This document shows positions 1 through 64,000 of a DNA stretch of 64,000 bases, in pieces. The notes under the pieces are model-generated. The model saw only the letters and a list, made by a program, of their open reading frames with translations. It did no database searches and was not told where the DNA came from. How positions within the stretch are numbered: the stretch's first letter is position 1; every line of letters starts with the position of its first letter. The position numbers and the translations under genes were made by a program. This stretch comes from a virus (taxonomy: Duplodnaviria; Heunggongvirae; Uroviricota; Caudoviricetes): positions 38,590-102,589 of IMG/VR virus record IMGVR_UViG_3300031857_000056. One strand, written 5' to 3'.

Positions 1-1
1 A

Positions 2-874
2 ACTACTAATACAAATGCTAATTTAGCACTAGAAAGTGCAAATTTTACAATTGAGGGTTGGTTTTATTTTATTGACGGCACGGCTAATTCACTTCGTCCT
101 GTTTTAGGTAATTATTCGTTATTTTCGTCTAATAGTATTTATTTTGGAAAACACACATCTTATGGTGGTAAAATGGCACTTTGGATTGGTAACTATTCTG
201 CCAACAATGCATTGTTGGCAGATCCAACTGATCTTACAAATAATCAATGGATACATTTTGCTATAGTGAGAAATGGTTCAAATTGGACAATGTATAGAGA
301 TGGGGTAAGTGTTACAACTGTTACGTATAGTGGTGTAACAAGTACAACAAATTTCTTTTATATAGGAGCTAGTGGTGATGGATATTATTTTAATGGTTAT
401 ATAGATGAATTAAGAATTACCAAAGGTATTGCAAGATATACCAGTAATTTTACGCCATCTACCACGCAATTTTTAGATAGTGCGGGTGATGCAAATAGTA
501 GTGTAGTGGTTAATAGTACTGCAACAGGATTTGCAATAGGAACAGGTGGTATAAATGGCGCACAATTAGCAAAAGCTTGGGTCAACTTTAATGGAACAGG
601 TACTGTAGCTATAACAGATAGTTATAATGTAAGCAGCATAACAGATTTAGGAACAGGACAATACTTAGTTAATTTTAGTACCGCAAGGAGTAATGCTAAT
701 TATGTACATTTTATATCTATGCCTGGTAACAGTGATTCTCCCAGCAATTCTTTTACTACTAACACCGCTAATAATTCATATTCACAAACAACTACATATG
801 CGGTAGTAACTACTAGATTTAACGGATCTTTATATGATACTGGCGGAATCCATAGTATTGTATTTAGCAATTGA
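2..874 (+). CDS. LamG/ConA-like lectin-domain structural protein (5' partial; frame is open from window start)
   Basis: No stop from nt 2 in frame with the 173 ATG. 'FTIEGWFYF' LamG-type strand motif. Asn/Ser/Thr-rich fiber-like composition. Confidence 0.55.
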   Translation, partial: TTNTNANLALESANFTIEGWFYFIDGTANSLRPVLGNYSLFSSNSIYFGKHTSYGGKMALWIGNYSANNALLADPTDLTNNQWIHFAIVRNGSNWTMYRDGVSVTTVTYSGVTSTTNFFYIGASGDGYYFNGYIDELRITKGIARYTSNFTPSTTQFLDSAGDANSSVVVNSTATGFAIGTGGINGAQLAKAWVNFNGTGTVAITDSYNVSSITDLGTGQYLVNFSTARSNANYVHFISMPGNSDSPSNSFTTNTANNSYSQTTTYAVVTTRFNGSLYDTGGIHSIVFSN

Positions 875-894
875 AATTAACTATATATAAGAGT

Positions 895-1119
895 ATGAGT
901 GAAAAACGAATAATATACCCAACGGAAAATGGTGGAGTTGCTATAATAATTCCATCCATAAGTGCAAAAAATTCCAATGAAACTTATGATGAATTTATTG
1001 AACGAATTGCTGCAAAAGATGTACCCGCAGCAACATCATATAAAATTGTGCCGGTAGAAGATATACCAACAGATAGAACATTCAGAAACGCCTGGGAATA
1101 TCCAACAGATACACTATAA
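895..1119 (+). CDS. hypothetical protein
   Basis: Track start at 871 is TTG. First ATG is at 895, preceded by TATATATAAGAGT. Confidence 0.4.
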   Translation: MSEKRIIYPTENGGVAIIIPSISAKNSNETYDEFIERIAAKDVPAATSYKIVPVEDIPTDRTFRNAWEYPTDTL

Positions 1120-1123
1120 TTTT

Positions 1124-1372
1124 ATGATAACCATAAACCTTGATAAAGCCAAAGAAATACAAAAAAATAGATGGAGAACCGCAAGAAAACCTATCTTAGA
1201 AAAATTAGATACACAATTTATGCGTGCTGTTGAAACCGGAGACACAGCCAAACAACAACAAATCGCAACACAAAAACAAGCACTAAGAGATGTTACAACC
1301 ACCGATTTATCATCCGTAACTACCCCAGACCAATTAAAAACAATTTGGCCAAGTATATTAAACGAATCATAA
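1124..1372 (+). CDS. hypothetical protein
   Basis: ATG-initiated ORF, tightly packed with neighbours. Confidence 0.4.
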   Translation: MITINLDKAKEIQKNRWRTARKPILEKLDTQFMRAVETGDTAKQQQIATQKQALRDVTTTDLSSVTTPDQLKTIWPSILNES

Positions 1373-1375
1373 TTT

Positions 1376-2059
1376 ATGTACTATAGCCCACGAATAGTCA
1401 CAAGCGGTTTGGTATTGGCACTAGATGCAGCTGAACGTCTTAGCTATCCTCGCACAGGCACAACGTGGCGTGATTTAAGCGGTAATAGTAACAATGGCAC
1501 ATTAACCAATGGTCCTACTTTTAGCGCGGGTAATATGGGTAGTATAGTTTTCGATGGTGTGGATGATTATGTTAATATGGGCACAAGCACTTATTGTAAT
1601 CTTATTAATATAAGTGTTTCTGTTTGGGTAAGAGTCACTAGTGCAAGTGGATATTTTTTGGGTAGATATAATAACATTACTGCTTTTAATGGGTTTATTA
1701 TGTATTATGATGTAGCATCAACTAAATTTGGTGTTGGTGGTAGAGAATCGAGCGCCACATATTTAAATAGTGCAACGATAAATACATATCCGTTAAATAA
1801 CTGGTATAATTTTACCTGGACAAAATCCGCAAATGTTTGGTCGCTTTATGTTAATGGTTCTTTAGATGTATCATCTGCACTTGGAAATGGAACCACACCA
1901 TATTCAAATAATACTATGTGGCTTGGCGCAAATAATGAAGGCGGTACCCAATATTATTCCGGTGGAAATTTATCTAATGTTTTTATATACAACAGAACAA
2001 TAACTGCCGTTGAAGTATTGCAAAATTATAACGCAACTAAAAGTAGATTTGGTAGATAA
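1376..2059 (+). CDS. LamG-domain (concanavalin A-like lectin/glucanase fold) protein, paralog 1
   Basis: 'LALDAA..SY..G..WRDLSGNSNNGTLTNGPTFSAGN.GSIVFDGVDDYV' and C-terminal 'IYNR.LTA.EVLQNYNATK.RFG' motifs typical of LamG_3 domains. Confidence 0.65.
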   Translation: MYYSPRIVTSGLVLALDAAERLSYPRTGTTWRDLSGNSNNGTLTNGPTFSAGNMGSIVFDGVDDYVNMGTSTYCNLINISVSVWVRVTSASGYFLGRYNNITAFNGFIMYYDVASTKFGVGGRESSATYLNSATINTYPLNNWYNFTWTKSANVWSLYVNGSLDVSSALGNGTTPYSNNTMWLGANNEGGTQYYSGGNLSNVFIYNRTITAVEVLQNYNATKSRFGR

Positions 2060-2070
2060 TTATAGTATAT

Positions 2071-2775
2071 ATGTCTGGTATATCAGGACCCAAAATAATT
2101 ACAAGTGGATGTGTTTTATCACTAGATGCAGCTGATAAAAACAGTTATCCTGGTAGCGGCACAGCTTGGCGAGATTTGAGTGGTAATGGAAAAAATCTCA
2201 CATTAACAAACGGTCCTACATTTAGTGCTGGTAATCAAGGTAGTATAGTTTTTGATGGTACAAATGATTATGCGGTTTTGAATCCAGTATCTGCATTTAA
2301 TATATACTGTATTAGTATGTGGTTTAAACCAACAACAATAATTAATTCTACATCGGCTTATAAACCTTTAATTCATTTCAAAAGTAGTACTGCTAAATAT
2401 ATAAGTTTTGGCGATACAACAAACCGTGTTGCGAATGAATATATTACTATTGTACAAGAACCAGGTGACAGAAGAACGGCTGTTAACGATGGAGGGTCTT
2501 TATCTGCTGGTGTCTGGTATAATGTTGTTTTTAACTACGAAAGTTCTAAATACAATATTTATATAAATAATACATTAAAAAGTACAACTATTGGTTCTTC
2601 TTTAGGTGATGTCCCATTAATAACAGATCCAGATTTTATATATTTAAATTCTTATGAAGGAGTTTCTGGATATTTAGATAGTTCATTATCTATATGTACG
2701 ATTTATAACAGAACATTAACCGCATCTGAATTATTACAAAATTATAACGCAGTTAAAAATAGATTTGGATTATAA
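2071..2775 (+). CDS. LamG-domain protein, paralog 2
   Basis: Same N- and C-terminal motifs as 1376..2059. Upstream TAATTATAGTATAT is duplicated with the gene. Confidence 0.65.
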   Translation: MSGISGPKIITSGCVLSLDAADKNSYPGSGTAWRDLSGNGKNLTLTNGPTFSAGNQGSIVFDGTNDYAVLNPVSAFNIYCISMWFKPTTIINSTSAYKPLIHFKSSTAKYISFGDTTNRVANEYITIVQEPGDRRTAVNDGGSLSAGVWYNVVFNYESSKYNIYINNTLKSTTIGSSLGDVPLITDPDFIYLNSYEGVSGYLDSSLSICTIYNRTLTASELLQNYNAVKNRFGL

Positions 2776-2784
2776 TTATAGTAT

Positions 2785-3495
2785 ATGGGAATAGCCAGAG
2801 GTCCAAAAATTGTAACAAGCGGTTTATTATTAGCACTAGATGCGGCCGATAAAAACAGTTACGCTGGTAGCGGCACAGCTTGGCGAGATTTGAGTGGTAA
2901 TAGTAATAATGGCACATTGACAAATGGACCTACATTTAGTGCGGGTAATCAAGGAAGTATCGTTTTTGATGGCACAAATGATTACGTTGATACAGTTAAT
3001 ACCGGAACAACTTTTCAATTTGCAAATGTCACATTTACTGTGAGTTTATGGATAAAAACAAGCGCTACAAGTGGTGTTATTATTTCTAAAGGTGCAACTG
3101 CTTCTACGGCAGGTTGGCTGTTTCAATTTAACTCCGAAGGAACAGTTTCTGGTACTACAAAAGGTTCTGATGGTACTAATACTTATAACAGAGCAAGCAC
3201 AGCAACAGTCAATAATAATACTTGGAGAAATATAGTATCAGTATATACAACTAATACAACAACTCTTGCGAGTAATACAACATCAATATATATAGATGGT
3301 GTTTTAAGTAATGGTACAGGTACATTAGGCGGATTAGTATATGCGACAACTACAGATACTGTTCAAATAGGTAGAAGACCTTCCGGTGCTTATTGGTCCG
3401 GCTCTGTATCTAATTTATTGATATACAACAGAGCATTAACCGCAACAGAAATCTTACAAAACTATAACGCAACAAAAGGTAGATACGGACTATAA
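2785..3495 (+). CDS. LamG-domain protein, paralog 3
   Basis: Same motifs. Forms the third tandem copy. Confidence 0.65.
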   Translation: MGIARGPKIVTSGLLLALDAADKNSYAGSGTAWRDLSGNSNNGTLTNGPTFSAGNQGSIVFDGTNDYVDTVNTGTTFQFANVTFTVSLWIKTSATSGVIISKGATASTAGWLFQFNSEGTVSGTTKGSDGTNTYNRASTATVNNNTWRNIVSVYTTNTTTLASNTTSIYIDGVLSNGTGTLGGLVYATTTDTVQIGRRPSGAYWSGSVSNLLIYNRALTATEILQNYNATKGRYGL

Positions 3496-3500
3496 AATTT

Positions 3501-3773
3501 ATGAGTGAAACAAACGTAACAATATACGAGGATAGAGAATTTATGATATTCAATGTAAGTGAATTGAATCTTGTAGATTTCACTAAAGTGGAAGAAACTT
3601 CAATCGATACTGTAAGAAAAAGTGTTGACCAAACCAAAACATTTTGTAAATGGGATGGCGCAACACCTGAATTCTTCAGTCAAATGACCACCAAAGAAGG
3701 TCCATACACTTACCCCGAAATATTAGATATACTAGCTACACCCGAATGGACAGATCCTAATCCTCCATTCTGA
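3501..3773 (+). CDS. hypothetical protein
   Basis: ATG ORF of 90 aa. Confidence 0.4.
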   Translation: MSETNVTIYEDREFMIFNVSELNLVDFTKVEETSIDTVRKSVDQTKTFCKWDGATPEFFSQMTTKEGPYTYPEILDILATPEWTDPNPPF

Positions 3774-3812
3774 TCTATTTATAGTTTTGGTTTATAATAT
3801 GTATATAAACCA

Positions 3813-6263
3813 ATGATATTTAGAGCTACAAATTCATCGTCGTTTCTATTTAATCCTATCTACCCAATCTTTCTTACCAGAAAGTATTTGGGTACGCCTC
3901 TTTCATTAAATAGACGCAATCTCATTTTCAGAGTAAAAGTAGTAGAAAGCGCAAGTTTAAATCTTACTCTTAATTCAGCGCTTACCGAATTAAACACAGA
4001 ATCATCTACCAATAATATAACATTACGATCTGCTAATGTTATACCATTATATACCCCAGCTACATTATACAGTTCTCTTAATAGTGTTTCTATACCATCG
4101 TCAATTGGAGATAAAATTGATTATGCACAATCACTAAACAGTGTAACTTATACAAACGCAAATGTAGAATCTGTAACAATATCACCAGGCTTAAATAACA
4201 TAAGTTTAAAACTTGACGGTGATAAATCAGTAAATTCAATTAATCTTTCAAATGTTCAATTAATTGACCCAAGAATAAATATTGGTAATCAAAATATAGC
4301 ACTAAATAGTACCATATATGATACTCCAATATTAAACTCAAGTGCTATATACAATACATTAAATAATGTTGATCATTATAAAAATATAACTGATCAAACA
4401 ATAACTAATATAGCATTAAACGGTTCAAATTATTACACTGATATATTAGATAGTGGTAATACAAACATATCACTTAATAGTATTATCACTTATAAGCCTG
4501 ATATAGATAATTCAATAAACAGTATCAACTTACATAGCACATTACATTTGCCTGTTCAAGTTGATATGGGAAGTAATGTTGTGCAGTTGTTGGGATCATC
4601 TTATTATACAAACATATATGATACATCTCAAACCGCAGTATCTGTATTGGGATCACAATATTATGTAAACTACACAGATACGTCGCAAACCGCTGTATCT
4701 ACATTGGGATCACAGTATTATGTGGATTTCTACGATACGTCACAAACTGCAGTATCCACACTTGGATCACAATATTATGTTGACTTTTATGATGTATCGC
4801 AAATTGCAGAAACAGTACTGGGTTCACAATATTATGTAGATTTTTATGACTCATCACAAACCGCAGTATCCACACTTGGATCTCAATATTATGTAAATTT
4901 TTATGATGCGTCGCAAAATGCGGAAACTGTACTGGGTTCACAATATTATGTAAATTTTTACAATGCATCACAAACCGCTGTATCAACGGTGGGATCTCAA
5001 TATTATGTAAACTATACTGACGCATCCGATACTTCATTAGCACTAAATTCTTCTGGGTATTATGTAAATTATACGGATACATCAATTAATACAAGTAATA
5101 TAGTTGGTTTAAACAATTATGTAGATTTTTCTGATATATCCAATAATTCTATAGCTTTAAATAAATTAAGCAACTATGTTAATTTTGATGATGTATCTAT
5201 TTCAAATAATGTTTTGGGTAGTCTAAATCATAATCCTGTACAACTTGAAATTGTAAATGAAAATCTAACTATTTCTAGTCTCAATTATAAATCAATTAAT
5301 TTAGAAATTGTAAATGAAAATCTTACCATCAATAGTTTAAATTACAATTATTATGCTACTGATTTAATTGCTCAAAATAATGGTTTAAATAGTTTAATAT
5401 TAAAATCTGCTGATTATGATGACAGTGTTTCATTTGCAACATCTTTAAATTCTGTAACATTTGTACCAAACGAATACATAAAATCGGTTATCCAAAATAG
5501 TAGTGTATTGACCAATTTGAGTATGTTTCAAGGACCATATTCAAATAATATGACATACAATGTAGCATTAACTAATTTGAATTATTCGTTGAGTGAATAT
5601 AATAAATTGGTTAATACCACAGATAATTTGCGTAAATTGGTATATGAAGATGAATCCAACAATAAGTTGGTAAATCAATCATCTAACTTAAGATCGTTAA
5701 GATATGATGATACTAGATTTGAAGTAAATGTTAGTGAAAACAATAGATTATCATCGTTAAGAAATTTACTTGACTCAAATAATAGCACAAAAATATCTGG
5801 GTCATTTAAAAATATATCATATAATGCAGCATTAATTGATACTGTATTGGGTTCAAATACTACATTTAGACCATACAGTACCGCTTCAGCTGTTACATTT
5901 AATAGTGATTCACCCACAAATTATGTAAAACAAATCAATATTATTTACTATATGAACGGGGGTAATTTAACTCAAAGTATAGTAAATTTTGGTGAAGATT
6001 TAGCATTTCAAGTAATAGGTAATTCTAATCCTGGCACATATGTAACCAACTTTGATTATAATACACCCTACAGAGCCAGTTTTATTACAAAAAATTGGCC
6101 AGTATATCAATATGATACAGGTTCCAACGCAAACCTACCTGTTATACTCAATTGTTCCAATGTTGAACGTAAAATAAGCGCAACATCAGGTATATGGGTA
6201 GAAGCATCATTGGAAGACGGTGGAACATTGGTGGATGAATACGGATTTAGTATAGATATATAA
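3813..6263 (+). CDS. Ser/Asn/Thr-rich fiber-like structural protein with 20-aa tandem repeats
   Basis: 816 aa. Nine repeats of 'LGSQYYV(N/D)(Y/F)(T/Y)D(T/A)SQTAVST'. Asn-rich beta-rich remainder. Confidence 0.6.
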   Translation: MIFRATNSSSFLFNPIYPIFLTRKYLGTPLSLNRRNLIFRVKVVESASLNLTLNSALTELNTESSTNNITLRSANVIPLYTPATLYSSLNSVSIPSSIGDKIDYAQSLNSVTYTNANVESVTISPGLNNISLKLDGDKSVNSINLSNVQLIDPRINIGNQNIALNSTIYDTPILNSSAIYNTLNNVDHYKNITDQTITNIALNGSNYYTDILDSGNTNISLNSIITYKPDIDNSINSINLHSTLHLPVQVDMGSNVVQLLGSSYYTNIYDTSQTAVSVLGSQYYVNYTDTSQTAVSTLGSQYYVDFYDTSQTAVSTLGSQYYVDFYDVSQIAETVLGSQYYVDFYDSSQTAVSTLGSQYYVNFYDASQNAETVLGSQYYVNFYNASQTAVSTVGSQYYVNYTDASDTSLALNSSGYYVNYTDTSINTSNIVGLNNYVDFSDISNNSIALNKLSNYVNFDDVSISNNVLGSLNHNPVQLEIVNENLTISSLNYKSINLEIVNENLTINSLNYNYYATDLIAQNNGLNSLILKSADYDDSVSFATSLNSVTFVPNEYIKSVIQNSSVLTNLSMFQGPYSNNMTYNVALTNLNYSLSEYNKLVNTTDNLRKLVYEDESNNKLVNQSSNLRSLRYDDTRFEVNVSENNRLSSLRNLLDSNNSTKISGSFKNISYNAALIDTVLGSNTTFRPYSTASAVTFNSDSPTNYVKQINIIYYMNGGNLTQSIVNFGEDLAFQVIGNSNPGTYVTNFDYNTPYRASFITKNWPVYQYDTGSNANLPVILNCSNVERKISATSGIWVEASLEDGGTLVDEYGFSIDI
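4590..5040. repeat. 60-nt tandem repeat, about 9 copies, inside the fiber gene
   Basis: Near-identical 60-nt units 'ttgggatcacaatattatgt..cgcaaaccgctgtatc'. Explains the antisense ORF 4699..5085. Confidence 0.8.
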
Positions 6264-6287
6264 CAGTGTTTTAATATTTATTAAAGA

Positions 6288-9200
6288 ATGAGAATAACAG
6301 ATCTACCACAATTATTTACAGCGTCTATCAATGATTTGCTGTACGTAATTGATGTAAACGATACAAGTAGCTTTTTTTCTGGGTCAAGCAAAAGAATAGA
6401 CATTAGTACTCTTTTTTCTTCACCTAGCATAACCGCTAGTTTTGCTAAAAAAGCATTAAGTGCTAGTTATGCTAAAACAGCCAGTTACGCACTAGTATCA
6501 AGATCATCCAGTTACGCATTTAATGCTACAACCGCAAGTTATGCATTAAATGCTGGTACCAAAATATACACAGGCAGTGTATATCCAATAACCGCAAGTT
6601 GGGCTATCAATGGTGGCACCAAATTGTATACCGGCAGTACATACCCAATAACTTCCAGTTGGGCACTCAATGGTGGCACAAAGTTATATACTTCCAGTAC
6701 ATATCCAATAACCGCAAGTTGGGCCATAACCGCGAGTTACGCTTTAAATCAAACCACCAGCGGTACATCAGGCACTTCTGGCACCGCAGGTAGTAGCGGA
6801 ACAAGTGGTACCAGTGGCACAAGTGGTACCAGTGGCACCAGTGGAACAAATGGCACCAGTGGATCAAGTGGGTCAAGTGGATCAAGTGGTACATCTGCAA
6901 CCGCTGGTACTAGTGGTTTAACAGGATCAAGTGGTACGAGTGGTACAAGCGGCAGTGATGGTACCAGTGGGTCAAGCGGTAGCAGTGGCAGCAGTGGTAC
7001 CAGCGGTATAGAAGGTGGTAGATTGTTTACCGTAACAAGTTCTGGATTTAATTATAATATCGCTGGTTACACTGGATCATTTCCTACCATTACGGTGGTA
7101 AGGGGACAATTATATTACTTTGATGTAAGCGGTGTATCTGCGTCACATCCATTTGCCTTGAGATTGTCAAGTGGCAATACTAGTGCTGTACCTGGCACCA
7201 CAAATAATGATCCTGTAAATGGATTGGCAAATACAAACACTTTAATAATTTACAGAGTACCTGAAGACGCTCCTTCTAGTATAGTTTACCAATGTGTTGT
7301 ACATTCAGGTATGATTGGAACTATAAATATAGTAAACCAATATGGTACATCTGGTACATCTGGTACTGCGGGAACAGCCGGTAGTAGCGGAAGTAGTGGC
7401 ACAAGTGGTAGTGATGGTACCAGTGGGTCTAGCGGTAGTAGTGGAGAATCTGGTACAAGTGGTAGCAGTGGAAGTAGTGGAAGTAGTGGTAGTAGCGGAT
7501 CTAGCGGTAGTAGCGGTAGTAGTGGAAGTAGTGGTACAAGCGGCAGTGATGGTACCAGTGGATCCAGCGGTAGCAGTGGCAGTAGTGGAACAAGTGGTAT
7601 AGAAGGTGGTGGTTTATTTACAGTAACTAGTTCTGGTTTTAATTATAACATTGCTGGTTATTCTGGTACTTTTCCTACTATTACGGTAGTGAGAGGTCAG
7701 TTGTATTATTTTAATGTAAGCGGCGTATCTGCATCACATCCATTTGCATTGAGATTATCAAGTGGTAATACTGCAACAGTACCAGGAACAACAAACAATG
7801 ATCCTGTAAATGGATTGGCAAATACAAACACTTTAATAATTTACAGAGTACCCAATGATGCGCCTAATAGTATAGTTTATCAGTGCGTTATACATTCAGG
7901 TATGATTGGAACTATAAACATAGTTGATCAATATGGTACATCCGGTACATCTGGTACTACGGGAACAGCTGGATCAAGTGGTAGCAGTGGTAGCAGTGGT
8001 AGCAGTGGTGAAAATGGTACAAGTGGTACTAGCGGTAGTACTGGTACAAGTGGTAGCAGTGGATCCAGTGGAAGTAGTGGAACAAGTGGTACGTCCGCAA
8101 CTGCTGGTACAAGTGGTGAAACTTTTGGTACCAGTGGTACTAGCGGCAGTACAGGAACAAGTGGTACTAGTGGAGAATCTGGTACAAGTGGTAGCAGTGG
8201 ATCCAGTGGAAGTAGTGGAACAAGCGGCACCAATGGTACATCTGCAACTGCTGGTACAAGCGGTGAAACTTTTGGTACCAGTGGTACCAGTGGATTGACG
8301 GGAACTAGCGGTACATCTGGTAGTACCGGAACAAGTGGTAGCAGTGGTAGCAGTGGAGAATCAGGTACCAGTGGAAGTAGTGGACAATCTGGTACTAGTG
8401 GCAGTAGTGGTAATACTGGTAGCAGCGGTAGTAGTGGTGTGAGTGGTACTACGTTGTATACTGGTAGCACATATCCTATAACGGCTAGTAGAGCTGTTAC
8501 TGCAAGTTATGCGTTGAATGCTACTGGTGGTGGAAGTTCTTTGTACACTGGTAGTACTTATCCGATAACTGCAAGTTGGGCACTGTATGTAGTGAATGGA
8601 ACTAGTGGTACTGCTTCATTGAATTTAACTAACATTACACGTAGTGGCAATGGAAGTGGTTCTGTTTATAATTTAAATAACAATACATTTACCGGCACAA
8701 ATTCTTTGGTATTTCTGGGTGGTATTACTTTAAATAATAATATTGATTATACACTGAGTTCTGGAATATTAACATTTACTTCCCCACCACTATTAAATGA
8801 AGAAATACACGTTGTTAAATTTACAGGTGGTGGTGCAAATGGTACTAGTGGTACAAGTGGCATAGTTGGTATTGCCAATGCGCAAACATTCACAAGCAAT
8901 GGTATTGCTACACAATACGCTCTTACACAAAGTGTAGTACGTAGTTATGACATTATAGTTGCTATAAATGGTGTGGTTCAAAATTACAGTTCCAGTTATA
9001 CTGTAACTGGATCTACACTTACATTAGCTTCTGCACCACCATTAAATTCTAAAGTGGATGTCAGATTTTTAGGTAGCGCAGCTGGCGGTGGAGGAGGCGG
9101 TAGCGGCACAAACGGTACAAGTGGATCAAGTGGATCAAGTGGTACTAGCGGCACAAGTGGGTCAAGTGGAGAATCAGGTACAAGTGGATCAAGTGGAGAA

Positions 9201-9911
9201 TCAGGTACAAGTGGGTCAAGTGGGTCAAGTGGAGAATCAGGTACAAGTGGGTCAAGTGGTACTAGCGGCACAAGTGGATCAAGTGGAGAATCAGGTACAA
9301 GTGGGTCAAGTGGTACTAGCGGCACAAGTGGGTCAAGTGGAGAATCAGGTACAAGTGGATCAAGTGGGTCAAGTATATCTTTGCAAACTGGCAGTTTATA
9401 TCCCATAACGGCAAGTAGAGCTATTACTGCAAGTTACGCATTGAACGCAACTGGTGGTGGAAGTTCTTTGTATACTGGTAGTACTTATCCCATAACAGCG
9501 AGTAGAGCTATTACTGCAAGTTACGCATTGAATGCTTCTGGTGGAGGTGGTAGTACATTACAAACTGGTAGCACTTATCCCATTACTAGTAGTTATGCTA
9601 ATTTTGCAATAAATATTGCTGGTAGTGTTACTACATTGGTGGGTACTGATATAAATTGGAACAATCCAACTTATGAAAAGAATATTTCAGTTGCAGAGAC
9701 ATATACATTTTCAAATGTTACAACTGGCAGTTCAATTGTGGTTATATTGAATAATACAGGCAGCAACAGTATATTATCTACATTTCCAAATAGTGTAAAA
9801 TGGGCCAATTCATTGCCACCCACAAATATACTATCAAATGCAACTTCAATTTATACATTTGTAAGAACCAAATTATATGTTCTGGGTAGTTCTACTGAAA
9901 ACTATCAATAA
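6288..9911 (+). CDS. collagen-like (G-X-Y) fiber protein with two embedded cupredoxin-like domains and YPITAS repeats
   Basis: 1207 aa. Long GTS/GSS/GES triplet runs. N-terminal 'ITDLPQLFTAS..DLLYVIDVND' fiber-attachment-like motif. Repeated 'LYTGSTYPITASWA' units. Two ~109-aa globular inserts. Confidence 0.7.
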   Translation: MRITDLPQLFTASINDLLYVIDVNDTSSFFSGSSKRIDISTLFSSPSITASFAKKALSASYAKTASYALVSRSSSYAFNATTASYALNAGTKIYTGSVYPITASWAINGGTKLYTGSTYPITSSWALNGGTKLYTSSTYPITASWAITASYALNQTTSGTSGTSGTAGSSGTSGTSGTSGTSGTSGTNGTSGSSGSSGSSGTSATAGTSGLTGSSGTSGTSGSDGTSGSSGSSGSSGTSGIEGGRLFTVTSSGFNYNIAGYTGSFPTITVVRGQLYYFDVSGVSASHPFALRLSSGNTSAVPGTTNNDPVNGLANTNTLIIYRVPEDAPSSIVYQCVVHSGMIGTINIVNQYGTSGTSGTAGTAGSSGSSGTSGSDGTSGSSGSSGESGTSGSSGSSGSSGSSGSSGSSGSSGSSGTSGSDGTSGSSGSSGSSGTSGIEGGGLFTVTSSGFNYNIAGYSGTFPTITVVRGQLYYFNVSGVSASHPFALRLSSGNTATVPGTTNNDPVNGLANTNTLIIYRVPNDAPNSIVYQCVIHSGMIGTINIVDQYGTSGTSGTTGTAGSSGSSGSSGSSGENGTSGTSGSTGTSGSSGSSGSSGTSGTSATAGTSGETFGTSGTSGSTGTSGTSGESGTSGSSGSSGSSGTSGTNGTSATAGTSGETFGTSGTSGLTGTSGTSGSTGTSGSSGSSGESGTSGSSGQSGTSGSSGNTGSSGSSGVSGTTLYTGSTYPITASRAVTASYALNATGGGSSLYTGSTYPITASWALYVVNGTSGTASLNLTNITRSGNGSGSVYNLNNNTFTGTNSLVFLGGITLNNNIDYTLSSGILTFTSPPLLNEEIHVVKFTGGGANGTSGTSGIVGIANAQTFTSNGIATQYALTQSVVRSYDIIVAINGVVQNYSSSYTVTGSTLTLASAPPLNSKVDVRFLGSAAGGGGGGSGTNGTSGSSGSSGTSGTSGSSGESGTSGSSGESGTSGSSGSSGESGTSGSSGTSGTSGSSGESGTSGSSGTSGTSGSSGESGTSGSSGSSISLQTGSLYPITASRAITASYALNATGGGSSLYTGSTYPITASRAITASYALNASGGGGSTLQTGSTYPITSSYANFAINIAGSVTTLVGTDINWNNPTYEKNISVAETYTFSNVTTGSSIVVILNNTGSNSILSTFPNSVKWANSLPPTNILSNATSIYTFVRTKLYVLGSSTENYQ
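7014..7340 (+). other. cupredoxin (plastocyanin/amicyanin)-like domain, copy 1
   Basis: 'FPTITVVRGQLYYFDVSG' strand, then His in 'SASHPFALR', then 49 aa later 'YQCVVHSGM' (Cys-x2-His-x2-Met). This is the full type-1 Cu ligand pattern. Confidence 0.55.
7605..7930 (+). other. cupredoxin-like domain, copy 2
   Basis: Near-identical duplicate: 'SASHPFALR' ... 'YQCVIHSGM'. Confidence 0.55.
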
Positions 9912-9919
9912 TATGTTGT

Positions 9920-11287
9920 ATGCCTATATCAAGAATAACCAGAAATAGTCTAGTATACGCCAATAACAAAACTCAAAACATTGAGTCTAGACTATTTGGC
10001 TTACCAACACAATCAGGCTCACTTTATTTGCAAAATAGTCAATCACTATATTTGCAAGATTTAAGCGGTACATACGTACTAGAATATCCTTCCGCAATCG
10101 CATTATCCTATAACAGTTACTACAATAAATTCATAGCCGATAGGTCCACCCAAAACTCATTACTAACAACACGTTATTATACCAGTGAAAGTAAAGCTAC
10201 TGGCGATTTTGGCTATATACTGTACCAAAATAGTAGATCAATGTATACTCAAGCTACCCCAGACATTTATTTGCTTGAATATAGCGCTACAAGCAGTTTG
10301 TTAACTGATACAGGATCAAGTGCTTTATCGCTCAAAACACGTTACTTTGTTAGTGAAAGTAAAGCTACTGGCGATTTTGGCTATATATTGTATCAAAATA
10401 GCAGATCAATGTATACTCAAGCTACTCCAGACATTTATTTGCTTGAATATAACGCTACAAGCAGTTTGTTAACTGATACAGGATCAAGTGCTTTATCGCT
10501 CAAAACACGTTACTTTGTTAGTGAAAGTAAAGGAAGTGGTAACTTTGGTTATATACTGTATCAAAATAGCAGATCCGTATATCTACAAGATCCAAATAGT
10601 ATACTTTTATTATATGATCCAGATATTATACCAGTTGGCACCAGTGCAAGTTTACAAGAAACTGGATCAAATGTTTTATCTTTTAGAACTCGTTATTATA
10701 TCAGTGAAAGTAAAGCGTCAAGTATATATCTAGGTTATCAAAATGATAGAAGCATCTATTTAGAAAATACTGCAAATCCATTTGTCATAGAATATAACGG
10801 TACAAGCAGTTTGTTAACTGATACCGGATCAAATGCTTTATCTTTTAGAACTCGTTATTATATCAGTGAAAGTAAAGCGTCAAGTATCTTCTTGGGTTAT
10901 CAAAATGATAGAAGCATCTATTTAGAAAATACCGCAAATCCATTTGTCATAGAATATAGTGGTACAAGTAGTTTGTTAACTGATACCGGATCAAGTGCTT
11001 TATCGTTCAGAACCAAATACTATATCAGTGAAAGTAAAGCGTCAAGTATCTTCTTGGGTTATCAAAATGATAGAGCTGTATATTTGGAGAATACTGATAA
11101 TCCATTTGTTATAGAATATAGTACTACGAGCAGTTTGTTAACTGATAGCGGGTCAATTAATCAGTTATTATTAACAAAGTATTATCTCAGTGAAAGTATA
11201 GCGTCAGGTAGTTTATATATTGGATATCAAAATGATAGAAGTATCTATTTAGAGAATTTAACCGATGTATTTGTTTTGGAGCCATAA
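9920..11287 (+). CDS. structural protein built from seven ~56-aa tandem repeats
   Basis: Repeat 'TRYY.SESKA.G.FGYILYQN.RS.Y...........EY.ATSSLLTDTGS.ALS.K'. Confidence 0.6.
   Translation: MPISRITRNSLVYANNKTQNIESRLFGLPTQSGSLYLQNSQSLYLQDLSGTYVLEYPSAIALSYNSYYNKFIADRSTQNSLLTTRYYTSESKATGDFGYILYQNSRSMYTQATPDIYLLEYSATSSLLTDTGSSALSLKTRYFVSESKATGDFGYILYQNSRSMYTQATPDIYLLEYNATSSLLTDTGSSALSLKTRYFVSESKGSGNFGYILYQNSRSVYLQDPNSILLLYDPDIIPVGTSASLQETGSNVLSFRTRYYISESKASSIYLGYQNDRSIYLENTANPFVIEYNGTSSLLTDTGSNALSFRTRYYISESKASSIFLGYQNDRSIYLENTANPFVIEYSGTSSLLTDTGSSALSFRTKYYISESKASSIFLGYQNDRAVYLENTDNPFVIEYSTTSSLLTDSGSINQLLLTKYYLSESIASGSLYIGYQNDRSIYLENLTDVFVLEP
10178..11280. repeat. 168-nt tandem repeat, about 7 copies; first two copies nearly identical
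   Basis: 10178-10345 and 10346-10513 are almost identical at DNA level. Later copies are diverged. Confidence 0.75.
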
Positions 11288-11348
11288 AAAATAAAGTTTA
11301 TATCATAACATTCTTTATATTTATAAACAGAAATCGTAATTTTATAAA

Positions 11349-12716
11349 ATGTCAACAGGAATAAACAACAATATTGATTGTAAATTGCAAGGCAAAGTTC
11401 GTGTTGTGGTTATGGAAAAAGACAAAATCATACACGACACTGGTGAAATAAAAAATATGATCACCAATCAAGGTATGGATGAAGTTGCAAATAGACCATT
11501 TGCTGAATTATTCGCTTGTTGTGCAATTGGAACTGGAACTGCTGATACTAAAAAAACCAATGTTCCCATAACTGGTTCCATAACATCAGGCAATGGTTTT
11601 GATATTAATTTAAGAGGCAGTGTTTCTCGTAGATCTGGATCATTGGTAACGTTTCCCAGAACAAGTGTAGCATTTCCTATATCAGGCAGTGTTATTAGAG
11701 CAAGTGATGTGGGTAATATCATTAAAATAAACAACGATAATACTTTTAGAATAAGAGCACAAACTGGTATTAATACAGCCAGAAGTTGTAGTGTATTAAA
11801 TATGGATGGTACTGTACCAACAGGATCCTCAAGTGATAATAATTATACCATTTGGTTTACCAATCAAATTAGTATGTCAAATGAAACACAAAGATGTGGT
11901 AGAACATCAGATGGCAATAACTTTCCTGCTGCATCAGGTAGTTATGGTACAAATTGTAATAGTCAAATTTATAGCAGCGGTATAATTCACAGTCGTCAAT
12001 TTAATTTTGCAACCGCATTGGTTGATGATACAAATACAATCACTGAAGTTGGATTGAGTTGGTTACCATTTTATAGAAGTCCAGCATTGTTTAGTAGAAT
12101 TCGTTTGACCCAAGGCAGTGCTGGTAATGCGATACCTGCTGTATTGGCTGGACAAAACGTGGTGGTATTTTATTCACTAAACGTTGGTATGTCGCCTACC
12201 ACAGCTACAACCGGTTCTGTTAATATAACTGGTAGCAATAAAGGTGGTAATTCACAAATGAATTTGTATGGATTAAGCAAAGTAAGTAGCAGTGGAGTAA
12301 CAACTTATTTTGATGGTGGGTTACACGGCAATGAACCATATTATTTTAACCAAAGAAGTAAATACGGACTACCAGATACAGTTTTTAGACCACTGTATAT
12401 ATTTACATCCGCAACTGATACTGCAAGTCCTACGTGGGGTACAAATATAACTAGAAATAGTAGTTTTATTACCAAATCAATTGATAAAACACCTGTATAT
12501 AGTAGAGTATATCCCACCAGCAGTTATGGTTATACATTAACCAAAGTGGCTACATTCAATGATACTGAATCTATCAATGCAACTTGGAACAGTTTTGGTG
12601 TGGGTGTACATACAGCCAGTAACTTGATGTCATTTGTATTTGGTGCTACTCAAAATAAACAAAATGGATATTTGTTAGCAATATCTCAATCGTTTACTTG
12701 GAATAGAATATTTTAA
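11349..12716 (+). CDS. hypothetical virion protein (Ser/Thr/Asn-rich)
   Basis: 455-aa ATG ORF within the structural block. Confidence 0.45.
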   Translation: MSTGINNNIDCKLQGKVRVVVMEKDKIIHDTGEIKNMITNQGMDEVANRPFAELFACCAIGTGTADTKKTNVPITGSITSGNGFDINLRGSVSRRSGSLVTFPRTSVAFPISGSVIRASDVGNIIKINNDNTFRIRAQTGINTARSCSVLNMDGTVPTGSSSDNNYTIWFTNQISMSNETQRCGRTSDGNNFPAASGSYGTNCNSQIYSSGIIHSRQFNFATALVDDTNTITEVGLSWLPFYRSPALFSRIRLTQGSAGNAIPAVLAGQNVVVFYSLNVGMSPTTATTGSVNITGSNKGGNSQMNLYGLSKVSSSGVTTYFDGGLHGNEPYYFNQRSKYGLPDTVFRPLYIFTSATDTASPTWGTNITRNSSFITKSIDKTPVYSRVYPTSSYGYTLTKVATFNDTESINATWNSFGVGVHTASNLMSFVFGATQNKQNGYLLAISQSFTWNRIF

Positions 12717-12736
12717 TATTAATAGTTATAAGTTAT

Positions 12737-13915
12737 ATGCCACAACCAATATCACAATTAGCAGACTATACAACAATAACAGGATCCGCATTTGTTCCTA
12801 TTGTTGATGTTAATGAAACAGTATCATCAAAAAACAAAAAGATCAGTGTAGATGATTTGAGAAAAACTTTCTTTAAAAGTGGAGTTCTTCTTTCATCTTC
12901 TTTCACAGAACATACGCCGGGTTTTTATTACTTTGGTGACAATCGTGATGGTCGTCTCAATTTAACAGGTTCAATTGCCACTGTTAGAACTTTTGTAAGC
13001 AGATCGTTCGCAAGTACACAAGATGGCGCACCTGTCGTTAAAAACTTTAGTTCGTTGTTCATTTCCAGAAGTGTGGTGGTGAGTCCAACCAATAGATGTA
13101 GAGGATTGTTGATATTTGTGGATGGTGATGCAACCATCAGTGGTAGCATAAGTATGACTGCTAGAGGAGCGAGGTTTACAGGAAGCGACGCTTCCTTCAC
13201 AACAATAAATCCGCCATATTTGGGTGATTACTGGAGCACGCAGTTGTTTCCGTCTGCGAGTTATTTGAGCAGAGTATTTGCGGTTGGAGCGGCTGGTGGT
13301 ACGGCTGGCCCCGCTCCATCTAGCGTTGGTGGCGTTGGTGTCACTGGTATACTGGGAAGAAGTGGAGGTGGAGGAGGCGGCGGTGGACAAGCAGCCGCGG
13401 GTGGAGCGGGATCAACAGGCACATCTTTTAGTGGTGGATCTGGTGGTGGAGGAGGTGGGCCATCTCCAGGAGCAAATGGCTTTGCATTTGGTGGTCAAGG
13501 TGGTCCAACGCTTGGTAGCGGCGGCGCCGGATCAGGCAATCCAGGTGGAATAACGCCAGCTCAGCCGCCCAGTAGTCCACTCCCAGTCTCAGCACCAAGT
13601 GGTACTGGTGGATTGTTAATATTAATAGTGAAAGGTAATTTAAGAATTGGACCAAATGGATCAATTACGGCTAATGGAATCAGTGGTGGTAATGGACTTG
13701 CTGGTTTTGGAACTGCTGGTGGCGGTGGAAGTGGAGGTGGAGTGTTATATATTTATTATGGTGGGTCTTTAACAAATAATGGCACTGTAACTGCTAATGG
13801 TGGGTCAGGTGGTTTAACTGGTACACCCTCGCCAGCTCTTAATCAAGGCGGAGCAGGAGGAGCTGGAACTGCGATAATATCAAAATTAAACGTTGCATTT
13901 CCAGTAGCAAACTAA
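12737..13915 (+). CDS. glycine-rich tail-fiber-like protein, paralog 1
   Basis: N-terminal 'ISQLADYTTITGSAFVPIVDVNE' motif, 'NRCRGLLIFVDGDATISG' motif, GGGGGG runs, C-terminal 'GGLLILIVKGNLRIGPNGSITANG...VLYIYYGG.LTNNGTVTANGG'. Confidence 0.6.
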   Translation: MPQPISQLADYTTITGSAFVPIVDVNETVSSKNKKISVDDLRKTFFKSGVLLSSSFTEHTPGFYYFGDNRDGRLNLTGSIATVRTFVSRSFASTQDGAPVVKNFSSLFISRSVVVSPTNRCRGLLIFVDGDATISGSISMTARGARFTGSDASFTTINPPYLGDYWSTQLFPSASYLSRVFAVGAAGGTAGPAPSSVGGVGVTGILGRSGGGGGGGGQAAAGGAGSTGTSFSGGSGGGGGGPSPGANGFAFGGQGGPTLGSGGAGSGNPGGITPAQPPSSPLPVSAPSGTGGLLILIVKGNLRIGPNGSITANGISGGNGLAGFGTAGGGGSGGGVLYIYYGGSLTNNGTVTANGGSGGLTGTPSPALNQGGAGGAGTAIISKLNVAFPVAN

Positions 13916-13927
13916 ATAATTATTTAT

Positions 13928-15052
13928 ATGCCTACAAGAATATCAGATTTACCCGAATATACAACAATAACATCATCAGCATTTGTGCCTATTGTTGATG
14001 TTAATGAATTGGTAGCTTCAAAAAATAAAAAAATAAGAATTGACGATTTAAGAAAATATTTTTTCACAGGCACAACCACCAGCAGTTCTTTCACAGAACA
14101 TACCCCAGGCCTTTATTACTTTGGCGATAACAGCGACGGACCTCTTAACTTAACAGGCTCTATCGCCACCGTTAGAACTTTTGTAAGCAGATCCTTCGCA
14201 AGCACTCAAGATGGCGCGCCTGTCGTTAAGAACTTCAGTTCATTGTTCATTTCCAGAAGCGTAGTAGTGAGTCCAACAAATAGATGTAGAGGAATGTTGA
14301 TATTTGTGGATGGTGATGCAACTATTAGTGGTAGTCTACGAATGAACGGCAGAGGTGCTTCCGCGGTTGGAGCTGATGCGTCTTTTACAACAATAAATCC
14401 GCCATATTTGGGTGATTACTGGAGCACGCAATTGTTTCCTTCGTCGAGTTATTTGAGCAGAGTATTTGCTGTAGGCGCAGCAGGTTCAGGCTATGGAACT
14501 GATGGGGTAACTGGTGTAAATGGAAGATCTGGTGGCGGAGGAGGTGGGTCTAGTTATGGTGCACCGACAGCAGGTTCAGGCGCAACCGGCACATCGTTTA
14601 GTGGTGGTTCTGGTGGAGGTGGATCCCAGGTTAACGTCATCGCCGGAGGAAGTGCGAGTGGAAATGGTGGCGCAGGGGGAAATGGCGCAACCGGCCCCGG
14701 CGGTACCGGCGGCGGTGGAGCTGGAAATCCAGGCGGCACTCCAAATGGAGGTGTAGGAACAGGTGGATTATTAATATTAATTGTACGAGGTAATTTAAGA
14801 ATTGGGCCAAATGGCAGTATAACATCAAATGGTAGCAATGGCGGAAATGCAAGTAGTCCAACGCAGGGCGGAGGAGGAGGTGGAAGTGGCGGTGGGGTGT
14901 TATATGTATATTATGGCGGTACACTAACAAACAATGGCACTGTAACCGCATCTGGAGGCACCCGTGGCACGGGTGGAAACGTTGCTGGAAACGGTGGAGC
15001 TGGAACTGCTATATTATCAAAATTAAACGTTGCATTTCCAGCAGCAAACTAA
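13928..15052 (+). CDS. glycine-rich tail-fiber-like protein, paralog 2
   Basis: About 70% identical to paralog 1 over the N-terminal 200 aa, with the same C-terminal motifs. Confidence 0.6.
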   Translation: MPTRISDLPEYTTITSSAFVPIVDVNELVASKNKKIRIDDLRKYFFTGTTTSSSFTEHTPGLYYFGDNSDGPLNLTGSIATVRTFVSRSFASTQDGAPVVKNFSSLFISRSVVVSPTNRCRGMLIFVDGDATISGSLRMNGRGASAVGADASFTTINPPYLGDYWSTQLFPSSSYLSRVFAVGAAGSGYGTDGVTGVNGRSGGGGGGSSYGAPTAGSGATGTSFSGGSGGGGSQVNVIAGGSASGNGGAGGNGATGPGGTGGGGAGNPGGTPNGGVGTGGLLILIVRGNLRIGPNGSITSNGSNGGNASSPTQGGGGGGSGGGVLYVYYGGTLTNNGTVTASGGTRGTGGNVAGNGGAGTAILSKLNVAFPAAN

Positions 15053-15065
15053 TATTTAATAATAT

Positions 15066-16100
15066 ATGGCAAATAAACGTATAACAGATTTAACCGAAGC
15101 AACTTTTGTAAGTGCGAGTAATTTTTATGTTGTGTATGATCCTACAGCTACACAAGATCAAAATGCTGATGGTTATACTGATTTTAATAAAAAAGTAAAA
15201 CTAAAAAATATTTGTACCCAAGTAAGTCAATCAGCCATCACTTGGTTTGGTACAGGCGCAAATGGTGCTTTAAATACAACAGGTAGTGTTACTTTTACCA
15301 CTACAAATGATCAAGAAGTATTTGTGAGAAATTATACATCTCTCACAGTAAATGCTGGTCATACAATGACTGTAAGCAACAGATGTAGAGGATTGTTGAT
15401 ATATGTTGGGGGAGATTGTACTATAAATGGTACAGTAACAATGTCAGGCAAAGGAGCCAACTCGGTTGGAACAGCTGCTCATTATGTATATCAATCTAAA
15501 AATTACTATGGCAACTTTATTCCCCAATATCAATTTAACAGCGTAAAATTATATGGATCTGGTAGTGCCGGTGGACCCGCAAATACTGCTGGTAGATCCG
15601 CAGGCGAAGGTTATACAGGTGGTGGAGGCGGTGGAGGTGGAACTGGTGGTGCTGGTGCAGCAGGCACCAGTTGGAGTGGTGGATCAGGTGGAGGTGGTGG
15701 ACCATCTGCAACTGCAGGCACTATAAATGGTGGTGCTGGTGGTAATGGTACAGCTGCGAATACTGGTGGTGGTGCTGGTAATGGTGGTGGCAGTGCTGGT
15801 CCAGGTGGTATAGCTGGTGGTACTGGTACAGGTGGTTTGATTATTTTTGTGGTAAAAGGTACATTTACATTGGGAAATACAGGTGCAATAACTGCAAATG
15901 GTGTTGCGGGTGGAAATGGTAGTGCAGGAGGAGGAGGAGGTAGTGGAGGTGGAAGAATAGTTGTATTATACAATCAAAATTATATAAATAATGGTGGTAC
16001 TATTACTGCAAATGGTGGAGCTGGTGGAGGAACTGCTCCAACTGCTGGTGGCAGTGGGGGAGCCGGTAGCATAACAATAAGAGAAATAGGAATTTGGTAA
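15066..16100 (+). CDS. glycine-rich tail-fiber-like protein, paralog 3
   Basis: 'ITDLTEAT' N-terminus, 'NRCRGLLIYVGGDCTINGT', Gly-rich C-terminus. Confidence 0.55.
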   Translation: MANKRITDLTEATFVSASNFYVVYDPTATQDQNADGYTDFNKKVKLKNICTQVSQSAITWFGTGANGALNTTGSVTFTTTNDQEVFVRNYTSLTVNAGHTMTVSNRCRGLLIYVGGDCTINGTVTMSGKGANSVGTAAHYVYQSKNYYGNFIPQYQFNSVKLYGSGSAGGPANTAGRSAGEGYTGGGGGGGGTGGAGAAGTSWSGGSGGGGGPSATAGTINGGAGGNGTAANTGGGAGNGGGSAGPGGIAGGTGTGGLIIFVVKGTFTLGNTGAITANGVAGGNGSAGGGGGSGGGRIVVLYNQNYINNGGTITANGGAGGGTAPTAGGSGGAGSITIREIGIW

Positions 16101-16117
16101 AATATTTATAAAGTTAT

Positions 16118-17359
16118 ATGGCAATACCATCACAAGCAATATCTCAAATGACTACCTTGGTAGGTAGTAATCGTAACGACAATTGTTTATTTACATTGTA
16201 TAATGCATTAATATCGTCCAGTGTCAATCAAAATTTAAAAGCAAGAATAAGTACCCACGAACAATTTTATAGCAACAACAATACCGTCATAAATCAAGGT
16301 ACTTATAATAATTACTTTGGAACAGGCAAAGATGGTAGTGTAACCATAAGTAGCAGTGCGCAAATAAGTTCATCCACATCTCCAGCTGGATTAAATAATA
16401 TTAGTCGTGAATTTGGCGACCCAGTTATAAAAAACTTTCAAAATTTAACCATCAACAGTGGTGTATTGTTCAGCCCATTAAGAGCTTGTAGAGGAATGAT
16501 AATATATTGTACTGGCAATTTAACAGTAAACGGCACTTTGAGTATGACTGGTAAAGGTGGAGGCGTTGGTTCTAAAGTCGCGTCTCCTATTGGATTTGCT
16601 ACAAGCACCGATTCAAGATATGATTTGGTGGATGCTACATTATATTTTAACAATTTTTCATCAAGCACTGCAGGTGGAAGAGGAATACCTACACATTGGA
16701 ATTGGGCGCCTAGTGGTAGTATTTGGTTTAATAATTATAAGATTAGAGTGCCATTGAGTGGGAGTGCTGCTGGAGGAGGACCAAATAATGGTGGTAGTGC
16801 GGGAATATTTTGTTGTGGAGGTGGAGGTGGGGGTGGTCAATCAAACCCTGGCGCGGTAAGGGCAGGAGGATCCGGTGGTAGCGGAACTATATTTCTAGGA
16901 GGAGGGGGAGGAGGAGGAGGATCATACGGCGGCGGCGCCGGCACCAACGGCATATTTGAAGCTGGTGGAATTGGCGGATTTGGGCCTAATCCAGGATTAG
17001 GCCCAAATGGTTCTGGCGGAGGTGGAGCTGGAACACCTGCTGGACCTGGCTCCGGAGGCGCTGGTAATACAGGCGTTGGTGGATTAATTATATTAATAGT
17101 ACGTGGTAATATTACAATAAACGGCACAGTTTCTAGTGGTGGCGCAAATGGAGGTAATGGAACTACTGGAGGTGCTGGAGCTGCTGGCGGTGGCGGTGGA
17201 AGTGGCGGTGGTAGGATAATAATTATTTACGGCGGTACATATAGTAATGTTGGTACCATTGTGGTTAATGGTGGCTCCGGCGGCGCCGGTGGCCCCGGCG
17301 CACTCACTGGTGGTGCTGGTGGTGCGGGTTCTATAACTATAAGAAGGGTAAATGTTTAA
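16118..17359 (+). CDS. glycine-rich tail-fiber-like protein, paralog 4
   Basis: 'RACRGMIIYCTGNLTVNGT', Gly runs, 'GGLIILIVRGNITINGT'. Confidence 0.55.
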   Translation: MAIPSQAISQMTTLVGSNRNDNCLFTLYNALISSSVNQNLKARISTHEQFYSNNNTVINQGTYNNYFGTGKDGSVTISSSAQISSSTSPAGLNNISREFGDPVIKNFQNLTINSGVLFSPLRACRGMIIYCTGNLTVNGTLSMTGKGGGVGSKVASPIGFATSTDSRYDLVDATLYFNNFSSSTAGGRGIPTHWNWAPSGSIWFNNYKIRVPLSGSAAGGGPNNGGSAGIFCCGGGGGGGQSNPGAVRAGGSGGSGTIFLGGGGGGGGSYGGGAGTNGIFEAGGIGGFGPNPGLGPNGSGGGGAGTPAGPGSGGAGNTGVGGLIILIVRGNITINGTVSSGGANGGNGTTGGAGAAGGGGGSGGGRIIIIYGGTYSNVGTIVVNGGSGGAGGPGALTGGAGGAGSITIRRVNV

Positions 17360-17365
17360 AATTTT

Positions 17366-18589
17366 ATGGCTACACAAATATCAAGTTTAACAACACTAGT
17401 TAATGGCGTAAACAGTTATGATTGTTTTTTGCCATTGGTTGATCCAACATTAGCATTAGATTCTCGTAATGTTAAAATTAGAATAAGTACCCACAATGAA
17501 ATGTTCAGCAACAACTTTGCTGTAGCTAGTTTGAGCAGTTATGCAAACTATTTTGGAACAGGCAAAGATGGTAGCTTAACCATAAGCAGCAGTGCTCAAG
17601 TAAGCGCTTCATTGAATAATATTAGTCGTGAATTTGGCGACCCAGTTATAAAAAACTTTCAAAATTTAACCATCGGCAGTGGTATATTATTTAGTCCACT
17701 AAGAGCTTGTAGAGGTATGATAATATATTGCACAGGCGATTTAACGGTGAATGGTACCATAAGTATGACTGGTAAAGGTGGAGGCGTTGGTTCTAAAGTC
17801 GCGTCTCCTATTGGATTTGCTACAAGCACCGATTCAAGATATGATTTGGTGGATGGCACATTATATTTCAATAATTTTTCATCAAGTACAGCGGGTGGTT
17901 ATGGAATACCTACGCATTGGAATTGGGCGCCTAGTGGAAGTGTTTGGTTTAGGAATTATAAGATACGAGTGCCATTGAGCGGAAGTGTTGACGGTGGCAA
18001 TGGTGCATCGACCGCTGCGGCTTCGGGTAATGCGGGATCAGCTGGTATATTTAGTTGTGGTGGCGGCGGTGGTGGTGGTTCCGGAGAATCGCAGTATGGT
18101 ACTTTTGGATCAGGAGCTTCTGGAGGCAGAGGAACTATATTTTCTGGTGGTGGCGGTGGAGGAGGCGGCGGCGGTGGATGTTGTGGTGGCAATGTACCTG
18201 GTACATCTGGTATTCTTGAAAGAGGAGGAGCAGGGGGAGCTTCTCCTAACGGCCCAGCGGGTGGAGGAGCGGGAACTACAACTACTGGTGGAAACGGTAC
18301 ATTAGGTGTTGGGGGATTATTAATATTAATTGTACGTGGAAATATAATAATTAATGGAACTATTAGTTCAAATGGAGCTAGTGGTGGAAACGGAGTACGT
18401 ATTAGTAAAGGATCTGGTGGAGGAGGTGGAAGTGGCGGTGGTCGAATAATTATAACTTATGGCGGTACATACACTAATGCGGGTTCCGTTGTTGCAAATG
18501 GTGGATCAGGTGGTTCTGCCAGCTCTGGCGGTGGTCCAGGTGCGTCTGGTGGTGCTGGATCTATAACTACAAGAAAGATACATATATGA
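17366..18589 (+). CDS. glycine-rich tail-fiber-like protein, paralog 5
   Basis: Close paralog of 16118..17359, including a shared 200-nt near-identical block. Confidence 0.55.
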   Translation: MATQISSLTTLVNGVNSYDCFLPLVDPTLALDSRNVKIRISTHNEMFSNNFAVASLSSYANYFGTGKDGSLTISSSAQVSASLNNISREFGDPVIKNFQNLTIGSGILFSPLRACRGMIIYCTGDLTVNGTISMTGKGGGVGSKVASPIGFATSTDSRYDLVDGTLYFNNFSSSTAGGYGIPTHWNWAPSGSVWFRNYKIRVPLSGSVDGGNGASTAAASGNAGSAGIFSCGGGGGGGSGESQYGTFGSGASGGRGTIFSGGGGGGGGGGGCCGGNVPGTSGILERGGAGGASPNGPAGGGAGTTTTGGNGTLGVGGLLILIVRGNIIINGTISSNGASGGNGVRISKGSGGGGGSGGGRIIITYGGTYTNAGSVVANGGSGGSASSGGGPGASGGAGSITTRKIHI

Positions 18590-18954
18590 GAGATAAAATT
18601 ATAATATATAGCGTTCATGACAAAACGAGCAGAGAATTTGTTGCTGCATATGGTAACAGAAACGACGTTACTGTGTTGGAAGATGACGGATATAGTGTTC
18701 GAATAAAATATCCATACATTAGTGCTTTTCCAACTGTAATAATAAATACACCTTCATATACGGAGTCTTTTATTGTAGATGAAGGTGGAGGCGGTGCATT
18801 TGTAAATTTAGATTCTATTGGAAATGAAACAATAGTGCCAGAAGATGTAGAATATATTAGATCTCCTAAAGATTGGAATGAAGTACAACAACGTATTGAT
18901 TATTGGGAAAACAAAGTGCCCAATTGGAAACAAACTGATACTAGATATTTATGA
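18586..18954 (+). CDS. hypothetical protein (paralog of 20220..20549)
   Basis: 'MRDKIIIYSVHDKTSREFVAAYGNRNDVTVLEDDG' and 'DYWENKVPNWKQTD' shared with the downstream copy. ATGA overlap with neighbours. Confidence 0.5.
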   Translation: MRDKIIIYSVHDKTSREFVAAYGNRNDVTVLEDDGYSVRIKYPYISAFPTVIINTPSYTESFIVDEGGGGAFVNLDSIGNETIVPEDVEYIRSPKDWNEVQQRIDYWENKVPNWKQTDTRYL

Positions 18955-19625
18955 CAAGATATACCATTTTAGGCGAACGTAGATCAGGTACTAATTTTTT
19001 GCAACATTGTATAACTGACAACTTCAATTTACAATTAGATTGGTTAAAAGGATGGAAACATTTTTTTGGATGTAATGGTTATGAAGATAAATTGAAGAAT
19101 AACCAAGACGTAATATACTTGTGTATTGTTAGAAATCCAATTGATTATTTTGTATCATTTTATAATTCTAAATTGATGCAAAGTGAAGAACGTACAAAAG
19201 ATATTGAAACGTTTTTATTATCAGAATTTTATTCAGTTTATAACTATAAAAACGGATTAATTGACGTATCAGACGACTATAATTTTAAAAATAACAATAA
19301 GCGTTACAAAAACATATTTGAAATGCGATCCGTTAAATGTAAATATTTGTTAGATGATATGCCTAATTTAGTGAGTAAATATCATTTTATAAGATATGAA
19401 GATTTAAAACATAATACTAATACTGTATTGAATACAATTAGTGATAAATTTAATCTTATAAAAAAGAATGACAATTATTTAATAAATACAAATTATGTCG
19501 GTGTAAAAATTAATGGAGGTGTTATAACAGAAAATTATCAAGTTGAAGATAAAATAAAACAGATAATATATAACAATATAGATTTATCGACAGAACATAG
19601 AATGGGTTATTTGACCGATATATGA
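18951..19625 (+). CDS. sulfotransferase-family protein (PAPS-dependent)
   Basis: 5'-PSB-like 'GERRSGTNFL' and 3'-PB-like 'IVRNPIDYFVSFY' (RxPxDxxxS) motifs. Confidence 0.5.
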   Translation: MTRYTILGERRSGTNFLQHCITDNFNLQLDWLKGWKHFFGCNGYEDKLKNNQDVIYLCIVRNPIDYFVSFYNSKLMQSEERTKDIETFLLSEFYSVYNYKNGLIDVSDDYNFKNNNKRYKNIFEMRSVKCKYLLDDMPNLVSKYHFIRYEDLKHNTNTVLNTISDKFNLIKKNDNYLINTNYVGVKINGGVITENYQVEDKIKQIIYNNIDLSTEHRMGYLTDI

Positions 19626-20185
19626 AATTATACTCATATGATATAACTGAATTTAATTTTAAAGAGCAATTACAAACTGTTTTGAACGTGTCTAATTTAG
19701 ATGATTTGGGGGAAAACAAAGATAAAGAGAAACTGTATTCTGAGTATATTTTGGGTAAACAGTTTTTAGATATGTATGTACAGTTTATAAAAAAATATGT
19801 TAGAAATTTGTACGATGACGTTATAGCATATCAAACTAAACCAGTATGTAGATTGGTATATAAAAATAAATTAAATATGCATAAACTTCATAAAGACAAG
19901 TGGTATAGAAGAAATACTATTTATAGTGATATGCAGATAGATAATATTTTTTTACCATTTACAAATGCTTTTGATACAAACACAATTTGGACTGAATCAG
20001 TTGAAGACAGTCACGATTTTTTTCCGATAAATTGTGATTACGGACAATTTGTACACTGGGATGGTTGCAATTTACTTCACGGTAATAAATTTAATAATAC
20101 TAACAAAACAAGACTGAGTATAGATTTTAGAGTTTATAAATACAAAAATTTATTACACCCAGAGTATTCTTTATTGAATTTTTAG
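19622..20185 (+). CDS. hypothetical protein, possible 2OG-Fe(II) oxygenase-like
   Basis: H-K-D ... 'VHWDG..LHG' ... 'RLSIDFR' resembles an HxD..H..RxS triad. Weak. Confidence 0.3.
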   Translation: MKLYSYDITEFNFKEQLQTVLNVSNLDDLGENKDKEKLYSEYILGKQFLDMYVQFIKKYVRNLYDDVIAYQTKPVCRLVYKNKLNMHKLHKDKWYRRNTIYSDMQIDNIFLPFTNAFDTNTIWTESVEDSHDFFPINCDYGQFVHWDGCNLLHGNKFNNTNKTRLSIDFRVYKYKNLLHPEYSLLNF

Positions 20186-20219
20186 AAGAAAAACTATTTA
20201 TTAGTTACACAAAGAGATT

Positions 20220-20549
20220 ATGAGAGATACAATTATAATACATAATATTCATGACAAAGCGAGTAGAGAATTTGTTGCTGCATATGGTAACAGAAATGAT
20301 GTTACTGTATTGGAAGACGACGGACTAAATGTACGTTTAGCGTTTCCTTATATCAGCGCTTTTCCTACTGTTGTAATACCCACACCATCTTATGAAAATA
20401 CAGATGAAAATGGAACAGTAACCCAAATCGAAGGATCTATAGAATATCTAAGAGCACCTGAAGATTGGAATACAGTACAAACACGAATTGATTATTGGGA
20501 AAACAAAGTACCCAATTGGAAACAAACTGATAGTAGATACAAACAATAA
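20220..20549 (+). CDS. hypothetical protein (paralog of 18586..18954)
   Basis: Shared N- and C-terminal motifs with 18586..18954. Confidence 0.5.
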   Translation: MRDTIIIHNIHDKASREFVAAYGNRNDVTVLEDDGLNVRLAFPYISAFPTVVIPTPSYENTDENGTVTQIEGSIEYLRAPEDWNTVQTRIDYWENKVPNWKQTDSRYKQ

Positions 20550-20554
20550 TTAAA

Positions 20555-20929
20555 ATGAATAATCAACCAACCGTAACTTGGAAAGTAACAAATTTAGATT
20601 GTTATCCTACATATCAACAAAACACCGATGTTGTATTTACAGTACATTGGGATTGTTTGGGGCAAATTGTTGTATCCACTGGCAGTTTGAGTGGATCTAC
20701 ATACAACAGTAGATTATATGGTACCACTGGTGTACAATACCACAGTGGATCTTCATTTATACCATACAATCAATTAACTCAAGATGATGTGCTTGGATGG
20801 ACATTTGATAGTATGGGAACTGGCAGCAAGTATAATATTGAAAAAGGAGCTGTATCAAGTTTATACACTCAGATAAATCCACCTGTAGTACAACCACCTT
20901 TGCCTTGGGTAACAACTGGTTCTATTTGA
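20555..20929 (+). CDS. hypothetical protein
   Basis: ATG ORF of 124 aa. Confidence 0.4.
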   Translation: MNNQPTVTWKVTNLDCYPTYQQNTDVVFTVHWDCLGQIVVSTGSLSGSTYNSRLYGTTGVQYHSGSSFIPYNQLTQDDVLGWTFDSMGTGSKYNIEKGAVSSLYTQINPPVVQPPLPWVTTGSI

Positions 20930-20977
20930 TTTATAATAAGTACTGTTGTGTAAATAAAAACTATATATTAAAAAGTT

Positions 20978-21157
20978 ATGGAAGAAAACAAACAAATAAA
21001 TTTAGCTGATTTGACGCTCGTAGAATTAAAAGCAATATCTTATGATGAAATTGTCAAATTGAATTTGGCACAAAACAACTTAAGAGTTTTAAATCAAGAA
21101 TTATATAACCGTCAACAAAAAGGCGTAGAAGGTGCTTCGCCAGTAAATCAAAATTAA
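20978..21157 (+). CDS. small hypothetical protein (59 aa), paralog of 21167..21361
   Basis: Not in the ORF track because it is under 60 aa. 'DLTLVELKAISYDEIVKLNLAQNNLRVLNQEL' parallels 'DLTVIELKSLAYDELAKIELCQNNLRALNQEI'. Confidence 0.35.
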   Translation: MEENKQINLADLTLVELKAISYDEIVKLNLAQNNLRVLNQELYNRQQKGVEGASPVNQN

Positions 21158-21166
21158 AATAGTTTT

Positions 21167-21361
21167 ATGGAAAAAAAGATATCTGACTTAACCGTGATTG
21201 AATTAAAAAGTTTAGCATATGATGAATTGGCTAAAATTGAATTGTGCCAAAATAATCTTCGTGCATTGAATCAAGAAATTACAAATAGATTGCAACCACA
21301 GTCAAATCAATTGAGTGGGAATTTTGATAGCCCCCCCACCGCTACAACCGAAACCGTTTAA
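21167..21361 (+). CDS. small hypothetical protein
   Basis: Paralog of 20978..21157. Last plus-strand gene before the strand switch. Confidence 0.4.
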   Translation: MEKKISDLTVIELKSLAYDELAKIELCQNNLRALNQEITNRLQPQSNQLSGNFDSPPTATTETV

Positions 21362-21621
21362 ACGGGATCACCATAGATATTGAAGCCTTTGGGTGGTTGT
21401 GGTACCACTTCTTCTTCAATTGTCTTAATAGCATACAATTTGCTATCTAGTGGGGCTAGTCTATATTCACACTTGATCTTGGTTTCTTTGAAATAAGATT
21501 CAAGCGCTTCAGTGATACTTGGATGAATGATTTTACGGTTATCATTCACAAGAGTCCATCTATCGCCAGGTGGTACTCTAGTAGCAATCAATTCATTGTG
21601 TTCTGTAATTTTTGTAGCCAT
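21358..21621 (-). CDS. hypothetical protein
   Basis: ORF of 87 aa. First gene of the minus-strand block at the convergent junction. Confidence 0.4.
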   Translation of the reverse strand: MATKITEHNELIATRVPPGDRWTLVNDNRKIIHPSITEALESYFKETKIKCEYRLAPLDSKLYAIKTIEEEVVPQPPKGFNIYGDPV

Positions 21622-21627
21622 AATATA

Positions 21628-21921
21628 TTATCGGGGTTTGACAAAGAATATTTTGTGCATTCCTGTCATATAAAAAGTATTCAAATCCATATTCAACGCT
21701 TTACATTCCAATTCTCCCGGCCAAAATCCTTTCCAAGAAGCAAATTGTTTATCGTGGTTAGTACATTCACAACTTATTTTTTGACCACCACATTCACTAC
21801 ATCTTTCAATGTCACACTTTTTCTTGTGTATTTTACCCGCAACAACTTTGCAACTAAAACAATTGTCTAGTTCCACTTTCTGACACACTGGAGTTTGTTT
21901 CTTTTTCATAATTAACAACAA
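21628..21921 (-). CDS. Cys-rich (zinc-finger-like) small protein
   Basis: Multiple CxxC pairs. Confidence 0.4.
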   Translation of the reverse strand: MLLIMKKKQTPVCQKVELDNCFSCKVVAGKIHKKKCDIERCSECGGQKISCECTNHDKQFASWKGFWPGELECKALNMDLNTFYMTGMHKIFFVKPR

Positions 21922-22124
21922 TGTCCTTTCTTGTCATCTGCAGTAAAATTATTTAGATTATAGTTACTTGAACGTATATCCCGCAATCCATACAATTCTC
22001 TGTACATATCATATACGATATGATCCAAATCTTTTACTGTCATTGGAATGCTTTTGGTTTTATCTACTTCTTGCATTTTCAAACAATGTTTTTTGATGAT
22101 AGAATCAATTTGTTCTTTCATCAA
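21912..22124 (-). CDS. hypothetical protein
   Basis: ORF of 70 aa, overlap-coupled to neighbours. Confidence 0.35.
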   Translation of the reverse strand: MMKEQIDSIIKKHCLKMQEVDKTKSIPMTVKDLDHIVYDMYRELYGLRDIRSSNYNLNNFTADDKKGHCC

Positions 22125-22366
22125 TTTTTAGTAGTGTTAATAATTTTACCGTCACAATTATAATAGGCTCTATAATAATTGGTATGCACAGTATATACAC
22201 TGTTTGTTGAATTTTCAATCATACTATAAGTAATATAGTCGTTGTTAATTGCATGTACTCTACTACAGGGTGGTAGATTTTCTAATGCTCTATTATAACT
22301 ATATCTTAGATACATTCCACTAGTACAACCAGTAGACAACAATGCAATAATCAATAAATTCTTCAT
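22121..22366 (-). CDS. putative lipoprotein
   Basis: N-terminal 'MKNLLIIALLSTGCTSG' signal plus lipobox. Confidence 0.45.
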   Translation of the reverse strand: MKNLLIIALLSTGCTSGMYLRYSYNRALENLPPCSRVHAINNDYITYSMIENSTNSVYTVHTNYYRAYYNCDGKIINTTKN

Positions 22367-22587
22367 TCTGTTAGCTCACGTTCTTCTACTGAATAATTAT
22401 GACTTTCTTTGTACATATCACAATATTTCTGAGCATTTTCTTTTTTGAGATATACCTTCTCAATTGCCAGATCGTTTCCTCTATATGACATAATGAGGTA
22501 TACCTTAAGTTTTGGTGGTTCTACTGTCATAGCAGTCAATAGAATTGCTGTTAGCCCCCCCACTATAATTTTATTAAAACGATTCAT
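22363..22587 (-). CDS. small secreted/membrane protein
   Basis: N-terminal hydrophobic segment. Confidence 0.35.
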   Translation of the reverse strand: MNRFNKIIVGGLTAILLTAMTVEPPKLKVYLIMSYRGNDLAIEKVYLKKENAQKYCDMYKESHNYSVEERELTE

Positions 22588-22792
22588 ACTTACTTAGTTT
22601 GTTTTTATAACGTTGAATTGTAATGTGATCTTCATCCATATGATTGTTAGCTTTAACGATTTCTTTACTGAATCGTTCCACTTCATCACACAGATAACGA
22701 ATGTCTTCACACAGTTTTGCATCAAGCAAATTATTGCAGTTGTAACTTGTGAACTGTCGTAGTCTACTAATTACTTCTTGGTTAGTCTTCAT
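22574..22792 (-). CDS. hypothetical protein
   Basis: ORF of 72 aa. Confidence 0.35.
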   Translation of the reverse strand: MKTNQEVISRLRQFTSYNCNNLLDAKLCEDIRYLCDEVERFSKEIVKANNHMDEDHITIQRYKNKLSKYESF

Positions 22793-22973
22793 TGGTTCTG
22801 TAAATTACTTTATCAATGGTAATACCCTTCTTGGAAGATTTGGGTCCATATAAAGCACCCCATTGATTTCTGCTATTGATATAAGTCATTAAATCTTTTT
22901 TAATAACTTCCGCATCCAAATCATTGAAATTTGGTGGTAGATTAATTTTTAAATAATATTTTGGATCACTCAT
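22782..22973 (-). CDS. hypothetical protein
   Basis: ORF of 63 aa. Confidence 0.3.
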   Translation of the reverse strand: MSDPKYYLKINLPPNFNDLDAEVIKKDLMTYINSRNQWGALYGPKSSKKGITIDKVIYRTNED

Positions 22974-22977
22974 AATT

Positions 22978-23175
22978 TTACCAGTGATGAATAATGTTTG
23001 CGATAATGAAAGCGCATGTAATAAAGTTTACCAGAACAATGATAAATCTCAAGAAAAAACTAGCAAGAGCATAACTTACAGGCAATACAGGCACATCAGG
23101 CTTGCATTCATCTGTATGACCTACACGATGGTCAATAGTACGTGCTAGAGTTAAAAAAAACTTATTGGTTGTCAT
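22978..23175 (-). CDS. small membrane protein
   Basis: C-terminal transmembrane segment. Confidence 0.3.
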   Translation of the reverse strand: MTTNKFFLTLARTIDHRVGHTDECKPDVPVLPVSYALASFFLRFIIVLVNFITCAFIIANIIHHW

Positions 23176-23253
23176 CTTTTGTTAAAATAAAAAATCCACT
23201 GATTATTAAAATTAATCCAATAAAACACAATACATAATATAGTGTATCAACAT

Positions 23254-23463
23254 TCATATAATGAGAAACCTTACAATTTGCAGATCACCATCAGCGTTCT
23301 TGGTTTCAAGAATTACATCAGGATTTGGACGATCACAGCTAAGATAAACCTTAGCATTAGGTATATTTAGTTCCTTAATCATCTTCTTTTCCACTGCGTT
23401 TTTAACCCATTCAATAATTTCTGATGTTTTTACAATAGTCATATAATTTAATTTCCCATCCAA
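23254..23463 (-). CDS. hypothetical protein
   Basis: ORF of 69 aa. Confidence 0.3.
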   Translation of the reverse strand: MDGKLNYMTIVKTSEIIEWVKNAVEKKMIKELNIPNAKVYLSCDRPNPDVILETKNADGDLQIVRFLII

Positions 23464-23651
23464 TTACTTACATTCTCTGGTCCATTTGATGTATGAATAC
23501 CCAAATACTTTACCTTGGTCAAATCCATAGGCATCTTGATGCGTTTCCAATCCCATAGGGCTGGTAGATCACTATCATCAACAGCTTCCCATTCAATTTC
23601 CAATACAATTTTAGCAGATTTAGTTTTATTATTCATAACTTTCACGGTCAA
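23448..23651 (-). CDS. hypothetical protein
   Basis: ORF of 67 aa, overlap-coupled to neighbours. Confidence 0.3.
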   Translation of the reverse strand: MTVKVMNNKTKSAKIVLEIEWEAVDDSDLPALWDWKRIKMPMDLTKVKYLGIHTSNGPENVSNWMGN

Positions 23652-24726
23652 TGTTTGTCACATACGGAAATCTGGGCAGTTCATCACCAGGTGTAAGATT
23701 AAAATATTTCACCGTAGCACTCTTTCCAATAAGTTTATTTTTATTCTTCAAGAGTTCTTTTAGATATTCCCGAGTGCCTTTGATATTACTATGGAACTCA
23801 ATTCCCTTATGATTCTTGAATACCATATATCCAGCCATACCACTCTTGTTGCCTATTCCTTCAACAATATCAAGAATTTTGAATTCACTATCTTGAAATT
23901 CTTTACGCTTGAGTAGGTATTTACTGCGCTTGTTTTCATATGGCCCATCGGTACGAACCATCTGACCTTCGTAACCTTCGTCAATGTACTTTTCATACAA
24001 CTCATTCAAATGTGTAATCGTGTCCACAAGGTGAGTCGGAACACGACGAACCACATTGTTATTAACAAGATAAGTAGTAATGTCAGCATTACGATCACTA
24101 AAAGTCTTCTGTACAATCCAGTCATATACCCAATATTGAATATTCTTTGCACTCTCAGTCAAATCTTCTGGTGTAGGTTTGGTCTTCTTTACCAAACTAC
24201 AAATAGCATTAAAATCATTGGCAAACTTATCCGCATACAACTCACCATCAAGAATTGCATTTGGGAATTTAACAAAGAAATCCTTCAATGCTACCAATAC
24301 GTGAGGAGCTGAAACAATAGGTTTACCATTACGACTCCACATACCATCTTTCTTTACAACACAACGAATGCCATCCAACTTGGGTTGACTATAAACAGGA
24401 TACTTCAAATCATCCTTATAATCGTCATAGTTCTTTGCCAACATTGGCTCAGTAAAACTAACTCCATCAATATCCGTGATTTTTTCAAAGTAACCACTTT
24501 CTTTCTTTTTCTTCCAAGTGGCTTTGGCTTCTTTTACAGCTTGATCTTCATTGGAAGTAGCATTCTTTTTGCCGGTATTTTTACCAACACAAAGAGTCCA
24601 TTCTGTAATTTGAATAGCCCCATCAAGCTGACCATAATGGGTACGATACTTGTTGCCATCAACTTCGATGGTCCAAGTTTGAATAGCACCCGTATTTGTA
24701 CGGGCGAATAACATAGGTAGTTTCAT
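23629..24726 (-). CDS. lig: ATP-dependent DNA ligase (T7-like, minimal)
   Basis: Motif I 'QPKLDGIRC' (KxDG), 'DGELY', 'EGQMVR', 'LLKRKEF'. Length 365 aa. Confidence 0.75.
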   Translation of the reverse strand: MKLPMLFARTNTGAIQTWTIEVDGNKYRTHYGQLDGAIQITEWTLCVGKNTGKKNATSNEDQAVKEAKATWKKKKESGYFEKITDIDGVSFTEPMLAKNYDDYKDDLKYPVYSQPKLDGIRCVVKKDGMWSRNGKPIVSAPHVLVALKDFFVKFPNAILDGELYADKFANDFNAICSLVKKTKPTPEDLTESAKNIQYWVYDWIVQKTFSDRNADITTYLVNNNVVRRVPTHLVDTITHLNELYEKYIDEGYEGQMVRTDGPYENKRSKYLLKRKEFQDSEFKILDIVEGIGNKSGMAGYMVFKNHKGIEFHSNIKGTREYLKELLKNKNKLIGKSATVKYFNLTPGDELPRFPYVTNIDRESYE

Positions 24727-24736
24727 ATCTTATATA

Positions 24737-24765
24737 ATATTACCACGGTGCAATAAAAAAGTCAA
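24737..24765 (-). promoter_or_regulatory. sigma70-like promoter (TTGACT-17-TAATAT) for the ligase gene
   Basis: The -35 lies inside the terminator stem. About 10 nt separate the -10 from the ATG. Confidence 0.45.
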
Positions 24766-24787
24766 GGAGATTTTCATCGTCCTTGAC
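24761..24787 (-). terminator. intrinsic terminator hairpin (gtcaagga/tccttgac) plus T-run
   Basis: 8-bp stem and 11-nt loop, followed on the minus strand by TTTTTT. Lies downstream of 24799..25980. Confidence 0.55.
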
Positions 24788-24798
24788 TTTGGTGTGGT

Positions 24799-25980
24799 TT
24801 AAGCAGAAACCGTGTTGATTTTTGTTTTATACTTATAAACTGCGGTTACGTTTTCGTCTGTCATTACCTTTGACTTGACCAAACCATTGGAAAGCAATTC
24901 ATATCGCTTTTGACACTTTGGTGTTTCTCGTCCACGAAGCAATGCTGCATATGTCATTTTTTTGTCACCAACCTTATGATCAGCTTCTGGATTCTTCTTT
25001 AGAAGAGCGTTGATTTCCACAAACTTATACATAAACGTCTTTACATCCTTGATCTGATTGCGATGACGGTGATAAAACACGAACAAATCAAATACAGTTT
25101 GCTTACTTAGCTTCATACCGTCCTTGAATACATCTTCATTTGGAGCGACCCACGTATTGAAGAAGTTGTCTACATCATTTTTAAAAAGAGATGACTTGCT
25201 GTTTAGCTCAGATCCATCTTCGTATTCACTGCGAAGAATGCCATCACTAATATTCTTCTTGAATCCAAAACTATGAAAGAATGCCATACCAGCAAATTGC
25301 GAGTCAATCTTACGACGGTTATAATCTTGTTCTGAAAAGATCGAAAGAATCCAACTACGTGTAGTGAAATCCCGATAATATCTTTCGCCAAATTCACGAC
25401 AAATCTTTGAAATTGGACTAATAATAGCATTACGCTTTTCAGCCGCGTTCAATTCACATCCACTATTTACAGCGATGAAAATATCACTCAATTGTGAACG
25501 AGTTGCATTGGTATATACTTGAACTGTGATGGTACGAGTTAGAATGAAATCTTTAACTGATTCACTCAGATCCGCCCATCGTTGGTCACGCTTGATGGTA
25601 AACTTATTGTCCAGTTCATCTGAATATGTTCCAGCACGCAATTCAAGTTGATTTGTAAACAACAAACGCAACGTAGTAAAACGGTTGTTACTATCCAAAT
25701 TGAGATAGTTAGCTCCCTTGGAAAGCCAACCAGAGTAATAGTTGATATCTTCTGCCAACATTGCACTCTTTCTACATTCAGGAACGTCAGCAAAAATAAA
25801 CTTGCTTGGAGCAATTCCCTTAAGCAAATTGTGGAGATAACTGCGTGACTTTGTTGCATCCCAACGAGCGGGACTCTGAAAACTATCGTCGATAAACACA
25901 CTATCGAGAAACTTCTTTGCATTAGAAAGTTCCCAGTTTTCGGTTGTGGACTTAACCATCTTTTGATTGTTATTAATCAT
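24799..25980 (-). CDS. hypothetical protein
   Basis: 393-aa ATG ORF. No motif recognised with confidence. Confidence 0.45.
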   Translation of the reverse strand: MINNNQKMVKSTTENWELSNAKKFLDSVFIDDSFQSPARWDATKSRSYLHNLLKGIAPSKFIFADVPECRKSAMLAEDINYYSGWLSKGANYLNLDSNNRFTTLRLLFTNQLELRAGTYSDELDNKFTIKRDQRWADLSESVKDFILTRTITVQVYTNATRSQLSDIFIAVNSGCELNAAEKRNAIISPISKICREFGERYYRDFTTRSWILSIFSEQDYNRRKIDSQFAGMAFFHSFGFKKNISDGILRSEYEDGSELNSKSSLFKNDVDNFFNTWVAPNEDVFKDGMKLSKQTVFDLFVFYHRHRNQIKDVKTFMYKFVEINALLKKNPEADHKVGDKKMTYAALLRGRETPKCQKRYELLSNGLVKSKVMTDENVTAVYKYKTKINTVSA

Positions 25981-26113
25981 ATTACTTTTTATTTTTTATA
26001 CTGGAATTTTTGGTTATGACATAATTGTCTAATTAATAATTTTTATCTCAGACAGCGTAATTGCTTTTTGGATTCAAATTATCAGTCGTGAACCAGTTAC
26101 TCACAACAAAATC

Positions 26114-26142
26114 ATCTTATCAGTTGTTTCTTTAAAAGTCAA
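26114..26142 (-). promoter_or_regulatory. sigma70-like promoter (TTGACT-17-TAAGAT), about 130 nt upstream of 25980
   Basis: Matches the family consensus but is distant from the ATG. Confidence 0.3.
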
Positions 26143-26653
26143 GCGGAACATTGAGCGTTTTCCAAAACTTTTCGTTGAGAATTTTTATAGGTACTTCGTT
26201 TTTTAGCTCAAAATTAGGATGTTCATACACATAATCGAGCAAAGTTTTTGCTGAAATGTAAAACAACACAATTTTATCACTACACAATTTGGTGCAAAAA
26301 TACCCACCATTGTTAAGAACTTCAGCTTTATCTTCCCAAATCAATTTTTTCAAATTGCCCGATGTATGTCCCAGATAAATTGTGTTTGTTGGAGATACAC
26401 GACGAATGTCTACACGAACAGTGGGGTCATTTGTCAATTCAAAATCCCACTTACTATTTGCTGGACTCTTTTTGATATTGGTATATTCGCTTTTGGTGGT
26501 CAAATAATCCAATATCATTCGTTCAATTAGTTCACCACATCCGCCTATTTTAACTTGATTGTAAACATAATCGTTGATCATCTTATAGCGTTTTAATTCT
26601 TTAAGATAAATTTCACCCATATTATATACTTCAGATTTGAATTCAATATTCAT
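26132..26653 (-). CDS. hypothetical protein
   Basis: ORF of 173 aa. Confidence 0.4.
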   Translation of the reverse strand: MNIEFKSEVYNMGEIYLKELKRYKMINDYVYNQVKIGGCGELIERMILDYLTTKSEYTNIKKSPANSKWDFELTNDPTVRVDIRRVSPTNTIYLGHTSGNLKKLIWEDKAEVLNNGGYFCTKLCSDKIVLFYISAKTLLDYVYEHPNFELKNEVPIKILNEKFWKTLNVPLDF

Positions 26654-26655
26654 TT

Positions 26656-27054
26656 TTAATTTTTTACAATTTCACCCTTAGCATCACTATACCACACTTC
26701 ACCCACATTAAATTGCTTGACCACACTTTGACAACCACAACACGGCTTGCTGTTGTTCAACTTACCCGTTCGATCCACTCTAAGTACAACCATTTTAAAA
26801 TCACTCAGATTCTCACGACCACTCTTCATACACACACTCAACTCAGCGTGAAGTCCAACAAGCTGATGGTTTTTATAATCATATTCCAAAGTCTTGGGAT
26901 GACTCTTACAGCTGTTTGTACCAATATGTACAATTTTACCACATCGAATCAAAAAAGCTATATGACTACACCTATGCTCAATGTTGAGCGGACACATAGC
27001 CTTAGCAATGTCAATGGTACGCTTCAGAATCTTGCTGTTCATTACTAAACTCAT
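26656..27054 (-). CDS. CDA-fold (cytidine/deoxycytidylate deaminase-like) zinc deaminase
   Basis: 'GLHAELSV' (H-A-E) and 'PCCGCQ' (PCxxC) zinc-binding motifs. Track start at 27081 is TTG; the ATG is at 27054 or 27042. Confidence 0.5.
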   Translation of the reverse strand: MSLVMNSKILKRTIDIAKAMCPLNIEHRCSHIAFLIRCGKIVHIGTNSCKSHPKTLEYDYKNHQLVGLHAELSVCMKSGRENLSDFKMVVLRVDRTGKLNNSKPCCGCQSVVKQFNVGEVWYSDAKGEIVKN

Positions 27055-27132
27055 ACTACCATCGACTTTATAAAAAATCAACTACATTTTTTATATTTTG
27101 AAATTTTGAGGTAGTTGTGATATGATATATTT

Positions 27133-27840
27133 ATGGAAAACCTTTATGTTGAAAAAATACACAATTCGATTGCCAAAGAATTGATTGTTAAACATCATTA
27201 TACACACAAGTGGACCATAGCCGAGTTGTGTATCGGAATTTACGACAAAAGCAAACGTAGTGTATTTTTTGACGTTCCTACGCTGGTTGGCGCAGTTGTA
27301 TTTGGACCCACTGCTGGCGCAAATGTGGCTAGAAGTGTGTCTCCACTATTAAATCATTCCAATTTATGGGAATTGAAACGATTGTGGGTAGCAGATGAAT
27401 TGGGTAAAAATACTGAAAGTTGGGTTATTGGTCAATGTTTGAAATATATCAAACAACATCACAGTGAAATAAAGTGTTTGATCAGTTATGCTGATCCTGA
27501 TGCTGGACACATTGGTACCATATATCAAGCTACCAATTGGCTGTATCAAGATATTGAAAGACGCAAAGGCACTAGTGGTTATATTGTTAGTTTTGACGGT
27601 GGTATTAAATGGCAACACTCACGTACATTATTCAACAAATATGGAACATTCAACTATAATAAATTGGTGGAAGTGTTACCCAGACCATTTAAGATCAAAG
27701 AATTATCAGTTAAAGAACGATATATTTATCCTTTGGGAAGCAAAGTGGAAAAGAAAAATCTGATTAAAAGTTTGAATTATCCCATTATAGAATATCCCAA
27801 ACTCAAATCAGATAAAGAAACTGTAGTGGAATTTAATTAA
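27133..27840 (+). CDS. Mom-like GNAT-fold DNA modification acyltransferase (putative)
   Basis: Pattern 'AKELIVKHHYTH......G.Y........LVGAVVFG....ANVAR' then 'LKRLWV...' then 'LISYADPDAGHIGTIYQATNW' parallels phage Mu Mom (KHHRH...AVAGRPVAR...ITYT..GASLRASGF). Recalled from memory. Confidence 0.4.
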   Translation: MENLYVEKIHNSIAKELIVKHHYTHKWTIAELCIGIYDKSKRSVFFDVPTLVGAVVFGPTAGANVARSVSPLLNHSNLWELKRLWVADELGKNTESWVIGQCLKYIKQHHSEIKCLISYADPDAGHIGTIYQATNWLYQDIERRKGTSGYIVSFDGGIKWQHSRTLFNKYGTFNYNKLVEVLPRPFKIKELSVKERYIYPLGSKVEKKNLIKSLNYPIIEYPKLKSDKETVVEFN

Positions 27841-28681
27841 TAATCTTCAACTGAATGTTGCCAAGTGTAAGATTTTGCACAATAACATTGTTTGCACTCA
27901 AAAACTCATACTTGCTTTCAACTCGCTTTACTTTACGATTACCCTTTTTGCTCTTACGATACACAATAACACCACCACTATAACTGTTGATAATCATCTG
28001 CGCAACAGTCTTACGCCATTCATAAGCTGAAAAATTACCAACAGTATCAATCAAAATATTACCAGCCACATTGTTCTTAAAATTGTCGTTGGTTTTGATC
28101 ATAGTCAACAAGGTATCAAACAATTCAAAATCAGAGCTTGAAAATTCAGTGACCTTTTTACGAAAATATTGATTAAAATATTTGGTAATATCACTATCAA
28201 CAAAATAGGTATTCAAAATTTTATCACAAAAAGATCGAATTGTAACAAGCTCATTGTACTTGTCAGTAACATTGCCACGGGTTTTGATAGCAAAATCAAT
28301 GATGCCACTTTCTTTCTTCAATTCATAAGACTTATCACCCAACGTAACATCTCCAGTCTCACCACGCTTGATGATGCTCTTTCTTGAATTGGCAATCATC
28401 AAAAATACAGACAACTCACCACGACCAGTCTGATGCTTGATGTTTTCAGGTGACGCAAGCACATTGTCAATTTTATGTGCATCACTATTAACATCATTCA
28501 CCTCTTTGAGAAATGTGTCTACGTTGTCAAATTGCGGAATGCTGTTGATACCAATATTGGTCAAAGACGCAACCAAAGTGTCAATTTTGGATTGATGTGA
28601 TTGAGTCTTGAGCTTGTCAAGACCATTTTTGATTTGATCGCTAAAAAAAGTGGTAGAATTGGTGCTCATTACAAGAACCAA
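27833..28681 (-). CDS. hypothetical protein (possible PD-(D/E)xK-like core)
   Basis: 'GDVTLGDKSYELKKE' resembles a D..ExK core. Weak. Confidence 0.4.
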   Translation of the reverse strand: MVLVMSTNSTTFFSDQIKNGLDKLKTQSHQSKIDTLVASLTNIGINSIPQFDNVDTFLKEVNDVNSDAHKIDNVLASPENIKHQTGRGELSVFLMIANSRKSIIKRGETGDVTLGDKSYELKKESGIIDFAIKTRGNVTDKYNELVTIRSFCDKILNTYFVDSDITKYFNQYFRKKVTEFSSSDFELFDTLLTMIKTNDNFKNNVAGNILIDTVGNFSAYEWRKTVAQMIINSYSGGVIVYRKSKKGNRKVKRVESKYEFLSANNVIVQNLTLGNIQLKIIN

Positions 28682-28711
28682 TCTACCACACTTTTTTCAA
28701 ATGTCAACAGC

Positions 28712-29092
28712 TTATTTTAAGACTTTATGGGTAATCATACTAATAATAAGCGTATCGGAGAGTGAACCAGTTTGTGTATTTTTCATATGATCGTTAAACT
28801 GATTATAAACAGTTCTAAACACAGATATGTTATTTAAATCTTTAACAGTTGCCTTTTTTCCATTTTCTAAATAACCAGTAATCAACGTAGAATATCGTTT
28901 TTTAACAGCTTCCTTTGTGGAAAATTCATCTACAAAAACTGTTTTTTTACGTCTAACCTTCAACATCTCTTTATCATTACGGTTAACAATCTCAAATGTA
29001 AGACCTTTACATTTATCAATTGGAACAGGCGGAAAAGTTTTTAACATTTCCCACCAAATTTCAAATTTTTGATTTAACTGATGTTTATTCAT
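28712..29092 (-). CDS. hypothetical protein
   Basis: ORF of 126 aa. Confidence 0.4.
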   Translation of the reverse strand: MNKHQLNQKFEIWWEMLKTFPPVPIDKCKGLTFEIVNRNDKEMLKVRRKKTVFVDEFSTKEAVKKRYSTLITGYLENGKKATVKDLNNISVFRTVYNQFNDHMKNTQTGSLSDTLIISMITHKVLK

Positions 29093-29099
29093 AATAATA

Positions 29100-29831
29100 T
29101 TATTTTAAAGCCTTATAATTGTTGATGGGTGTATGCTTTTTTGTAAGTAAATCCTGATCAAGTACATCAATAGCTTTCTTTTTAGACTTATAAAAAGCAT
29201 TGGTCAATACACGAAGTTCATAGTCTTCAATATTATATCCCATCTTGATATACTTAACCAATCGTTTCAACGTAACACTTGGATAATTAATGCTCTTTGG
29301 ATTGAACTTCAAATTGTTATTTTGAATCTGGTTCAATACATTTTCTTCAATAACTACATTGTTACCATCATAAGCAATACAACATAAATTGATATCAAAT
29401 GACCTAAATAAATCTTCAATGGTATCAAAATACTTGAAACTCACACACTGAATCTTCCACTCTGTATCCATATAGGATATTACCATTGTATGATGCCACT
29501 CAGATACAATATAACTGTTGACACTATACTTACCAGTTGATAAAGCATTGCTATTTAATTCAAGCAAATACTTATCCAATTGTTCTTTGTTCTTAAAAAA
29601 GACATCCACATCACTATCACTCAGTGGTAGTTTACGATAGGTTCTATGTAAAGCACCCCCAGCAATCCAAGGTCCATCTTCATTACACTTGGGTAGAATC
29701 TCAATCAAATGTTCAAGTACACTACCAGTTGTCAAATGCTTTAGAAAAACATTCAACGACAGTTTATTTGTTTTAATTGGTACCACACATTCAGCTTGTG
29801 GCAGTTCTACGAATTTAACATCAGTTGACAT
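29100..29831 (-). CDS. hypothetical protein, possible Pol-beta-superfamily nucleotidyltransferase
   Basis: 'WIAGGAL-x9-SDSDVDVFF' resembles the hG[GS]...[DE]h[DE]h NTase motif. Confidence 0.35.
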   Translation of the reverse strand: MSTDVKFVELPQAECVVPIKTNKLSLNVFLKHLTTGSVLEHLIEILPKCNEDGPWIAGGALHRTYRKLPLSDSDVDVFFKNKEQLDKYLLELNSNALSTGKYSVNSYIVSEWHHTMVISYMDTEWKIQCVSFKYFDTIEDLFRSFDINLCCIAYDGNNVVIEENVLNQIQNNNLKFNPKSINYPSVTLKRLVKYIKMGYNIEDYELRVLTNAFYKSKKKAIDVLDQDLLTKKHTPINNYKALK

Positions 29832-30051
29832 AAATCTTCTTTAATAAATTTGGATAACAATTATCCTGATAAGTTTTGGTATTCTTTCCACTACTATAAC
29901 TCAAACATACACTTTCGTCAAGTACAGGTTCAAACTTGTGTTTAGTCTTATAAAACATATTTACACTATTATTGGTACAAGTCTGATAAAAATCACAACG
30001 TACACTCATACACATACCCAGATCATTGGTCTTAATACTATACTTTTTCAT
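29821..30051 (-). CDS. hypothetical Cys-containing small protein
   Basis: ORF of 76 aa. Confidence 0.3.
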   Translation of the reverse strand: MKKYSIKTNDLGMCMSVRCDFYQTCTNNSVNMFYKTKHKFEPVLDESVCLSYSSGKNTKTYQDNCYPNLLKKIYVN

Positions 30052-30061
30052 AAAAAAATAA

Positions 30062-30085
30062 GGGAGGTACTGTTATATACCTCCC
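30062..30085 (-). terminator. intrinsic terminator hairpin (gggaggta/tacctccc) flanked by A-run and T-run
   Basis: 8-bp GC-rich stem, 8-nt loop, A7 upstream and T4 downstream. Confidence 0.55.
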
Positions 30086-30091
30086 TTTTGA

Positions 30092-31102
30092 TTATTCCTT
30101 ACTTCCAAGTAGGTAAGTATTGCTAATAGCCTTGAAACTAAACTCCCGTTCAAGACCACGAACAACTACACCTTCACGGTCAACACCCATATTCAATACA
30201 CTCTTACCTTCAGCATACTTCAACATATTATCAACCAAGTTTTCATTGGGTAATACATATCCATACTTTTCAAGTACAGGTACCATTGGCACTTCCAACC
30301 TAAACAACAACCACTCCAGTTCATCAAAGAACATACGACGACCCTTATCAATGTCATAACCAGTAAAGAAAAACAACTTGTGGTCGCTCAATCCATACAA
30401 ATTACCATTGATATTTGAACCAATCAATTCTCCCTGAAGCGCAATGTTCTTGCCATACTTAGTCAACTTATCCTTCAACTCAAGCATATTAGCCATACGC
30501 CATAGACTATTGTCATTGGTTTCAGTCAACTCCCAATTACGTCCACAAACACCAAATACACCATTATTGAAGTAACAAGTGAAACTAGTACCATCCAACT
30601 TCTCAGTGATATACACTCGTTCTCCAACAGGCACAAAACCAATGTCACTTTCAAAGTTCTGAATACGAGTTTCATCCGTCTTTGGAATAAAACTAGGAAA
30701 TGTACCCTTGATCTTTCCAGCCAATTGAGCAGGAATAGGAGGTTCATACTTGACAATATCAAGAGCCTCTGTCAAATCATCACCTTCCTTTGGATCAATT
30801 ATACCATCTGGAATTGGAGTCAATAGACCTTGACTCAATTGTCCACGCAACTTGATGGTCTTAAGACGAAATCCTTCAGCGGTTCCCATACGCTTGAAAC
30901 TACTCTTACGCAAGAATTCAAACTGAGGTCGGATAGGTAAGAAGCTGTCAATTTCATAATAAACAGCCAAGTCACCCACCTTATATTCATCCTTCTTTAC
31001 CACAACTTTCCAACCCTTGACATTAGCCACAACAATGGCATCAGCACCAACAATAGGTTGAATGTCAACAATCTTTACAACACTAGCCAATTTACGTTCC
31101 AT
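30092..31102 (-). CDS. ATP-dependent RNA ligase, Rnl5/DraRnl-like with N-terminal OB-like domain
   Basis: 'ITEKLDGTSF' KxDG motif. N-terminus 'KIVDIQPIVGADAIVVANVKGWKVVVKKDEYKVGDLAVYYEIDSFLP'. Track start at 31144 is TTG; ATG at 31102 (MERKLAS) or 31141. Confidence 0.6.
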   Translation of the reverse strand: MERKLASVVKIVDIQPIVGADAIVVANVKGWKVVVKKDEYKVGDLAVYYEIDSFLPIRPQFEFLRKSSFKRMGTAEGFRLKTIKLRGQLSQGLLTPIPDGIIDPKEGDDLTEALDIVKYEPPIPAQLAGKIKGTFPSFIPKTDETRIQNFESDIGFVPVGERVYITEKLDGTSFTCYFNNGVFGVCGRNWELTETNDNSLWRMANMLELKDKLTKYGKNIALQGELIGSNINGNLYGLSDHKLFFFTGYDIDKGRRMFFDELEWLLFRLEVPMVPVLEKYGYVLPNENLVDNMLKYAEGKSVLNMGVDREGVVVRGLEREFSFKAISNTYLLGSKE

Positions 31103-31118
31103 ATTTGTCCTTTCTAAA

Positions 31119-31436
31119 TTAATAAGAGTCAAACTCAACATCAAGTGAATTGAAATTGATAGTAGACGGATCTACATCCAAATCAATACCACCATCAACA
31201 ACAAAAACCTTCAAATCCTTCTTAATCTCGGTAGAAGGTCCACCACTACAGCTACAACCAGAGCTATAACACCAAGTGACGTTACCATCCTTGTCTACAC
31301 CAACACCCTCATAAGAGTGATGACCATAACCCCAATTCTCATTCTCAATCTCCTTGAAAATGACAACGATATCATCATCAAACTTGCTCTTAGGAAGAGC
31401 GTCCCAATTCTGTACAATGTAATCTACGATATTCAT
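31119..31436 (-). CDS. hypothetical protein
   Basis: ORF of 105 aa. Confidence 0.35.
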   Translation of the reverse strand: MNIVDYIVQNWDALPKSKFDDDIVVIFKEIENENWGYGHHSYEGVGVDKDGNVTWCYSSGCSCSGGPSTEIKKDLKVFVVDGGIDLDVDPSTINFNSLDVEFDSY

Positions 31437-31526
31437 TACTCATCTAAGTTACCACGGAGTTTATACAAAGTCAACAAAAAACCCGCAGAATTTCTTCAAC
31501 GGGTCACCAATGTTACTTGTTATTTT

Positions 31527-32432
31527 TTACTTGTTGGTACTTCCAATATTAATGAATGGAACAACACCTCCACCATTATACACCGGCAACTTACCATCCC
31601 ACCTCTGAAGTGCTTCATACTGAACCAGTGACGGAGTTAGTGACTGTGCCAACACAAGGTTAGCTTTTGCTTGAGCCTCTGCCTTTAGAGCAATACTCCT
31701 TGCTTCACCTTCCGCCTTAGCAATATTACTTTCCTTCTCACCACGAGCCTTTTCAATCACTTGATCTGCCTCTGCCTTTGACTGCTTGACCTTAGTCTCA
31801 GCCTCAATAGCACGTTGTGATGCTTCAAGTACTGCATTGATACGTGCCTGAACACTTTGATCTACACGAAGACCACCGTGGAAGCTAATCAACTCAAACT
31901 TGAATCCCTTGGGGCCAAGATGGGCATTGAGATTGCTCTTTACATTGTCAAGAAGGTACTGCTTACGTTCACCAAAGATATCACTAGCTTTCATTGTACT
32001 AGCAACTCGGTTGAATGCATTATTGATTTCATTCCGCATAAATCCGTGGGTAATAACGTCTGGATCTTGTCGGAACTCAACAAAGATTTGTGGAACCTTA
32101 TCTGCCACAAATGTATAAGCAAGTGCAATATCTGCATTAACTACTGCACCCTCAATACTATTGAATGTAACACTATCATCACCGGGACTTTCCTTTGAAC
32201 CAGCTGCCCTATCCCACACAGCATTTTGCATAAATGTGGGGAACTTATAGATATCTTCTGTAAGAGGATTATAGAAGACACCACCAGTCACAAGAGGAAA
32301 GTCATTGACTCCCTTCTGACTACCCCACTGATTTACCTTGATGCCAACATAACCAGGTTCAACCCTGTCACAACCAGTAAAGGTTGAAATGGCGACGATA
32401 CCAGCAATAATACTAACAATGTTCTTATTCAT
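31527..32432 (-). CDS. SPFH/band-7 (prohibitin/HflK-like) lipoprotein
   Basis: Signal plus lipobox 'ISTFTGC'. SPFH-like core, then Ala/Glu/Lys-rich coiled-coil tail 'QRAIEAETKVKQSKAEADQVIEKARGEKESNIAKAEGEARSIALKAEAQAKAN'. Confidence 0.55.
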   Translation of the reverse strand: MNKNIVSIIAGIVAISTFTGCDRVEPGYVGIKVNQWGSQKGVNDFPLVTGGVFYNPLTEDIYKFPTFMQNAVWDRAAGSKESPGDDSVTFNSIEGAVVNADIALAYTFVADKVPQIFVEFRQDPDVITHGFMRNEINNAFNRVASTMKASDIFGERKQYLLDNVKSNLNAHLGPKGFKFELISFHGGLRVDQSVQARINAVLEASQRAIEAETKVKQSKAEADQVIEKARGEKESNIAKAEGEARSIALKAEAQAKANLVLAQSLTPSLVQYEALQRWDGKLPVYNGGGVVPFINIGSTNK

Positions 32433-32673
32433 TTTCTTTATTTTCTGACTTGATGTTCTTGACCAACTTGGTCACATCACTTTTTAAGATTATCAGCGAC
32501 CCGATAAAAAGTCCAGCGAAAAGTGCGGTTCCAACAAGATTTGCAACGTCACTCTTTTGATTAATTAAATTAGTGGATTGATTAAACAAACAAGCGCCCA
32601 CTGTAAGTACAACAAAATACTTTGCACAATACTTTACAATATTTTTATTACTAAACATAAATTTTTCATTCAT
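32425..32673 (-). CDS. small membrane protein
   Basis: Two hydrophobic segments. Overlap-coupled to the SPFH gene. Confidence 0.35.
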   Translation of the reverse strand: MNEKFMFSNKNIVKYCAKYFVVLTVGACLFNQSTNLINQKSDVANLVGTALFAGLFIGSLIILKSDVTKLVKNIKSENKENE

Positions 32674-32728
32674 ATCAAATAGACTATACTACAAAAAAGA
32701 GGAACTGTCAAGTCCCTCTTAAATGTTT

Positions 32729-33373
32729 TTAATGATGTTTATCTTGCTTAACGTGATTCTTGTTCATCATAATCTTCTGAATCTCTGGAAAAGACAACGG
32801 CTTGCCGTGACCATCCCAACCCACATCCAGAATTTTATTGTCTGGGTTATCAAGTTGAGTAGTTGGATTGGTATAGTGGCTGTGACCACTCAACTGCCAA
32901 GCACCCTTTTGCATCTGATTAAAAATCTGATGTGGGTAATGATGAATAACAATCATATGACCATTTACAATTAGTTCCTTGTAATAACCCAGATAAGTTA
33001 TCTTACCAACTGCATATGGATACACTTCAATATCTTTACCATATTCAGTTGCAATAGCTTCTTCATACAATCTACGAATACAACTGTTATGATTACCCCA
33101 AATATAAGCAATATTTTGACAATTGATTCGTGCTAGAATTTCATTGAACTCTGGAGGGGTAATGTTTAGACAAAAATCACCCAGATGAATTAGTGTATCT
33201 TCTGGACGCACTACTTCATTAATCTTTGCAATCAAAGCATCATCGTGTTCATAACGATCTTTATAACCTCTAGCTTCAAATATGAAACTTTGGTTATGCC
33301 GGAAATGAGTATCACTGGTAAAGAATACCTTGTGACTATCATTATGTGTTAGTTTTAGAGGTCTTTCAAACAT
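32729..33373 (-). CDS. calcineurin-like metallophosphoesterase (Pnkp-type 2',3'/3' phosphatase candidate)
   Basis: 'SDTHF' (DxH), 'GDFCL' (GD), 'GNHN', 'HH', 'GHSH'. Overlaps the kinase gene by 8 nt. Confidence 0.65.
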   Translation of the reverse strand: MFERPLKLTHNDSHKVFFTSDTHFRHNQSFIFEARGYKDRYEHDDALIAKINEVVRPEDTLIHLGDFCLNITPPEFNEILARINCQNIAYIWGNHNSCIRRLYEEAIATEYGKDIEVYPYAVGKITYLGYYKELIVNGHMIVIHHYPHQIFNQMQKGAWQLSGHSHYTNPTTQLDNPDNKILDVGWDGHGKPLSFPEIQKIMMNKNHVKQDKHH

Positions 33374-33824
33374 AAATCATTACATCAATTCCTTCATTAA
33401 AGGATGGATCTTCATATTTTGATAGCATCCTATCAATAATATTTGTAGGCACAACTCTACCACCTTGTTCTCCTCGTTTCTTGTTTCTTTCAATTAATCC
33501 TTGACGATCCATCTTGAAAACAATAGCAACTACTTTTGCACCATATTTCTTTGCAGTCTTAATATAGTCACTACGTTCCTTACGGTTTACACTGGTTGCG
33601 TCAACCAATACATTTTTACCATCTTTTAGAAATTCGTCAACCTTTCTTTTGATGTGACCGAAAACAAGTGGGGTAACAGTTTGATCTTCTTCACTTTTAC
33701 CATATACAGCACGTAGTGAATCACTACTTAGATATTCAATATCTTTGTCTTTAATAAAGTTTTTTGCATATGTGGATTTACCACTTCCAGGCAATCCAAC
33801 CGCAATATAAAGTGTATTATTCAT
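33366..33824 (-). CDS. pnk: polynucleotide 5'-kinase (T4 Pnk kinase-domain-like)
   Basis: 'GLPGSGKSTYA' P-loop, 'DATSVNRKER', 'NKKRG...VP..IIDRM'. Collinear with the T4 Pnk kinase domain. Confidence 0.6.
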   Translation of the reverse strand: MNNTLYIAVGLPGSGKSTYAKNFIKDKDIEYLSSDSLRAVYGKSEEDQTVTPLVFGHIKRKVDEFLKDGKNVLVDATSVNRKERSDYIKTAKKYGAKVVAIVFKMDRQGLIERNKKRGEQGGRVVPTNIIDRMLSKYEDPSFNEGIDVMIYV

Positions 33825-33830
33825 ATGTAC

Positions 33831-33858
33831 ATCTTAACTCAACTTGTTATAAAGTCAA
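33831..33858 (-). promoter_or_regulatory. sigma70-like promoter TTGACT-16-TAAGAT, 6 nt from the ATG
   Basis: Read on the minus strand: TTGACTTTATAACAAGTTGAGTTAAGATGTACATATG. Confidence 0.5.
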
Positions 33859-33928
33859 GAAAATTGTTAAGGGTAGGTAAAAGATGTTTATTTGGGGTAC
33901 AATCTATGGTATATATGTAGTGTAATCA

Positions 33929-34300
33929 ATGGTTGGTTACAGAGTAACAAAAGGTAAATATATGTTAAAGTATCTATTAGTATTGACCGCAGCATTGTCT
34001 TTAAATGCTCAACAAGGTCCAAAACAACCAAAAACAGGTGGACCAGATCCAGTACCACCACATTTGCGTCCTGAACGTCCCAAGTTGACTGAAGAACAAA
34101 AGAAGCAACGTAGTGAACTTGTTGCTAAATATGATGCAAATAAAGATGGTAAGTTGGACAAAGAAGAACGTATCAAGGTTAGTGACGCTGATCGTAAGTT
34201 AATGAGAAGTTTTGGTCCACCTCCAAGAGGTCCAAAACACGATGGTCCTCCTCCAACAAAAGATGGTGAAAGACCAGGTAAACCACACAAGAAGAACTAA
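33929..34300 (+). CDS. secreted Pro-rich protein with an EF-hand-like loop
   Basis: Signal peptide. 'DANKDGKLDKEE' Ca-binding loop pattern. Plus-strand island ending at a bidirectional terminator. Confidence 0.45.
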   Translation: MVGYRVTKGKYMLKYLLVLTAALSLNAQQGPKQPKTGGPDPVPPHLRPERPKLTEEQKKQRSELVAKYDANKDGKLDKEERIKVSDADRKLMRSFGPPPRGPKHDGPPPTKDGERPGKPHKKN

Positions 34301-34303
34301 AAC

Positions 34304-34336
34304 AAATAACCCCACTAAATTAGTAGTGGGGTTTTT
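34304..34336. repeat. dispersed 33-35 bp terminator-containing element, copy 1 of 3
   Basis: 'aaataaccccactaaattagtagtggggttttt'. Compare with 35451..35484 and 36181..36210. Confidence 0.6.
34310..34331. terminator. bidirectional intrinsic terminator (ccccacta..tagtgggg)
   Basis: 8-bp stem, T5 on the plus side and A-rich on the other. Between convergent genes. Confidence 0.6.
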
Positions 34337-34352
34337 GATTTATACTTAAAAA

Positions 34353-35426
34353 TTACGGTGTTTGTATAGCATTGAGTAATGCTCTTGCTACAACACGATC
34401 TTTTTCTTTTTCTTCTTCAGGAAGTGAAGAATAATTTACATTTGACAATTTTCTTCTTTGTTCAATTTTAGCGTCCAATTTACCATTATCTCTCAACTTT
34501 TGAGTATCACTGAATTGGTCTGGGTTTGCCACAAACTTTTTAGCAGTTTCATTCCAACCACTATGAATTGCATCCGAAATCTTTTCTATGTCAGTTACAC
34601 CCGCGTCAATTACTCTTTTGGCAAATTCCGCTGATTTTAAATTGGCTTGCCATCCAAATGTATTACCCGGAGTGCTTCTACCATAATGATAAGCATTATC
34701 CAATGCTTCATCACTAACGGTTGCCAAATCTTCTATTGACATATTTTCATTCAACTTCTTGTGTAGAAGTTTAAGATGCTTTTGAAATGTTTCGTTTAAA
34801 ATATTCTGGTTCATATGATTATAAGTATCTTCGGTTATATGTAATTGTTTTAAAAAAAAGTCAACAATTTCTTTTATTATAGGTGCTAATCCTTTCGTGG
34901 AAAACATAATATCAGATTCTTTTTCAACGTCATCAAAATCTAAATCATAACTTCCAAGCTTTAAACCATTAGTAATGATATCACGTATACTTTTAAGTGC
35001 AGCTCCATCACCACTCAATCCTTTTTTATACAATATCAACTTTGCAACTTTCATTAATAAACCAATTGTAATTGTATAATATATCGTAATAGCAATATGT
35101 TTTAATTCAGATTCATCTTTTGTTTTTAGTTTTGGTATTTTTTTCAATACAAACACCAATCCATTAATATATGATGTAGCCCATTTATCAATATTATCTA
35201 TTGCAATTTGAATTTTTGGTAACATAGTTTTTGTTACAAAATTTGCAGTCTTCGATTTGTTAGAATCAGCAAACAAATTTTTAGGCATAATTAATGCAAT
35301 TAAATTTTTTACTATATTAAGAAATGCAGCAGATATTACTGGTAAGGTAAGCAGCAATGTCACAATTGATACTACATCTCCAATTCCTTCTACATATAGT
35401 TTTTTCTTATTTACATTTTTAGCCAT
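34353..35426 (-). CDS. membrane-anchored hypothetical protein (C-terminal half paralogous to 35506..36165)
   Basis: N-terminal transmembrane segment 'VVSIVTLLLTLPVISAAFL'. Internal 'LNETFQKHLKLLHKKLNENMS' parallels the N-terminus of the next gene. Confidence 0.45.
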   Translation of the reverse strand: MAKNVNKKKLYVEGIGDVVSIVTLLLTLPVISAAFLNIVKNLIALIMPKNLFADSNKSKTANFVTKTMLPKIQIAIDNIDKWATSYINGLVFVLKKIPKLKTKDESELKHIAITIYYTITIGLLMKVAKLILYKKGLSGDGAALKSIRDIITNGLKLGSYDLDFDDVEKESDIMFSTKGLAPIIKEIVDFFLKQLHITEDTYNHMNQNILNETFQKHLKLLHKKLNENMSIEDLATVSDEALDNAYHYGRSTPGNTFGWQANLKSAEFAKRVIDAGVTDIEKISDAIHSGWNETAKKFVANPDQFSDTQKLRDNGKLDAKIEQRRKLSNVNYSSLPEEEKEKDRVVARALLNAIQTP

Positions 35427-35450
35427 ATTGATATAAATATATCTACAAAA

Positions 35451-35484
35451 AAATAAACCCCACTAAATTAATAGTGGGGTTTTT
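35451..35484. repeat. terminator-containing element, copy 2
   Basis: 'aaataaaccccactaaattaatagtggggttttt'. Confidence 0.6.
35458..35479 (-). terminator. intrinsic terminator hairpin
   Basis: Stem ccccacta/tagtgggg, flanked by A7 and T5. Confidence 0.55.
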
Positions 35485-35505
35485 GCTTATTAAATTGATA
35501 TAGTT

Positions 35506-36165
35506 TTAAACTAATACAGCGTCATATAACTGGTTTGAATTGGCTGCTTTTATTCGTAGTTCCACTTTGCCAGCACTTCGAATTACATCAATTACCACGG
35601 CACCCATTAAACCATCTGGTTCATTACCTTCATTAGTTACTTCATCAACTGGTCTTTTTAATCCGCCGGCTGTATAGAGTATATCTAATAATTGTTTAAA
35701 GTTTTCGTCACTCCAATTTGGAAAGTTGCTTCTAACATCAGGATCCCCGCCTCCTTGACTCATACTTACAAAATCTCTAGCGGACATTTGCAAAGATGAT
35801 GAACCTTTACCAAAATGTTTTATATATTGATTAGCAGTGTTTTTTACTTTTTCATCTGAAACACCACTGCCTTTTTTAACAATTTTTACAAACTCATTTC
35901 CTTTCAATTCAAAACCACTTTCTTTGAATGCATCCACCAATTCATTAAATGCATCCGTACCTTTTTCAATATCTAAATCATTCAAAACGGTATCAACTTC
36001 AAATGAAGAGGTATAACCACTACTATTTTGATCTAACCAAAAGGCTAGTTTAGCATCTATAGTGTCGTCGTCAGGCTCAAATAATCCTTCATTCAACTGA
36101 AGTTTTTTATTTAGAAGACCCAAATGTTTTTTAAATGTTTCGTTAAGTAAATTGCTCATATACAA
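35506..36165 (-). CDS. hypothetical protein (paralog of the C-terminal part of 34353..35426)
   Basis: 'LNETFKKHLGLLNKKLQLNEG' N-terminus. Confidence 0.45.
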   Translation of the reverse strand: MYMSNLLNETFKKHLGLLNKKLQLNEGLFEPDDDTIDAKLAFWLDQNSSGYTSSFEVDTVLNDLDIEKGTDAFNELVDAFKESGFELKGNEFVKIVKKGSGVSDEKVKNTANQYIKHFGKGSSSLQMSARDFVSMSQGGGDPDVRSNFPNWSDENFKQLLDILYTAGGLKRPVDEVTNEGNEPDGLMGAVVIDVIRSAGKVELRIKAANSNQLYDAVLV

Positions 36166-36180
36166 TAAATATATACAAAA

Positions 36181-36210
36181 AAATAAAACCCATCAAATTA
36201 ATGATGGGTT
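36181..36210. repeat. terminator-containing element, copy 3 (diverged)
   Basis: 'aaataaaacccatcaaattaatgatgggtt'. Confidence 0.5.
36187..36210 (-). terminator. intrinsic terminator hairpin (aacccatca/tgatgggtt)
   Basis: 9-bp stem downstream of the Rnl1-like gene, with A-rich and T-rich flanks. Confidence 0.45.
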
Positions 36211-36216
36211 CTACTA

Positions 36217-37308
36217 TTAGTTCTTTAAGACTTGGAACATCAACTTCTTATATTCTTCCTTACCTAATGGACGATTATCCAAGAGTTTAAATACAAAAGC
36301 AGCTCTGTTTGTTTCACCATAAGATGAAATAACCAGTTGTGCTTGTTCTTTTCTGGTAGGCAATGAACGAAGTCTGTTATTCACAAAACTATTCATACCA
36401 TCCACAATCTTGTTTACTTCCTTCTTACCATCCGCAATACGGCTAATAGTACCTTTAATTTGTTCTGCTAACTCGAAATCAAAGGTGGTAAAGATATAGT
36501 TATAAAAAGTGTTGTAGTCAGGCATACCCTGTTCCAACCACACATCCATAATTTTTTCCAGTGAACTAAGTTCAGACTTTAGATGATGTAACAGGAGATA
36601 TTTAGATGCTTTAATCTTATGAATAGTCTGATCATTCTTACTATATAAGCATACGCCTTCTTTATCTTGCCACTTATCTACAATCTGTAACATATCAGTT
36701 ATATCAGTAAAAGTATAGATTTCCGGACGAAGTAAATCATACTTCTTAGCCATAGCATCCAACATATCTTGTTGTGCAAGTGAATAGTTGATATGATTAA
36801 TAAAACCAATCAACTTCCACATAGGTTCATCGCCATACGATAACACAATTTTATTGATTGGAGACAGCCATTCCCAAATGATAGAATAACCCCAAGTATC
36901 ATTGTTATCCTGTAACTTACTTAGAATAGTTGACTTGAACAATTCTAACTCAAAACCATTAGCCATAGTAGAAGCATCAACAGTTCCACGGGTTCGTAGA
37001 ATATATTGACCCTTATACTTGCTAACAATCAAAGTGCTACCGTCCAACTTTTCAACAACAGTGCAATGCTTCAATGAAGCAGGAACAGGAAAGTGTTCAG
37101 GATTCTCCCCATAGTTAGTAAACTTCGGAAATGATGCACTAATAACTTCACCCTCATAATTCACAACCACACTACGCATGTGCTTGTTGTCTTGCGTCCA
37201 CTTAGTGCCAATATTTTGGGGTTGAATCAAATGGACAATTTCACCGAAAGCGTGGAAATGGTGCACCATAAATTGAGTGCGGTCAACCTTATCTATGTCA
37301 ATTTTCAT
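36217..37308 (-). CDS. rnlA: RNA ligase 1 (T4 RnlA-like, tRNA repair)
   Basis: 'VVEKLDGSTL' KxDG, 'FPKFTNYGENPEHF' (compare T4 'KFFNLNENP'), 'EGVCLYSKNDQTIHKIKASKY' motif IV/V pattern. Confidence 0.65.
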   Translation of the reverse strand: MKIDIDKVDRTQFMVHHFHAFGEIVHLIQPQNIGTKWTQDNKHMRSVVVNYEGEVISASFPKFTNYGENPEHFPVPASLKHCTVVEKLDGSTLIVSKYKGQYILRTRGTVDASTMANGFELELFKSTILSKLQDNNDTWGYSIIWEWLSPINKIVLSYGDEPMWKLIGFINHINYSLAQQDMLDAMAKKYDLLRPEIYTFTDITDMLQIVDKWQDKEGVCLYSKNDQTIHKIKASKYLLLHHLKSELSSLEKIMDVWLEQGMPDYNTFYNYIFTTFDFELAEQIKGTISRIADGKKEVNKIVDGMNSFVNNRLRSLPTRKEQAQLVISSYGETNRAAFVFKLLDNRPLGKEEYKKLMFQVLKN

Positions 37309-37314
37309 AGATTT

Positions 37315-37343
37315 ATCTTACAACAGATTTTAAAGAAAGTCAA
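37315..37343 (-). promoter_or_regulatory. sigma70-like promoter TTGACT-17-TAAGAT, 6 nt from the ATG
   Basis: TTGACTTTCTTTAAAATCTGTTGTAAGATAAATCTATG. Confidence 0.5.
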
Positions 37344-37672
37344 GGTTCATCTTCAACATTTTCACCACATTCTTTGCAACTATCAAATAGTAGAAACAAA
37401 GACAGTTTTTCTTCCATTTTTTCTTTGCTTCCAAAGTGTTCTGTAAGTATTTCGTCTGCTTTGATATCATCTTTCCAACCAGCCCAATTTCCGTCACCGG
37501 GAGTTCCACCCAATTCCAGATAATTACACCAAGGAAATTCCACACCATTGACATTTTTTACATCATAGTATGGACACCGATTTACTGTGCCACGATAGTT
37601 GTTACTTTCACTAGGAACCTCTTTCCAAGTGTAACAATAATCTCCTTTGGGTATGACACTAGTGTCTTTCAT
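37340..37672 (-). CDS. hypothetical protein
   Basis: ORF of 110 aa. Confidence 0.4.
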   Translation of the reverse strand: MKDTSVIPKGDYCYTWKEVPSESNNYRGTVNRCPYYDVKNVNGVEFPWCNYLELGGTPGDGNWAGWKDDIKADEILTEHFGSKEKMEEKLSLFLLFDSCKECGENVEDEP

Positions 37673-37678
37673 ACAACT

Positions 37679-37707
37679 ACATTACTACACAGTTTAGAAT
37701 AAGTCAA
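37679..37707 (-). promoter_or_regulatory. sigma70-like promoter TTGACT-17-TAATGT, 6 nt from the ATG
   Basis: TTGACTTATTCTAAACTGTGTAGTAATGTAGTTGTATG. Confidence 0.45.
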
Positions 37708-38111
37708 GCCAAATATTTCAAAATGAAATAATTGCAAATTAGATGATAGGTATTATCACTTATAATGTATAGCCAAGTGCTAATAAACTTGGGTCTAGCA
37801 TCTGGATCAGTATTTTTCCAATCGTCATAATAACCAGTAACGTTGCATTTATCATATGATGGATATGACCAATCTGGTCCAATTCGATTTTTATACCAAA
37901 CAAAGTATTTGATAATACACCATCTATCTTGAATAAAGTGAGTGGCAAATATTAGAAATAGTGCTAGTATATTTTGAGTAAGCAACAAAAATGGTACAGT
38001 ATATAACAAACAGTGAACCAAACAAGGAATAGATCGCTTGTTTTTATTCAAAGCCATCCAATCGCTTTGGAAATAATAATCTGCTACTAAATGTACCAAT
38101 AGTTGTTCCAT
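37704..38111 (-). CDS. membrane protein
   Basis: Three or four hydrophobic helices. Confidence 0.4.
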   Translation of the reverse strand: MEQLLVHLVADYYFQSDWMALNKNKRSIPCLVHCLLYTVPFLLLTQNILALFLIFATHFIQDRWCIIKYFVWYKNRIGPDWSYPSYDKCNVTGYYDDWKNTDPDARPKFISTWLYIISDNTYHLICNYFILKYLA

Positions 38112-38112
38112 A

Positions 38113-38634
38113 TCAAAGTAGAGTTATATCTTCGTATCTGATTACCCAACCACCCTTTTTATTAATATCATCATTCACAGTTACTTCATAAGTTTCTGGT
38201 TTAATGCCGGTAATATAGTGATTTTCATACTTCTTATAACCTTGTTTGGCATTTACCTTTTTGCCAATTACATCACTAGGAATCTCTAGAAAATTCTCTT
38301 TGGTCCATTGTCCAATAATTTCTTTGGTCAAACTATCCTTGATAGTACTAACACCATCCAGAATATATACCAATTCACTATCTGGTTCAATATACTTATA
38401 TTCACTCAAATATTGAGCAAGTGTAAATCCATCAGTATCAGATTCAAACAAACAATCAATAATGTCTTGTTCATAGGTTTCCTGTGTTTCTTCATAACCG
38501 CCACCAGAGGTACACCAATTTATATATTGATCAACAACACGATTAAAGTGTTTGTTTTCACGGTTAATATTTTCCCTTGAAAATTTAGGACGCTTAACCT
38601 TGTCTTGTAGCTTCATATAGGTTTGTTCACTCAT
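38113..38634 (-). CDS. hypothetical protein
   Basis: ORF of 173 aa. Confidence 0.4.
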   Translation of the reverse strand: MSEQTYMKLQDKVKRPKFSRENINRENKHFNRVVDQYINWCTSGGGYEETQETYEQDIIDCLFESDTDGFTLAQYLSEYKYIEPDSELVYILDGVSTIKDSLTKEIIGQWTKENFLEIPSDVIGKKVNAKQGYKKYENHYITGIKPETYEVTVNDDINKKGGWVIRYEDITLL

Positions 38635-38643
38635 AACTTTATA

Positions 38644-38672
38644 AGATTACCACACAGTTTATAACAAGTCAA
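38644..38672 (-). promoter_or_regulatory. sigma70-like promoter TTGACT-17-[TGG]TAATCT
   Basis: TTGACTTGTTATAAACTGTGTGGTAATCTTATAAAGTTATG. 9 nt to the ATG. Confidence 0.45.
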
Positions 38673-39019
38673 GAAATTTCTGGACACAAAGTTGCATCAT
38701 ACGCTCTTGGTAAAGAATCATCTCTACCATCTTTAAATGGAAATTTATGACAAACTGATGGGTAAAATTTATGAGAATGTATTTTACATCCATTATTCCA
38801 AAATATACATCTTCCATTCCAAGTTTGGGTTCTATATTCTTTTTTATCATTATCAAAGAAAATAAAATTATCCCCAAACTCATTTAACAGACCCTCACCT
38901 TCTTCTTTTGATAAGAAAGTTCCCCACTTACAACATACAGAGTTGTGAGGACACGGATTACATGGTAATATATTCATATTTTTGGCAGTTTGTAGTCTGG
39001 AATTTGACTTGGAAACCAA
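38669..39019 (-). CDS. Cys-rich hypothetical protein
   Basis: ORF of 116 aa with CxxC and CxxxH patterns. Confidence 0.35.
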   Translation of the reverse strand: MVSKSNSRLQTAKNMNILPCNPCPHNSVCCKWGTFLSKEEGEGLLNEFGDNFIFFDNDKKEYRTQTWNGRCIFWNNGCKIHSHKFYPSVCHKFPFKDGRDDSLPRAYDATLCPEIS

Positions 39020-39183
39020 AAGAAGTCTTCTTCAAAACTATAAAAAAAGTTTTGATTAGTAGCATGATTATACGCTTCCATTACAGTTCTGTCATTTAAT
39101 GTACGTTGTTTACCCCTAAATTCCATGTGGGGATATTTTTTCTTAATTTCTTCTGGAACGTGAATATTCATTTGGCAATCCAA
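38974..39183 (-). CDS. hypothetical protein
   Basis: ORF of 69 aa, overlap-coupled to neighbours. Confidence 0.3.
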   Translation of the reverse strand: MDCQMNIHVPEEIKKKYPHMEFRGKQRTLNDRTVMEAYNHATNQNFFYSFEEDFFWFPSQIPDYKLPKI

Positions 39184-39335
39184 TCGTGAAATCGTTGCGG
39201 TAAAAACATATAAATTGTTATTGTTGCAAGTGAAATTGTAACGGGTGATACATCTACCTTAAATAGATGATACAACAATATACTTGTACCCAATGACAAT
39301 ATCAAATTAACAATAAACGCTAAAAATAATTTCAT
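39168..39335 (-). CDS. small membrane protein (55 aa, absent from the ORF track)
   Basis: ATG ORF 'MKLFLAFIVNLILSLGTSILLYHLF...'. ATGA-coupled to the upstream small ORF. Confidence 0.3.
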   Translation of the reverse strand: MKLFLAFIVNLILSLGTSILLYHLFKVDVSPVTISLATITIYMFLPQRFHDWIAK

Positions 39336-39493
39336 AGAAATATTGATTGAATGCTCTTTAACTTACGATTAAGTTCTTTATTTTCTTCTTTCAGTTGTTC
39401 AACTTCTTGCATTAATCTAGAGTTTTCTTCGTGTAAATTTCTAATGTTATCCATTAAATCTCGTAAGATATCTTCATTACTTTCAAAGTCCAT
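39332..39493 (-). CDS. small coiled-coil protein (53 aa, absent from the ORF track)
   Basis: ATG ORF 'MDFESNEDILRDLMDNIRNLHEENSRLMQEVEQLKEENKELNRKLK'. Fills an otherwise empty 300-nt gap. Confidence 0.3.
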   Translation of the reverse strand: MDFESNEDILRDLMDNIRNLHEENSRLMQEVEQLKEENKELNRKLKSIQSIFL

Positions 39494-39494
39494 A

Positions 39495-39707
39495 TTATTC
39501 TACCTTTCCATATACAGTTTCAACATCAATATAATAATTAGGCAATCCAAATGGACGAATAGTGAACTTCCAAGTCTTTTCCCTATCCTTGAAGTTATAA
39601 CCACTAATAAATCCAATACCACGGTTAGTGTTTACCTTGTCACCAAAATGATAAGGAAGAGGATTTTCAGCAAGAACTTTGGCGAACAACTCATTATTAT
39701 TGATCAT
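39495..39707 (-). CDS. hypothetical protein
   Basis: ORF of 70 aa. Confidence 0.35.
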   Translation of the reverse strand: MINNNELFAKVLAENPLPYHFGDKVNTNRGIGFISGYNFKDREKTWKFTIRPFGLPNYYIDVETVYGKVE

Positions 39708-39731
39708 ATAACAACTTTACCCCAACTTTTT

Positions 39732-40250
39732 TTAAATGTCAAACACTTTTCCGTCAAAATATGCTTTACATCCCAAAACTCGGTCAATCGCAAAGATTTT
39801 CACATCAGCTTCACTAAACATAGTAAATGTAGCATTATCGTGTCCCTTCCATTGTTCACGTTGTGCCTCATTACACAAATCATTAAATTGCCGGTGTATA
39901 TAAACATCTTTGATGCCACTTTGGATGATTCCCCTAGCACAGTCTGCACAAGGCAAAGCATTGGTATAAAGAATTGCGCCATCGGTGTTTATACCGTACC
40001 TAGCAGCTGCGTAAATCGCATTGCGTTCACCGTGTTCGTACCATTTGTACTTTTCTGGTCGTTCGTTACGAATTTCATTTTTGTCTGCTACCCCAATAGG
40101 AATGCCATTGAAGCCAGTAGATATGATTCGTTTGTCTTTTACAATGAGAGCACCAATCTTTGTCTTGGGATCTTTGGATTTACTTGCAACCCAATAGACT
40201 CCTTGTAAAAACCATTCGTTCCAATCTGGTGGTGTATAATTTAATCCCAT
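39732..40250 (-). CDS. deoxycytidylate (dCMP) deaminase
   Basis: 'DWNEWFLQGVYWVASKSKDPKTKIGALIV', 'HGERNAI' (H-x-E), 'LPCADCARGIIQSGIK' (PCxxC). Track start at 40259 is TTG; the ATG is at 40250. Confidence 0.7.
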   Translation of the reverse strand: MGLNYTPPDWNEWFLQGVYWVASKSKDPKTKIGALIVKDKRIISTGFNGIPIGVADKNEIRNERPEKYKWYEHGERNAIYAAARYGINTDGAILYTNALPCADCARGIIQSGIKDVYIHRQFNDLCNEAQREQWKGHDNATFTMFSEADVKIFAIDRVLGCKAYFDGKVFDI

Positions 40251-40786
40251 AAGTGACAATAGTATTTTGCAAATAGTTCTAGACCTTTTTGTTTGCGTTC
40301 TTGTAATTCATTGTGTTTTTTCATCCACTCATCAAAAGATTGTTTTTGTTCTGGAGTTTTTCCTTTATTTAGAAGCCATTCTGTATCTCCAAGATAATGT
40401 GGAAATGGATTGAATCGTTCGTCATCATTTAGATATTCAAATGTCCAAATAAGTTCATCAAGTACATTTTCCCATTCTTCTGGTGTGAAATCTGGATGAT
40501 AACCATACCGTTTCATTTTCTTGAAGTGTTTTAGTCTGGGTAGAATAAACTTACTGAATGTACCATCCAAACTCCAACATTCTTCATTACTTACACCATA
40601 ACGCATACGTTGATATGTACTAATAAACCATCGTTTAATGTCATGACATTTGTAATATACACGCCAACCATATGGTACTGTATCAAACAACCAGTCACCA
40701 AATTTATTGGTTCTATACCATTTTTCTTCTGAAAGAGGTGTGTTTTCAGAATCTTCTAATCGTTCGTTGATTTTTTTGAGATCCAT
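40241..40786 (-). CDS. hypothetical protein
   Basis: ORF of 181 aa, Trp/Tyr-rich. Confidence 0.4.
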   Translation of the reverse strand: MDLKKINERLEDSENTPLSEEKWYRTNKFGDWLFDTVPYGWRVYYKCHDIKRWFISTYQRMRYGVSNEECWSLDGTFSKFILPRLKHFKKMKRYGYHPDFTPEEWENVLDELIWTFEYLNDDERFNPFPHYLGDTEWLLNKGKTPEQKQSFDEWMKKHNELQERKQKGLELFAKYYCHLWD

Positions 40787-40792
40787 ATTACA

Positions 40793-40820
40793 ACTATATC
40801 ACAGAGTGTATATGTGTCAA
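40793..40820 (-). promoter_or_regulatory. sigma70 consensus promoter TTGACA-16-TATAGT, 6 nt from the ATG
   Basis: TTGACACATATACACTCTGTGATATAGTTGTAATATG. Confidence 0.55.
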
Positions 40821-40828
40821 ACAAAAAA

Positions 40829-40848
40829 CCCCACATTTTACTGTGGGG
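40829..40848 (-). terminator. intrinsic terminator hairpin (ccccaca/tgtgggg) plus T-run on the minus strand
   Basis: 7-bp stem, 6-nt loop, followed on the minus strand by TTTTTTGTTTG. Confidence 0.5.
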
Positions 40849-40874
40849 TATGATGAATAAACAAACAAATGAAA

Positions 40875-41096
40875 TTATTTAACGTTTTTCAAACCAGGAT
40901 GTGCTTTGTGCCAAGGCATTTCGTGTACAACTGTTGGTGCTTGGTTAGACCATCTAGCTTGTTGTGGTTGTTGGGCTTGTTGTTGAGCTTGATCCATTTG
41001 TTGAGCAGCTAACATAGCATTTGCGGTACCTGGATTGTTGCTGGTAAGACCTACAACTGGATTTTGTGTTTTGATTCCTAAATAAAGACCTGACAT
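40875..41096 (-). CDS. Gln-rich small protein
   Basis: ORF of 73 aa. Confidence 0.35.
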   Translation of the reverse strand: MSGLYLGIKTQNPVVGLTSNNPGTANAMLAAQQMDQAQQQAQQPQQARWSNQAPTVVHEMPWHKAHPGLKNVK

Positions 41097-41125
41097 AGTG
41101 TTATACCTTTTGTTAAATATAACTA

Positions 41126-41323
41126 TTAAGCTTTATCATCATTATACACAAAATTATCACTAAACATAGAATATAAATAATCGTGATGTTTATCTTCTAA
41201 AAGATATTCACGTATATCAATAATGCGACGGTCATCACAACAATGACACTGCATATAAATCTTATCCCGCTTTAATTTAGCTGGCATATCACAATAATTG
41301 CAAGTAATTTGAAGGTTGTCCAT
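41126..41323 (-). CDS. zinc-ribbon small protein
   Basis: 'CNYC ... CHCC' four-Cys pattern. Confidence 0.35.
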   Translation of the reverse strand: MDNLQITCNYCDMPAKLKRDKIYMQCHCCDDRRIIDIREYLLEDKHHDYLYSMFSDNFVYNDDKA

Positions 41324-41406
41324 ATACTATAAAAATATCATACATTTTAAATAAAACAAGGGATGTCACTGTTACGTAACATCCCCCATTATATTGTAAC
41401 ATTAGG

Positions 41407-42186
41407 TTACAGATCGCTATAGTTCTTCAGTTCAATCTTACCATTTAGTATGGTAATATACTGACTAAGATTACAATCAATACAAATGTTGTTTGCATCA
41501 ACGATATTAGCAAATCCTTCTCTATGATATTGTGCGGCTTTACCAGTTCGCCATTGATTTGTATGACCCACAATTTGTCTCAACTCTTCAATGGGTTGAA
41601 ACTCTTCGTTAAAATCACACCAAACAATACCACCACATTTGTTTCTACCACCCCTTGCATATCCAGCGCCATAAAACCAATGTGGTTCATTGATCTTTAG
41701 TTTGGTTCTAGCATCATTATCACTTTGATCCAGATACTTGAAGATAACTTCATTTGTGGCACAAATTGGAGGTAACAAACGTTTATCCAATCCAGCGTGG
41801 GTTAATAGAATATCATCTACAACAATCGACCAGTGAAACTTATCTTGTATATCACCTCTGACCTTGCCAATAACGTTATCAATTGCATCATACTTCCATT
41901 GTTCATAACCACTACACCAAGATGTAGAAGCATTAAACAGATAGTGTATATCGTGATTACCAAATAGAGTATAGTTCTTTGGGTTAGGAAGAAATACATC
42001 TCTTAGATATTTGGCTGTAGCAACATAGTCAGTAACATCATCCAAATTGAAACTATCAAACCAATCACCCAAACAAATGTTGATATCGCCATCTTCTTTG
42101 GTAAAGATGGTATCCAACTTTGTGTAATGATTATGTGGATCAGCAGCAATTACAATCTTTTGTTTATTGGAACTAAACTTTAGCAT
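41407..42186 (-). CDS. metallophosphatase (lambda-PPase/ApaH-like Ser/Thr phosphatase family)
   Basis: 'DPHNH', 'GDWFD', 'GNHD', 'THAG' motifs. Confidence 0.55.
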   Translation of the reverse strand: MLKFSSNKQKIVIAADPHNHYTKLDTIFTKEDGDINICLGDWFDSFNLDDVTDYVATAKYLRDVFLPNPKNYTLFGNHDIHYLFNASTSWCSGYEQWKYDAIDNVIGKVRGDIQDKFHWSIVVDDILLTHAGLDKRLLPPICATNEVIFKYLDQSDNDARTKLKINEPHWFYGAGYARGGRNKCGGIVWCDFNEEFQPIEELRQIVGHTNQWRTGKAAQYHREGFANIVDANNICIDCNLSQYITILNGKIELKNYSDL

Positions 42187-42192
42187 ACTGAG

Positions 42193-42221
42193 AGTATAAC
42201 ACGATTATTTTTAAAAGTCAA
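42193..42221 (-). promoter_or_regulatory. sigma70-like promoter TTGACT-17-TATACT, 6 nt from the ATG
   Basis: TTGACTTTTAAAAATAATCGTGTTATACTCTCAGTATG. Confidence 0.5.
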
Positions 42222-42456
42222 GTGATTTGGTCTTAACTTTTGTTAGTAGCCATTTGACCATTTGATATTTGGTAGATGGATCACCATACTTTTTTATATT
42301 AAAGTGATCCAGTTCCAATTCATAGAGTCTACGAGTAGTGTCCATTTTTTCAAACCATTTTGAATCTACTGGAGAGTCATCTGTGTGTTTCTCTAGTTTT
42401 TCTAAACATTCGATTAGAAATTCGTATTCAATTTTGGTAAGAATTACTTTTTTCAC
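42211..42456 (-). CDS. hypothetical protein
   Basis: ORF of 81 aa. Confidence 0.35.
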   Translation of the reverse strand: MKKVILTKIEYEFLIECLEKLEKHTDDSPVDSKWFEKMDTTRRLYELELDHFNIKKYGDPSTKYQMVKWLLTKVKTKSLDF

Positions 42457-42513
42457 TTCTCGGTAGATTTAGACTTCTTTTTATCTCCCCAGTTAATTTT
42501 ATCGTAATTAGAA

Positions 42514-42945
42514 TTATAGGTTTTCTTGTTCACTGGTCTGGGAGACGATCCCTTCCCGTTCTGATGTGATTGATTGCTCATAAAAATGTTGATATCCTTT
42601 CTCTATTGTACTAAAAAATGAATTGTTCGCATACATATCTGAAGCAATTGCTTTATCACTTTTGATATATTGTGCATTTACGTTTTTCAAAGTAAATTTT
42701 CCGTTTGTGTCGTCGGTTTTTTCGTATCCTACAAATAAAACACTGAAATATTTTTCATGAAGCACATCATCAAATGCTCCATCGTAATCTTGGATGTAAA
42801 CAATGTCTGCTTCGCTCCACTTATTATTAATACGTGGACACACACATAGTTTGTATTCGTTATCAATGAATGCTTTGAATACAAAAGCATTGGGTTTGGT
42901 TAATTCACTCATATTTTTCAGCACATTTACTGCAAAGTTGACCAA
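42514..42945 (-). CDS. hypothetical protein
   Basis: ORF of 143 aa. Confidence 0.4.
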   Translation of the reverse strand: MVNFAVNVLKNMSELTKPNAFVFKAFIDNEYKLCVCPRINNKWSEADIVYIQDYDGAFDDVLHEKYFSVLFVGYEKTDDTNGKFTLKNVNAQYIKSDKAIASDMYANNSFFSTIEKGYQHFYEQSITSEREGIVSQTSEQENL

Positions 42946-43087
42946 CTCCTTCTACATAGTTGTAACGATAGTCGATATGTTTGTCTTTGGGTTCATTTGT
43001 TTCGACTCCACAAACAATACATTCTTCCATTTCAGACATTACTTTAAAGTCACCATTGGGTAATTTTTCAATTTTATTATTCATAAT

Positions 43088-43429
43088 TTATTTCCACAAA
43101 ACTTGTAATATAACTATTAATGCACTCAATGCAATTAGTGTTAATGTTTTAACACTTATCTTTTCATTGAAATAAATATGTGTCAATATTGTAAACATAA
43201 CTATACCAATGCTAAATGTAAAAATTCTATTTGGCCACATTTTTCCATTAAAATATTCTGCTAGTAATTTCGTAGCATATATTGATAACAACGTACTAGG
43301 TACACTTAACCATATCAACCACATTTCATATTTTTTATAAAATACATTAATAAATTGTCCATAAATTTGATGCCAACCAATAATATAAACAAATACTAGT
43401 ATTGACAATGCAAATAATAACTTAATCAT
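43088..43429 (-). CDS. membrane protein
   Basis: Three predicted transmembrane helices. Confidence 0.4.
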   Translation of the reverse strand: MIKLLFALSILVFVYIIGWHQIYGQFINVFYKKYEMWLIWLSVPSTLLSIYATKLLAEYFNGKMWPNRIFTFSIGIVMFTILTHIYFNEKISVKTLTLIALSALIVILQVLWK

Positions 43430-43620
43430 TTTTTTCTCAATATCGTACTATGTTTATTAACAACTTCTTTGCAAACAATACTACCTTTACTTAGTTTAGC
43501 ATAAAAGTTATCATATATATGAACTAAATCAGCAACTTCAATCTTGATACCCTCTTTTAACTTGGTATACTTTTTGATATCTGATTCAGTTAATTCAACT
43601 ACATTATCAGCGCTCTTCAT
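43426..43620 (-). CDS. hypothetical protein
   Basis: ORF of 64 aa, ATGA-coupled to neighbours. Confidence 0.3.
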   Translation of the reverse strand: MKSADNVVELTESDIKKYTKLKEGIKIEVADLVHIYDNFYAKLSKGSIVCKEVVNKHSTILRKK

Positions 43621-43997
43621 ACAGATTTATTATAGGACTCTATATAAGATTCTATGTTGAGTTTTCCTACGGGATTCATAGAGTGTACCATATAAGGCGG
43701 ATGTTTAACACCCTTGTTCATACAATATTCCACAAGCCATTTTGCACAATCATATCCAGTCTTTTCATTGTATGAATCATATGGAATATCATCACCACTC
43801 AACCCATGACCATAGTGGCAGTCTGATAAATCGTGATCATAAGTTACAAACTTAGGAAGACCACGCAGTGTAATTATATTAACAAACTCTTGATAATTTC
43901 TTACCACAGAGTAATGTTGATCTTTTGGAATATTAACCCAAGTGACATTCGTTGGAATGCGGTTGTCATCGAGAAATAAATTATAGTTGGTTATCAT
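43617..43997 (-). CDS. hypothetical protein
   Basis: ORF of 126 aa. Confidence 0.4.
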   Translation of the reverse strand: MITNYNLFLDDNRIPTNVTWVNIPKDQHYSVVRNYQEFVNIITLRGLPKFVTYDHDLSDCHYGHGLSGDDIPYDSYNEKTGYDCAKWLVEYCMNKGVKHPPYMVHSMNPVGKLNIESYIESYNKSV

Positions 43998-44187
43998 ATT
44001 TTTTAAGTGATTCTTTTAGTGTTTTTAATGCACTTTCTGTGCAAGTCCAGAGTACATCTGCTTTATGTTTCTTACGATACTTATTTGCTTCAGCTAATGA
44101 TGCGTCTTCACTGAGACATTCGCCTAATGAATCAACACATAGATTGTTGTTTTGATCTAAAATAATAACGTAGTAATTTGTTTTCAT
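43981..44187 (-). CDS. hypothetical protein
   Basis: ORF of 68 aa. Confidence 0.3.
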   Translation of the reverse strand: MKTNYYVIILDQNNNLCVDSLGECLSEDASLAEANKYRKKHKADVLWTCTESALKTLKESLKKYDNQL

Positions 44188-44369
44188 TTATTAATCTTCT
44201 TTTCCAAGTATACCACGAACTTTTTCATCGGTCTACCACTTTCAAACAAATCACCAATAAATTCTGCTTTGACTACACGATATCCGTTTGAACCATAATC
44301 ATTCATTACATTCTCAAGTTCTGAATAATCAATTACATTATGTATTTTTATTGAATATTTGTATTTCAT
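44184..44369 (-). CDS. hypothetical protein
   Basis: ORF of 61 aa. Confidence 0.3.
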   Translation of the reverse strand: MKYKYSIKIHNVIDYSELENVMNDYGSNGYRVVKAEFIGDLFESGRPMKKFVVYLEKKINK

Positions 44370-44509
44370 TGTTTGTGCATCATCAAACCACTTAAGTTTG
44401 GCATTGTATAACCTTGTTTAATTAGCTCACGGGTATCTTTGACAATTTTATCAAAGTAAGCCAACTTCATCTTGATTTCTTCACGTTCTTTTTTTGTAAG
44501 CTTCTTCAT
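44366..44509 (-). CDS. small basic protein (47 aa, absent from the ORF track)
   Basis: ATG ORF 'MKKLTKKEREEIKMKLAYFDKIVKDTRELIKQGYTMPNLSGLMMHKQ'. ATGA-coupled to 44184..44369 and has its own promoter. Confidence 0.35.
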   Translation of the reverse strand: MKKLTKKEREEIKMKLAYFDKIVKDTRELIKQGYTMPNLSGLMMHKQ

Positions 44510-44515
44510 ATAGTA

Positions 44516-44544
44516 ATAATACTATCGTTAGTGATAAAACACAA
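44516..44544 (-). promoter_or_regulatory. sigma70-like promoter TTGTGT-17-TATTAT, 6 nt from the ATG
   Basis: TTGTGTTTTATCACTAACGATAGTATTATTACTATATG. Confidence 0.4.
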
Positions 44545-44609
44545 GATTTATTTTTCACACCGTGTCACATTTTATTTCATTTTTTAAAAATGATTAATAT
44601 TTATTATAT

Positions 44610-45290
44610 ATGAAAATAATATCTGGAATTTATAAACTCACATCACCGTCCGGAAAATGTTATATTGGTCAAAGTAAAAATATATATCAAAGATTTCGTG
44701 ATCACAAAAGAGCTAATAAACATAAACATTGCAAGTTATATGTTGCAATTAAAAAATACGGATACGAAAATTTTAAAAAAGAAATAATAGAAGAATGTAA
44801 CAAAGAAATTTTAGATAAAAAAGAACAATATTGGATTAAATATCACAACTCCGTTGATAACGGATATAATTGTGATTATGGTGGACAAATTCATAAAGAA
44901 TTTGGAAAAGAACATAGAGAAAAATTACGTGCAGCATTTTTAGGAAAGTATAATGGCAACCAAAATATTGAATTTTACATAGATAACATTTTGTATAAAT
45001 CAATTGGTGATGCTAGTAAAAAATTAAATATACCCCCTAAAACGATATATAATAGGTTAAATTCTAAAAACATAGAATTTGATAATTATAAATATAAAGA
45101 TGTAAATTTAATACCAACCAGAAGTATTAGAAAATACGCATCACAACCTTTTATTATTGATGGTATAAAATATACCACTATAAAAGAAGCGTCTGAAGTA
45201 TTAAATATACCATCATCAATATTGAGAAGAAAATTAAAATCTGGTAAATTGTCAAATTCATCATATATTACACCGCAACATCCGCTTTAA
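44610..45290 (+). CDS. GIY-YIG homing endonuclease (I-TevI-like, free-standing)
   Basis: 'GIYKLTSPSGKCYIGQSKNIYQRFRDH' GIY...YIG...R motif. NUMOD-like repeats 'IDNILYKSIGDASKKLNIPPKTIYNRLNS' and 'IDGIKYTTIKEASEVLNIPSSILRRKL'. Opposite strand to its neighbours. Confidence 0.65.
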   Translation: MKIISGIYKLTSPSGKCYIGQSKNIYQRFRDHKRANKHKHCKLYVAIKKYGYENFKKEIIEECNKEILDKKEQYWIKYHNSVDNGYNCDYGGQIHKEFGKEHREKLRAAFLGKYNGNQNIEFYIDNILYKSIGDASKKLNIPPKTIYNRLNSKNIEFDNYKYKDVNLIPTRSIRKYASQPFIIDGIKYTTIKEASEVLNIPSSILRRKLKSGKLSNSSYITPQHPL

Positions 45291-46419
45291 TTGTTGGGTG
45301 TGATTGATAATCTATTAACTTAATATCATCATATTTAAAATCAAATAATGATTTTATTTCAGGATTCAACCACAATTTTGGTAACTTCATTGGTTCTCTT
45401 GACATTTGTAGTTTAATTTGATCCAAATGGTTCGTATACAAATGTGCGTCACCGATTGAGTATGTCAATGTACCAGTAGCCATATTGCTTACATGCGACA
45501 TCATTGCTACCATCAGTGCATATGATGCTATATTAAATGGCTTCCCAAGAAAAATATCATTTGATCTGATTGTCATCATTAAATTCAAACGACGGGTTGG
45601 AATATTAGCGTCATTTAATACTTTTTCATTCATTTCAGGCACAGATACCCATCCTTTATTTCCTCCTGATTTTCTGTATAAATCAAATCGTTCTTCCAGT
45701 GTCAATTCTTCTGTATTAAAAATTAGAAAACAATGACAGGGCGGTAAGGCGCAATGATCTACCCAATGTGGATGCCATGCTGATACGATCATACGACGAT
45801 CATCTGGATTGGTTTTTAGCTTGTCAATTACTTTTTGTAGTTGATCTATTCTACCAAAAAACCACGATTCGGCATAATCACCTTTTGTTCCACTCACAGT
45901 ACCTTTGGGACAAGTGCTTGCATCATTATCATTCACGGTGGTATAAAACGGAAAATTTCTCCACATTCCGCCATACGTTCCTTCACCTAATTCACCCCAT
46001 AAAAGTGCAAAATTTGGGTCATCTTTAATTTCTTGAATGAAACGCTCTTGAGTCCAAGAAGACCGCCACCGATTCCCACCCAAATCGCCATACGGATTTG
46101 CTTCATAGGTTTCTTCAGGATGAGATTTGCAAAAATCAATATAGCGTTTATATGCCCACTCATTCCAGATTCTAACGTTATTGTCAACCAGATACTTGAT
46201 ATTTGTATCACCACTAATGAACCACAGCAATTCGTGAACAATAGCTGGCCAATGAACTTTCTTTGTGGTTAATAGAGGAAATGCATTTAGATCCACATTG
46301 TATTTGGCTTGAGCACCAAAAATGCCAATGGTATCTACCCCAGTTCTGTTCTTTTTAAGTTTTCCGTTTGTCAAAATATCATTGACAATTCTGAAATATT
46401 CTGTGTCTACTTTGTTCAT
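45268..46419 (-). CDS. thyA: thymidylate synthase (ThyA family) with large internal insertions
   Basis: 'LPPCH' catalytic Cys, 'PFNIASYAL' (Asn, so uracil-specific), 'GDAHLYTNHLDQ'. 383 aa with about 100 extra aa between conserved blocks. Confidence 0.7.
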   Translation of the reverse strand: MNKVDTEYFRIVNDILTNGKLKKNRTGVDTIGIFGAQAKYNVDLNAFPLLTTKKVHWPAIVHELLWFISGDTNIKYLVDNNVRIWNEWAYKRYIDFCKSHPEETYEANPYGDLGGNRWRSSWTQERFIQEIKDDPNFALLWGELGEGTYGGMWRNFPFYTTVNDNDASTCPKGTVSGTKGDYAESWFFGRIDQLQKVIDKLKTNPDDRRMIVSAWHPHWVDHCALPPCHCFLIFNTEELTLEERFDLYRKSGGNKGWVSVPEMNEKVLNDANIPTRRLNLMMTIRSNDIFLGKPFNIASYALMVAMMSHVSNMATGTLTYSIGDAHLYTNHLDQIKLQMSREPMKLPKLWLNPEIKSLFDFKYDDIKLIDYQSHPTIKADVAV

Positions 46420-46420
46420 A

Positions 46421-46912
46421 TTATTTAGTATACATTATAACTTTGTGTAGGTCAAATTCTTTTACAACTTCTTTATGTGTAAACGTATGTTCAAACTCAG
46501 GCATAAATGTATCACCATCATAATTACCATTTATATGCGTAACATAGAACTCCTTAATGTATGGTAACAACTTAATATAAGTTTTAGCACCACCAGCAAC
46601 AATCAAATAGTCTTTTCTAAATTGACTATATGATTCAAAATCTGTCATTGTAATCAGTTGACCAGTCATAGAGTTATTGTTTACCAGATATTGATTTGGA
46701 TTTGCAGCCATTATTTTGTCTTCTTTGACTAGTACAAGACATTCTCTATTTTTTAGAAGTGGTAGTGTATCAAATGTATTTTTACCTACCACAATAGTAT
46801 TACCAACGGTAAATTCTTTAAAGTGCTTAAAATCCTCTTTTATAGATGGCCAGGGTAATCCACCATTTTTGCCTATAACCCTATTTTGTGCCATTGCAAG
46901 TATTGCTTTCAT
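46421..46912 (-). CDS. folA: dihydrofolate reductase
   Basis: 'AMAQNRVIGKNGGLPW' N-terminal motif and 'VVGKNTFDTLP'. Confidence 0.7.
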   Translation of the reverse strand: MKAILAMAQNRVIGKNGGLPWPSIKEDFKHFKEFTVGNTIVVGKNTFDTLPLLKNRECLVLVKEDKIMAANPNQYLVNNNSMTGQLITMTDFESYSQFRKDYLIVAGGAKTYIKLLPYIKEFYVTHINGNYDGDTFMPEFEHTFTHKEVVKEFDLHKVIMYTK

Positions 46913-47346
46913 TGTATATAATTTAAAATTAGTTTGATTGATTGTTCAATAGAATTTTTATCGGTGTCAATATCAAGATAGTTATTTAATGGCGGTTCAT
47001 AATAATCCACCATCTTACCCTCCCTTAATCTGTTACTATGTAGATATACTTCTTTTACAATATGTGTAGAATCATTTTTTAATGAGTCTCTTAAATTTCT
47101 GAACGGAGATACTAACGACATTATTGTGTAATTATATAATTTGTTGCTAGTTTTTGCCATTTCTATAGCTAATCTCACATTACTTTTTCTGCCACTAATA
47201 CTATAGTCTTTATTGTTACTAATACTACGTAACGTATCCCCATCAATAGTTACAGCTGTACGATTTGTTTTTGTTAAAAGTGTTTCTAATGTTAACGCCA
47301 ATGTGGTTTTACCACTATTTGGTTGACCTGTTAATATAATAATCAT
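46909..47346 (-). CDS. P-loop kinase, adenylyl-sulfate (APS) kinase-like
   Basis: 'ILTGQPNSGKTTLA', 'IDGDTLR' (compare LDGDNVR), 'SNVRLAIEMAK' (compare ENIRRVGEVAK), 'VSPFR' (compare ISPHR). Confidence 0.45.
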   Translation of the reverse strand: MIIILTGQPNSGKTTLALTLETLLTKTNRTAVTIDGDTLRSISNNKDYSISGRKSNVRLAIEMAKTSNKLYNYTIMSLVSPFRNLRDSLKNDSTHIVKEVYLHSNRLREGKMVDYYEPPLNNYLDIDTDKNSIEQSIKLILNYIQ

Positions 47347-47990
47347 AACAATATTTTCTTTTCGTGTTTTACCACAACTTCAGGATGTACCCAAACATCA
47401 ATACCACATTCTTTTACCAAATGACAAAAGCTTACGTCTTCCATTGTAAACTCCGTAACATTGCCAAATTGTTTCCAAATTGGTCTAAACCATGGATATT
47501 TCAATTTTTCAAATACACCCCGTTTTATAAGTATAAAGCCAAATCCAGTGTAGTCTACTGTAAATGGATCTTTGAATTGTTTTAATTTATCGAAAGTTAA
47601 AAATTCAAAACTACCATACTTCTTAAAATGATCTTCGTTCCAATCTTTTACAGTAGCATAGTGCGTACCATCTTGCATTAGATATAAACCAGATGCAATA
47701 TCTTTCTTTATATTGAATAGCTTAATGAAGTCATCCACTTTGAACATATTGTCACTATCAATCCAAAGTATATAATCATATTCGATTCTACCTTGCCATG
47801 GCTTTTGATTTTCTCCAGCATTAGAATCACCACCCAAACACATATTACGTACATAATAGATGTTACACGATTCTCTACGAGAAAGTATAGGAGTTATTTT
47901 GTTATGAATACACCAATTATAAAATGGTATAAAACTATCTAACCACTGACCAGAGAAATTATTGCCGGGTAAACAAATTATTAATCTCAT
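47343..47990 (-). CDS. glycosyltransferase (GT-A fold, DxD)
   Basis: 'ILWIDSDNMF' DxD motif, 215 aa. Confidence 0.45.
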   Translation of the reverse strand: MRLIICLPGNNFSGQWLDSFIPFYNWCIHNKITPILSRRESCNIYYVRNMCLGGDSNAGENQKPWQGRIEYDYILWIDSDNMFKVDDFIKLFNIKKDIASGLYLMQDGTHYATVKDWNEDHFKKYGSFEFLTFDKLKQFKDPFTVDYTGFGFILIKRGVFEKLKYPWFRPIWKQFGNVTEFTMEDVSFCHLVKECGIDVWVHPEVVVKHEKKILL

Positions 47991-48736
47991 GATTTAAAAA
48001 ACAAATTGTTTTGTACAAACAAGTTACCTTTATAACCTTTCCAACCATAGTGAGTCAAGTTACAAGTGGTATCTACATATATCTTACCACCGATACTTCT
48101 ATAAAGATTACAAAAGCCATAATCTTCACTTTCATATTTCTTTGTCTTTTCATTTATTTTACATGGAAAGAAATCATAGAACTTATCCCCATATCCCATA
48201 TACCCATCAATGTCATTCTTATATGCTATATTAGGCATTTCTCTAGAAATTTGATTGAAGACACGTTTCTTGAATAACATGAATCCAGTAGCAGCATAAT
48301 TTACTTCTTCAATGTTTTTCATTTCGGGATTGAGTTTAATTTCTGTAGCAAAGTCGGTACATAGTTCTTCGTAATTATCACCGATCATTTCTGGTCCTTG
48401 TTTTGCTAACAACTTTACTTTAGACGAATTAATATACTTCTTGGGATATAAACCTGAAATAACATCTTTATCAGCCTTTAACAATGAAAAGAAACTCTCG
48501 GGTTCAAATGATATATCACTATCAATGAACATCATATAATCACAATCCGGTTGATTTAGAAAATTAGCAGCTGCAGCATTTCTAGCTCTAGCAATCAAAC
48601 TTTCAAAGTATATACAATCCAAACTAAATGATATACCCCTACGTTGTCCCTCAAATATCAACTTCATCACACTAAACATAAAGTGTGATAGTACAGTATG
48701 ATTATAACAAATCACAGGCAAATAAACTTTGGTCAT
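47987..48736 (-). CDS. glycosyltransferase family-2-like (GT-A)
   Basis: N-terminal 'VICYNHTV', 'MMFIDSDISFEPESF' DxD, 'DVISGLYPKK'. Confidence 0.5.
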   Translation of the reverse strand: MTKVYLPVICYNHTVLSHFMFSVMKLIFEGQRRGISFSLDCIYFESLIARARNAAAANFLNQPDCDYMMFIDSDISFEPESFFSLLKADKDVISGLYPKKYINSSKVKLLAKQGPEMIGDNYEELCTDFATEIKLNPEMKNIEEVNYAATGFMLFKKRVFNQISREMPNIAYKNDIDGYMGYGDKFYDFFPCKINEKTKKYESEDYGFCNLYRSIGGKIYVDTTCNLTHYGWKGYKGNLFVQNNLFFKS

Positions 48737-48969
48737 AGTATGATCTTTTCCTTCTCAAAATATTCAGTAACTTCATCATTCCAAGGCTTGTTGATGTCAT
48801 CTAACTTATTAGCAATAGAACGCATTATATGTGACGGCCAGCAACCATCATTACTTGGCCAGAAATAATAATAACCATCAACATCCATAATAAGTTCACC
48901 AACTAAATGATTATTCGGAGTCAGTACGTGGAACTTCTGGTTGTTGATCTGTTTGTAAATTAGATTCAT
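48733..48969 (-). CDS. hypothetical protein
   Basis: ORF of 78 aa. Overlaps 48911..49411 by 59 nt, so one of the two starts is uncertain. Confidence 0.3.
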   Translation of the reverse strand: MNLIYKQINNQKFHVLTPNNHLVGELIMDVDGYYYFWPSNDGCWPSHIMRSIANKLDDINKPWNDEVTEYFEKEKIIL

Positions 48970-49411
48970 TTTTTTCTAAAACAATATTTGTAGTACCCTC
49001 GTAATTTACCCCACCAATAACATTAATAATAAATTTGTTGGTGATGGTTCCCTCCAAGTTACTAGTAACAATATAACTCTCTTGTACGCTTCCGTCAAGA
49101 AAAAACACAATTTTGGTAGAACTTGATTCAAGTATCTTCAAGTCATTTGTAACAGCATCCATCAAATAAACATCATCAAATGAACTATACATATTATAGT
49201 TTTCATCAAACGTAAGTTCAAACTCACGTTGTTGAAATGCTGCTTGATGTTTGAGATTAATCAATAGTGTCTTTAAGTTTTCTCTAGCTTCAAAATATCT
49301 ATTGTTACCAACTAGACTATCATAGTTGATAACAATTGCACCAATAATACCAAGCAATATGGTTATGGCTAATACTAACTCTATTAGTGTAAATGCTTTA
49401 TTGTTTTTCAC
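48911..49411 (-). CDS. type IV pilin/pseudopilin-like protein (prepilin-type N-terminus)
   Basis: 'MKNNKAFTLIELVLAITILLGIIGAIV' class-III signal-like N-terminus with Ala rather than Gly at -1. Confidence 0.45.
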   Translation of the reverse strand: MKNNKAFTLIELVLAITILLGIIGAIVINYDSLVGNNRYFEARENLKTLLINLKHQAAFQQREFELTFDENYNMYSSFDDVYLMDAVTNDLKILESSSTKIVFFLDGSVQESYIVTSNLEGTITNKFIINVIGGVNYEGTTNIVLEKNESNLQTDQQPEVPRTDSE

Positions 49412-49655
49412 GAATTAGTTTTAATTTTTGTTGACGGGTCAATTGTTTGATTTGATACTCCCTCTTCATTGCTTCACTTTTACTATTAAAACATTCGGTA
49501 TATACTAATCTAACTGGTAATCGTGTCTTAGTATATTTAGCACCACACCCTCTAGAATGATCACTAACTCGTTTTTCAACATTATTAGAGTAACCACAAT
49601 AGAGGGTGTTGTCCCCACAAATAACTATATAGCAACAATGATTCTTAACTATCAC
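49398..49655 (-). CDS. GIY-YIG domain small nuclease (UPF0213/Slx1-like)
   Basis: 'CCYIVICGDNTLYCGYSNNVEKRVSDH' GIY-YIG core, 85 aa. Confidence 0.5.
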   Translation of the reverse strand: MIVKNHCCYIVICGDNTLYCGYSNNVEKRVSDHSRGCGAKYTKTRLPVRLVYTECFNSKSEAMKREYQIKQLTRQQKLKLIREKQ

Positions 49656-50034
49656 ATCGTATATCTAATTTCGCTGTAGGAGTATAAGTGCCCAATCCAA
49701 TATTGCCATTTGAAGCAATGGTCAATCGTGATTCTACACCATAATATCCAAATGAATTTGTTTCTGCTTTAACTACAGCTGGTTTATTTAGTGGCGAACA
49801 AATATTGATTGAAATATTCTCACTATTATTAACTAGGATTTCAAAGTTATCACTATCTCTGAATTGCATTACACAAGTAGCACCATCACTACGAGTAAAT
49901 ACAAGTTTTTCACAAGTTAATACTTTTTCAGACGAAGAAGCTGGTTCTGATGCTTTAACAGTTGAACCAGCAACAACACCTGCGATTCCTCCAAATAGGG
50001 TGGAGAAAAACCCTTTACGATTTAGTTTTTCCAT
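49645..50034 (-). CDS. secreted hypothetical protein
   Basis: N-terminal signal-like 'FFSTLFGGIAGVVAGSTVKA'. Confidence 0.4.
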   Translation of the reverse strand: MEKLNRKGFFSTLFGGIAGVVAGSTVKASEPASSSEKVLTCEKLVFTRSDGATCVMQFRDSDNFEILVNNSENISINICSPLNKPAVVKAETNSFGYYGVESRLTIASNGNIGLGTYTPTAKLDIRCDS

Positions 50035-50074
50035 ATAATATACTATATCATAGTATGGATACTAAATCAATATT

Positions 50075-50392
50075 TTATTTCTTAAATAGTTCTTTGATAC
50101 TAACTCCGTGTTTGTTGTCTTTGAAAGACCAAATGGATGGTTTCTTTTTTAGATATAGATCTTGATTAGCATACAACTCTTTTACACAATTATCTGTTTT
50201 AACGATGACCACTTTGTGTTTACCATCTGCGTCTAGTTGGTTTTTGAATTGAACTAAATGACCGTCTGACCAAGCCATTTGTTGTTTACATACAATACAA
50301 GTTCTACCAGACTTTTTCTTGGCAAAGATACTTGCATTTGCATTTGTTGCGGTTAATACTAATAGTCCAACAATTAATAATACTTTATTCAT
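50075..50392 (-). CDS. secreted hypothetical protein
   Basis: Signal peptide 'MNKVLLIVGLLVLTATNANA'. Confidence 0.4.
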   Translation of the reverse strand: MNKVLLIVGLLVLTATNANASIFAKKKSGRTCIVCKQQMAWSDGHLVQFKNQLDADGKHKVVIVKTDNCVKELYANQDLYLKKKPSIWSFKDNKHGVSIKELFKK

Positions 50393-50426
50393 AATAACTC
50401 AAAGATAACATATATCGAATACAATG

Positions 50427-51452
50427 TCAACGTATATAATAAAGAACACGTTGCAAAACATATTGATAGGTATCAAACCATTTTTTATTACCCAACTGAT
50501 ATTTTGGTATCTTACTCAAGTCAATTGATTCACTATAAATTGCATATGAACTTAAATAAGCATCATTACAATTGGCGTGTTGTTCATAATGATTAGGCAT
50601 TGGTATCATCAACAATGGTTTGTTTTGATATATAGCTTCAGCACTTGTTTCAAATCCACCACTACATACTACTGCCTTACATACCTTCATCTTTTCTTGA
50701 AATAGTTTACCATCAAGATTAAATAATTTTAAATTTGGTAGTTCATCATATTGTTTGGTTAATTTGGTAAAACAATGAATATTGATATCTGGATATTTTT
50801 TTGCTTGATTAATCAATTGCGGTAACATATCTTCATTCATTAGATATACCAACACAAAGTCTTCTTGTTTGTGTGATACACTATAACTTTCACTTCTTAA
50901 TATTGGAGGACTTGCAATCATAACATCATCATTAAATTCATAATAACTTAATGCTACGATTTTGGATCTGATACTAGTGATTTTGTTTATGATATTTAAA
51001 AATAACTTTTGTACAGGATATCCATTGATTCGTGGATATATAATAGAATCCATTGCGTATTGATGTCCAAAGCTTACATACTTTATGTTTTTAAAGAATA
51101 ATGCGGTTAGACCTACCAGTGGTTCATAATAGTTGAATATAGCATCTGGTTTTTCTTTTTGGATGATGCTACAGATTTTAATGAATGATACAATTAAGCG
51201 TGGTAATTCAAATGTGTTGTTCAATATGGTTTTCCAGATAACAACTCTACCTACACTATCAAATACAAAATCAAATCCATCATAGTCTACTACGTTAAAT
51301 TCGTCTGTAAAATATTTAGATAACCCCCGTTTCTTTTTAGCTGCAAAAGCAGTTGTTACCTCAATGCCTTGCGATTGTAGATATTGTTTGGTTGCTATAG
51401 CTTGTGTAATGTGTCCATTACCTTCAGTTTGAACTCCGAATAATATCTTCAT
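50427..51452 (-). CDS. glycosyltransferase, GT28/MGT-like
   Basis: 'ILFGVQTEGNGHITQAIA' N-terminus typical of the MurG-like GT-B family. Confidence 0.45.
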   Translation of the reverse strand: MKILFGVQTEGNGHITQAIATKQYLQSQGIEVTTAFAAKKKRGLSKYFTDEFNVVDYDGFDFVFDSVGRVVIWKTILNNTFELPRLIVSFIKICSIIQKEKPDAIFNYYEPLVGLTALFFKNIKYVSFGHQYAMDSIIYPRINGYPVQKLFLNIINKITSIRSKIVALSYYEFNDDVMIASPPILRSESYSVSHKQEDFVLVYLMNEDMLPQLINQAKKYPDINIHCFTKLTKQYDELPNLKLFNLDGKLFQEKMKVCKAVVCSGGFETSAEAIYQNKPLLMIPMPNHYEQHANCNDAYLSSYAIYSESIDLSKIPKYQLGNKKWFDTYQYVLQRVLYYIR

Positions 51453-52159
51453 AATTTGATTAGTTTTATGTCACCTTCTAATGTCTCAATTATATACGAT
51501 GTATTTTCTCCAACAATAAAACTACCACAATTGTAATAGTTTATACCATCAATAATGGTACATTCTGGTTTGTGTATATGACCGCATAAAATACTATCGT
51601 GTCCACTATTTTTACAATAGTGTACAACGGTAGCTTCATAATTGCCTATGTACTTAACTGCTTCTTTTGCTTTTTGTTTGAGAAAGTTACTGAAGCTAAA
51701 TTTGAATATTCTAAATAGTTTATTTACCGACAAACTATAATCGTATATTACTGAACCAATATGTTGTATCCACTTATTTTTGGTTACTAATCCATCAAAT
51801 TGATCTCCGTGAATAATTAATATTCTTTCGTTTTTTAATGTGGTATGAGTGATTTCTCTTACAACTTGTATATTATCGCCAAAGTATATGTCATTGAATG
51901 GTTCGATAAAGTCATCGTGGTTACCCCAAATATAATATACTTTGGTTCCTTTACGACTCATACGCAATATTTTTTGCAATATTGTGTTATAATTGCTATG
52001 CCACTTAAACTTTCTACTCAATAACCAACCATCAATAAAATCACCTACAATATACAAATATTCACATTCAACTTCACTTAATAGTTTCAATAATTTTTCG
52101 TGGTTACAAAAATCACTACCTATATGACAATCACTTATAAATAATGTGCGTACTTTCAT
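51449..52159 (-). CDS. metallophosphoesterase, LpxH-like
   Basis: 'LFISDCHIG', 'YIVGDFIDGW', 'WGNHDDF', 'GHIH'. Confidence 0.55.
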   Translation of the reverse strand: MKVRTLFISDCHIGSDFCNHEKLLKLLSEVECEYLYIVGDFIDGWLLSRKFKWHSNYNTILQKILRMSRKGTKVYYIWGNHDDFIEPFNDIYFGDNIQVVREITHTTLKNERILIIHGDQFDGLVTKNKWIQHIGSVIYDYSLSVNKLFRIFKFSFSNFLKQKAKEAVKYIGNYEATVVHYCKNSGHDSILCGHIHKPECTIIDGINYYNCGSFIVGENTSYIIETLEGDIKLIKL

Positions 52160-52190
52160 TATTTATAAATATTCATACACTTGTTACAGA

Positions 52191-52592
52191 CTAGTTACGA
52201 TTTTTTCGGAACTGGCAATCGGTCATCCAGCAATCGCAATGGATACATTCTCCATTGTGGTCTGGTTTGCATGGCAATTGAAAGATATTACCAATCACTT
52301 CTAAATTTTCTGAAAGTAAATTACAAAATGGAATGCTTTCTTTACCATTTTCAGTAATAGCCCATCCAAAGTCTTTTGATACAACTTCAGCAGCATATCT
52401 TACATCATACTTATCGTAAGTTGCTTTATTATAAATAATATCCCCTTGGTAAATTTCTTTACCATTTTTATCTTTTAAGCCGGTAAACCATTGAATAGTT
52501 CTACCTTGTTTCTTAAATTCTTCATATGGATAACAAGTAATTGGAGATTCATCCCAACAATTGTATTTTTCGTCCCAAGCTCTGTATTTCAT
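52191..52592 (-). CDS. YopX-family protein, paralog 1
   Basis: 'KYRAWDE...QWFTGLKDKNGKEIYQGDIIY'. Confidence 0.55.
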   Translation of the reverse strand: MKYRAWDEKYNCWDESPITCYPYEEFKKQGRTIQWFTGLKDKNGKEIYQGDIIYNKATYDKYDVRYAAEVVSKDFGWAITENGKESIPFCNLLSENLEVIGNIFQLPCKPDHNGECIHCDCWMTDCQFRKNRN

Positions 52593-52593
52593 A

Positions 52594-52929
52594 TTATTTC
52601 TTTGTTTTCTTTAATGTTTGATGAATATTACCCACAACAAGTAGATCTTCATCAAACATTGCTAGAGGAAATTCATCTAAATACCACCCATAACTATCCC
52701 AGATTACATTACTATAATGGTTTTTACGCCCAAACTTTTGTCTGACGATATCACCTTCGAAGATTCTAGTGCCTTTGATATCATTTAGTCCAGTATATTC
52801 TTCAATGATGGTTTCATTGCGATTAAAGCATTGTGCTAGATGTGCAGTACCTTCACAACCATAAAGAGAACCAGTCATAGTGTACTTGTTTTCTTTGATG
52901 TTAAAGATTCTGTAAATGAATTGTCTCAT
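52594..52929 (-). CDS. YopX-family protein, paralog 2
   Basis: 'EEYTGLNDIKGTRIFEGDIV'. Confidence 0.5.
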   Translation of the reverse strand: MRQFIYRIFNIKENKYTMTGSLYGCEGTAHLAQCFNRNETIIEEYTGLNDIKGTRIFEGDIVRQKFGRKNHYSNVIWDSYGWYLDEFPLAMFDEDLLVVGNIHQTLKKTKK

Positions 52930-53300
52930 AGTAGTTTTAGATGTTTAGTGACTGGATCTATAATGGAACTATAATTAGGTCCAATAGATATACAAGTGAT
53001 AGTAGGTTCATCAAACAAGTCATTTTCTTGAATATAATAAACTTTTAGTCCAATAGCAACAGCTTGATGTCCAATATCAAGCAATTCTTTTTCATCCTTT
53101 GCTGCTAAACAAACCTTATAGAAGGTTCCGTTAATCCATTGTTCTTCACACTTATAGAATGGAATAACATCGTCGGGATATGCTCTGACTAGATTGGTTA
53201 AGAAAGCAATACTTGCGTGAGCACCTTGAACAACCATTTGTCCTTTGCTCAATTTTATATCCTTACGAAACACAATAACTTGTTTTACTTTATCGTTCAT
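52926..53300 (-). CDS. peptidyl-tRNA hydrolase, PTH2 family
   Basis: 'VIVFRKDIKLSKGQMVVQGAHASIAF' parallels the PTH2 signature '[22 protein letters not shown]'. Confidence 0.5.
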   Translation of the reverse strand: MNDKVKQVIVFRKDIKLSKGQMVVQGAHASIAFLTNLVRAYPDDVIPFYKCEEQWINGTFYKVCLAAKDEKELLDIGHQAVAIGLKVYYIQENDLFDEPTITCISIGPNYSSIIDPVTKHLKLL

Positions 53301-53499
53301 TTTTTACTTTAATTGGATATAACCAAAATTCTTTATTACATACTTCACATTTGGCTTTTGACATTCTGGTATGATCGTTTGGGTCACTTACAATATTAAC
53401 CAATTCACCTTCAAGTGCTTCAAATTTGGAACTGCAATTATAACAATCACCAACCCACACTCTTTGTTCTGGAGGAGTGCCTCGTTTGATACATTTCAT
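53290..53499 (-). CDS. zinc-ribbon small protein
   Basis: CxxC...CxxC. Confidence 0.35.
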   Translation of the reverse strand: MKCIKRGTPPEQRVWVGDCYNCSSKFEALEGELVNIVSDPNDHTRMSKAKCEVCNKEFWLYPIKVKNER

Positions 53500-53502
53500 A
53501 TA

Positions 53503-53943
53503 TTAGTGTCCTTTACTATTATCAATTTTGACGGGAGCAGTTAGTATTTCTTTATTTTTGTTATAATTGCCTAGATACTTGTATTCACGTTGAACAAATT
53601 GTAGAACACCACCGGTTCGTTCATATACCATAAAGCCAAAGTGTTCATATACGACTCTACCAATGGTAGTTTTGATACCTAGAGGTAGTTCAACGATATC
53701 ACCCTCATATAGATATTCACCGTTTGTGGCTTTAAAGCCGGTACACAGTTCAATTTTATAAGCTTCTTGGTCTACATCACATTTTGATGCATCGTCTTGA
53801 TTAGTACCAATAGATGTTACAAAGTCAACAAGATTACCATTAGGGTCTAGGTAATAGTTTGATGTGCAATGTAGTGATGAACCGGGATATTCAGGTTCGT
53901 GAGTATAACATTCAGCATTTTTGCTCCAGATACGATATTTCAT
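53503..53943 (-). CDS. YopX-family protein, paralog 3
   Basis: 'CTGFKATNGEYLYEGDIVEL'. Confidence 0.45.
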   Translation of the reverse strand: MKYRIWSKNAECYTHEPEYPGSSLHCTSNYYLDPNGNLVDFVTSIGTNQDDASKCDVDQEAYKIELCTGFKATNGEYLYEGDIVELPLGIKTTIGRVVYEHFGFMVYERTGGVLQFVQREYKYLGNYNKNKEILTAPVKIDNSKGH

Positions 53944-53946
53944 AAA

Positions 53947-54204
53947 TTAATAACCAGTTTGTCTAGTGACACTAAACCCAAATCCAAACAATGTCAACTC
54001 AAAATAAGTCCAAACATCATCTTTTCGATAACTTAGTGTGGTATTGAAGTTTACATCAATAAATTTTGTTGCATAGTTGTTTATCCAAGCGTCACCGGGT
54101 TTAGTTCCAAATTTGATTATGGGTAGATGAAGATGAATTTCAAAGATATCAAATAGGTCTTCTTTATTTTTTTTAGAGTATAAGCGCATATATTTTATCT
54201 CCAA
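53947..54204 (-). CDS. hypothetical protein
   Basis: ORF of 85 aa. Confidence 0.35.
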   Translation of the reverse strand: MEIKYMRLYSKKNKEDLFDIFEIHLHLPIIKFGTKPGDAWINNYATKFIDVNFNTTLSYRKDDVWTYFELTLFGFGFSVTRQTGY

Positions 54205-54542
54205 GTTCTATGTTCTTCCGCAATATATTCTCCCCCACCTTGTTCACGGTTGTCAATATACCATTTGATACCATCTGGTATTTCGACTACTTTAAGTTTG
54301 CAACGTTTTCCGTGACTTGATTTTTCACCCAGAGTTTCTACAACTTTTACAAGATCTGGGTCACTTCTGTCGAATGTCCATTCATCAATTATATTTTCTT
54401 CACTTTCTTCATTTTTATAGAAATCCCTATAAACATCATTTCCATCTTTAATTAGATTATAACCTTTAAATTTAGCGTATAAAGCATGAGCTTCATCACT
54501 TAATCTAAAAGCTCCATAGCTTGAGTTGATAACCACTTTCAT
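54195..54542 (-). CDS. hypothetical protein
   Basis: ORF of 115 aa with a 'VEIPDGIKWYIDNREQGGGEYIAEEHRTW' C-terminal motif. Confidence 0.4.
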   Translation of the reverse strand: MKVVINSSYGAFRLSDEAHALYAKFKGYNLIKDGNDVYRDFYKNEESEENIIDEWTFDRSDPDLVKVVETLGEKSSHGKRCKLKVVEIPDGIKWYIDNREQGGGEYIAEEHRTWR

Positions 54543-54548
54543 AGTCTT

Positions 54549-54577
54549 ACTTTACCACGGGTTTTTATGAAAGTCAA
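54549..54577 (-). promoter_or_regulatory. sigma70-like promoter TTGACT-17-[TGG]TAAAGT, 6 nt from the ATG
   Basis: TTGACTTTCATAAAAACCCGTGGTAAAGTAAGACTATG. Confidence 0.5.
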
Positions 54578-54783
54578 GTGTTAGTTTTTTTACCACCGCC
54601 TTGATTTATCCATTTGTGTAGGTCATCTAGTTTAGCTTTTAGCTCTACATTTTCTGCTTGTAGAGTAGTGGCTTTCAGCATTAGAGCTTGGTAGTCTAAT
54701 TGTAGTTGATAGTGTGTTTCTCTGATTGACTTGGTTAGGTCAATTACATCTGGTTGTTTAGTTGGTAGATTCATATAGGTCAT
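54574..54783 (-). CDS. coiled-coil small protein
   Basis: ORF of 69 aa. Confidence 0.35.
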   Translation of the reverse strand: MTYMNLPTKQPDVIDLTKSIRETHYQLQLDYQALMLKATTLQAENVELKAKLDDLHKWINQGGGKKTNT

Positions 54784-55132
54784 TATCTTTGATTATAATT
54801 TTTGCATTAACAAAGTCAGACTTTTTGAAAAGAAATACTTTTTGCACCATAATATATTCACTTGAATTGTCTTTTAGTTGTTCATTAATATTTGAAATTA
54901 CCTCTTGATATACTTTAATTGATTTATTTTTTTGTTCAAGAAAAACTACATTATCGTCACTTTCAATATTTTCATATTGTCTGTATTCGTGATAACCATC
55001 AGTATCTAGTTGATTGTAGGTAATATGTAAAGATACATTGGCTCTATATTTAGCTAAATAATAGTTATTTTTCGGTTGTTCTACCGGCGTTGTTTCTGGT
55101 TTCTTGAATAGATTCTTTAGATAGTTTATCAT
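54758..55132 (-). CDS. hypothetical protein
   Basis: ORF of 124 aa. Overlaps the next ORF by 68 nt. Confidence 0.35.
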   Translation of the reverse strand: MINYLKNLFKKPETTPVEQPKNNYYLAKYRANVSLHITYNQLDTDGYHEYRQYENIESDDNVVFLEQKNKSIKVYQEVISNINEQLKDNSSEYIMVQKVFLFKKSDFVNAKIIIKDNDLYESTN

Positions 55133-55253
55133 ATAACTCTTGTGCTTGTTTGGACAATGGTAACACTTGTTTTAGTTGTTGTAAAGCAGTAAGTTCATCT
55201 TTTAATGGATTATTTAGTCTATCTTGTAGTGTTGGCCATTGAGGTTTATTCAT
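55065..55253 (-). CDS. hypothetical protein
   Basis: ORF of 62 aa with large overlap. One of this pair may be spurious. Confidence 0.25.
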   Translation of the reverse strand: MNKPQWPTLQDRLNNPLKDELTALQQLKQVLPLSKQAQELYDKLSKESIQETRNNAGRTTEK

Positions 55254-55262
55254 AATGATATT

Positions 55263-55451
55263 TCACTCAATAATTGGAGCGCCGATTAGTATACCAAATC
55301 CAAAAAATAAATTAATTATTGATATTACCAAACAGGCAAAAGATGTCCAATATAGATTTGTAGTGTCTGCTACTATACCGGCTGTCAATAAAAACAGAAA
55401 TCCTAGTATAATCATTAAGTAGCTTTTTGGTTTATTATTCATATTCTTCAT
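55263..55451 (-). CDS. small membrane protein
   Basis: Two transmembrane helices. Confidence 0.35.
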   Translation of the reverse strand: MKNMNNKPKSYLMIILGFLFLLTAGIVADTTNLYWTSFACLVISIINLFFGFGILIGAPIIE

Positions 55452-55815
55452 GCATTCCTATTTCAATTGCAATGAATTGGTTTTTGTGGATGACAAGTAC
55501 ATCTGCAAAATTGAATATATCTGTATCTGATATTGTATCAAGTTTTTGGTATGTTTGCGTACCTATTGTTTGTAGTTTTTTATATGATACTTTGGCTTCT
55601 TCTTCAGTATAGTTTTTATAGTAGAGTCTTTTTTTGTTCATCAGGTCTGTTCCTACGCCGCAGTATGTTAATACTAGAGTGCTGACATAGACTTTCTTTT
55701 TGGTTGCGTTTTCTTTAGCTTGGTTGCGTTGGTATAGTGCGGCACCAACAAAATATAGTGGTATTGCTGCAATTACAAGTAGTAGAAAACCGCCTAATAT
55801 ATATAATTCTAACAT
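55435..55815 (-). CDS. membrane protein
   Basis: N-terminal transmembrane segment 'LYILGGFLLLVIAAIPLYFVGAALY'. Confidence 0.4.
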   Translation of the reverse strand: MLELYILGGFLLLVIAAIPLYFVGAALYQRNQAKENATKKKVYVSTLVLTYCGVGTDLMNKKRLYYKNYTEEEAKVSYKKLQTIGTQTYQKLDTISDTDIFNFADVLVIHKNQFIAIEIGMHEEYE

Positions 55816-55826
55816 ATTATGATTTT

Positions 55827-56129
55827 TTAATGGGCTTTACCATTAGGATTGCATTTACCACACGGATTATAATATCCGTCATAAGTGACATAATATTTAT
55901 TTCCTTCACAAATGTTGCATTCTTCAGATTTGTTTTCTGCTTTAGCGTCTTCCAAATCTTTTAAATATTTTTCTGATAATTCTGTGATATACTTGAGTTC
56001 ATCTATATCGAACACTCCGTTTAATTCTATGCATTTATTATTAATAAAAACATTAATAGTAACACATCTACTTGATCCAAGTTTTTGGTAAATTTCTTTA
56101 TAAAATTTATTTTTTATATCAGCAGTCAT
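55827..56129 (-). CDS. Cys-rich small protein
   Basis: 'CNICEGNKYYVTYDGYYNPCGKCNPNGKAH'. Confidence 0.4.
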   Translation of the reverse strand: MTADIKNKFYKEIYQKLGSSRCVTINVFINNKCIELNGVFDIDELKYITELSEKYLKDLEDAKAENKSEECNICEGNKYYVTYDGYYNPCGKCNPNGKAH

Positions 56130-56135
56130 AAGTTT

Positions 56136-56164
56136 ACTTTACCACGGGTATTTCTGAAAGTCAA
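56136..56164 (-). promoter_or_regulatory. sigma70-like promoter TTGACT-17-[TGG]TAAAGT, 6 nt from the ATG
   Basis: TTGACTTTCAGAAATACCCGTGGTAAAGTAAACTTATG. Confidence 0.5.
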
Positions 56165-56607
56165 TAGACATAATCTGTATGATTGCACTTGTTACACTGC
56201 ACACCTCGTTTAGGAGGATATGTTGTTAACATAAAATTGGGATTAGAATAATACAATTCTTCTCCACACTTTGGACAAGCAAAGCCAGAGTTGAGGTTAT
56301 TGACTGCGGCAAAAGTGTTATATGCTTTGTTATTATGTTCCTCAAGACTTTTTAGTGTTTGTTTTGGAACTTCTGTTTGTTTTTTAACATATTCTTCAAC
56401 TTTACGCAGTCTAATATTTAAGACTGAGATTCTGTTATGAGCGCACTGTAGTGTTTCGTGAAATCTATAACCTTCTCGTTTCTCTGTAATTGTAGGCGTT
56501 CCCATTCGCATATCAGAGTAGTAAGAACCGCATCCAAAAAGAGAATGATATTCTCCTTTTACTTCATATGCGTCACAATTTGGGCAGGTTTTAATATTTT
56601 TATTCAT
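56161..56607 (-). CDS. zinc-finger protein
   Basis: 'CPNCDAY', 'CPKCGEE', 'CNKCNH'. Confidence 0.4.
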   Translation of the reverse strand: MNKNIKTCPNCDAYEVKGEYHSLFGCGSYYSDMRMGTPTITEKREGYRFHETLQCAHNRISVLNIRLRKVEEYVKKQTEVPKQTLKSLEEHNNKAYNTFAAVNNLNSGFACPKCGEELYYSNPNFMLTTYPPKRGVQCNKCNHTDYVY

Positions 56608-56933
56608 ATTAGTTTATTTAATAGTTCCTTTTGTTCATATGCATTACCAACAACTTCAATAGTTGACAGGTTCCAATAATTCCATTGATAACCTTGTAGG
56701 TTGTGCCAACAAACAGGCAACATTGTTTCTCTGAAACCAGCAGGTCCAAAATCAAACATACCTCGTATAAGATCGCCTTCGTAAATCTCTTTACCATTTT
56801 TATCAGTTAAGCCAGTATATTGTTGTGGTTCACTTACACCGCCAGCAATTCCTGACACACCTTCGTGTACATCAAAGTAAATAAAAGACTTAGAAATAAA
56901 TGAATACACTCTAAATTTAAATTCGTGAATCAT
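56604..56933 (-). CDS. YopX-family protein, paralog 4
   Basis: 'QQYTGLTDKNGKEIYEGDLI'. Confidence 0.5.
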   Translation of the reverse strand: MIHEFKFRVYSFISKSFIYFDVHEGVSGIAGGVSEPQQYTGLTDKNGKEIYEGDLIRGMFDFGPAGFRETMLPVCWHNLQGYQWNYWNLSTIEVVGNAYEQKELLNKLI

Positions 56934-56934
56934 A

Positions 56935-57336
56935 TTATTTTAATAGTTCACTATGTTCAAAAATATTACCAACAATGACGGACTCAAATGCTACATCACA
57001 ATTTAGATTTTTATAATTTTGGTTTGGTCCTTTTCGTTCCCATTGAAAGATATAACCGCCTTCATCAGCTTCATATAATACTTGTCCTATTACACCTGTT
57101 GTAGGTATAGAACCAGACTTATAAATTAGAATATCACCCTCGTAAATTTCTTTATCGTTGTTATCAGTTAAGCCAGTGTATTGTTGGATTACATAATCAT
57201 CGCCACCGCTACCATTTTGTAGATTATGGAAGCGTCCATTTAAATCAATGATAAAGTGTTGTTGATTGTCATTATGAGGATAAATCATGCGTTTTGCCAA
57301 TTTATCCCACACTCTAAATTTAAATCTGTTATTCAT
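56935..57336 (-). CDS. YopX-family protein, paralog 5
   Basis: 'KFRVWDK...QQYTGLTDNNDKEIYEGDIL'. Confidence 0.55.
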   Translation of the reverse strand: MNNRFKFRVWDKLAKRMIYPHNDNQQHFIIDLNGRFHNLQNGSGGDDYVIQQYTGLTDNNDKEIYEGDILIYKSGSIPTTGVIGQVLYEADEGGYIFQWERKGPNQNYKNLNCDVAFESVIVGNIFEHSELLK

Positions 57337-57339
57337 ATT

Positions 57340-57368
57340 ACTTTACCACACACTTTATAACAAGTCAA
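57340..57368 (-). promoter_or_regulatory. sigma70-like promoter TTGACT-17-[TGG]TAAAGT, only 3 nt from the annotated ATG
   Basis: TTGACTTGTTATAAAGTGTGTGGTAAAGTAATATG. Confidence 0.4.
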
Positions 57369-57557
57369 TCAAGAATCACCCATAAAAGTATAAACTTCAT
57401 TGGGCTTTAGAAGAGTCAACTTTGATTCCAAGTTGTCAACACATTTGCCGTGGTAACTCTGTTTAACCAATTCAACTGCTTTTTCAAGTGATTCAGCAAC
57501 CACAACCAATCCACCTCGCCATCCCCTATCCAAATAATAAGTATTCATAGTCTTCAT
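57369..57557 (-). CDS. hypothetical protein
   Basis: ORF of 62 aa. Confidence 0.3.
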   Translation of the reverse strand: MKTMNTYYLDRGWRGGLVVVAESLEKAVELVKQSYHGKCVDNLESKLTLLKPNEVYTFMGDS

Positions 57558-57754
57558 TTTCTACAATCATTATTGCGGATCTGATCAGTAACCTCAAGCC
57601 AATTATTCATATGGTTGACCATAAATTGAGTCATTTGAGGGTTTTGTTCAAAGATGGGGTTCCATACCCAATGAAACAACCGATAAACCATCCAGTGATA
57701 CCAACGAATCTCCATAGTTTTGCAATGTTTGGCTTCAAGCTTTGTGTATTTCAT
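57554..57754 (-). CDS. hypothetical protein
   Basis: ORF of 66 aa. Has a promoter plus a short leader containing GAAAGAG. Confidence 0.35.
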   Translation of the reverse strand: MKYTKLEAKHCKTMEIRWYHWMVYRLFHWVWNPIFEQNPQMTQFMVNHMNNWLEVTDQIRNNDCRK

Positions 57755-57769
57755 TTAATTTACTCTTTC

Positions 57770-57797
57770 AGTTTACCAGCTTTTTTCAGAAAGTCAA
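57770..57797 (-). promoter_or_regulatory. sigma70-like promoter TTGACT-16-TAAACT with a 15-nt leader
   Basis: TTGACTTTCTGAAAAAAGCTGGTAAACTGAAAGAGTAAATTAAATG. Confidence 0.4.
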
Positions 57798-57846
57798 ATG
57801 ATTTTTTAAATTTTTCCATTGGAACTAGTTGTCCAACCTTGAAATA

Positions 57847-57875
57847 AGATTACCACACACTTTATAACAAGTCAA
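57847..57875 (-). promoter_or_regulatory. sigma70-like promoter TTGACT-17-[TGG]TAATCT
   Basis: Overlaps the 3' end of the upstream gene. Would transcribe a possible 19-codon mini-ORF at about 57800..57862. Confidence 0.35.
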
Positions 57876-58233
57876 GTTTTTTCTGAAATGCGCTACCTTT
57901 ATCTTTCCAGTAAATGTTTGGAATACCTCGTTTATCTGCTACAAATTGAGACACGCCATCCCATTGTTTTTCTTTATACAATTCATACAACTTTGGCAAT
58001 TCATTATAAGTAATAGACTCAGCATCTGAAGCGGGAACAAAGTAATCATTGATTAAAATATACAATCCCAAACACTCTTTTTGAGTGCATCTATCAATTG
58101 CTGATGTTACAAACAATACTCCTTCATCCAATAGGTAAGCAACCATACTTTCATAGTCTGGTTCCATCTTGCCAAAAATGTTGTAATAGTATGTCCGTCT
58201 ATCGTCCTTTATATCAAATTCTTCTTCATTCAT
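57862..58233 (-). CDS. hypothetical protein
   Basis: Track start at 58314 is GTG and overlaps the next gene by 89 nt. The ATG at 58233 (MNEEEFDIKDD) leaves an 8-nt overlap. Confidence 0.4.
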   Translation of the reverse strand: MNEEEFDIKDDRRTYYYNIFGKMEPDYESMVAYLLDEGVLFVTSAIDRCTQKECLGLYILINDYFVPASDAESITYNELPKLYELYKEKQWDGVSQFVADKRGIPNIYWKDKGSAFQKKLDLL

Positions 58234-58501
58234 AACTTGGTCCCAACATAGGATTTTTGATTCCTTTGGTATAGTAATTTTCAGCAGCACCTGAGTAATA
58301 ACCAATTTCACCACATTGTGTGCATTTATACCTATGCAAATCTATATCTTTAAAAGTATCTTCCCATTTCCAATCTATATCAATAGATTCATCACCGGTA
58401 TAATGATTATATACGGGAATTTTTACTTCTACTAGTCTCTGATGCTTACAACTATTTTTCATTTGAATGTCAACCTTGAATATACCTGATATTATCTTCA
58501 A
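58226..58501 (-). CDS. Cys-containing hypothetical protein
   Basis: ORF of 91 aa with 'CTQCGEIGYY'. Confidence 0.35.
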   Translation of the reverse strand: MKIISGIFKVDIQMKNSCKHQRLVEVKIPVYNHYTGDESIDIDWKWEDTFKDIDLHRYKCTQCGEIGYYSGAAENYYTKGIKNPMLGPSYE

Positions 58502-58655
58502 ACCTTCTTTGTCTGGCTTCTGCCTCAGCAGTAGTAGTTGGAGGATCTAATGGCTTAGGCCACAGAATATTGTTTACTTTTTCAAGAAAATTCTCACTCT
58601 CTAATTTGTCAGAATCCTTTGCCATTTCAATCATAACATCAATTTGATTAGTCAT
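58470..58655 (-). CDS. hypothetical protein
   Basis: ORF of 61 aa. Confidence 0.3.
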   Translation of the reverse strand: MTNQIDVMIEMAKDSDKLESENFLEKVNNILWPKPLDPPTTTAEAEARQRRFEDNIRYIQG

Positions 58656-58659
58656 ATTT

Positions 58660-58878
58660 TCATTGCGGTAACATTTTAATATAATTGTATTTTACCTCTA
58701 CATTGATACTAAACACTAATAGTCCCAATGTCAAGCGTAAACAACTATAAGTATGTTTAGAAGCAAATGCTTCACTATCATAGTTAGTCACTGGAAATTG
58801 AAATCGTATTCCAACAAATAATCCACCACCATTTCTACAATGCCATTGCGGATATACACTTAAATATTTTGTATTCAT
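58660..58878 (-). CDS. hypothetical protein
   Basis: ORF of 72 aa. Confidence 0.3.
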   Translation of the reverse strand: MNTKYLSVYPQWHCRNGGGLFVGIRFQFPVTNYDSEAFASKHTYSCLRLTLGLLVFSINVEVKYNYIKMLPQ

Positions 58879-58879
58879 A

Positions 58880-59086
58880 TTATTTTGTCATTATTGTCAT
58901 AATCAACCAAACTATCCAAGCAGTTATAGTGGATATAATCCCCATTAAACCTATCATTAAAGAACCAAATCCCCAATAATCATTATCTTCAAACCAATAA
59001 TAAACTATAAAACTAATAAGTGTTAGAATAGTAATTGCAAGTGGAACCATCCAAGTTCCTAATGTTAATGTAATAGTCATATTCAA
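58880..59086 (-). CDS. small membrane protein
   Basis: Two transmembrane helices. Confidence 0.35.
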   Translation of the reverse strand: MNMTITLTLGTWMVPLAITILTLISFIVYYWFEDNDYWGFGSLMIGLMGIISTITAWIVWLIMTIMTK

Positions 59087-59208
59087 TATTGAGCAGTGTC
59101 ACTTACTTTTTTAATAAGCCTCATTCTTAGACATTTTGGCAAAATCAAATGTTTAAGTAACCACGCATAAAATCTATGTTCTCTTGTTTGTCGTATCATA
59201 TCAATGCC

Positions 59209-59394
59209 TTAAAAATTATGCATCTTTGGATTTTTAGAAAGTTTTAACGCTTCTTTAGCCTGTTTAATAACATCCGGGTATTCACTATGAAACTCTAAAT
59301 CAGATTTTAAGGCAGTAGATACCCAATTAATATTCAACGCAAGTGACTCATATAGAGCTTCTTCCAGTTGTTTGATATATTCTTGGTCAGTCAT
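59209..59394 (-). CDS. hypothetical protein
   Basis: ORF of 61 aa. Confidence 0.3.
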   Translation of the reverse strand: MTDQEYIKQLEEALYESLALNINWVSTALKSDLEFHSEYPDVIKQAKEALKLSKNPKMHNF

Positions 59395-59395
59395 A

Positions 59396-59623
59396 TTACT
59401 CCTTATACCACTTATCCATAATAAGTTTCTTCAACTCTTCATTCTCAGTTGCCAACTTTAGATTGCTTTCACGCAAATTCTTCAAATCAGCCGGTAAACA
59501 TACCATATCCTTATGTTCCACCAACCTATCAGCATAATTTTTATACCAATCCAATTGTTTCTTTAATTCAACATTCTCAGCCAACACCTTGTTATAAGCA
59601 CTCAATAATTCACTTTTAGTCAT
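59396..59623 (-). CDS. coiled-coil small protein
   Basis: ORF of 75 aa. Confidence 0.35.
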   Translation of the reverse strand: MTKSELLSAYNKVLAENVELKKQLDWYKNYADRLVEHKDMVCLPADLKNLRESNLKLATENEELKKLIMDKWYKE

Positions 59624-59624
59624 A

Positions 59625-60020
59625 TCACTTGTCCTCAGGAATACTAAAACGATCCTTCAAATAACGATGATACACTTGTTTACCACCAATAATAGCCAAC
59701 ATAACAGGCAAATAAAGTGGCCAAGTAACCATAAATACCCACACATCAAGTTGAATAAGATCCTTATTAATAATACCACCATTCTTCCATTCATAACGAA
59801 AATAACTCCTGTCATACCGCTTCTTTACCAACCACTTGTATTTCTGGTTCAACTTTAGTGCTACACCAAAAATACTTGCGGGAATAGCAAAATACATAAA
59901 CACATAAAAAAGTAACCTTGCAAAACTATCAACAAATTGTAACACTATAGCACCAATAATAGCCACAATTATAACGACAATAAACATCTCAACAAATGTA
60001 AACGCTTTATTATTCTTCAT
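59625..60020 (-). CDS. membrane protein with pilin-like N-terminus (paralogous N-terminus to 48911..49411)
   Basis: 'MKNNKAFTFVEMFIVVIIVAIIGAIVLQFV' plus two more transmembrane segments. Confidence 0.4.
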   Translation of the reverse strand: MKNNKAFTFVEMFIVVIIVAIIGAIVLQFVDSFARLLFYVFMYFAIPASIFGVALKLNQKYKWLVKKRYDRSYFRYEWKNGGIINKDLIQLDVWVFMVTWPLYLPVMLAIIGGKQVYHRYLKDRFSIPEDK

Positions 60021-60028
60021 ATATATTT

Positions 60029-60268
60029 TTAACTCCAGTCACCAATCAAACGAATTCCCTTGACAATAGTTGAATCTTTCTTTTTGGGTTCCTCTCCCTT
60101 TTCTAATATTTCGTGTTTGCCATAATACCACTCAGTATTGACATTCAATTCAACATCACACAATTCATACTTATCCATTTCATCAACACCACCTTCATAA
60201 CCAGCAACCACAACCATCAATTCAGAATCCAGTTGTGACAATGTTTCAATCAATTCTTTAACTTTCAT
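60029..60268 (-). CDS. hypothetical protein
   Basis: ORF of 79 aa. Confidence 0.3.
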   Translation of the reverse strand: MKVKELIETLSQLDSELMVVVAGYEGGVDEMDKYELCDVELNVNTEWYYGKHEILEKGEEPKKKDSTIVKGIRLIGDWS

Positions 60269-60469
60269 AACAATAGTTTACCACGCAAATTCACCCCTGT
60301 CAACCTTTTTTTACCTGACAAGTGTCAAGTGTCTTGTAGTAGGTCCGTAGTTCAGCATCAAAAAACAACCACATAATAAATCTACGAAAATAACTTTGTT
60401 TACGATAAACGCTTACTTCAATATCATTATCTGGAAAATACCACGCAAATCTTTCTATAATTTGATACT

Positions 60470-60754
60470 TCATATAGTCTTAGCAAATGATTCTACACTC
60501 TTCACCAAATCATCTCCGTTAAATTCAATTTCATTATGCATCATACCATAAAATTTAGCTTTGTCAATCCATTTTACCGCACCTTTGTCAATGATGCCAA
60601 CATTACCATATTTGTCCGTCACAACAAAACCTGTAACAACACTACCATCTCGTTCTATAATTTCCGCAGTTTTTTCTGCGGTCAAAATATTGCTGCGTTC
60701 TTTATCAGTTACTATCTCCAATAATTGTAAAAATAATTTATTAAACGATTTCAT
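60470..60754 (-). CDS. hypothetical protein
   Basis: ORF of 94 aa. Confidence 0.35.
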   Translation of the reverse strand: MKSFNKLFLQLLEIVTDKERSNILTAEKTAEIIERDGSVVTGFVVTDKYGNVGIIDKGAVKWIDKAKFYGMMHNEIEFNGDDLVKSVESFAKTI

Positions 60755-60755
60755 A

Positions 60756-61025
60756 TCAATCTTCCCTTACATTTTCAATAATAGTTTCAGTTTTTTCGTA
60801 ACCACCTTCTCCTGTATATTGATATCCTGTAATATGAATTTTTATACGATCATTGTTTTGATGAATACTAACTTTAGGATGGTCAATACCTATACCCTTA
60901 TAAATCTTAACAGGATTATCTACAGGATAAAAATAAAATTCTCCATTAGAAAAATCCATCCTATCACAATCCTTCGTTACATATTTATCACTATCGTAAT
61001 CATAATAACTTACTTTAAATTTCAT
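60756..61025 (-). CDS. hypothetical protein
   Basis: ORF of 89 aa. Confidence 0.35.
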   Translation of the reverse strand: MKFKVSYYDYDSDKYVTKDCDRMDFSNGEFYFYPVDNPVKIYKGIGIDHPKVSIHQNNDRIKIHITGYQYTGEGGYEKTETIIENVRED

Positions 61026-61384
61026 AAAACTAAATTTTCATTTAAACATTCATTGATTTGTTCAGTGGTCTTAGTATGTTTAACTTTCAAAAACATTATT
61101 GAGCACTGAAAATTCCACCATTCAATGCCAATTGACACACTACCAGAACTTCTTCCAAGAGATTCAATACTAGAAAGAACACCTTGATGCCACCTCAGAA
61201 TATACAATGATGGAATAGGATAAACCTTCTCCTTATTCATATGTTTATATCCAAAACAACTAATACTATACTCAGTTTCATAGTTAGGATGTCCATTTGT
61301 ACATATCCACATCAATTTGCCCAATGATAATGTCGGGGAAAACTTACCTCTTGAATTGAAAAACTTAAATTTCATATTGTTCAT
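61022..61384 (-). CDS. hypothetical protein
   Basis: ORF of 120 aa. Confidence 0.4.
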   Translation of the reverse strand: MNNMKFKFFNSRGKFSPTLSLGKLMWICTNGHPNYETEYSISCFGYKHMNKEKVYPIPSLYILRWHQGVLSSIESLGRSSGSVSIGIEWWNFQCSIMFLKVKHTKTTEQINECLNENLVL

Positions 61385-61399
61385 TTTTATTACTCCACC

Positions 61400-61429
61400 A
61401 CTTTACCACGGGAAATTAAAGAAAGTCAA
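61400..61429 (-). promoter_or_regulatory. sigma70-like promoter TTGACT-18-[TGG]TAAAGT with a 15-nt leader containing GGTGGAG
   Basis: TTGACTTTCTTTAATTTCCCGTGGTAAAGTGGTGGAGTAATAAAAATG. Confidence 0.45.
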
Positions 61430-62013
61430 TCATTATTTTTTACAAAATCCCACTTGTCAGCATCATTCATTCTTGCACTAATACCATCACACAAATGCAA
61501 CAACCACGCAGCTTTAGTCTTTGGCATCACCGGACTACCCCACTCACGCTGTCCGTGATGTGACAAAATGTTGTGGGTAACACTATCAGCATACTTACCA
61601 TATTTTAAACTATGTGTAGCTACAGCACTATTCCATACCAATGCACTACGACTAATATGATGAATAGTTCTTTTGTGTTCTGTGCCAAACCATACATTGT
61701 ATGACTTATCCACTGGCTCATAATCCCACATTTTGCCACAATCGTGAAATAATGCACTCAAATACAATTCAATCGGGTCAATATCTATGATGTTACAAAA
61801 TGTTGTGGATTTCAATAAATTAAAATTAGCAAAACACAACCCAACCACTTCACAAGTATGTTGTATCAAACCACCTTTACCATAGTGATGTTGATGTTTT
61901 TTGCTACTACCACTCCACAACTCAAATCGTGGGTCATCAATTACCACAGAAGCAATATCATATACACCCAAATTATTTGCTCGGTCAATCAAATGTTGTT
62001 TATAATCATTCAT
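61426..62013 (-). CDS. HD-domain phosphohydrolase
   Basis: 'H..E', 'ALFHDCGK' (HD), 'HH', 'LSHHGQREWGSP', 'D' in 'LCDGIS'. Confidence 0.5.
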   Translation of the reverse strand: MNDYKQHLIDRANNLGVYDIASVVIDDPRFELWSGSSKKHQHHYGKGGLIQHTCEVVGLCFANFNLLKSTTFCNIIDIDPIELYLSALFHDCGKMWDYEPVDKSYNVWFGTEHKRTIHHISRSALVWNSAVATHSLKYGKYADSVTHNILSHHGQREWGSPVMPKTKAAWLLHLCDGISARMNDADKWDFVKNND

Positions 62014-62019
62014 AATCTT

Positions 62020-62047
62020 ACTTTACCACAGAAATTCCTAAAGTCAA
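62020..62047 (-). promoter_or_regulatory. sigma70-like promoter TTGACT-16-[TGG]TAAAGT, 6 nt from the ATG
   Basis: TTGACTTTAGGAATTTCTGTGGTAAAGTAAGATTATG. Confidence 0.5.
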
Positions 62048-62213
62048 TCATTTTTACAATGTACAATAACTTCAAAAATCAACCAAGACAAACTTACTCC
62101 ATAACTTTTGCCAACAACATACAATGAACAACACGGAAATACCTCTATCAATTTTAATCCAGTATCCACTTCATGCGTCAGTTTCAATATAATTGTCCAA
62201 TTCTTATAATTAA

Positions 62214-62555
62214 TCATACATATTTCTTTTTATACAATACTAACAATATCAGATTACTTTCCACCGTGGTATAATACATTTTTGATTTATATACATCGTC
62301 AGCAATAGGCATATTAACTTTAAACTCTCTAAGCCACGGGTCAAACATTATTCCTGTGCCAATGTCTTTTTCATAAGCATAATAATATCCATCATAGCCA
62401 GCTAGCAATTTATGATGTGAGTATTTCCACTTAGTATTTAAAATAGGATACTTAGCATCTATCTCTCTACCGCTCATAAAGTGAGATTCAAAGCATCCTT
62501 TCCATAAGTTGGTCTGACTTACACACGGAACATCTTTAGCAGCGGTAATATTCAT
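62214..62555 (-). CDS. hypothetical protein
   Basis: ORF of 113 aa. Confidence 0.4.
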   Translation of the reverse strand: MNITAAKDVPCVSQTNLWKGCFESHFMSGREIDAKYPILNTKWKYSHHKLLAGYDGYYYAYEKDIGTGIMFDPWLREFKVNMPIADDVYKSKMYYTTVESNLILLVLYKKKYV

Positions 62556-62561
62556 AAAAAC

Positions 62562-62744
62562 TTATTCAGTTTTCTTTTCAATCTTCTCCGTCAACTCTCG
62601 TATCATATCAATCGCACCAATTAAAATTACATCAGTACCACTTAAACTACAATCACTAACCAGTTCAATTCCACGCCTTTGCGCTTCTAATGCATATTCA
62701 CGCCAAGGTCCATTTGGTAAGTCTGTAATTTTAATAGAGCTCAC
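62562..62744 (-). CDS. hypothetical protein
   Basis: ORF of 60 aa. Confidence 0.3.
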   Translation of the reverse strand: MSSIKITDLPNGPWREYALEAQRRGIELVSDCSLSGTDVILIGAIDMIRELTEKIEKKTE

Positions 62745-63037
62745 AAAAATTTATAGCTATATACACTATTCTGTGTTTTAAAATACTTATCACCCACCTC
62801 AGTCACTCTGGATGTAGTAAACACACCACGCACCTCTACACCATTACGCTTGGTTCTATCAATAAACACATTCTTACCCACTTCAATTTCATATAGTAGA
62901 TAACCCTCCAAATTGTATTCAATCGGAATGCTACTATAGTTATCATTAGGTTTACCCATAATATGTTCATCCATACTTCTAGCGGGTAACCCTCCCGTCA
63001 CTTCTGCCAACTTCTCAATATAAATCTGTTTGTTCAT
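62741..63037 (-). CDS. hypothetical protein
   Basis: ORF of 98 aa. Confidence 0.35.
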   Translation of the reverse strand: MNKQIYIEKLAEVTGGLPARSMDEHIMGKPNDNYSSIPIEYNLEGYLLYEIEVGKNVFIDRTKRNGVEVRGVFTTSRVTEVGDKYFKTQNSVYSYKFL

Positions 63038-63040
63038 ATA

Positions 63041-63427
63041 TTATCTAATTGTAGTTCCGTCACTCGTAGTAACATTAGTTTTAGCATTAAGCTTATCAAG
63101 TGCTTGTTGTACAGATGAACGCCACTTGTTATTGTCTTTGATAGTCTCCATATCATCTGAAATAAAATTAATACCATTAGATGATGGTACATTGGCAGTA
63201 CTAATCCCGCCGCCTCCATCCATCACTGGATTATCAGTACGATGTATAGTGACAAAAGGCACATTTCCACAATATGTGTTTGGAAGTGGATTAGTAGGCC
63301 AATTTGGATTGGTTGCACTAATATTTAGTGCTTGACGACACTGTTCATACAAAGCTGTTACTTCTTGTTCAGTTAGAAAATATGCAGCGTCTTTGATTGT
63401 TAGTTTAAAAGTCTTTTCAATAGTCAT
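63041..63427 (-). CDS. hypothetical protein
   Basis: Track start at 63463 is TTG and overlaps the promoter -35. The ATG is at 63427 (MTIEKTF), 7 nt after the -10. Confidence 0.4.
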   Translation of the reverse strand: MTIEKTFKLTIKDAAYFLTEQEVTALYEQCRQALNISATNPNWPTNPLPNTYCGNVPFVTIHRTDNPVMDGGGGISTANVPSSNGINFISDDMETIKDNNKWRSSVQQALDKLNAKTNVTTSDGTTIR

Positions 63428-63434
63428 ATAATTT

Positions 63435-63463
63435 ATATTAACCGTTACCCCAAACAAAGTCAA
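63435..63463 (-). promoter_or_regulatory. sigma70-like promoter TTGACT-17-TAATAT, 7 nt from the ATG
   Basis: TTGACTTTGTTTGGGGTAACGGTTAATATAAATTATATG. Divergent from the plus-strand promoter. Confidence 0.45.
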
Positions 63464-63471
63464 GTACTTTC

Positions 63472-63500
63472 TTGATTTGTATCTTTGTTCGTGGTATATT
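63472..63500 (+). promoter_or_regulatory. sigma70-like promoter TTGATT-17-[TGG]TATATT, 8 nt from the ATG
   Basis: TTGATTTGTATCTTTGTTCGTGGTATATTTATAAGATATG. Confidence 0.45.
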
Positions 63501-63508
63501 TATAAGAT

Positions 63509-64000
63509 ATGATACTTTCAGAAAATCGTCACGTTGAAAAAGGATGCTTAATGGCACAAGTGAGTCCTACATATGGACCACACGTTATTAGACTAGGTAG
63601 AACTGCAATACCTCCACATATACTATATACAGATCCAAACGATCCTACATACGGTTATGACGATGAACCCCACGTTACACTAAAATACGGTTTTGAACCA
63701 GATTTAAGCAAAATGAACGTGGCTAAAATACTTCAAGGTACAAAGCCATTTAATATTGTATTAAAAGCACTCAACTTGTTTGAAAATGACAAGTTTGATG
63801 TGGTAAAGTTTGAAGTGCAAAAATGCCCCACACTCACAGAACTAAGACGTAGATGTGATGGTTATCCTAATAATGATAGTTATCCTGACTACAATCCCCA
63901 TATGACACTTGCTTATGTAAAGAAAGGTACTTTTCCACATATCAAAGATAATCTAAATATAGCTCTACCAATTACCCGATTCAAATATAGTGGTCCCAAT
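63509..64000 (+). CDS. 2H phosphoesterase (LigT/2',3'-cyclic phosphodiesterase-like), 3' partial
   Basis: Two H-x-T-x motifs, 'PHVTLKYG' and 'NPHMTLAYV'. Open to the window end. Not in the ORF track. Confidence 0.55.
   Translation, partial: MILSENRHVEKGCLMAQVSPTYGPHVIRLGRTAIPPHILYTDPNDPTYGYDDEPHVTLKYGFEPDLSKMNVAKILQGTKPFNIVLKALNLFENDKFDVVKFEVQKCPTLTELRRRCDGYPNNDSYPDYNPHMTLAYVKKGTFPHIKDNLNIALPITRFKYSGPN

Follow-up and report, generated by a model that had tools for sequence, protein, structure and literature searches.

Four enzymes encoded on the minus strand within 7.2 kb of an uncultured aquatic phage genome, an Rnl1-like ligase, a polynucleotide 5'-kinase, a standalone metallophosphoesterase (MPE) and an Rnl5 ligase, probably constitute a phage module for RNA end-healing and end-sealing. 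The window analysed is a stretch of 64,000 nt (IMG/VR record IMGVR_UViG_3300031857_000056, positions 38,590-102,589). A first-pass annotation had proposed a dispersed RNA-repair toolkit of seven genes, an interpretation which is partly supported: all seven ORFs are present with the proposed boundaries or within a few codons of them, each carrying its predicted domain according to Pfam, PHROG, NCBIfam or PDB matches, and the core is a compact cluster instead of being dispersed. The core and its adjacent elements are arranged as follows.

37306..37343, minus strand: leaderless-type promoter ending at the Rnl1 ATG (TTGACT-N17-TAAGAT-N7-ATG)
36217..37308, minus strand: Rnl1-like ATP-dependent RNA ligase, 363 aa, monocistronic unit
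36182..36215, minus strand: intrinsic terminator directly past Rnl1, 14-bp stem followed by a T-run
33822..33858, minus strand: leaderless-type promoter ending at the kinase ATG (TTGACT-N16-TAAGAT-N7-ATG)
33366..33824, minus strand: polynucleotide 5'-kinase of the Pnkp-kinase-domain type, 152 aa
32729..33373, minus strand: standalone binuclear MPE, aq_1665-like, 214 aa, overlapping the kinase stop
32697..32720, minus strand: intrinsic terminator past the MPE; the next unit's promoter overlaps it
31119..32673, minus strand: intervening block of g82 (small membrane protein), an SPFH/Band-7 protein (31527..32432; Band_7 5.4e-18, phrog_200) and g105
30092..31102/31144, minus strand: Rnl5 (DraRnl/NgrRnl-type) nick-sealing RNA ligase with N-terminal OB and adenylyltransferase domains
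30060..30087, minus strand: intrinsic terminator past Rnl5, 11-bp stem followed by a T-run
29100..29831, minus strand: g243, short Pol-beta-fold nucleotidyltransferase of the Gad2 family (PF26128), 243 aa

The Rnl1-like ligase is identified by PF09511 (8e-11, 42.6 bits vs a cutoff of 28.3), by phrog_562 (1.4e-32 across residues 35-360) and by T4 Rnl1 (PDB 2c5u, 1.7e-8), with whose catalytic motifs I (KLDG, K87), IV (EG) and V (KIK) its own can be aligned. Its score on TIGR02308 is 58 bits vs a cutoff of 242, and it is therefore a distant member. The Rnl5 ligase, 336 aa counted from the ATG at 31102, contains the PF21189 OB domain (4.7e-40), the PF09414 domain (2.6e-25) and a KLDG motif at residue 182; it scores 191.8 bits on TIGR02306, above the NCBIfam equivalog cutoff of 151, and matches NgrRnl (PDB 5cot) over its full length (1.5e-70).

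The kinase (AAA_33, 2.8e-27; Walker A GLPGSGKS) finds its best NCBIfam match in TIGR04075 bacter_Pnkp (6.9e-23, profile positions 9-131). Among PDB structures, the CthPnkp kinase (4gp7, 2.4e-16) ranks before Pnkp1 (3e-12) and T4 Pnk (8e-9), and the Walker A and SSDxxR motifs align with CthPnkp. By these comparisons the kinase stands nearer to the bacterial Pnkp enzymes than to its T4 counterpart; RNA-repair Pnkp and tRNA kinases, among them PSTK, are its closest relatives. The bacterial Pnkp architecture initially ascribed to the kinase and the MPE thus holds for the kinase, but not for the MPE, whose closest structure is aq_1665, a protein without assigned function, and whose family has no characterised member. 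We propose that the MPE is a 2',3'-cyclic-phosphate/3'-phosphate end-healing enzyme. The suggested coupling of both genes was borne out, as they overlap by 8 nt (ATGTTTGA), are served by a single leaderless promoter and are followed by a terminator, which supports translational coupling within one unit.

A scan with the motif TTGAC-N16-18-TAnnnT-N5-9-ATG yielded 18 matches vs 1.8 expected, every one ending at an ORF start, and terminator-like sites in the region number 15 vs 4.7 expected. Leaderless-type promoters and terminators bound the core units, the Rnl1 unit and the Rnl5-containing unit each having a promoter at one side and a terminator at the other. In agreement with the earlier proposal of leaderless promoters, matches end at the starts of Rnl1, the kinase, g82, g105 (the gene directly preceding Rnl5) and the HD gene described below; downstream of the MPE, the promoter of the next unit (32711..32683, minus strand; TTGACA-N17-TATAGT) matches at 11 of 12 positions. 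Since leaderless promoters are confined to the region where the small minus-strand genes lie, the units are probably expressed early. A minus-strand ORF at 34009..34290 upstream of the kinase was rejected as spurious, the actual gene there being on the plus strand. In the region, terminators of nearly identical sequence also enclose variable single-gene cassettes (g219, g357), and the SPFH block is removable. This block, g82-SPFH-g105, probably lies outside the repair chemistry; it is missing in contigs L001, L002 and L003/L004, where the MPE runs straight into Rnl5 and kinase, MPE and Rnl5 are contiguous.

The order Rnl1...kinase-MPE...Rnl5-g76-g243 is kept in all ca. 22 related IMG/VR contigs. 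Beyond this clade, recurrence was assessed in 29 non-redundant clusters of MPE homologues (28-63% identity) by counting neighbours within 4 kb. A Pnk-like kinase was found in 10/29 clusters, Rnl1 and Rnl5 in 8/29 each and at least one of these in 13/29, while 16 clusters have no kinase or RNA-ligase neighbour; the count is 0-1/29 for each of six unrelated genes of the window that served as controls (ThyA, DHFR, dCMP deaminase, Mom, APS-kinase-like and GT1). Rnl1 is the most frequent immediate MPE neighbour in L090-L100. Kinase, MPE, Rnl1 and Rnl5 accordingly form a module recurring across distantly related phages. The genes might instead be independent accessory or counter-defence genes, gathered in an early-expressed, recombination-prone island and adjacent without a shared pathway, a view for which the variable cassettes and the removable block speak. 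Such an unstructured island is unlikely because the association of kinase, MPE and RNA ligase greatly exceeds that seen with the control genes; moreover, the kinase/MPE coupling is encountered again in unrelated phages in reverse order, the gene order in distant phages often being MPE before kinase, overlapping.

In bacteria the MPE was found in a different context: none of 80 loci has a kinase, ligase or nucleotidyltransferase neighbour, and the MPE family is therefore not intrinsically an RNA-repair enzyme. This would fit a small-molecule phosphodiesterase acting on, e.g., cyclic nucleotides, Ap4A or lipid/sugar pyrophosphates, paired with the kinase in nucleotide metabolism, and the window does encode a dCMP deaminase, ThyA, DHFR and another small kinase. 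However, what recurs beside the MPE in phages is a polynucleotide ligase or a Pnk-like kinase rather than ThyA, DHFR or dCMP deaminase, and we regard a metabolic function of the pair as quite improbable.

Some, albeit low, probability has to be granted to the possibility that the kinase, the MPE, Rnl5 and perhaps the nucleotidyltransferase g243 serve the repair of DNA or RNA-DNA junctions in replication or recombination and not tRNA repair. Kinase and MPE would then clean nicks with 5'-OH and 3'-phosphate ends, and Rnl5 would seal nicks with a 3'-ribonucleotide alongside the phage DNA ligase (23629..24726). DraRnl tolerates DNA in the 5'-PO4 and template strands and contributes to genome recovery after irradiation, radiation resistance in Deinococcus being the sole known Rnl5 physiology (PMC5397189). 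In cultured phages, the neighbours of Rnl5 are not healing enzymes but primase or DNA-ligase genes: both of them in Limnohabitans phage DC31, a primase in Mic1 and PS3. In 6/29 clusters the MPE homologue has a DNA ligase within 4 kb, and DNA-ligase-like genes abut or overlap Gad2-family nucleotidyltransferases in L246, L270 and L289. On the other hand, the module also holds an Rnl1-type ligase, a type whose characterised member acts on tRNA loops and which is the most frequent immediate MPE neighbour in L090-L100; the kinase is nearest to RNA-repair and tRNA kinases; and the DNA ligase of the window is located ca. 4.4 kb past g243 in a different unit.

The gene g243 beside Rnl5 had been absent from the first list of components. 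Its product, with the motif AGGA...DSDVDV, is related to Gad2 of the SPbeta-like Bacillus phages (SPbetaL7: tblastn 3e-8, pairwise BLASTP 7e-15) by 29% identity over 164 aa of the N-terminal nucleotidyltransferase domain, including the AGG, DxD, KIQ, FDF and R..KY motifs, and the precomputed annotation PF26128 is common to homologues of both. The C-terminal ca. 240 residues of Gad2 are missing from g243, and in SPbetaL7 neither a ligase nor a kinase lies near Gad2, unlike in the case of g243. The gene is syntenic with Rnl5-g76 throughout the clade, and similar nucleotidyltransferases are found close to distant MPEs. Gad2-family members also occur in Yersinia jumbo phage fHe-Yen9-03, near an RNA ligase and Pnkp, and in Aeromonas phiA009, near Rnl5. 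However, in 38 of 51 Gad2-family clusters, those closest to Gad2 included, none of the genes for kinase, RNA ligase, MPE and DNA ligase is a neighbour, and the anti-Gabija activity of Gad2 has been validated (bioRxiv 10.1101/2023.05.01.538930), both of which would suit an island of independent counter-defence genes. We treat g243 as a candidate for either an RNA 3'-end-repair nucleotidyltransferase or an anti-Gabija factor.

Three further genes had been counted as parts of the toolkit.

52926..53300, minus strand: PTH2 peptidyl-tRNA hydrolase, 124 aa, accessory (PF01981, 2.5e-24)
61426..62013, minus strand: YhaM-type HD-domain hydrolase, 195 aa, without the YhaM OB domain (PF01966, 8e-6)
63509..64000, plus strand: 2H phosphoesterase with HVTL and HMTL motifs, 171 aa in full (read from contig L132), the window end cutting the last 7 residues

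They encode tRNA- or RNA-related enzymes whose connection to the module is loose at best. PTH2 has no IMG/VR relatives, sister contigs included, and is not conserved in the clade, although homologues are annotated in mycobacteriophages, jumbo phages and huge phages. The HD protein matches YhaM (9h3f, 3.4e-12, chain residues 144-286; NF010007, 5e-12) and is predicted to be a YhaM-like nuclease domain; its membership of the repair set is uncertain, the gene adjoining an Rnl1-MPE-kinase-Rnl5 cluster only in one distant phage (L222/L102). Equally uncertain is the membership of the 2H protein (PF13563, 6e-13, 49.5 bits), whose gene is the first of a divergent plus-strand operon 30 kb from the core and whose homologues occur beside kinase and MPE, or near kinase and Rnl5, only in some distant lineages. 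On the Acb1 (anti-CBASS) model PF23474 it reaches 26.1 bits vs a cutoff of 27, i.e. the family border, and distant homologues exceed this cutoff or are fused to DEDD exonucleases. As members of an island, the 2H protein would degrade cyclic-nucleotide signals like Acb1, g243 would counter Gabija like Gad2, the HD protein would be a nuclease and PTH2, missing from relatives, would relieve translation stress.

For the RNA-repair module we propose the following scenario. The Pnkp-type P-loop kinase would phosphorylate 5'-OH RNA ends, and the coupled MPE would strip the 2',3'-cyclic or 3' phosphate to yield a 3'-OH. Prior to ligation, g243 may restore lost 3'-end nucleotides. The break would then be sealed by one of the two ATP-dependent ligases, presumably by the Rnl1-like enzyme where the break lies in a single-stranded loop, e.g. 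a tRNA anticodon loop, and by Rnl5 at duplex nicks, e.g. in tRNA stems. Rnl5 enzymes seal duplex nicks with an RNA 3'-OH (PMC5397189, PMC4408790), and Toprim tRNases are known to leave ligase-sealable 5'-P/3'-OH nicks in tRNA stems (PMC12445682). The 64-kb window itself contains no tRNA genes.

This scenario shares the heal-then-seal logic of T4 Pnkp and Rnl1, directed against the PrrC anticodon nuclease, with a 5'-kinase, 3'-end healing and an Rnl1-family ligase of conserved catalytic motifs. In T4, however, the kinase is fused to a HAD (DxDxT) phosphatase, whereas here a separate MPE is found and no HAD domain; the kinase appears more like bacterial Pnkp, and the second ligase is Rnl5 instead of Rnl2. 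The T4 repair genes are scattered, while those of this phage are clustered. Pnkp-Hen1 of Clostridium thermocellum, whose Pnkp combines kinase, metallophosphoesterase and ligase in one polypeptide, offers the nearest kinase domain and the same class of binuclear metallophosphoesterase chemistry, and its domain order is mirrored by the gene order kinase-MPE-ligase in L002 and L003. Here, in contrast, the proteins are separate, the ligases are Rnl1 and Rnl5 and not the Pnkp C-terminal ligase domain, and no Hen1 methyltransferase was detected among the ORFs scanned. The phage Rnl5 is homologous to DraRnl of Deinococcus radiodurans and NgrRnl of Naegleria gruberi over the full length, including the signature OB and adenylyltransferase domains; the physiological role of this family is described as uncharted and the Deinococcus operon partner is a DEDDh-like protein, whereas here Rnl5 is embedded in a cluster of healing enzymes.

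The combination of several non-redundant RNA ligases with healing enzymes in large phages has already been published: Iyer, Anantharaman, Krishnan, Burroughs and Aravind (2021, PMC7824862) reported jumbo phages combining several RNA ligases, polynucleotide kinases, phosphoesterases, 2H enzymes and ligase-associated Pol-beta nucleotidyltransferases, and interpreted such sets as counter-measures to tRNA-cleaving immunity. In that survey HAD phosphatases are typical and the nucleotidyltransferase is RlaP (PF10127); in this phage their places are taken by a standalone aq_1665-type MPE, recurring as kinase partner across many uncultured phages, and a Gad2-family protein. The RNA-repair set of this phage is thus of a known kind, but built from unusual parts and adjoining a Gad2 relative. 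By analogy with the T4 Pnkp/Rnl1-PrrC paradigm, a counter-defence role is a reasonable inference, and the module would most likely serve to mend RNA that nucleases of host immunity or abortive infection have cut.

The seven genes that the first-pass annotation had assigned to an RNA repair and tRNA-healing toolkit are all present with the predicted domains, as judged from profile, motif and structure-sequence matches. The toolkit had been described as dispersed; instead, its core genes for an Rnl1-like ligase, a kinase, a metallophosphoesterase (MPE) and an Rnl5-type ligase form a cluster on the minus strand within 7.2 kb.

Genes of the core region and outlying genes (window positions)
36217-37308, minus, Rnl1-like RNA ligase
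35506-36165, g219, single-gene cassette between Rnl1 and kinase
34353-35426, g357, single-gene cassette between Rnl1 and kinase
33929/33962-34300, plus, small secreted EF-hand-like protein
33366-33824, minus, polynucleotide kinase
32729-33373, minus, standalone MPE
31527-32673, minus, SPFH/Band-7 and small membrane protein genes
30092-31102/31144, minus, Rnl5-type ligase
29100-29831, minus, g243, putative Gad2-family nucleotidyltransferase (NTase)
52926-53300, minus, PTH2 protein
61426-62013, minus, HD protein
63509 to window end, plus, 2H phosphoesterase

The kinase is a P-loop polynucleotide kinase whose top matches are the bacterial Pnkp model TIGR04075 (bacter_Pnkp, positions 9-131, 6.9e-23) and the kinase domain of Clostridium thermocellum Pnkp (4gp7, 2.4e-16), with which its Walker A and SSDxxR motifs align, whereas the match to T4 Pnk is weaker (8e-9). 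The ORF covers positions 3-142 of the 295-position phrog_505 and residues 4-140 of 1ltq; it is only 152 aa long, with no HAD domain detected. Unlike T4 Pnkp, where the kinase is fused to a C-terminal HAD (DxDxT) 3'-phosphatase, the window kinase lacks that fusion, and in contrast to bacterial Pnkp (TIGR04075), which unites kinase, phosphatase and ligase in one polypeptide of ~850 aa, the window has one ORF for the kinase (152 aa) and another for the MPE (214 aa), which overlap by 8 nt at the stop of the former and the start of the latter. Relatives of the kinase found by homologue search were all at least 89% identical and hence uninformative on architecture.

The MPE matches phrog_547 ('phosphoesterase') at 4e-39 and gave no Pfam or NCBIfam match, the Pnkp model included. 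All five metal-ligand motifs (DxH, GD, GNH, H and GHxH) are present and invariant across 40 homologues, and the predicted structure reveals the MPE beta-sandwich fold (pLDDT 95.6). Among the best 150 of the 6,782 homologues obtained in an exhaustive search of 1.84 billion representatives, nearly every protein stands alone, with a length of 190-255 aa (maximum 299 aa), and none is fused to a kinase. The phosphatase of Pnkp is lambda-phosphatase-like (PMC3675462), and the window MPE proved not to be a central phosphatase domain of this type. The earlier designation 'split Pnkp' is thus apt for the kinase half but not for the MPE. The standalone homologues, the missing match to the Pnkp model and the lambda-like character of the Pnkp phosphatase argue that the pair is a non-orthologous assembly of the same chemistry rather than a broken Pnkp gene. 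As to a Hen1 partner, no methyltransferase was detected among the ~45 ORFs scanned with Pfam, PHROGs or NCBIfam.

The Rnl5 ORF is a textbook member of the Rnl5 (DraRnl/NgrRnl) family. It combines the PHA02142 OB domain (PF21189, 136 bits) with an RNA_ligase domain (PF09414, 90 bits), carries the lysine nucleophile motif KxDG as KLDG at residue 182, exceeds the TIGR02306 equivalog cutoff (191.8 versus 151.15 bits) and matches Naegleria NgrRnl (PDB 5cot) end to end (residues 17-347 to 5-336, 1.5e-70). In six cultured phages neither kinase nor MPE adjoins Rnl5, which is therefore not universally linked to healing enzymes. The second ligase scores 42.6 bits on PF09511 (cutoff 28.3) and is covered nearly over its full length by phrog_562 (residues 35-360). 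Motifs I (KxDG), IV (EG) and V (KxK) occur in Rnl1 spacing, and KLDG, EG and KIK align with K99, E227/G228 and K240/K242 of T4 Rnl1 (2c5u, 1.7e-8). The score on TIGR02308 is far below the equivalog cutoff (58.1 versus 242 bits), with only positions 69-280 of 373 aligned, and the protein is best described as a distant member of the Rnl1 family whose C-terminal domain is not demonstrably T4-like.

Comparison of the window proteins by local tblastn with 45 related loci indicated that the order Rnl1...kinase-MPE...Rnl5-g76-g243 is kept in all ~22 distinct contigs. The g82-SPFH-g105 block is absent in the related IMG/VR loci L001, L002 and L003/L004, where Rnl5 directly follows MPE and the genes run kinase-MPE-ligase, as do the domains of bacterial Pnkp. 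Kinase and MPE genes overlap in all relatives except two contigs, L001/L023 and L033, in which an insertion of ~0.9-1 kb, which may be a mobile gene, splits them. Promoters and intrinsic terminators divide the core region into the following units (g76, g82 and g105 being further ORFs).

Transcription units of the core region
Unit 1, minus: promoter, Rnl1, terminator
Unit 2: g219, terminator
Unit 3: g357, bidirectional terminator
Unit 4, plus: gene of the small secreted EF-hand-like protein
Unit 5, minus: promoter, kinase-MPE, terminator
Unit 6, minus: promoter, g82-SPFH, promoter, g105-Rnl5, terminator
Unit 7, minus: g76-g243

The remark that several of the toolkit genes lie behind leaderless promoters was borne out. 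The motif TTGAC(T/A)-N16-18-TAnnnT, often with an extended TGGTAAAGT -10 element and followed by N5-9 before ATG, occurs 18 times against 1.8 expected, with every match ending at an ORF start and 17 of 18 on the minus strand between 31434 and 63463 (e.g. 37306-37343, 33822-33858 and 62011-62047, all minus). Among the ORFs behind it are those of Rnl1, the kinase, the HD protein, a third MPE, g82 and also g105, which immediately precedes Rnl5. Its position 5-9 nt before ATG at the 18 sites implies that leaderless or near-leaderless mRNAs are probably widespread in the small-gene region. Intrinsic terminators are also enriched (15 observed, 4.7 expected).

Between the Rnl1 and kinase genes lies an apparent hotspot of variable cargo. 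Most related contigs lack the cassettes g219 and g357 or carry other genes in their place; neither cassette gave a family match in Pfam, PHROGs or NCBIfam, and they were accordingly rejected as repair components. Near-identical bidirectional terminator hairpins (AACCCCACTA...TAGTGGGGTT) at 34308-34333 and 35455-35482 flank these cassettes. The plus-strand gene of unit 4, conserved in the clade, specifies a protein with a signal peptide, proline-rich tails and a loop (DANKDGKLDKEE) of EF-hand-like type; a minus-strand ORF 'g93' (34009-34290), considered as a conserved partner upstream of the kinase, turned out to be its wrong-strand shadow.

For analysing the genomic context of the MPE family, the ORFs of 80 IMG/VR loci with MPE relatives were searched with the window proteins, and the MPE anchors were clustered at 70% identity, which resulted in 29 clusters outside the window clade with 28-63% identity to the window MPE; neighbours were counted within 4 kb of the MPE gene.

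Genes near MPE relatives (clusters of 29)
Pnk-like kinase (Pfam AAA_33): 10
Rnl1-like ligase: 8
Rnl5: 8
At least one of kinase, Rnl1 and Rnl5: 13
g243-like NTase: 4 further clusters
DNA ligase: 6
ThyA, DHFR, dCMP deaminase, Mom, APS-kinase-like, GT1: 0-1 each

Gene order is often altered, common arrangements being an overlapping MPE-kinase pair followed by Rnl5 (L104, L117, L124, L127) and Rnl1 directly upstream of MPE (L090-L100). The aq_1665/phrog_547 family is also common in Bacteroidales and Microvirga/Methylobacterium (480 relatives found). Among 80 bacterial loci (L310-L389) with MPE homologues at 30-36% identity, none has kinase, ligase or NTase neighbours, and the repair-gene context is thus specific to phages. 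Two further calcineurin-like metallophosphoesterases are encoded on the minus strand, which makes three in the window: one at 41407-42186, behind a leaderless promoter, and one at 51449-52159, which resembles LpxH/YfcE and has weak PHROG matches to 'DNA repair exonuclease'.

The best-supported reading of the core module is a heal-and-seal pathway. The kinase would generate 5'-phosphate ends and the MPE would convert 2',3'-cyclic or 3'-phosphate ends to 3'-OH, upon which Rnl1 would seal loop breaks and Rnl5 duplex nicks. This division of labour is deduced from the action of T4 Rnl1 on tRNA loops and of Rnl5 on duplex nicks bearing an RNA 3'-OH, and from Toprim tRNases, which cut tRNA stems to 5'-P/3'-OH ends directly joinable by ligases (PMC12445682). 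The presence of DNA ligase in six of the 29 clusters means that the MPE family associates with polynucleotide ligases generally, and this co-occurrence, together with the role of DraRnl in radiation survival, speaks for the main rival explanation, a repair of DNA or RNA-DNA junctions. For the heal-and-seal pathway acting on RNA, a counter-defence role would be in line with the precedent of T4, where Pnkp and Rnl1 oppose PrrC, and with the interpretation given by Iyer et al. (PMC7824862).

The syntenic gene g243 downstream of Rnl5-g76 is a component which the first-pass annotation had missed. Its product contains a Pol-beta nucleotidyltransferase signature (AGG...DxD) plus downstream Gad2-family motifs and is related to the N-terminal NTase domain of Gad2 (tblastn 3e-8, pairwise BLASTP 7e-15), with motifs common throughout the core. 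Precomputed PF26128 assignments exist for a 97%-identical g243 homologue and for Gad2 homologues. We thus classify g243, on the basis of its primary structure, as a putative short NTase of the Gad2 (anti-Gabija) family, PF26128. Gad2 is an SPbeta-phage protein genetically shown to overcome Gabija (bioRxiv 10.1101/2023.05.01.538930); a search of the literature turned up no resolved mechanism for it. In contrast to Gad2 with ~400 aa and a C-terminal region, g243 has only 243 aa, aligned to Gad2 residues 16-162, and its AF2 model (pLDDT 51) is too poor for structural claims. The protein gave no Pfam match at E<=0.1, PF10127 (RlaP) included, and no PDB sequence match. Its likeness to RlaP, a ligase-associated NTase that extends damaged tRNA by 1-2 nucleotides (PMC12776372), is limited to the fold class and to genomic association with ligases.

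In the Yersinia jumbo phage fHe-Yen9-03, a Gad2-family NTase has an RNA ligase and Pnkp nearby; in Aeromonas phiA009 the neighbour is Rnl5, and in Stenotrophomonas DLP_6 a DNA ligase and MPE. A kinase, RNA ligase or MPE lies within 5 kb in 10 of 51 non-redundant Gad2-family clusters, five of the ten being one jumbo-phage lineage. DNA-ligase-like genes are near the NTase in four clusters, overlapping it in three of them (L246, L270, L289), and in locus L307 a short Gad2-family NTase is overlapped by an MPE. Neither kinase, RNA ligase, MPE nor DNA ligase neighbours the NTase in 38 of the 51 clusters, those closest to Gad2 included. We consider it possible, if rather improbable in its joint form, that PF26128 NTases including Gad2 are nucleic-acid end-repair enzymes which work with ligases and healing enzymes like RlaP instead of being direct inhibitors; that g243 is the minimal catalytic form, rebuilding RNA 3' ends before ligation together with Rnl5 and kinase-MPE; and that the aq_1665-type standalone MPE, an orphan of structural genomics, is devoted to healing 2',3' ends alongside Pnk-like kinases, within a modular repair cassette widespread among phages. 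The SPFH genes, inserted between MPE and Rnl5 in the window, also adjoin distant MPE homologues in three of 29 clusters and Gad2-family NTases in two of 51 (L120, L125, L129, L131, L283, L309).

For PTH2, HD and 2H, the remaining members of the originally proposed toolkit, the domains were confirmed. These genes are plausible RNA- or tRNA-related accessories, at best loosely tied to a common pathway: PTH2 has no IMG/VR relatives, and 2H and HD have few links to repair genes. The 2H protein, encoded by the first gene of a divergent plus-strand operon and 171 aa long in full in the 96%-identical relative L132, contains two HxT/S motifs (HVTL, HMTL) and scores 49.5 bits on PF13563 (cutoff 27), and 27 bits on TIGR02258 (cutoff 65.7), the equivalog model of the RNA 2',3'-cyclic phosphodiesterase ThpR. 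On the Acb1 anti-CBASS model PF23474 (cutoff 27) the window fragment reaches 26.1 bits and the full-length L132 protein 18.8 bits; several distant homologues score on this model, and the one in L183 with 36.6 bits suggests that the clade borders Acb1. Close 2H relatives have no repair-gene neighbours, and distant homologues lie beside kinase and MPE (L199, L200) or at most 4 kb from kinase and Rnl5 (L194 group). In other homologues the 2H domain is joined to an exonuclease domain of the DEDD/RNase T type (L187 4941-6266, L191 4890-6260) or embedded in ORFs of 670-830 aa (L183, L188). In L132 (5513-7759), where the operon continues past the window end, genes for proteins of 139, 331 and 277 aa follow 2H; the 331-aa protein, with a Pol-beta-NTase-like HGDIDIV motif and a weak 'DNA polymerase' PHROG match (3e-9), is a possible second NTase associated with 2H.

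The 3'-5' exoribonuclease YhaM has an N-terminal OB fold and a C-terminal HD domain; the HD protein aligns with the HD catalytic domain alone (9h3f residues 144-286, 3.4e-12; NF010007 positions 157-285 of 314) and has no OB region. An HD homologue sits next to an Rnl1-MPE-kinase-Rnl5 cluster in a single distant contig of 205 kb (L222/L102), and another lies 3.3 kb from MPE in L215. PTH2 covers positions 1-115 of 115 of PF01981 (86.2 bits, cutoff 23) and remains below the NCBIfam equivalog cutoffs (85.9 versus 126 and 76.4 versus 82 bits). No PTH2 relatives were found in IMG/VR, sister contigs included; in mycobacteriophages and in jumbo and huge phages, PTH2 genes had been annotated before.

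The window has a GC content of ~33%, and from ~23 kb to 63.4 kb nearly every gene is small and on the minus strand. No tRNA or tmRNA genes and no Rfam families were detected in it. INPHARED gave no match by megablast (8 kb) or tblastn (816-aa structural protein), so that the source phage has no cultured close relative. Many IMG/VR contigs, one of 295,831 bp, encode the same proteins at 80-95% identity, and public metagenomes contain hundreds of nearly identical sequences of the kinase. Altogether, these data point to an abundant, uncultured and probably large aquatic phage. Other genes of the window comprise the following.

Further genes of the window
23629-24726, minus, ATP-dependent DNA ligase (phrog_114, 4e-75)
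39732-40259, minus, dCMP deaminase
26656-27081, minus, second, weaker deaminase-like ORF
27133-27840, plus, opposite to its neighbours, Mom DNA-modification homologue (PF25680, 5.8e-44)
45268-48736 and 50427-51452, minus, long (383-aa) thymidylate synthase homologue, DHFR, 145-aa APS-kinase-like P-loop kinase, two to three glycosyltransferase-like genes
44610-45290, plus, GIY-YIG homing-endonuclease-like gene with I-TevI-type DNA-binding motifs

The gene run from thymidylate synthase to the glycosyltransferases suggests DNA base hypermodification or glycosylation. The GIY-YIG gene, directly beside the thymidylate synthase gene on the opposite strand, resembles the classic T4 td/I-TevI arrangement. 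A 166-aa protein (48911-49411, minus) carries a prokaryotic N-terminal methylation (type IV pilin-like) motif (PF07963, 2.7e-5).

Multi-enzyme RNA repair in phages is not new as a general claim, because Iyer et al. (2021) described jumbo phages that combine several RNA ligases, polynucleotide kinases, phosphoesterases (usually HAD-type, occasionally calcineurin-like or HD-like), 2H enzymes and ligase-associated NTases (PMC7824862), and the occurrence of Rnl5 in bacterial viruses was already known (PMC5397189). New are the part list of Pnkp-type kinase, aq_1665-type standalone MPE, Rnl1, Rnl5 and predicted Gad2-family NTase, the evidence for a repeated pairing, in shuffled gene order, of this MPE family with Pnk-like kinases and RNA ligases in phages, and the association of Gad2-family enzymes with ligases.

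Host immunity based on the cleavage of tRNA or other RNA (PrrC, RloC, PARIS, OLD, Cas13, Cas12a3, retron effectors) is increasingly recognised. To our knowledge, phage countermeasures beyond T4 are poorly charted, phage-encoded tRNAs aside. The locus presents a compact, apparently abundant environmental case in which a Pnkp-type kinase, coupled to a standalone MPE and accompanied by both a loop-type and a nick-type RNA ligase, takes the place of the fused kinase-HAD enzyme of T4. These findings extend a known theme and do not overturn current understanding. The neighbouring Gad2-family enzyme prompts an experimental look at how Gad2 defeats Gabija, and the recurrent linkage in unrelated phages offers a first testable function for the large uncharacterised family of phrog_547 and aq_1665 (PDB 1xm7) with its more than 6,000 representatives.

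Follow-up and report, generated by a model that had tools for sequence, protein, structure and literature searches.

The genes described here point to the sulfated decoration of a sugar or protein and not to DNA modification. Our preferred reading, to which we give a probability of about one half (0.52) and which is built on sequence comparison, is that a phage supply of PAPS serves a fibre-associated system of sulfation and glycosylation. The window, a 64,000-nt stretch of the IMG/VR record IMGVR_UViG_3300031857_000056 from an uncultured aquatic phage, contains a string of six minus-strand genes, orf78, two glycosyltransferases, a CysC-like kinase, DHFR and ThyA. The string is best explained as a mosaic, in which a two-gene GT-A cassette, here with orf78 in front, would have been inserted upstream of a conserved kinase-DHFR-ThyA backbone. 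The kinase would most likely phosphorylate APS at its 3'-OH, and the resulting PAPS would be consumed by the phage's own sulfotransferase in the tail-fibre region (18951-19625). The APS is assumed to come from the host, since the sampled DNA yielded no partner adenylyltransferase. The acceptor of the sulfotransferase would most likely be glycosylated by both GT-A enzymes as well; the best candidate for it is a Ser/Thr-rich (GTS)n collagen-like fibre and the alternative a host envelope glycan. The analysis shows family, fold, residue conservation and gene-neighbourhood links; that APS is the substrate, that the three enzyme types work together and what they decorate is inferred from these.

The kinase (145 aa; 46909..47346, minus strand) is a lid-truncated homologue of the APS kinases. 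It matches Pfam APS_kinase (PF01583) with an E-value of 4e-16 and 59.8 bits, the gathering cut-off being 21.1, and each of the 22 solved proteins most similar to it in sequence is an APS kinase or an APS-kinase domain, the closest being the archaeal APS kinase 8a8h (E 7.5e-13). The AF2 model has a pLDDT of 85, dropping below 50 at residues 111-113, and in a Foldseek search of the PDB its top 50 matches (TM 0.72-0.87, E 1e-9 to 4e-7) are all APS kinases or the APS-kinase-type domains of ATP sulfurylases. By sequence and modelled fold the kinase belongs to the APS-kinase (CysC) family, in a viral 'cysC' clade, and its JGI annotation is 'adenylylsulfate kinase'. The sequence-only reading had taken it to be CysC-like and not a dNMP kinase, and this is supported by Pfam, by its PDB sequence relatives and by the Foldseek fold. 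Set against the APS_kinase match, the PHROG matches to thymidylate kinase (E 1.5e-3) and dNMP kinase (E 4.5e-3) are weak, and the top 50 Foldseek matches include no Tmk or T4 gp1-type kinase. A non-orthologous dTMP or dNMP kinase completing a ThyA-DHFR thymidylate module would agree with the position of DHFR: of 19 related loci, 18 have it next to the kinase, in varied surroundings and with kinase identity as low as 48%. However, the protein is of the APS-kinase type in its sequence, its fold and the residues of its acceptor site, and the nearest outgroup, L020, whose kinase is 47% identical to that of the window, has a nucleotidyltransferase (c1) directly downstream of the kinase and no DHFR. 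In the wider kinase family DHFR or ThyA lies near the kinase in only two of 40 other viral loci, and both are missing from the remaining 38. We give this possibility very little credence.

The likeness to CysC and to the APSK domain of PAPS synthases extends to the active site. The P-loop (GQPNSGKTT), the DGDxxR motif (IDGDTLR), the (I/V)SP backbone clamp (VSPFR) and a C-terminal YExP motif are all present in the phage kinase as in APS kinases, and so are an aromatic residue, two arginines and an asparagine on the APS side. In M. tuberculosis CysC the residues known to contact APS are Lys456, Asp480, Arg483, Phe492, Arg497 and Ile523/Ser524 (PMC4373884). In a mapping made by sequence alignment, not from a ligand-bound structure, these correspond to K13, D37, R40, Y48, R53 and V79/S80 of the kinase. 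Conservation was assessed in 119 representatives at no more than 50% identity, among which K13, D35-G-D37, R40, Y48, R53, N56 and S80-P81 are conserved. K13 and D35-G36-D37 reach at least 90%, R40 and R53 97-99% and N56 94%; the residues matching the CysC contacts are 84-99% conserved, except for S80 (55%), where the corresponding contact with APS is through the backbone. The CysC counterparts of R40 and R53 are the arginines that bind the phosphosulfate group (PMC4373884).

Unlike canonical CysC, which has about 170-210 residues and a P-loop of the form GxSGxGKS(T/S), the phage enzyme has 145 residues and a GQPxSGKTT P-loop, and its lid is much reduced. The canonical lid consists of about 30 mobile residues, of which a Lys reaches the ribose 2'-OH and a Phe stacks on the APS adenine (PMC4373884). 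The canonical stretch also has an Arg stacking on the ATP adenine. In the kinase, residues 105-115 stand for 127-157 of 8a8h, so that about 20 residues are gone, the Lys and the Phe among them, and only R106, R108 and K111 are left. This short lid is common to the whole of a large clade of viral kinase homologues of 140-165 aa. The scores against NCBIfam equivalog and subfamily models are 68.3, half of an equivalog cut-off of 138.7, and 55.4, the cut-off there being 244, and the activity is a predicted one. A PAPS-forming enzyme (APS + ATP -> PAPS + ADP) is probable; the substrate could differ, since some 20 lid residues have gone and the scores fall far under the equivalog cut-offs.

The remodelled lid, which helps to define the acceptor pocket, would also suit a kinase that 3'-phosphorylates some other Ado-5'-P-X, with X related to NAD or ADP-ribose or CoA-like, made by c1 in other phages and obtained as a host metabolite here. 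c1 is an NMNAT-like nucleotidyltransferase of 115-133 aa that adjoins the kinase in 31 of the 40 viral loci, in at least seven contexts and almost always directly downstream, and it was not found in any DNA sampled from the window lineage. In Xylella phage Sano the kinase is fused to c1 (gp35), the neighbouring gp34 has a NADAR domain, and among solved structures c1 is closest in sequence to archaeal NMN adenylyltransferases (E 1e-6), all of which favours such a substrate. Against it stand the conservation of R40, R53 and N56 and the recurrence of sulfotransferases beside the kinase in several lineages. There is also a sub-threshold match of c1 to ATP-sulfurylase (E 0.004), by which c1 may instead be a small sulfate adenylyltransferase. 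We consider a substrate other than APS to be rather improbable.

Supply of PAPS to a sulfotransferase was one of two readings offered from the sequence alone, and comparison of kinase neighbourhoods lends it substantial support. In L020 a 1242-aa collagen protein (Pfam Collagen, E 7.5e-59) is followed by orf102, a sulfotransferase (Sulfotransfer_3, E 7e-23), a 702-aa glycosyltransferase, the kinase and c1, and the order in L105 is collagen protein, orf102, sulfotransferase and kinase, with a gap of 44 nt before the kinase. The fibre of L020 is of the (GTS)n style and lies directly upstream of the sulfotransferase, glycosyltransferase and kinase. Of the window-lineage contigs, four could be examined for both regions, and each of them has the kinase together with a sulfotransferase in the fibre region. 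This enzyme is of type 1 in 3300042908_000899, as in the window, and of type 3 in 3300028569_000044 and 3300032330_001647. A sulfotransferase-like gene, c8, occurs in 10 of 40 wider-family kinase loci and in none of 80 control loci, and gp33 of phage Sano, beside the kinase fusion gp35, has a weak Sulfotransfer_4 match. In L064, L066 and L058 a type-3 sulfotransferase shares a three-gene cassette with a GT-A of 258-271 aa that is about 25% identical to the second glycosyltransferase of the window (GT-A2). Their genes overlap by 4 nt in L058, and in L064 about 870 bp separate them. The combination of a sulfate-activation kinase with a sulfotransferase and a glycosyltransferase thus recurs in gene neighbourhoods, and a sulfated product is predicted from it. 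The linkage of the three enzyme types is drawn by guilt by association.

Viral cysC as an auxiliary metabolic gene has already been reported. In the literature's interpretation the gene boosts assimilatory sulfate reduction in the host (APS -> PAPS -> sulfite -> cysteine), and in that case the glycosyltransferases and sulfotransferase of the window would be unconnected with it. Sixty-two cysC genes have been found in freshwater phage genomes, where they are transcribed in situ (PMC10914622), and viral cysC is reported to be almost confined to viruses of the sea and of fresh water and to be under purifying selection (bioRxiv 10.1101/2021.01.05.425418). The window kinase is the same kind of gene from the same kind of source, uncultured freshwater or marine phages with large genomes (PMC10914622; bioRxiv 10.1101/2021.01.05.425418), and the name given to it by JGI agrees with this interpretation. 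Both of these papers place cysC in assimilatory sulfate reduction, and the words sulfotransferase and sulfation are absent from them. In contrast to these published accounts, the recurring partners here are sulfotransferases, glycosyltransferases, collagen-like fibres and the small nucleotidyltransferase. Among the neighbours of the kinase that were checked, by Pfam marks on the called genes of L001-L007 and by direct Pfam searches of L020 and of representative neighbour clusters, there is no report of a PAPS-reductase or CysD/CysN family. We regard a role in host sulfate reduction as unlikely, and it is only partly separable from our best explanation, since PAPS for sulfotransferases and PAPS for CysH can coexist.

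The proposed consumer of PAPS in the window is a sulfotransferase-like protein of 224 aa (18951..19625, plus strand), which lies in the fibre-gene array; its distance of 28 kb from the kinase and its place on the opposite strand count against a link between the two. It passes the Pfam Sulfotransfer_1 cut-off narrowly (27.1 bits, cut-off 22). Both PAPS-binding motifs can be recognised, a 5'-PSB (GERRSGTN) and a 3'-PB (VRNPIDYFVS), and E9, R10, G13, T14, R61 and P63 are invariant in its family, of which only three of 12 members match a sulfotransferase model. A search of the PDB by sequence gave no match. On its motifs we treat it as a putative PAPS-dependent sulfotransferase. Together with orf187, a putative ORF of 187 aa (19622..20185, plus strand) for which Pfam gave no match, it makes up a variable cassette, in place of which relatives carry a Sulfotransfer_3-type enzyme; orf187 is found wherever the type-1 sulfotransferase occurs (L050, L052, L053) and is missing where that enzyme is missing. 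The candidate acceptor is a collagen-like tail-fibre protein of 1207 aa (6288..9911, plus strand) with PHROG tail-fibre and collagen-like matches. It contains 146 G-X-Y triplets, nearly all GTS or GSS, and its repeats have no Lys or Pro. Glycosylation of this fibre would therefore be on Ser/Thr and not on hydroxylysine; no hydroxylase was found among the scanned ORFs of the window.

The layout of the six-gene string agrees with the order described earlier from the sequence, which the ORF coordinates bear out. The description of ATGA overlaps throughout holds for four junctions, orf78/GT-A2, GT-A2/GT-A1, GT-A1/kinase and kinase/DHFR, but not for DHFR and ThyA, which are separated by a gap of 1 base. 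No terminator-like site was found on the minus strand from 48969 to 45268, and co-transcription of the string is plausible from its arrangement. A promoter scan gave fewer matches than in shuffled sequence and is hence uninformative. The chain of overlaps starts with orf78 (78 aa; 48733..48969, minus strand), a putative ORF that overlaps the 3' end of a pilin-like ORF and has no family match in Pfam or PHROG. Among relatives it precedes the GT pair in L010 only, and copies of 42-49% identity occur at other places in L001, L011, L016 and L017.

The two glycosyltransferases, GT-A1 (215 aa; 47343..47990, minus strand) and its paralogue GT-A2 (249 aa; 47987..48736, minus strand), match phrog_1574, a PHROG family listed as function unknown, with E-values of 7e-58 and 1e-40. 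Matches to Pfam Glycos_transf_2 stay under its cut-off (16.3 vs 23.3), and GT-A2 has weak Anp1 and GT2 matches. The DxD motifs noted before are present in both proteins as DSD, and D78 and D80 do not vary within the family of GT-A1. The AF2 model of GT-A1 has a pLDDT of 92.8, and its Foldseek matches are all GT-A enzymes, headed in the PDB by COLGALT1 (a collagen Hyl-galactosyltransferase), the GT domain of LH3, Mimivirus R699, Mnn9 and ppGalNAc-Ts. With TM 0.43-0.62 and about 10% identity, these matches have low specificity, at a level generic for GT-A. The pair are thus putative GT-A-fold glycosyltransferases, and on the modelled fold the nearest structures to GT-A1 are protein O-glycosyltransferases acting on collagen and mucin.

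The distribution of the pair would also fit a self-contained cassette for changing the glycans of the host envelope (LPS or capsule), for instance in superinfection exclusion, which came to lie beside the kinase by chance. Seven related loci have the pair and eight close relatives lack it, three others (L018, L019, L021) have one different, more distant GT-A of the family, and the kinase is kept throughout. Since relatives without the pair retain the kinase, the kinase does not need these GTs, which counts against the best explanation. GT-A1 is about 40% identical to hypothetical proteins of cyanomyoviruses, where the family is common and has no kinase nearby, and alteration of host-envelope glycans is the interpretation offered for the numerous GTs that pelagimyophages carry (PMC7029224). 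What argues against an accidental association is the GT-A paralogue that shares a cassette with a sulfotransferase, overlapping it in L058, the placing of the third GT-A of L018, L019 and L021 between DHFR and ThyA, and a homologue in an Elusimicrobia MAG that adjoins a Peptidase_S74 fibre-like protein. We give an unrelated cassette a low probability, and a host glycan as acceptor is compatible with the best explanation too.

DHFR (46421..46912, minus strand; Pfam DHFR_1, E 6e-30) and ThyA (383 aa with insertions; 45268..46419, minus strand; Pfam, E 5e-91) are in the best explanation neighbours that carry out ordinary dTMP synthesis and are functionally unrelated to the proposed pathway. Their linkage to the kinase is a synteny particular to the window lineage, within which another ThyA, 27-34% identical (287 aa in L003), replaces this one in L003, L010, L011 and L014. 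The second reading offered from the sequence alone was DNA hypermodification in the style of T-even or thymidine-hypermodifying phages, with a hydroxymethyl pyrimidine from a ThyA-family enzyme, activation by the kinase and glycosylation of the DNA by the GTs. A ThyA-family gene, a P-loop kinase and GTs do lie close together in a large phage, as in those systems, and the coupling with genes of nucleotide metabolism is tight; a Mom-family protein at 27133-27840, a DNA-modification candidate in its own right, is encoded in the same phage. However, ThyA reaches the cut-offs of the thymidylate-synthase equivalogs (NF002496, 331.2 bits against 325; TIGR03284, 314.6 against 108.35) and its translation shows the motifs PPCH and RSND...PFNIASYAL, the Asn motif being kept. 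By these marks it is a true thymidylate synthase and not a hydroxymethylase, and the scanned ORFs of the 64-kb window yielded no ThyA-family hydroxymethylase in it. It is paired with DHFR, which is required only where dihydrofolate arises. The kinase clusters with CysC, its thymidylate- and dNMP-kinase matches reaching just E 1e-3 to 5e-3, and outside the window lineage its family is unlinked to ThyA and DHFR. T4 DNA glucosyltransferases have a GT-B fold, unlike the GT-A enzymes here, whose nearest structures are protein and glycan GTs and whose cassette is dispensable in close relatives. A CysC-like fold beside a true ThyA also argues, indirectly, against thymidine hypermodification of the 5-hmdU DNA kinase type. 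The T-even-like reading is not upheld by these results, and we think it extremely unlikely.

A combination of sulfate activation with surface glycosylation has a predicted precedent in viruses. The fibril-glycosylation clusters of giant viruses (Megavirinae) include SAT/APS kinase genes, and sulfated glycans are predicted from them (PMC9614988). As in the phage, viral GTs there accompany sulfate-activation genes and surface fibres or collagen-like proteins, and in both the sulfated product is a prediction. In the Megavirinae, giant viruses of eukaryotes, the SAT/APS kinase is full-size and bifunctional, whereas the kinase of this tailed phage is minimal and stands alone, and the genes are divided between two loci. 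A likeness to collagen glycosylation by human COLGALT1 and LH3 and Mimivirus L230 and R699 is suggested by the structural matches of GT-A1 and by the tandem GT-As and long collagen-like fibre of the phage, although the similarity of GT-A1 is only of the generic GT-A level. BclA of B. anthracis is a further example of glycosylation of a collagen-like protein. In rhizobia an extra copy of the sulfate-activation genes (NodP/NodQ) feeds a dedicated sulfotransferase (NodH) that decorates the Nod-factor glycan. A dedicated PAPS supply and sulfotransferase are likewise proposed here, and in L093 and L111 a NodU-type carbamoyltransferase and an epimerase lie upstream of the short kinase. Unlike the phage genes, the Nod genes belong to a symbiosis locus of bacteria and encode full-size enzymes of the CysDN type, and the homology considered is that of the kinase domain.

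At a distance of 3-5 kb upstream, the minus strand encodes a GT-B glycosyltransferase of the MJ1255/VC2487 family and an LpxH-like metallophosphoesterase (50427..52159; Pfam Glyco_trans_1_3, E 3e-27, and Metallophos, E 1e-14, with NCBIfam matches under cut-off). They may be a further sugar-handling pair, possibly belonging to the same pathway, and they are kept upstream of the kinase in L001, L010, L011 and L013.

The six genes of the string that contains the kinase lie on the minus strand of the window in exactly the order that the sequence-only reading had given, namely orf78 (48733-48969), the tandem glycosyltransferases GT-A2 (249 aa, 47987-48736) and GT-A1 (215 aa, 47343-47990), the 145-aa kinase (46909-47346), DHFR (46421-46912) and ThyA (383 aa, 45268-46419). 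The ATGA overlaps that were claimed throughout the string are present at four junctions; DHFR and ThyA are separated by a 1-base spacer. As a terminator scan found no terminator-like site within the six genes and a promoter scan of them was uninformative, co-transcription is, on sequence grounds, plausible. The window is AT-rich (GC about 30-44% in 2-kb bins) and its proteins recur on a 184,411-bp contig (NCBI, JGI, ENA and Logan data). A 166-aa protein (48911-49411, minus strand) shares positions 48911-48969 with orf78 and carries a prepilin-type N-terminal methylation motif, MKNNKAFTLIELV (Pfam N_methyl, 24 bits against 21.2). This pilin-like protein is kept directly upstream of the kinase in relatives without the glycosyltransferase pair; such a protein is unusual for a phage. 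A 213-aa protein, P0045, joins kinase residues 1-115 to a DHFR domain (Pfam DHFR_1 and APS_kinase). Rather than a real kinase-DHFR fusion, this called protein is probably an artefact of gene calling or of a frameshift where the two genes overlap at ATGA.

The kinase had been likened to adenylyl-sulfate kinase (CysC) rather than to a dNMP kinase, and our analysis bears this out. It matches Pfam APS_kinase with an E-value of 4e-16 (59.8 bits against a cut-off of 21.1), and the PHROG thymidylate-kinase and dNMP-kinase families only at 1e-3 to 5e-3. Its 22 best solved sequence relatives are all APS kinases or APS-kinase domains (top match 8a8h, E 7.5e-13), as are the top 50 Foldseek PDB matches to its AlphaFold model (pLDDT 85, pTM 0.83), which are APS kinases or APS-kinase-type domains of ATP sulfurylases with TM scores of 0.72-0.87. 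In the alignment, residues 105-115 replace about 30 residues of the canonical lid, and the kinase scores only half of what the NCBIfam equivalog cut-offs demand. When 1.84 billion cluster representatives were searched exhaustively with HMMER, 1,525 matched. Because 119 of the 150 best are 135-180 aa long, and mostly align over almost the entire query, the short kinase represents a large clade and is not a truncation artefact. Conserved in these 119 representatives are the P-loop GQPxSGKTT, D35-G-D37, R40, N45, Y48, G52-R53, N56, S80-P81, R86 and Y116-E-x-P119. In Mycobacterium tuberculosis CysC, APS is contacted by Lys456, Asp480, Arg483, Phe492, Arg497 and the Ile523/Ser524 backbone, and the lid adds contacts from Lys562 and Phe576 (PMC4373884). 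All of the core contacts are kept in the aligned kinase; the lid contacts are absent, and only R106, R108 and K111 are left, in a short loop of low model confidence. The kinase is homologous to APS kinases, its core acceptor site intact and its lid remodelled. Strict membership of the APS-kinase family fails on the lid and the equivalog score; as far as sequence can tell, the protein would work in an APS-kinase-like manner.

The position of the kinase between glycosyltransferases and thymidylate genes had also been compared with the nucleotide-modification operons of T-even phages, which would make the string part of a DNA hypermodification pathway. The association with DHFR is close, the two genes being adjacent in 18 of 19 related loci from metagenomes and IMG/VR. 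We reject this reading, because the ThyA beside DHFR scores as a true thymidylate synthase, the glycosyltransferase pair is less stable than the kinase-DHFR adjacency and the thymidylate linkage is local synteny. ThyA scores above two thymidylate-synthase equivalog cut-offs and retains the PPCH and PFNIASYAL motifs; DHFR is required only where a true thymidylate synthase yields dihydrofolate. The glycosyltransferase pair is present in seven related loci (L010, L011 and L013-L017) and missing in L001-L007 and L012, whose kinase is preceded by other genes; L018, L019 and L021 have in its stead a single, different GT-A between DHFR and ThyA. ThyA itself is exchanged for a type of 27-34% identity in L003 (where it has 287 aa), L010, L011 and L014, with the kinase and DHFR retained. 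Scanning IMG/VR with a degenerate P-loop DNA pattern, we obtained 40 further loci with a genuine member of the wider kinase family; since DHFR or ThyA is nearby in only two of them, both close relatives, the thymidylate linkage is a matter of local synteny. The string shows none of the features that define a T-even-type hypermodification system, and in practical terms that lead can be dropped for the six-gene string. A GIY-YIG-like ORF (44610-45290, plus strand) overlaps the 3' end of ThyA at 45268-45290. This ORF, convergent on thyA, is probably a homing endonuclease, and the ThyA exchange in the four relatives suggests endonuclease-driven allele replacement. Elsewhere in the window, a 235-aa protein (27133-27840, plus strand) strongly matches Mom (PF25680, E 5.8e-44), the adenine-modification enzyme family of phage Mu. 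The DNA of this phage may thus be modified by a Mom-type route unrelated to the kinase operon.

The alternative in the sequence-only reading, that the kinase supplies PAPS to a sulfotransferase, gains support from gene context. In the nearest outgroup locus, L020, whose kinase is 47% identical to that of the window, the order is collagen protein, 102-aa ORF, sulfotransferase, 702-aa glycosyltransferase, kinase and c1, the last a small NMNAT-like nucleotidyltransferase. The collagen protein (1242 aa; Pfam Collagen, E 7.5e-59) has 144 G-X-Y triplets, mostly GTS, GVN and GID. The sulfotransferase assignment is robust (Sulfotransfer_3, E 7e-23), with protein-tyrosine sulfotransferases as best solved relatives (E 2e-5), and the glycosyltransferase has two domains (GT4 and GT9-like) and lies on the opposite strand. 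In L105 the collagen protein, 102-aa ORF, sulfotransferase and kinase follow one another, with a 44-nt gap between the last two. The type-1 sulfotransferase of the window (18951-19625) forms with orf187 a variable cassette within a paralogous fibre-gene array; it is present in L050, L052 and L053, and not in L056, L061, L064 or L066. Two of these loci, L064 and L066, share contigs with the kinase loci L010 and L011, and their fibre region encodes an enzyme of the Sulfotransfer_3 type that shares 43-45% identity with the one in L020. Both regions could thus be examined in four window-lineage contigs, and in all four the kinase is accompanied by a sulfotransferase. Close relatives have a three-gene cassette in their fibre region where the window has the type-1 sulfotransferase and orf187; it comprises, in this order, the Sulfotransfer_3 enzyme (274 aa), a GT-A resembling phrog_1574 (258-271 aa) and a 321-aa ORF (L058 13734-16335, L064 15454-18886, and L066); its GT-A is 25% identical to GT-A2, and in L058 each gene junction is a 4-nt overlap. 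Three independent adjacencies thus link the enzyme types: the window pairs the kinase with GT-A, L058, L064 and L066 pair GT-A with a sulfotransferase, and in L105 the sulfotransferase adjoins the kinase, from which a glycosyltransferase separates it in L020. The window sulfotransferase, its family profile, the profile of c8 (a sulfotransferase-like family of the wider kinase loci) and the 321-aa cassette partner had no significant solved-structure match, and when the profiles of the two weak sulfotransferase-like families were compared, only the RNP motif region aligned, at 17.7% probability.

GT-A1 and GT-A2 belong to phrog_1574, a PHROG family without annotated function that has more than 1,000 homologues. 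Cyanomyoviruses encode hypothetical proteins that share about 40% identity with the two enzymes, and the P-SSM2 homologue is flanked by two 2OG-Fe(II) oxygenases, beside baseplate genes. A 55% identical homologue of GT-A1 in an Elusimicrobia MAG (GCA_028718185.1, L073 8001-10002) is immediately upstream of a Peptidase_S74-domain protein, with three paralogues of about 231 aa and dTDP-sugar genes as further neighbours, and the C-terminus of a phage fibre gene in L064 (19612-20670) resembles this Peptidase_S74 protein. The GT-A1 model (pLDDT 92.8) is nearest to human collagen hydroxylysine galactosyltransferase, the LH3 GT domain, Mimivirus R699, Mnn9 and polypeptide GalNAc-transferases, a likeness at the generic GT-A level (TM 0.43-0.62, about 10% identity); sequence searches of solved structures gave no significant match for GT-A1 or GT-A2. 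The 1207-aa window fibre (6288-9911, plus strand) contains 146 G-X-Y triplets, nearly all of them GTS or GSS, in which Ser and Thr are plentiful and Lys and Pro absent, and LYTGSTYPITASWA motifs repeat between the triplet runs both here and in the collagen-like fibre of L020 (2857-6585). That the fibre is the acceptor of the glycosyltransferases and sulfotransferase is an attractive inference; host envelope glycans are an equally possible acceptor. The 40 wider-family loci, which are short, have no collagen-like ORFs near the kinase, and the fibre link is thus confined to the window lineage and L020-like phages. The fibre module also includes three tandem Laminin_G_3 (concanavalin-like lectin) paralogues of about 230 aa (window 1376-3495, plus strand; L005 6692-8799). 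The kinase-DHFR-ThyA genes are directly downstream of this module in L005, L006 and L012, and 45 kb away in the window.

In 31 of the 40 wider-family loci, across at least seven gene contexts, the kinase is adjoined by c1 (115-133 aa), which is immediately downstream in nearly all (for example L092 10976-11377). It carries the motifs GRWQPWHxGH and ISATKIR and matches Pfam CTP_transf_like (25.5 bits against 21); ATP-sulfurylase is matched below threshold (E 0.004), and archaeal NMN adenylyltransferases are the best solved relatives (E 1e-6). Matches to c1 occur in the Xylella phages Sano, Salvo and Bacata, in Xanthomonas and Stenotrophomonas relatives and in Clavibacter phage 33, six of these records being annotated 'kinase' or 'adenylylsulfate kinase'. 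Sano gp35 (L199 4584-5321) is a 245-aa fusion with the kinase N-terminal and c1 C-terminal; the nearby gp33 weakly matches Sulfotransfer_4 and gp34 has a NADAR domain. A c1 homologue directly follows the kinase in L020 (10457-10861), and is absent from the window, from all sampled window-lineage loci and from about 10 kb past one window edge. We suggest that c1 may be a minimal ATP sulfurylase, or the maker of another adenylylated substrate. The c8 gene occurs in 10 of 40 kinase loci against none of 80 control loci, all ten from one phage lineage and with a weak family assignment. In L093 and L111 genes for a carbamoyltransferase and an NAD-dependent epimerase lie ahead of the kinase, and in L077 the kinase and c1 are followed, farther along, by a homologue of the 702-aa glycosyltransferase of L020. 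Near the region homologous to the right end of the window, relatives (L001 1207-6157, L197 7990-8505) carry an NAD-salvage set, made up of NAMPT, a Nudix protein and a PRPP-synthetase-like gene, and also a 2',5'-RNA-ligase/LigT-like protein that matches Acb1 faintly.

Earlier work describes viral cysC as an auxiliary metabolic gene of freshwater and marine phages that is transcribed in situ and falls into clades apart from bacterial cysC, and reads it as serving assimilatory sulfate reduction (PMC10914622; bioRxiv 10.1101/2021.01.05.425418). Neither report mentions sulfotransferases, and our literature search found no work joining phage cysC as an auxiliary metabolic gene with a sulfotransferase. 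A similar association is known from giant viruses, whose fibril glycosylation clusters include SAT/APS kinase genes and are predicted to produce sulfated sugars (PMC9614988). The overall mechanism that we propose, with a probability of roughly one half, is that the kinase would supply PAPS to a system of sulfation and glycosylation in the fibre region. We speculate further, and this we consider rather unlikely, that aquatic phages have a virus-specific minimal PAPS synthase and use the PAPS to sulfate their own (GTS)n collagen-like tail fibres. Such a synthase would consist of the lid-less 145-aa APS kinase and, in most lineages, the adjacent or fused 115-133-aa NMNAT-like nucleotidyltransferase, which would be a new and very small ATP sulfurylase. 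The PAPS would go to sulfation of the (GTS)n fibres, which the GT-A enzymes would glycosylate, and the window phage would have lost the sulfurylase-like half and take APS from its host. If this is true, the widespread viral 'cysC' serves virion decoration and not host sulfur assimilation. Many virome surveys count viral cysC as a sulfur-assimilation gene that alters biogeochemistry, and such ecological readings need revision if it feeds phage sulfotransferases. Sulfation would also join the few known phage-directed post-translational or glycan modifications, with the host-range-determining fibres or the host surface as its target. The kinase clade and the small nucleotidyltransferase are compact candidates for a minimal PAPS-generating system, which would aid enzymatic sulfation.

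When the operon was compared by blastn with 50,697 phage records, only short ThyA matches were returned, which indicates that there is no cultured relative. In tblastn, the 816-aa structural protein and the window sulfotransferase gave no match, and the GT-B glycosyltransferase of the window matched one unannotated faecal contig. The phage DNA ligase is closest to those of phages of alphaproteobacteria; a pelagimyophage identity was considered, and no confirming evidence was found. The window also contains a candidate RNA-repair set, all on the minus strand (30092-31144, 33366-33824, 36217-37308, 41407-42186 and 43617-43997), made up, in this order, of an Rnl2-like ligase that has a PHA02142 OB domain, an AAA_33 polynucleotide-kinase-like P-loop kinase, a T4 Rnl1-like ligase, a metallophosphoesterase and a cREC_REC receiver domain for cyclic-phosphate processing. 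The AAA_33 protein gives the window a further P-loop kinase besides the APS-kinase homologue.
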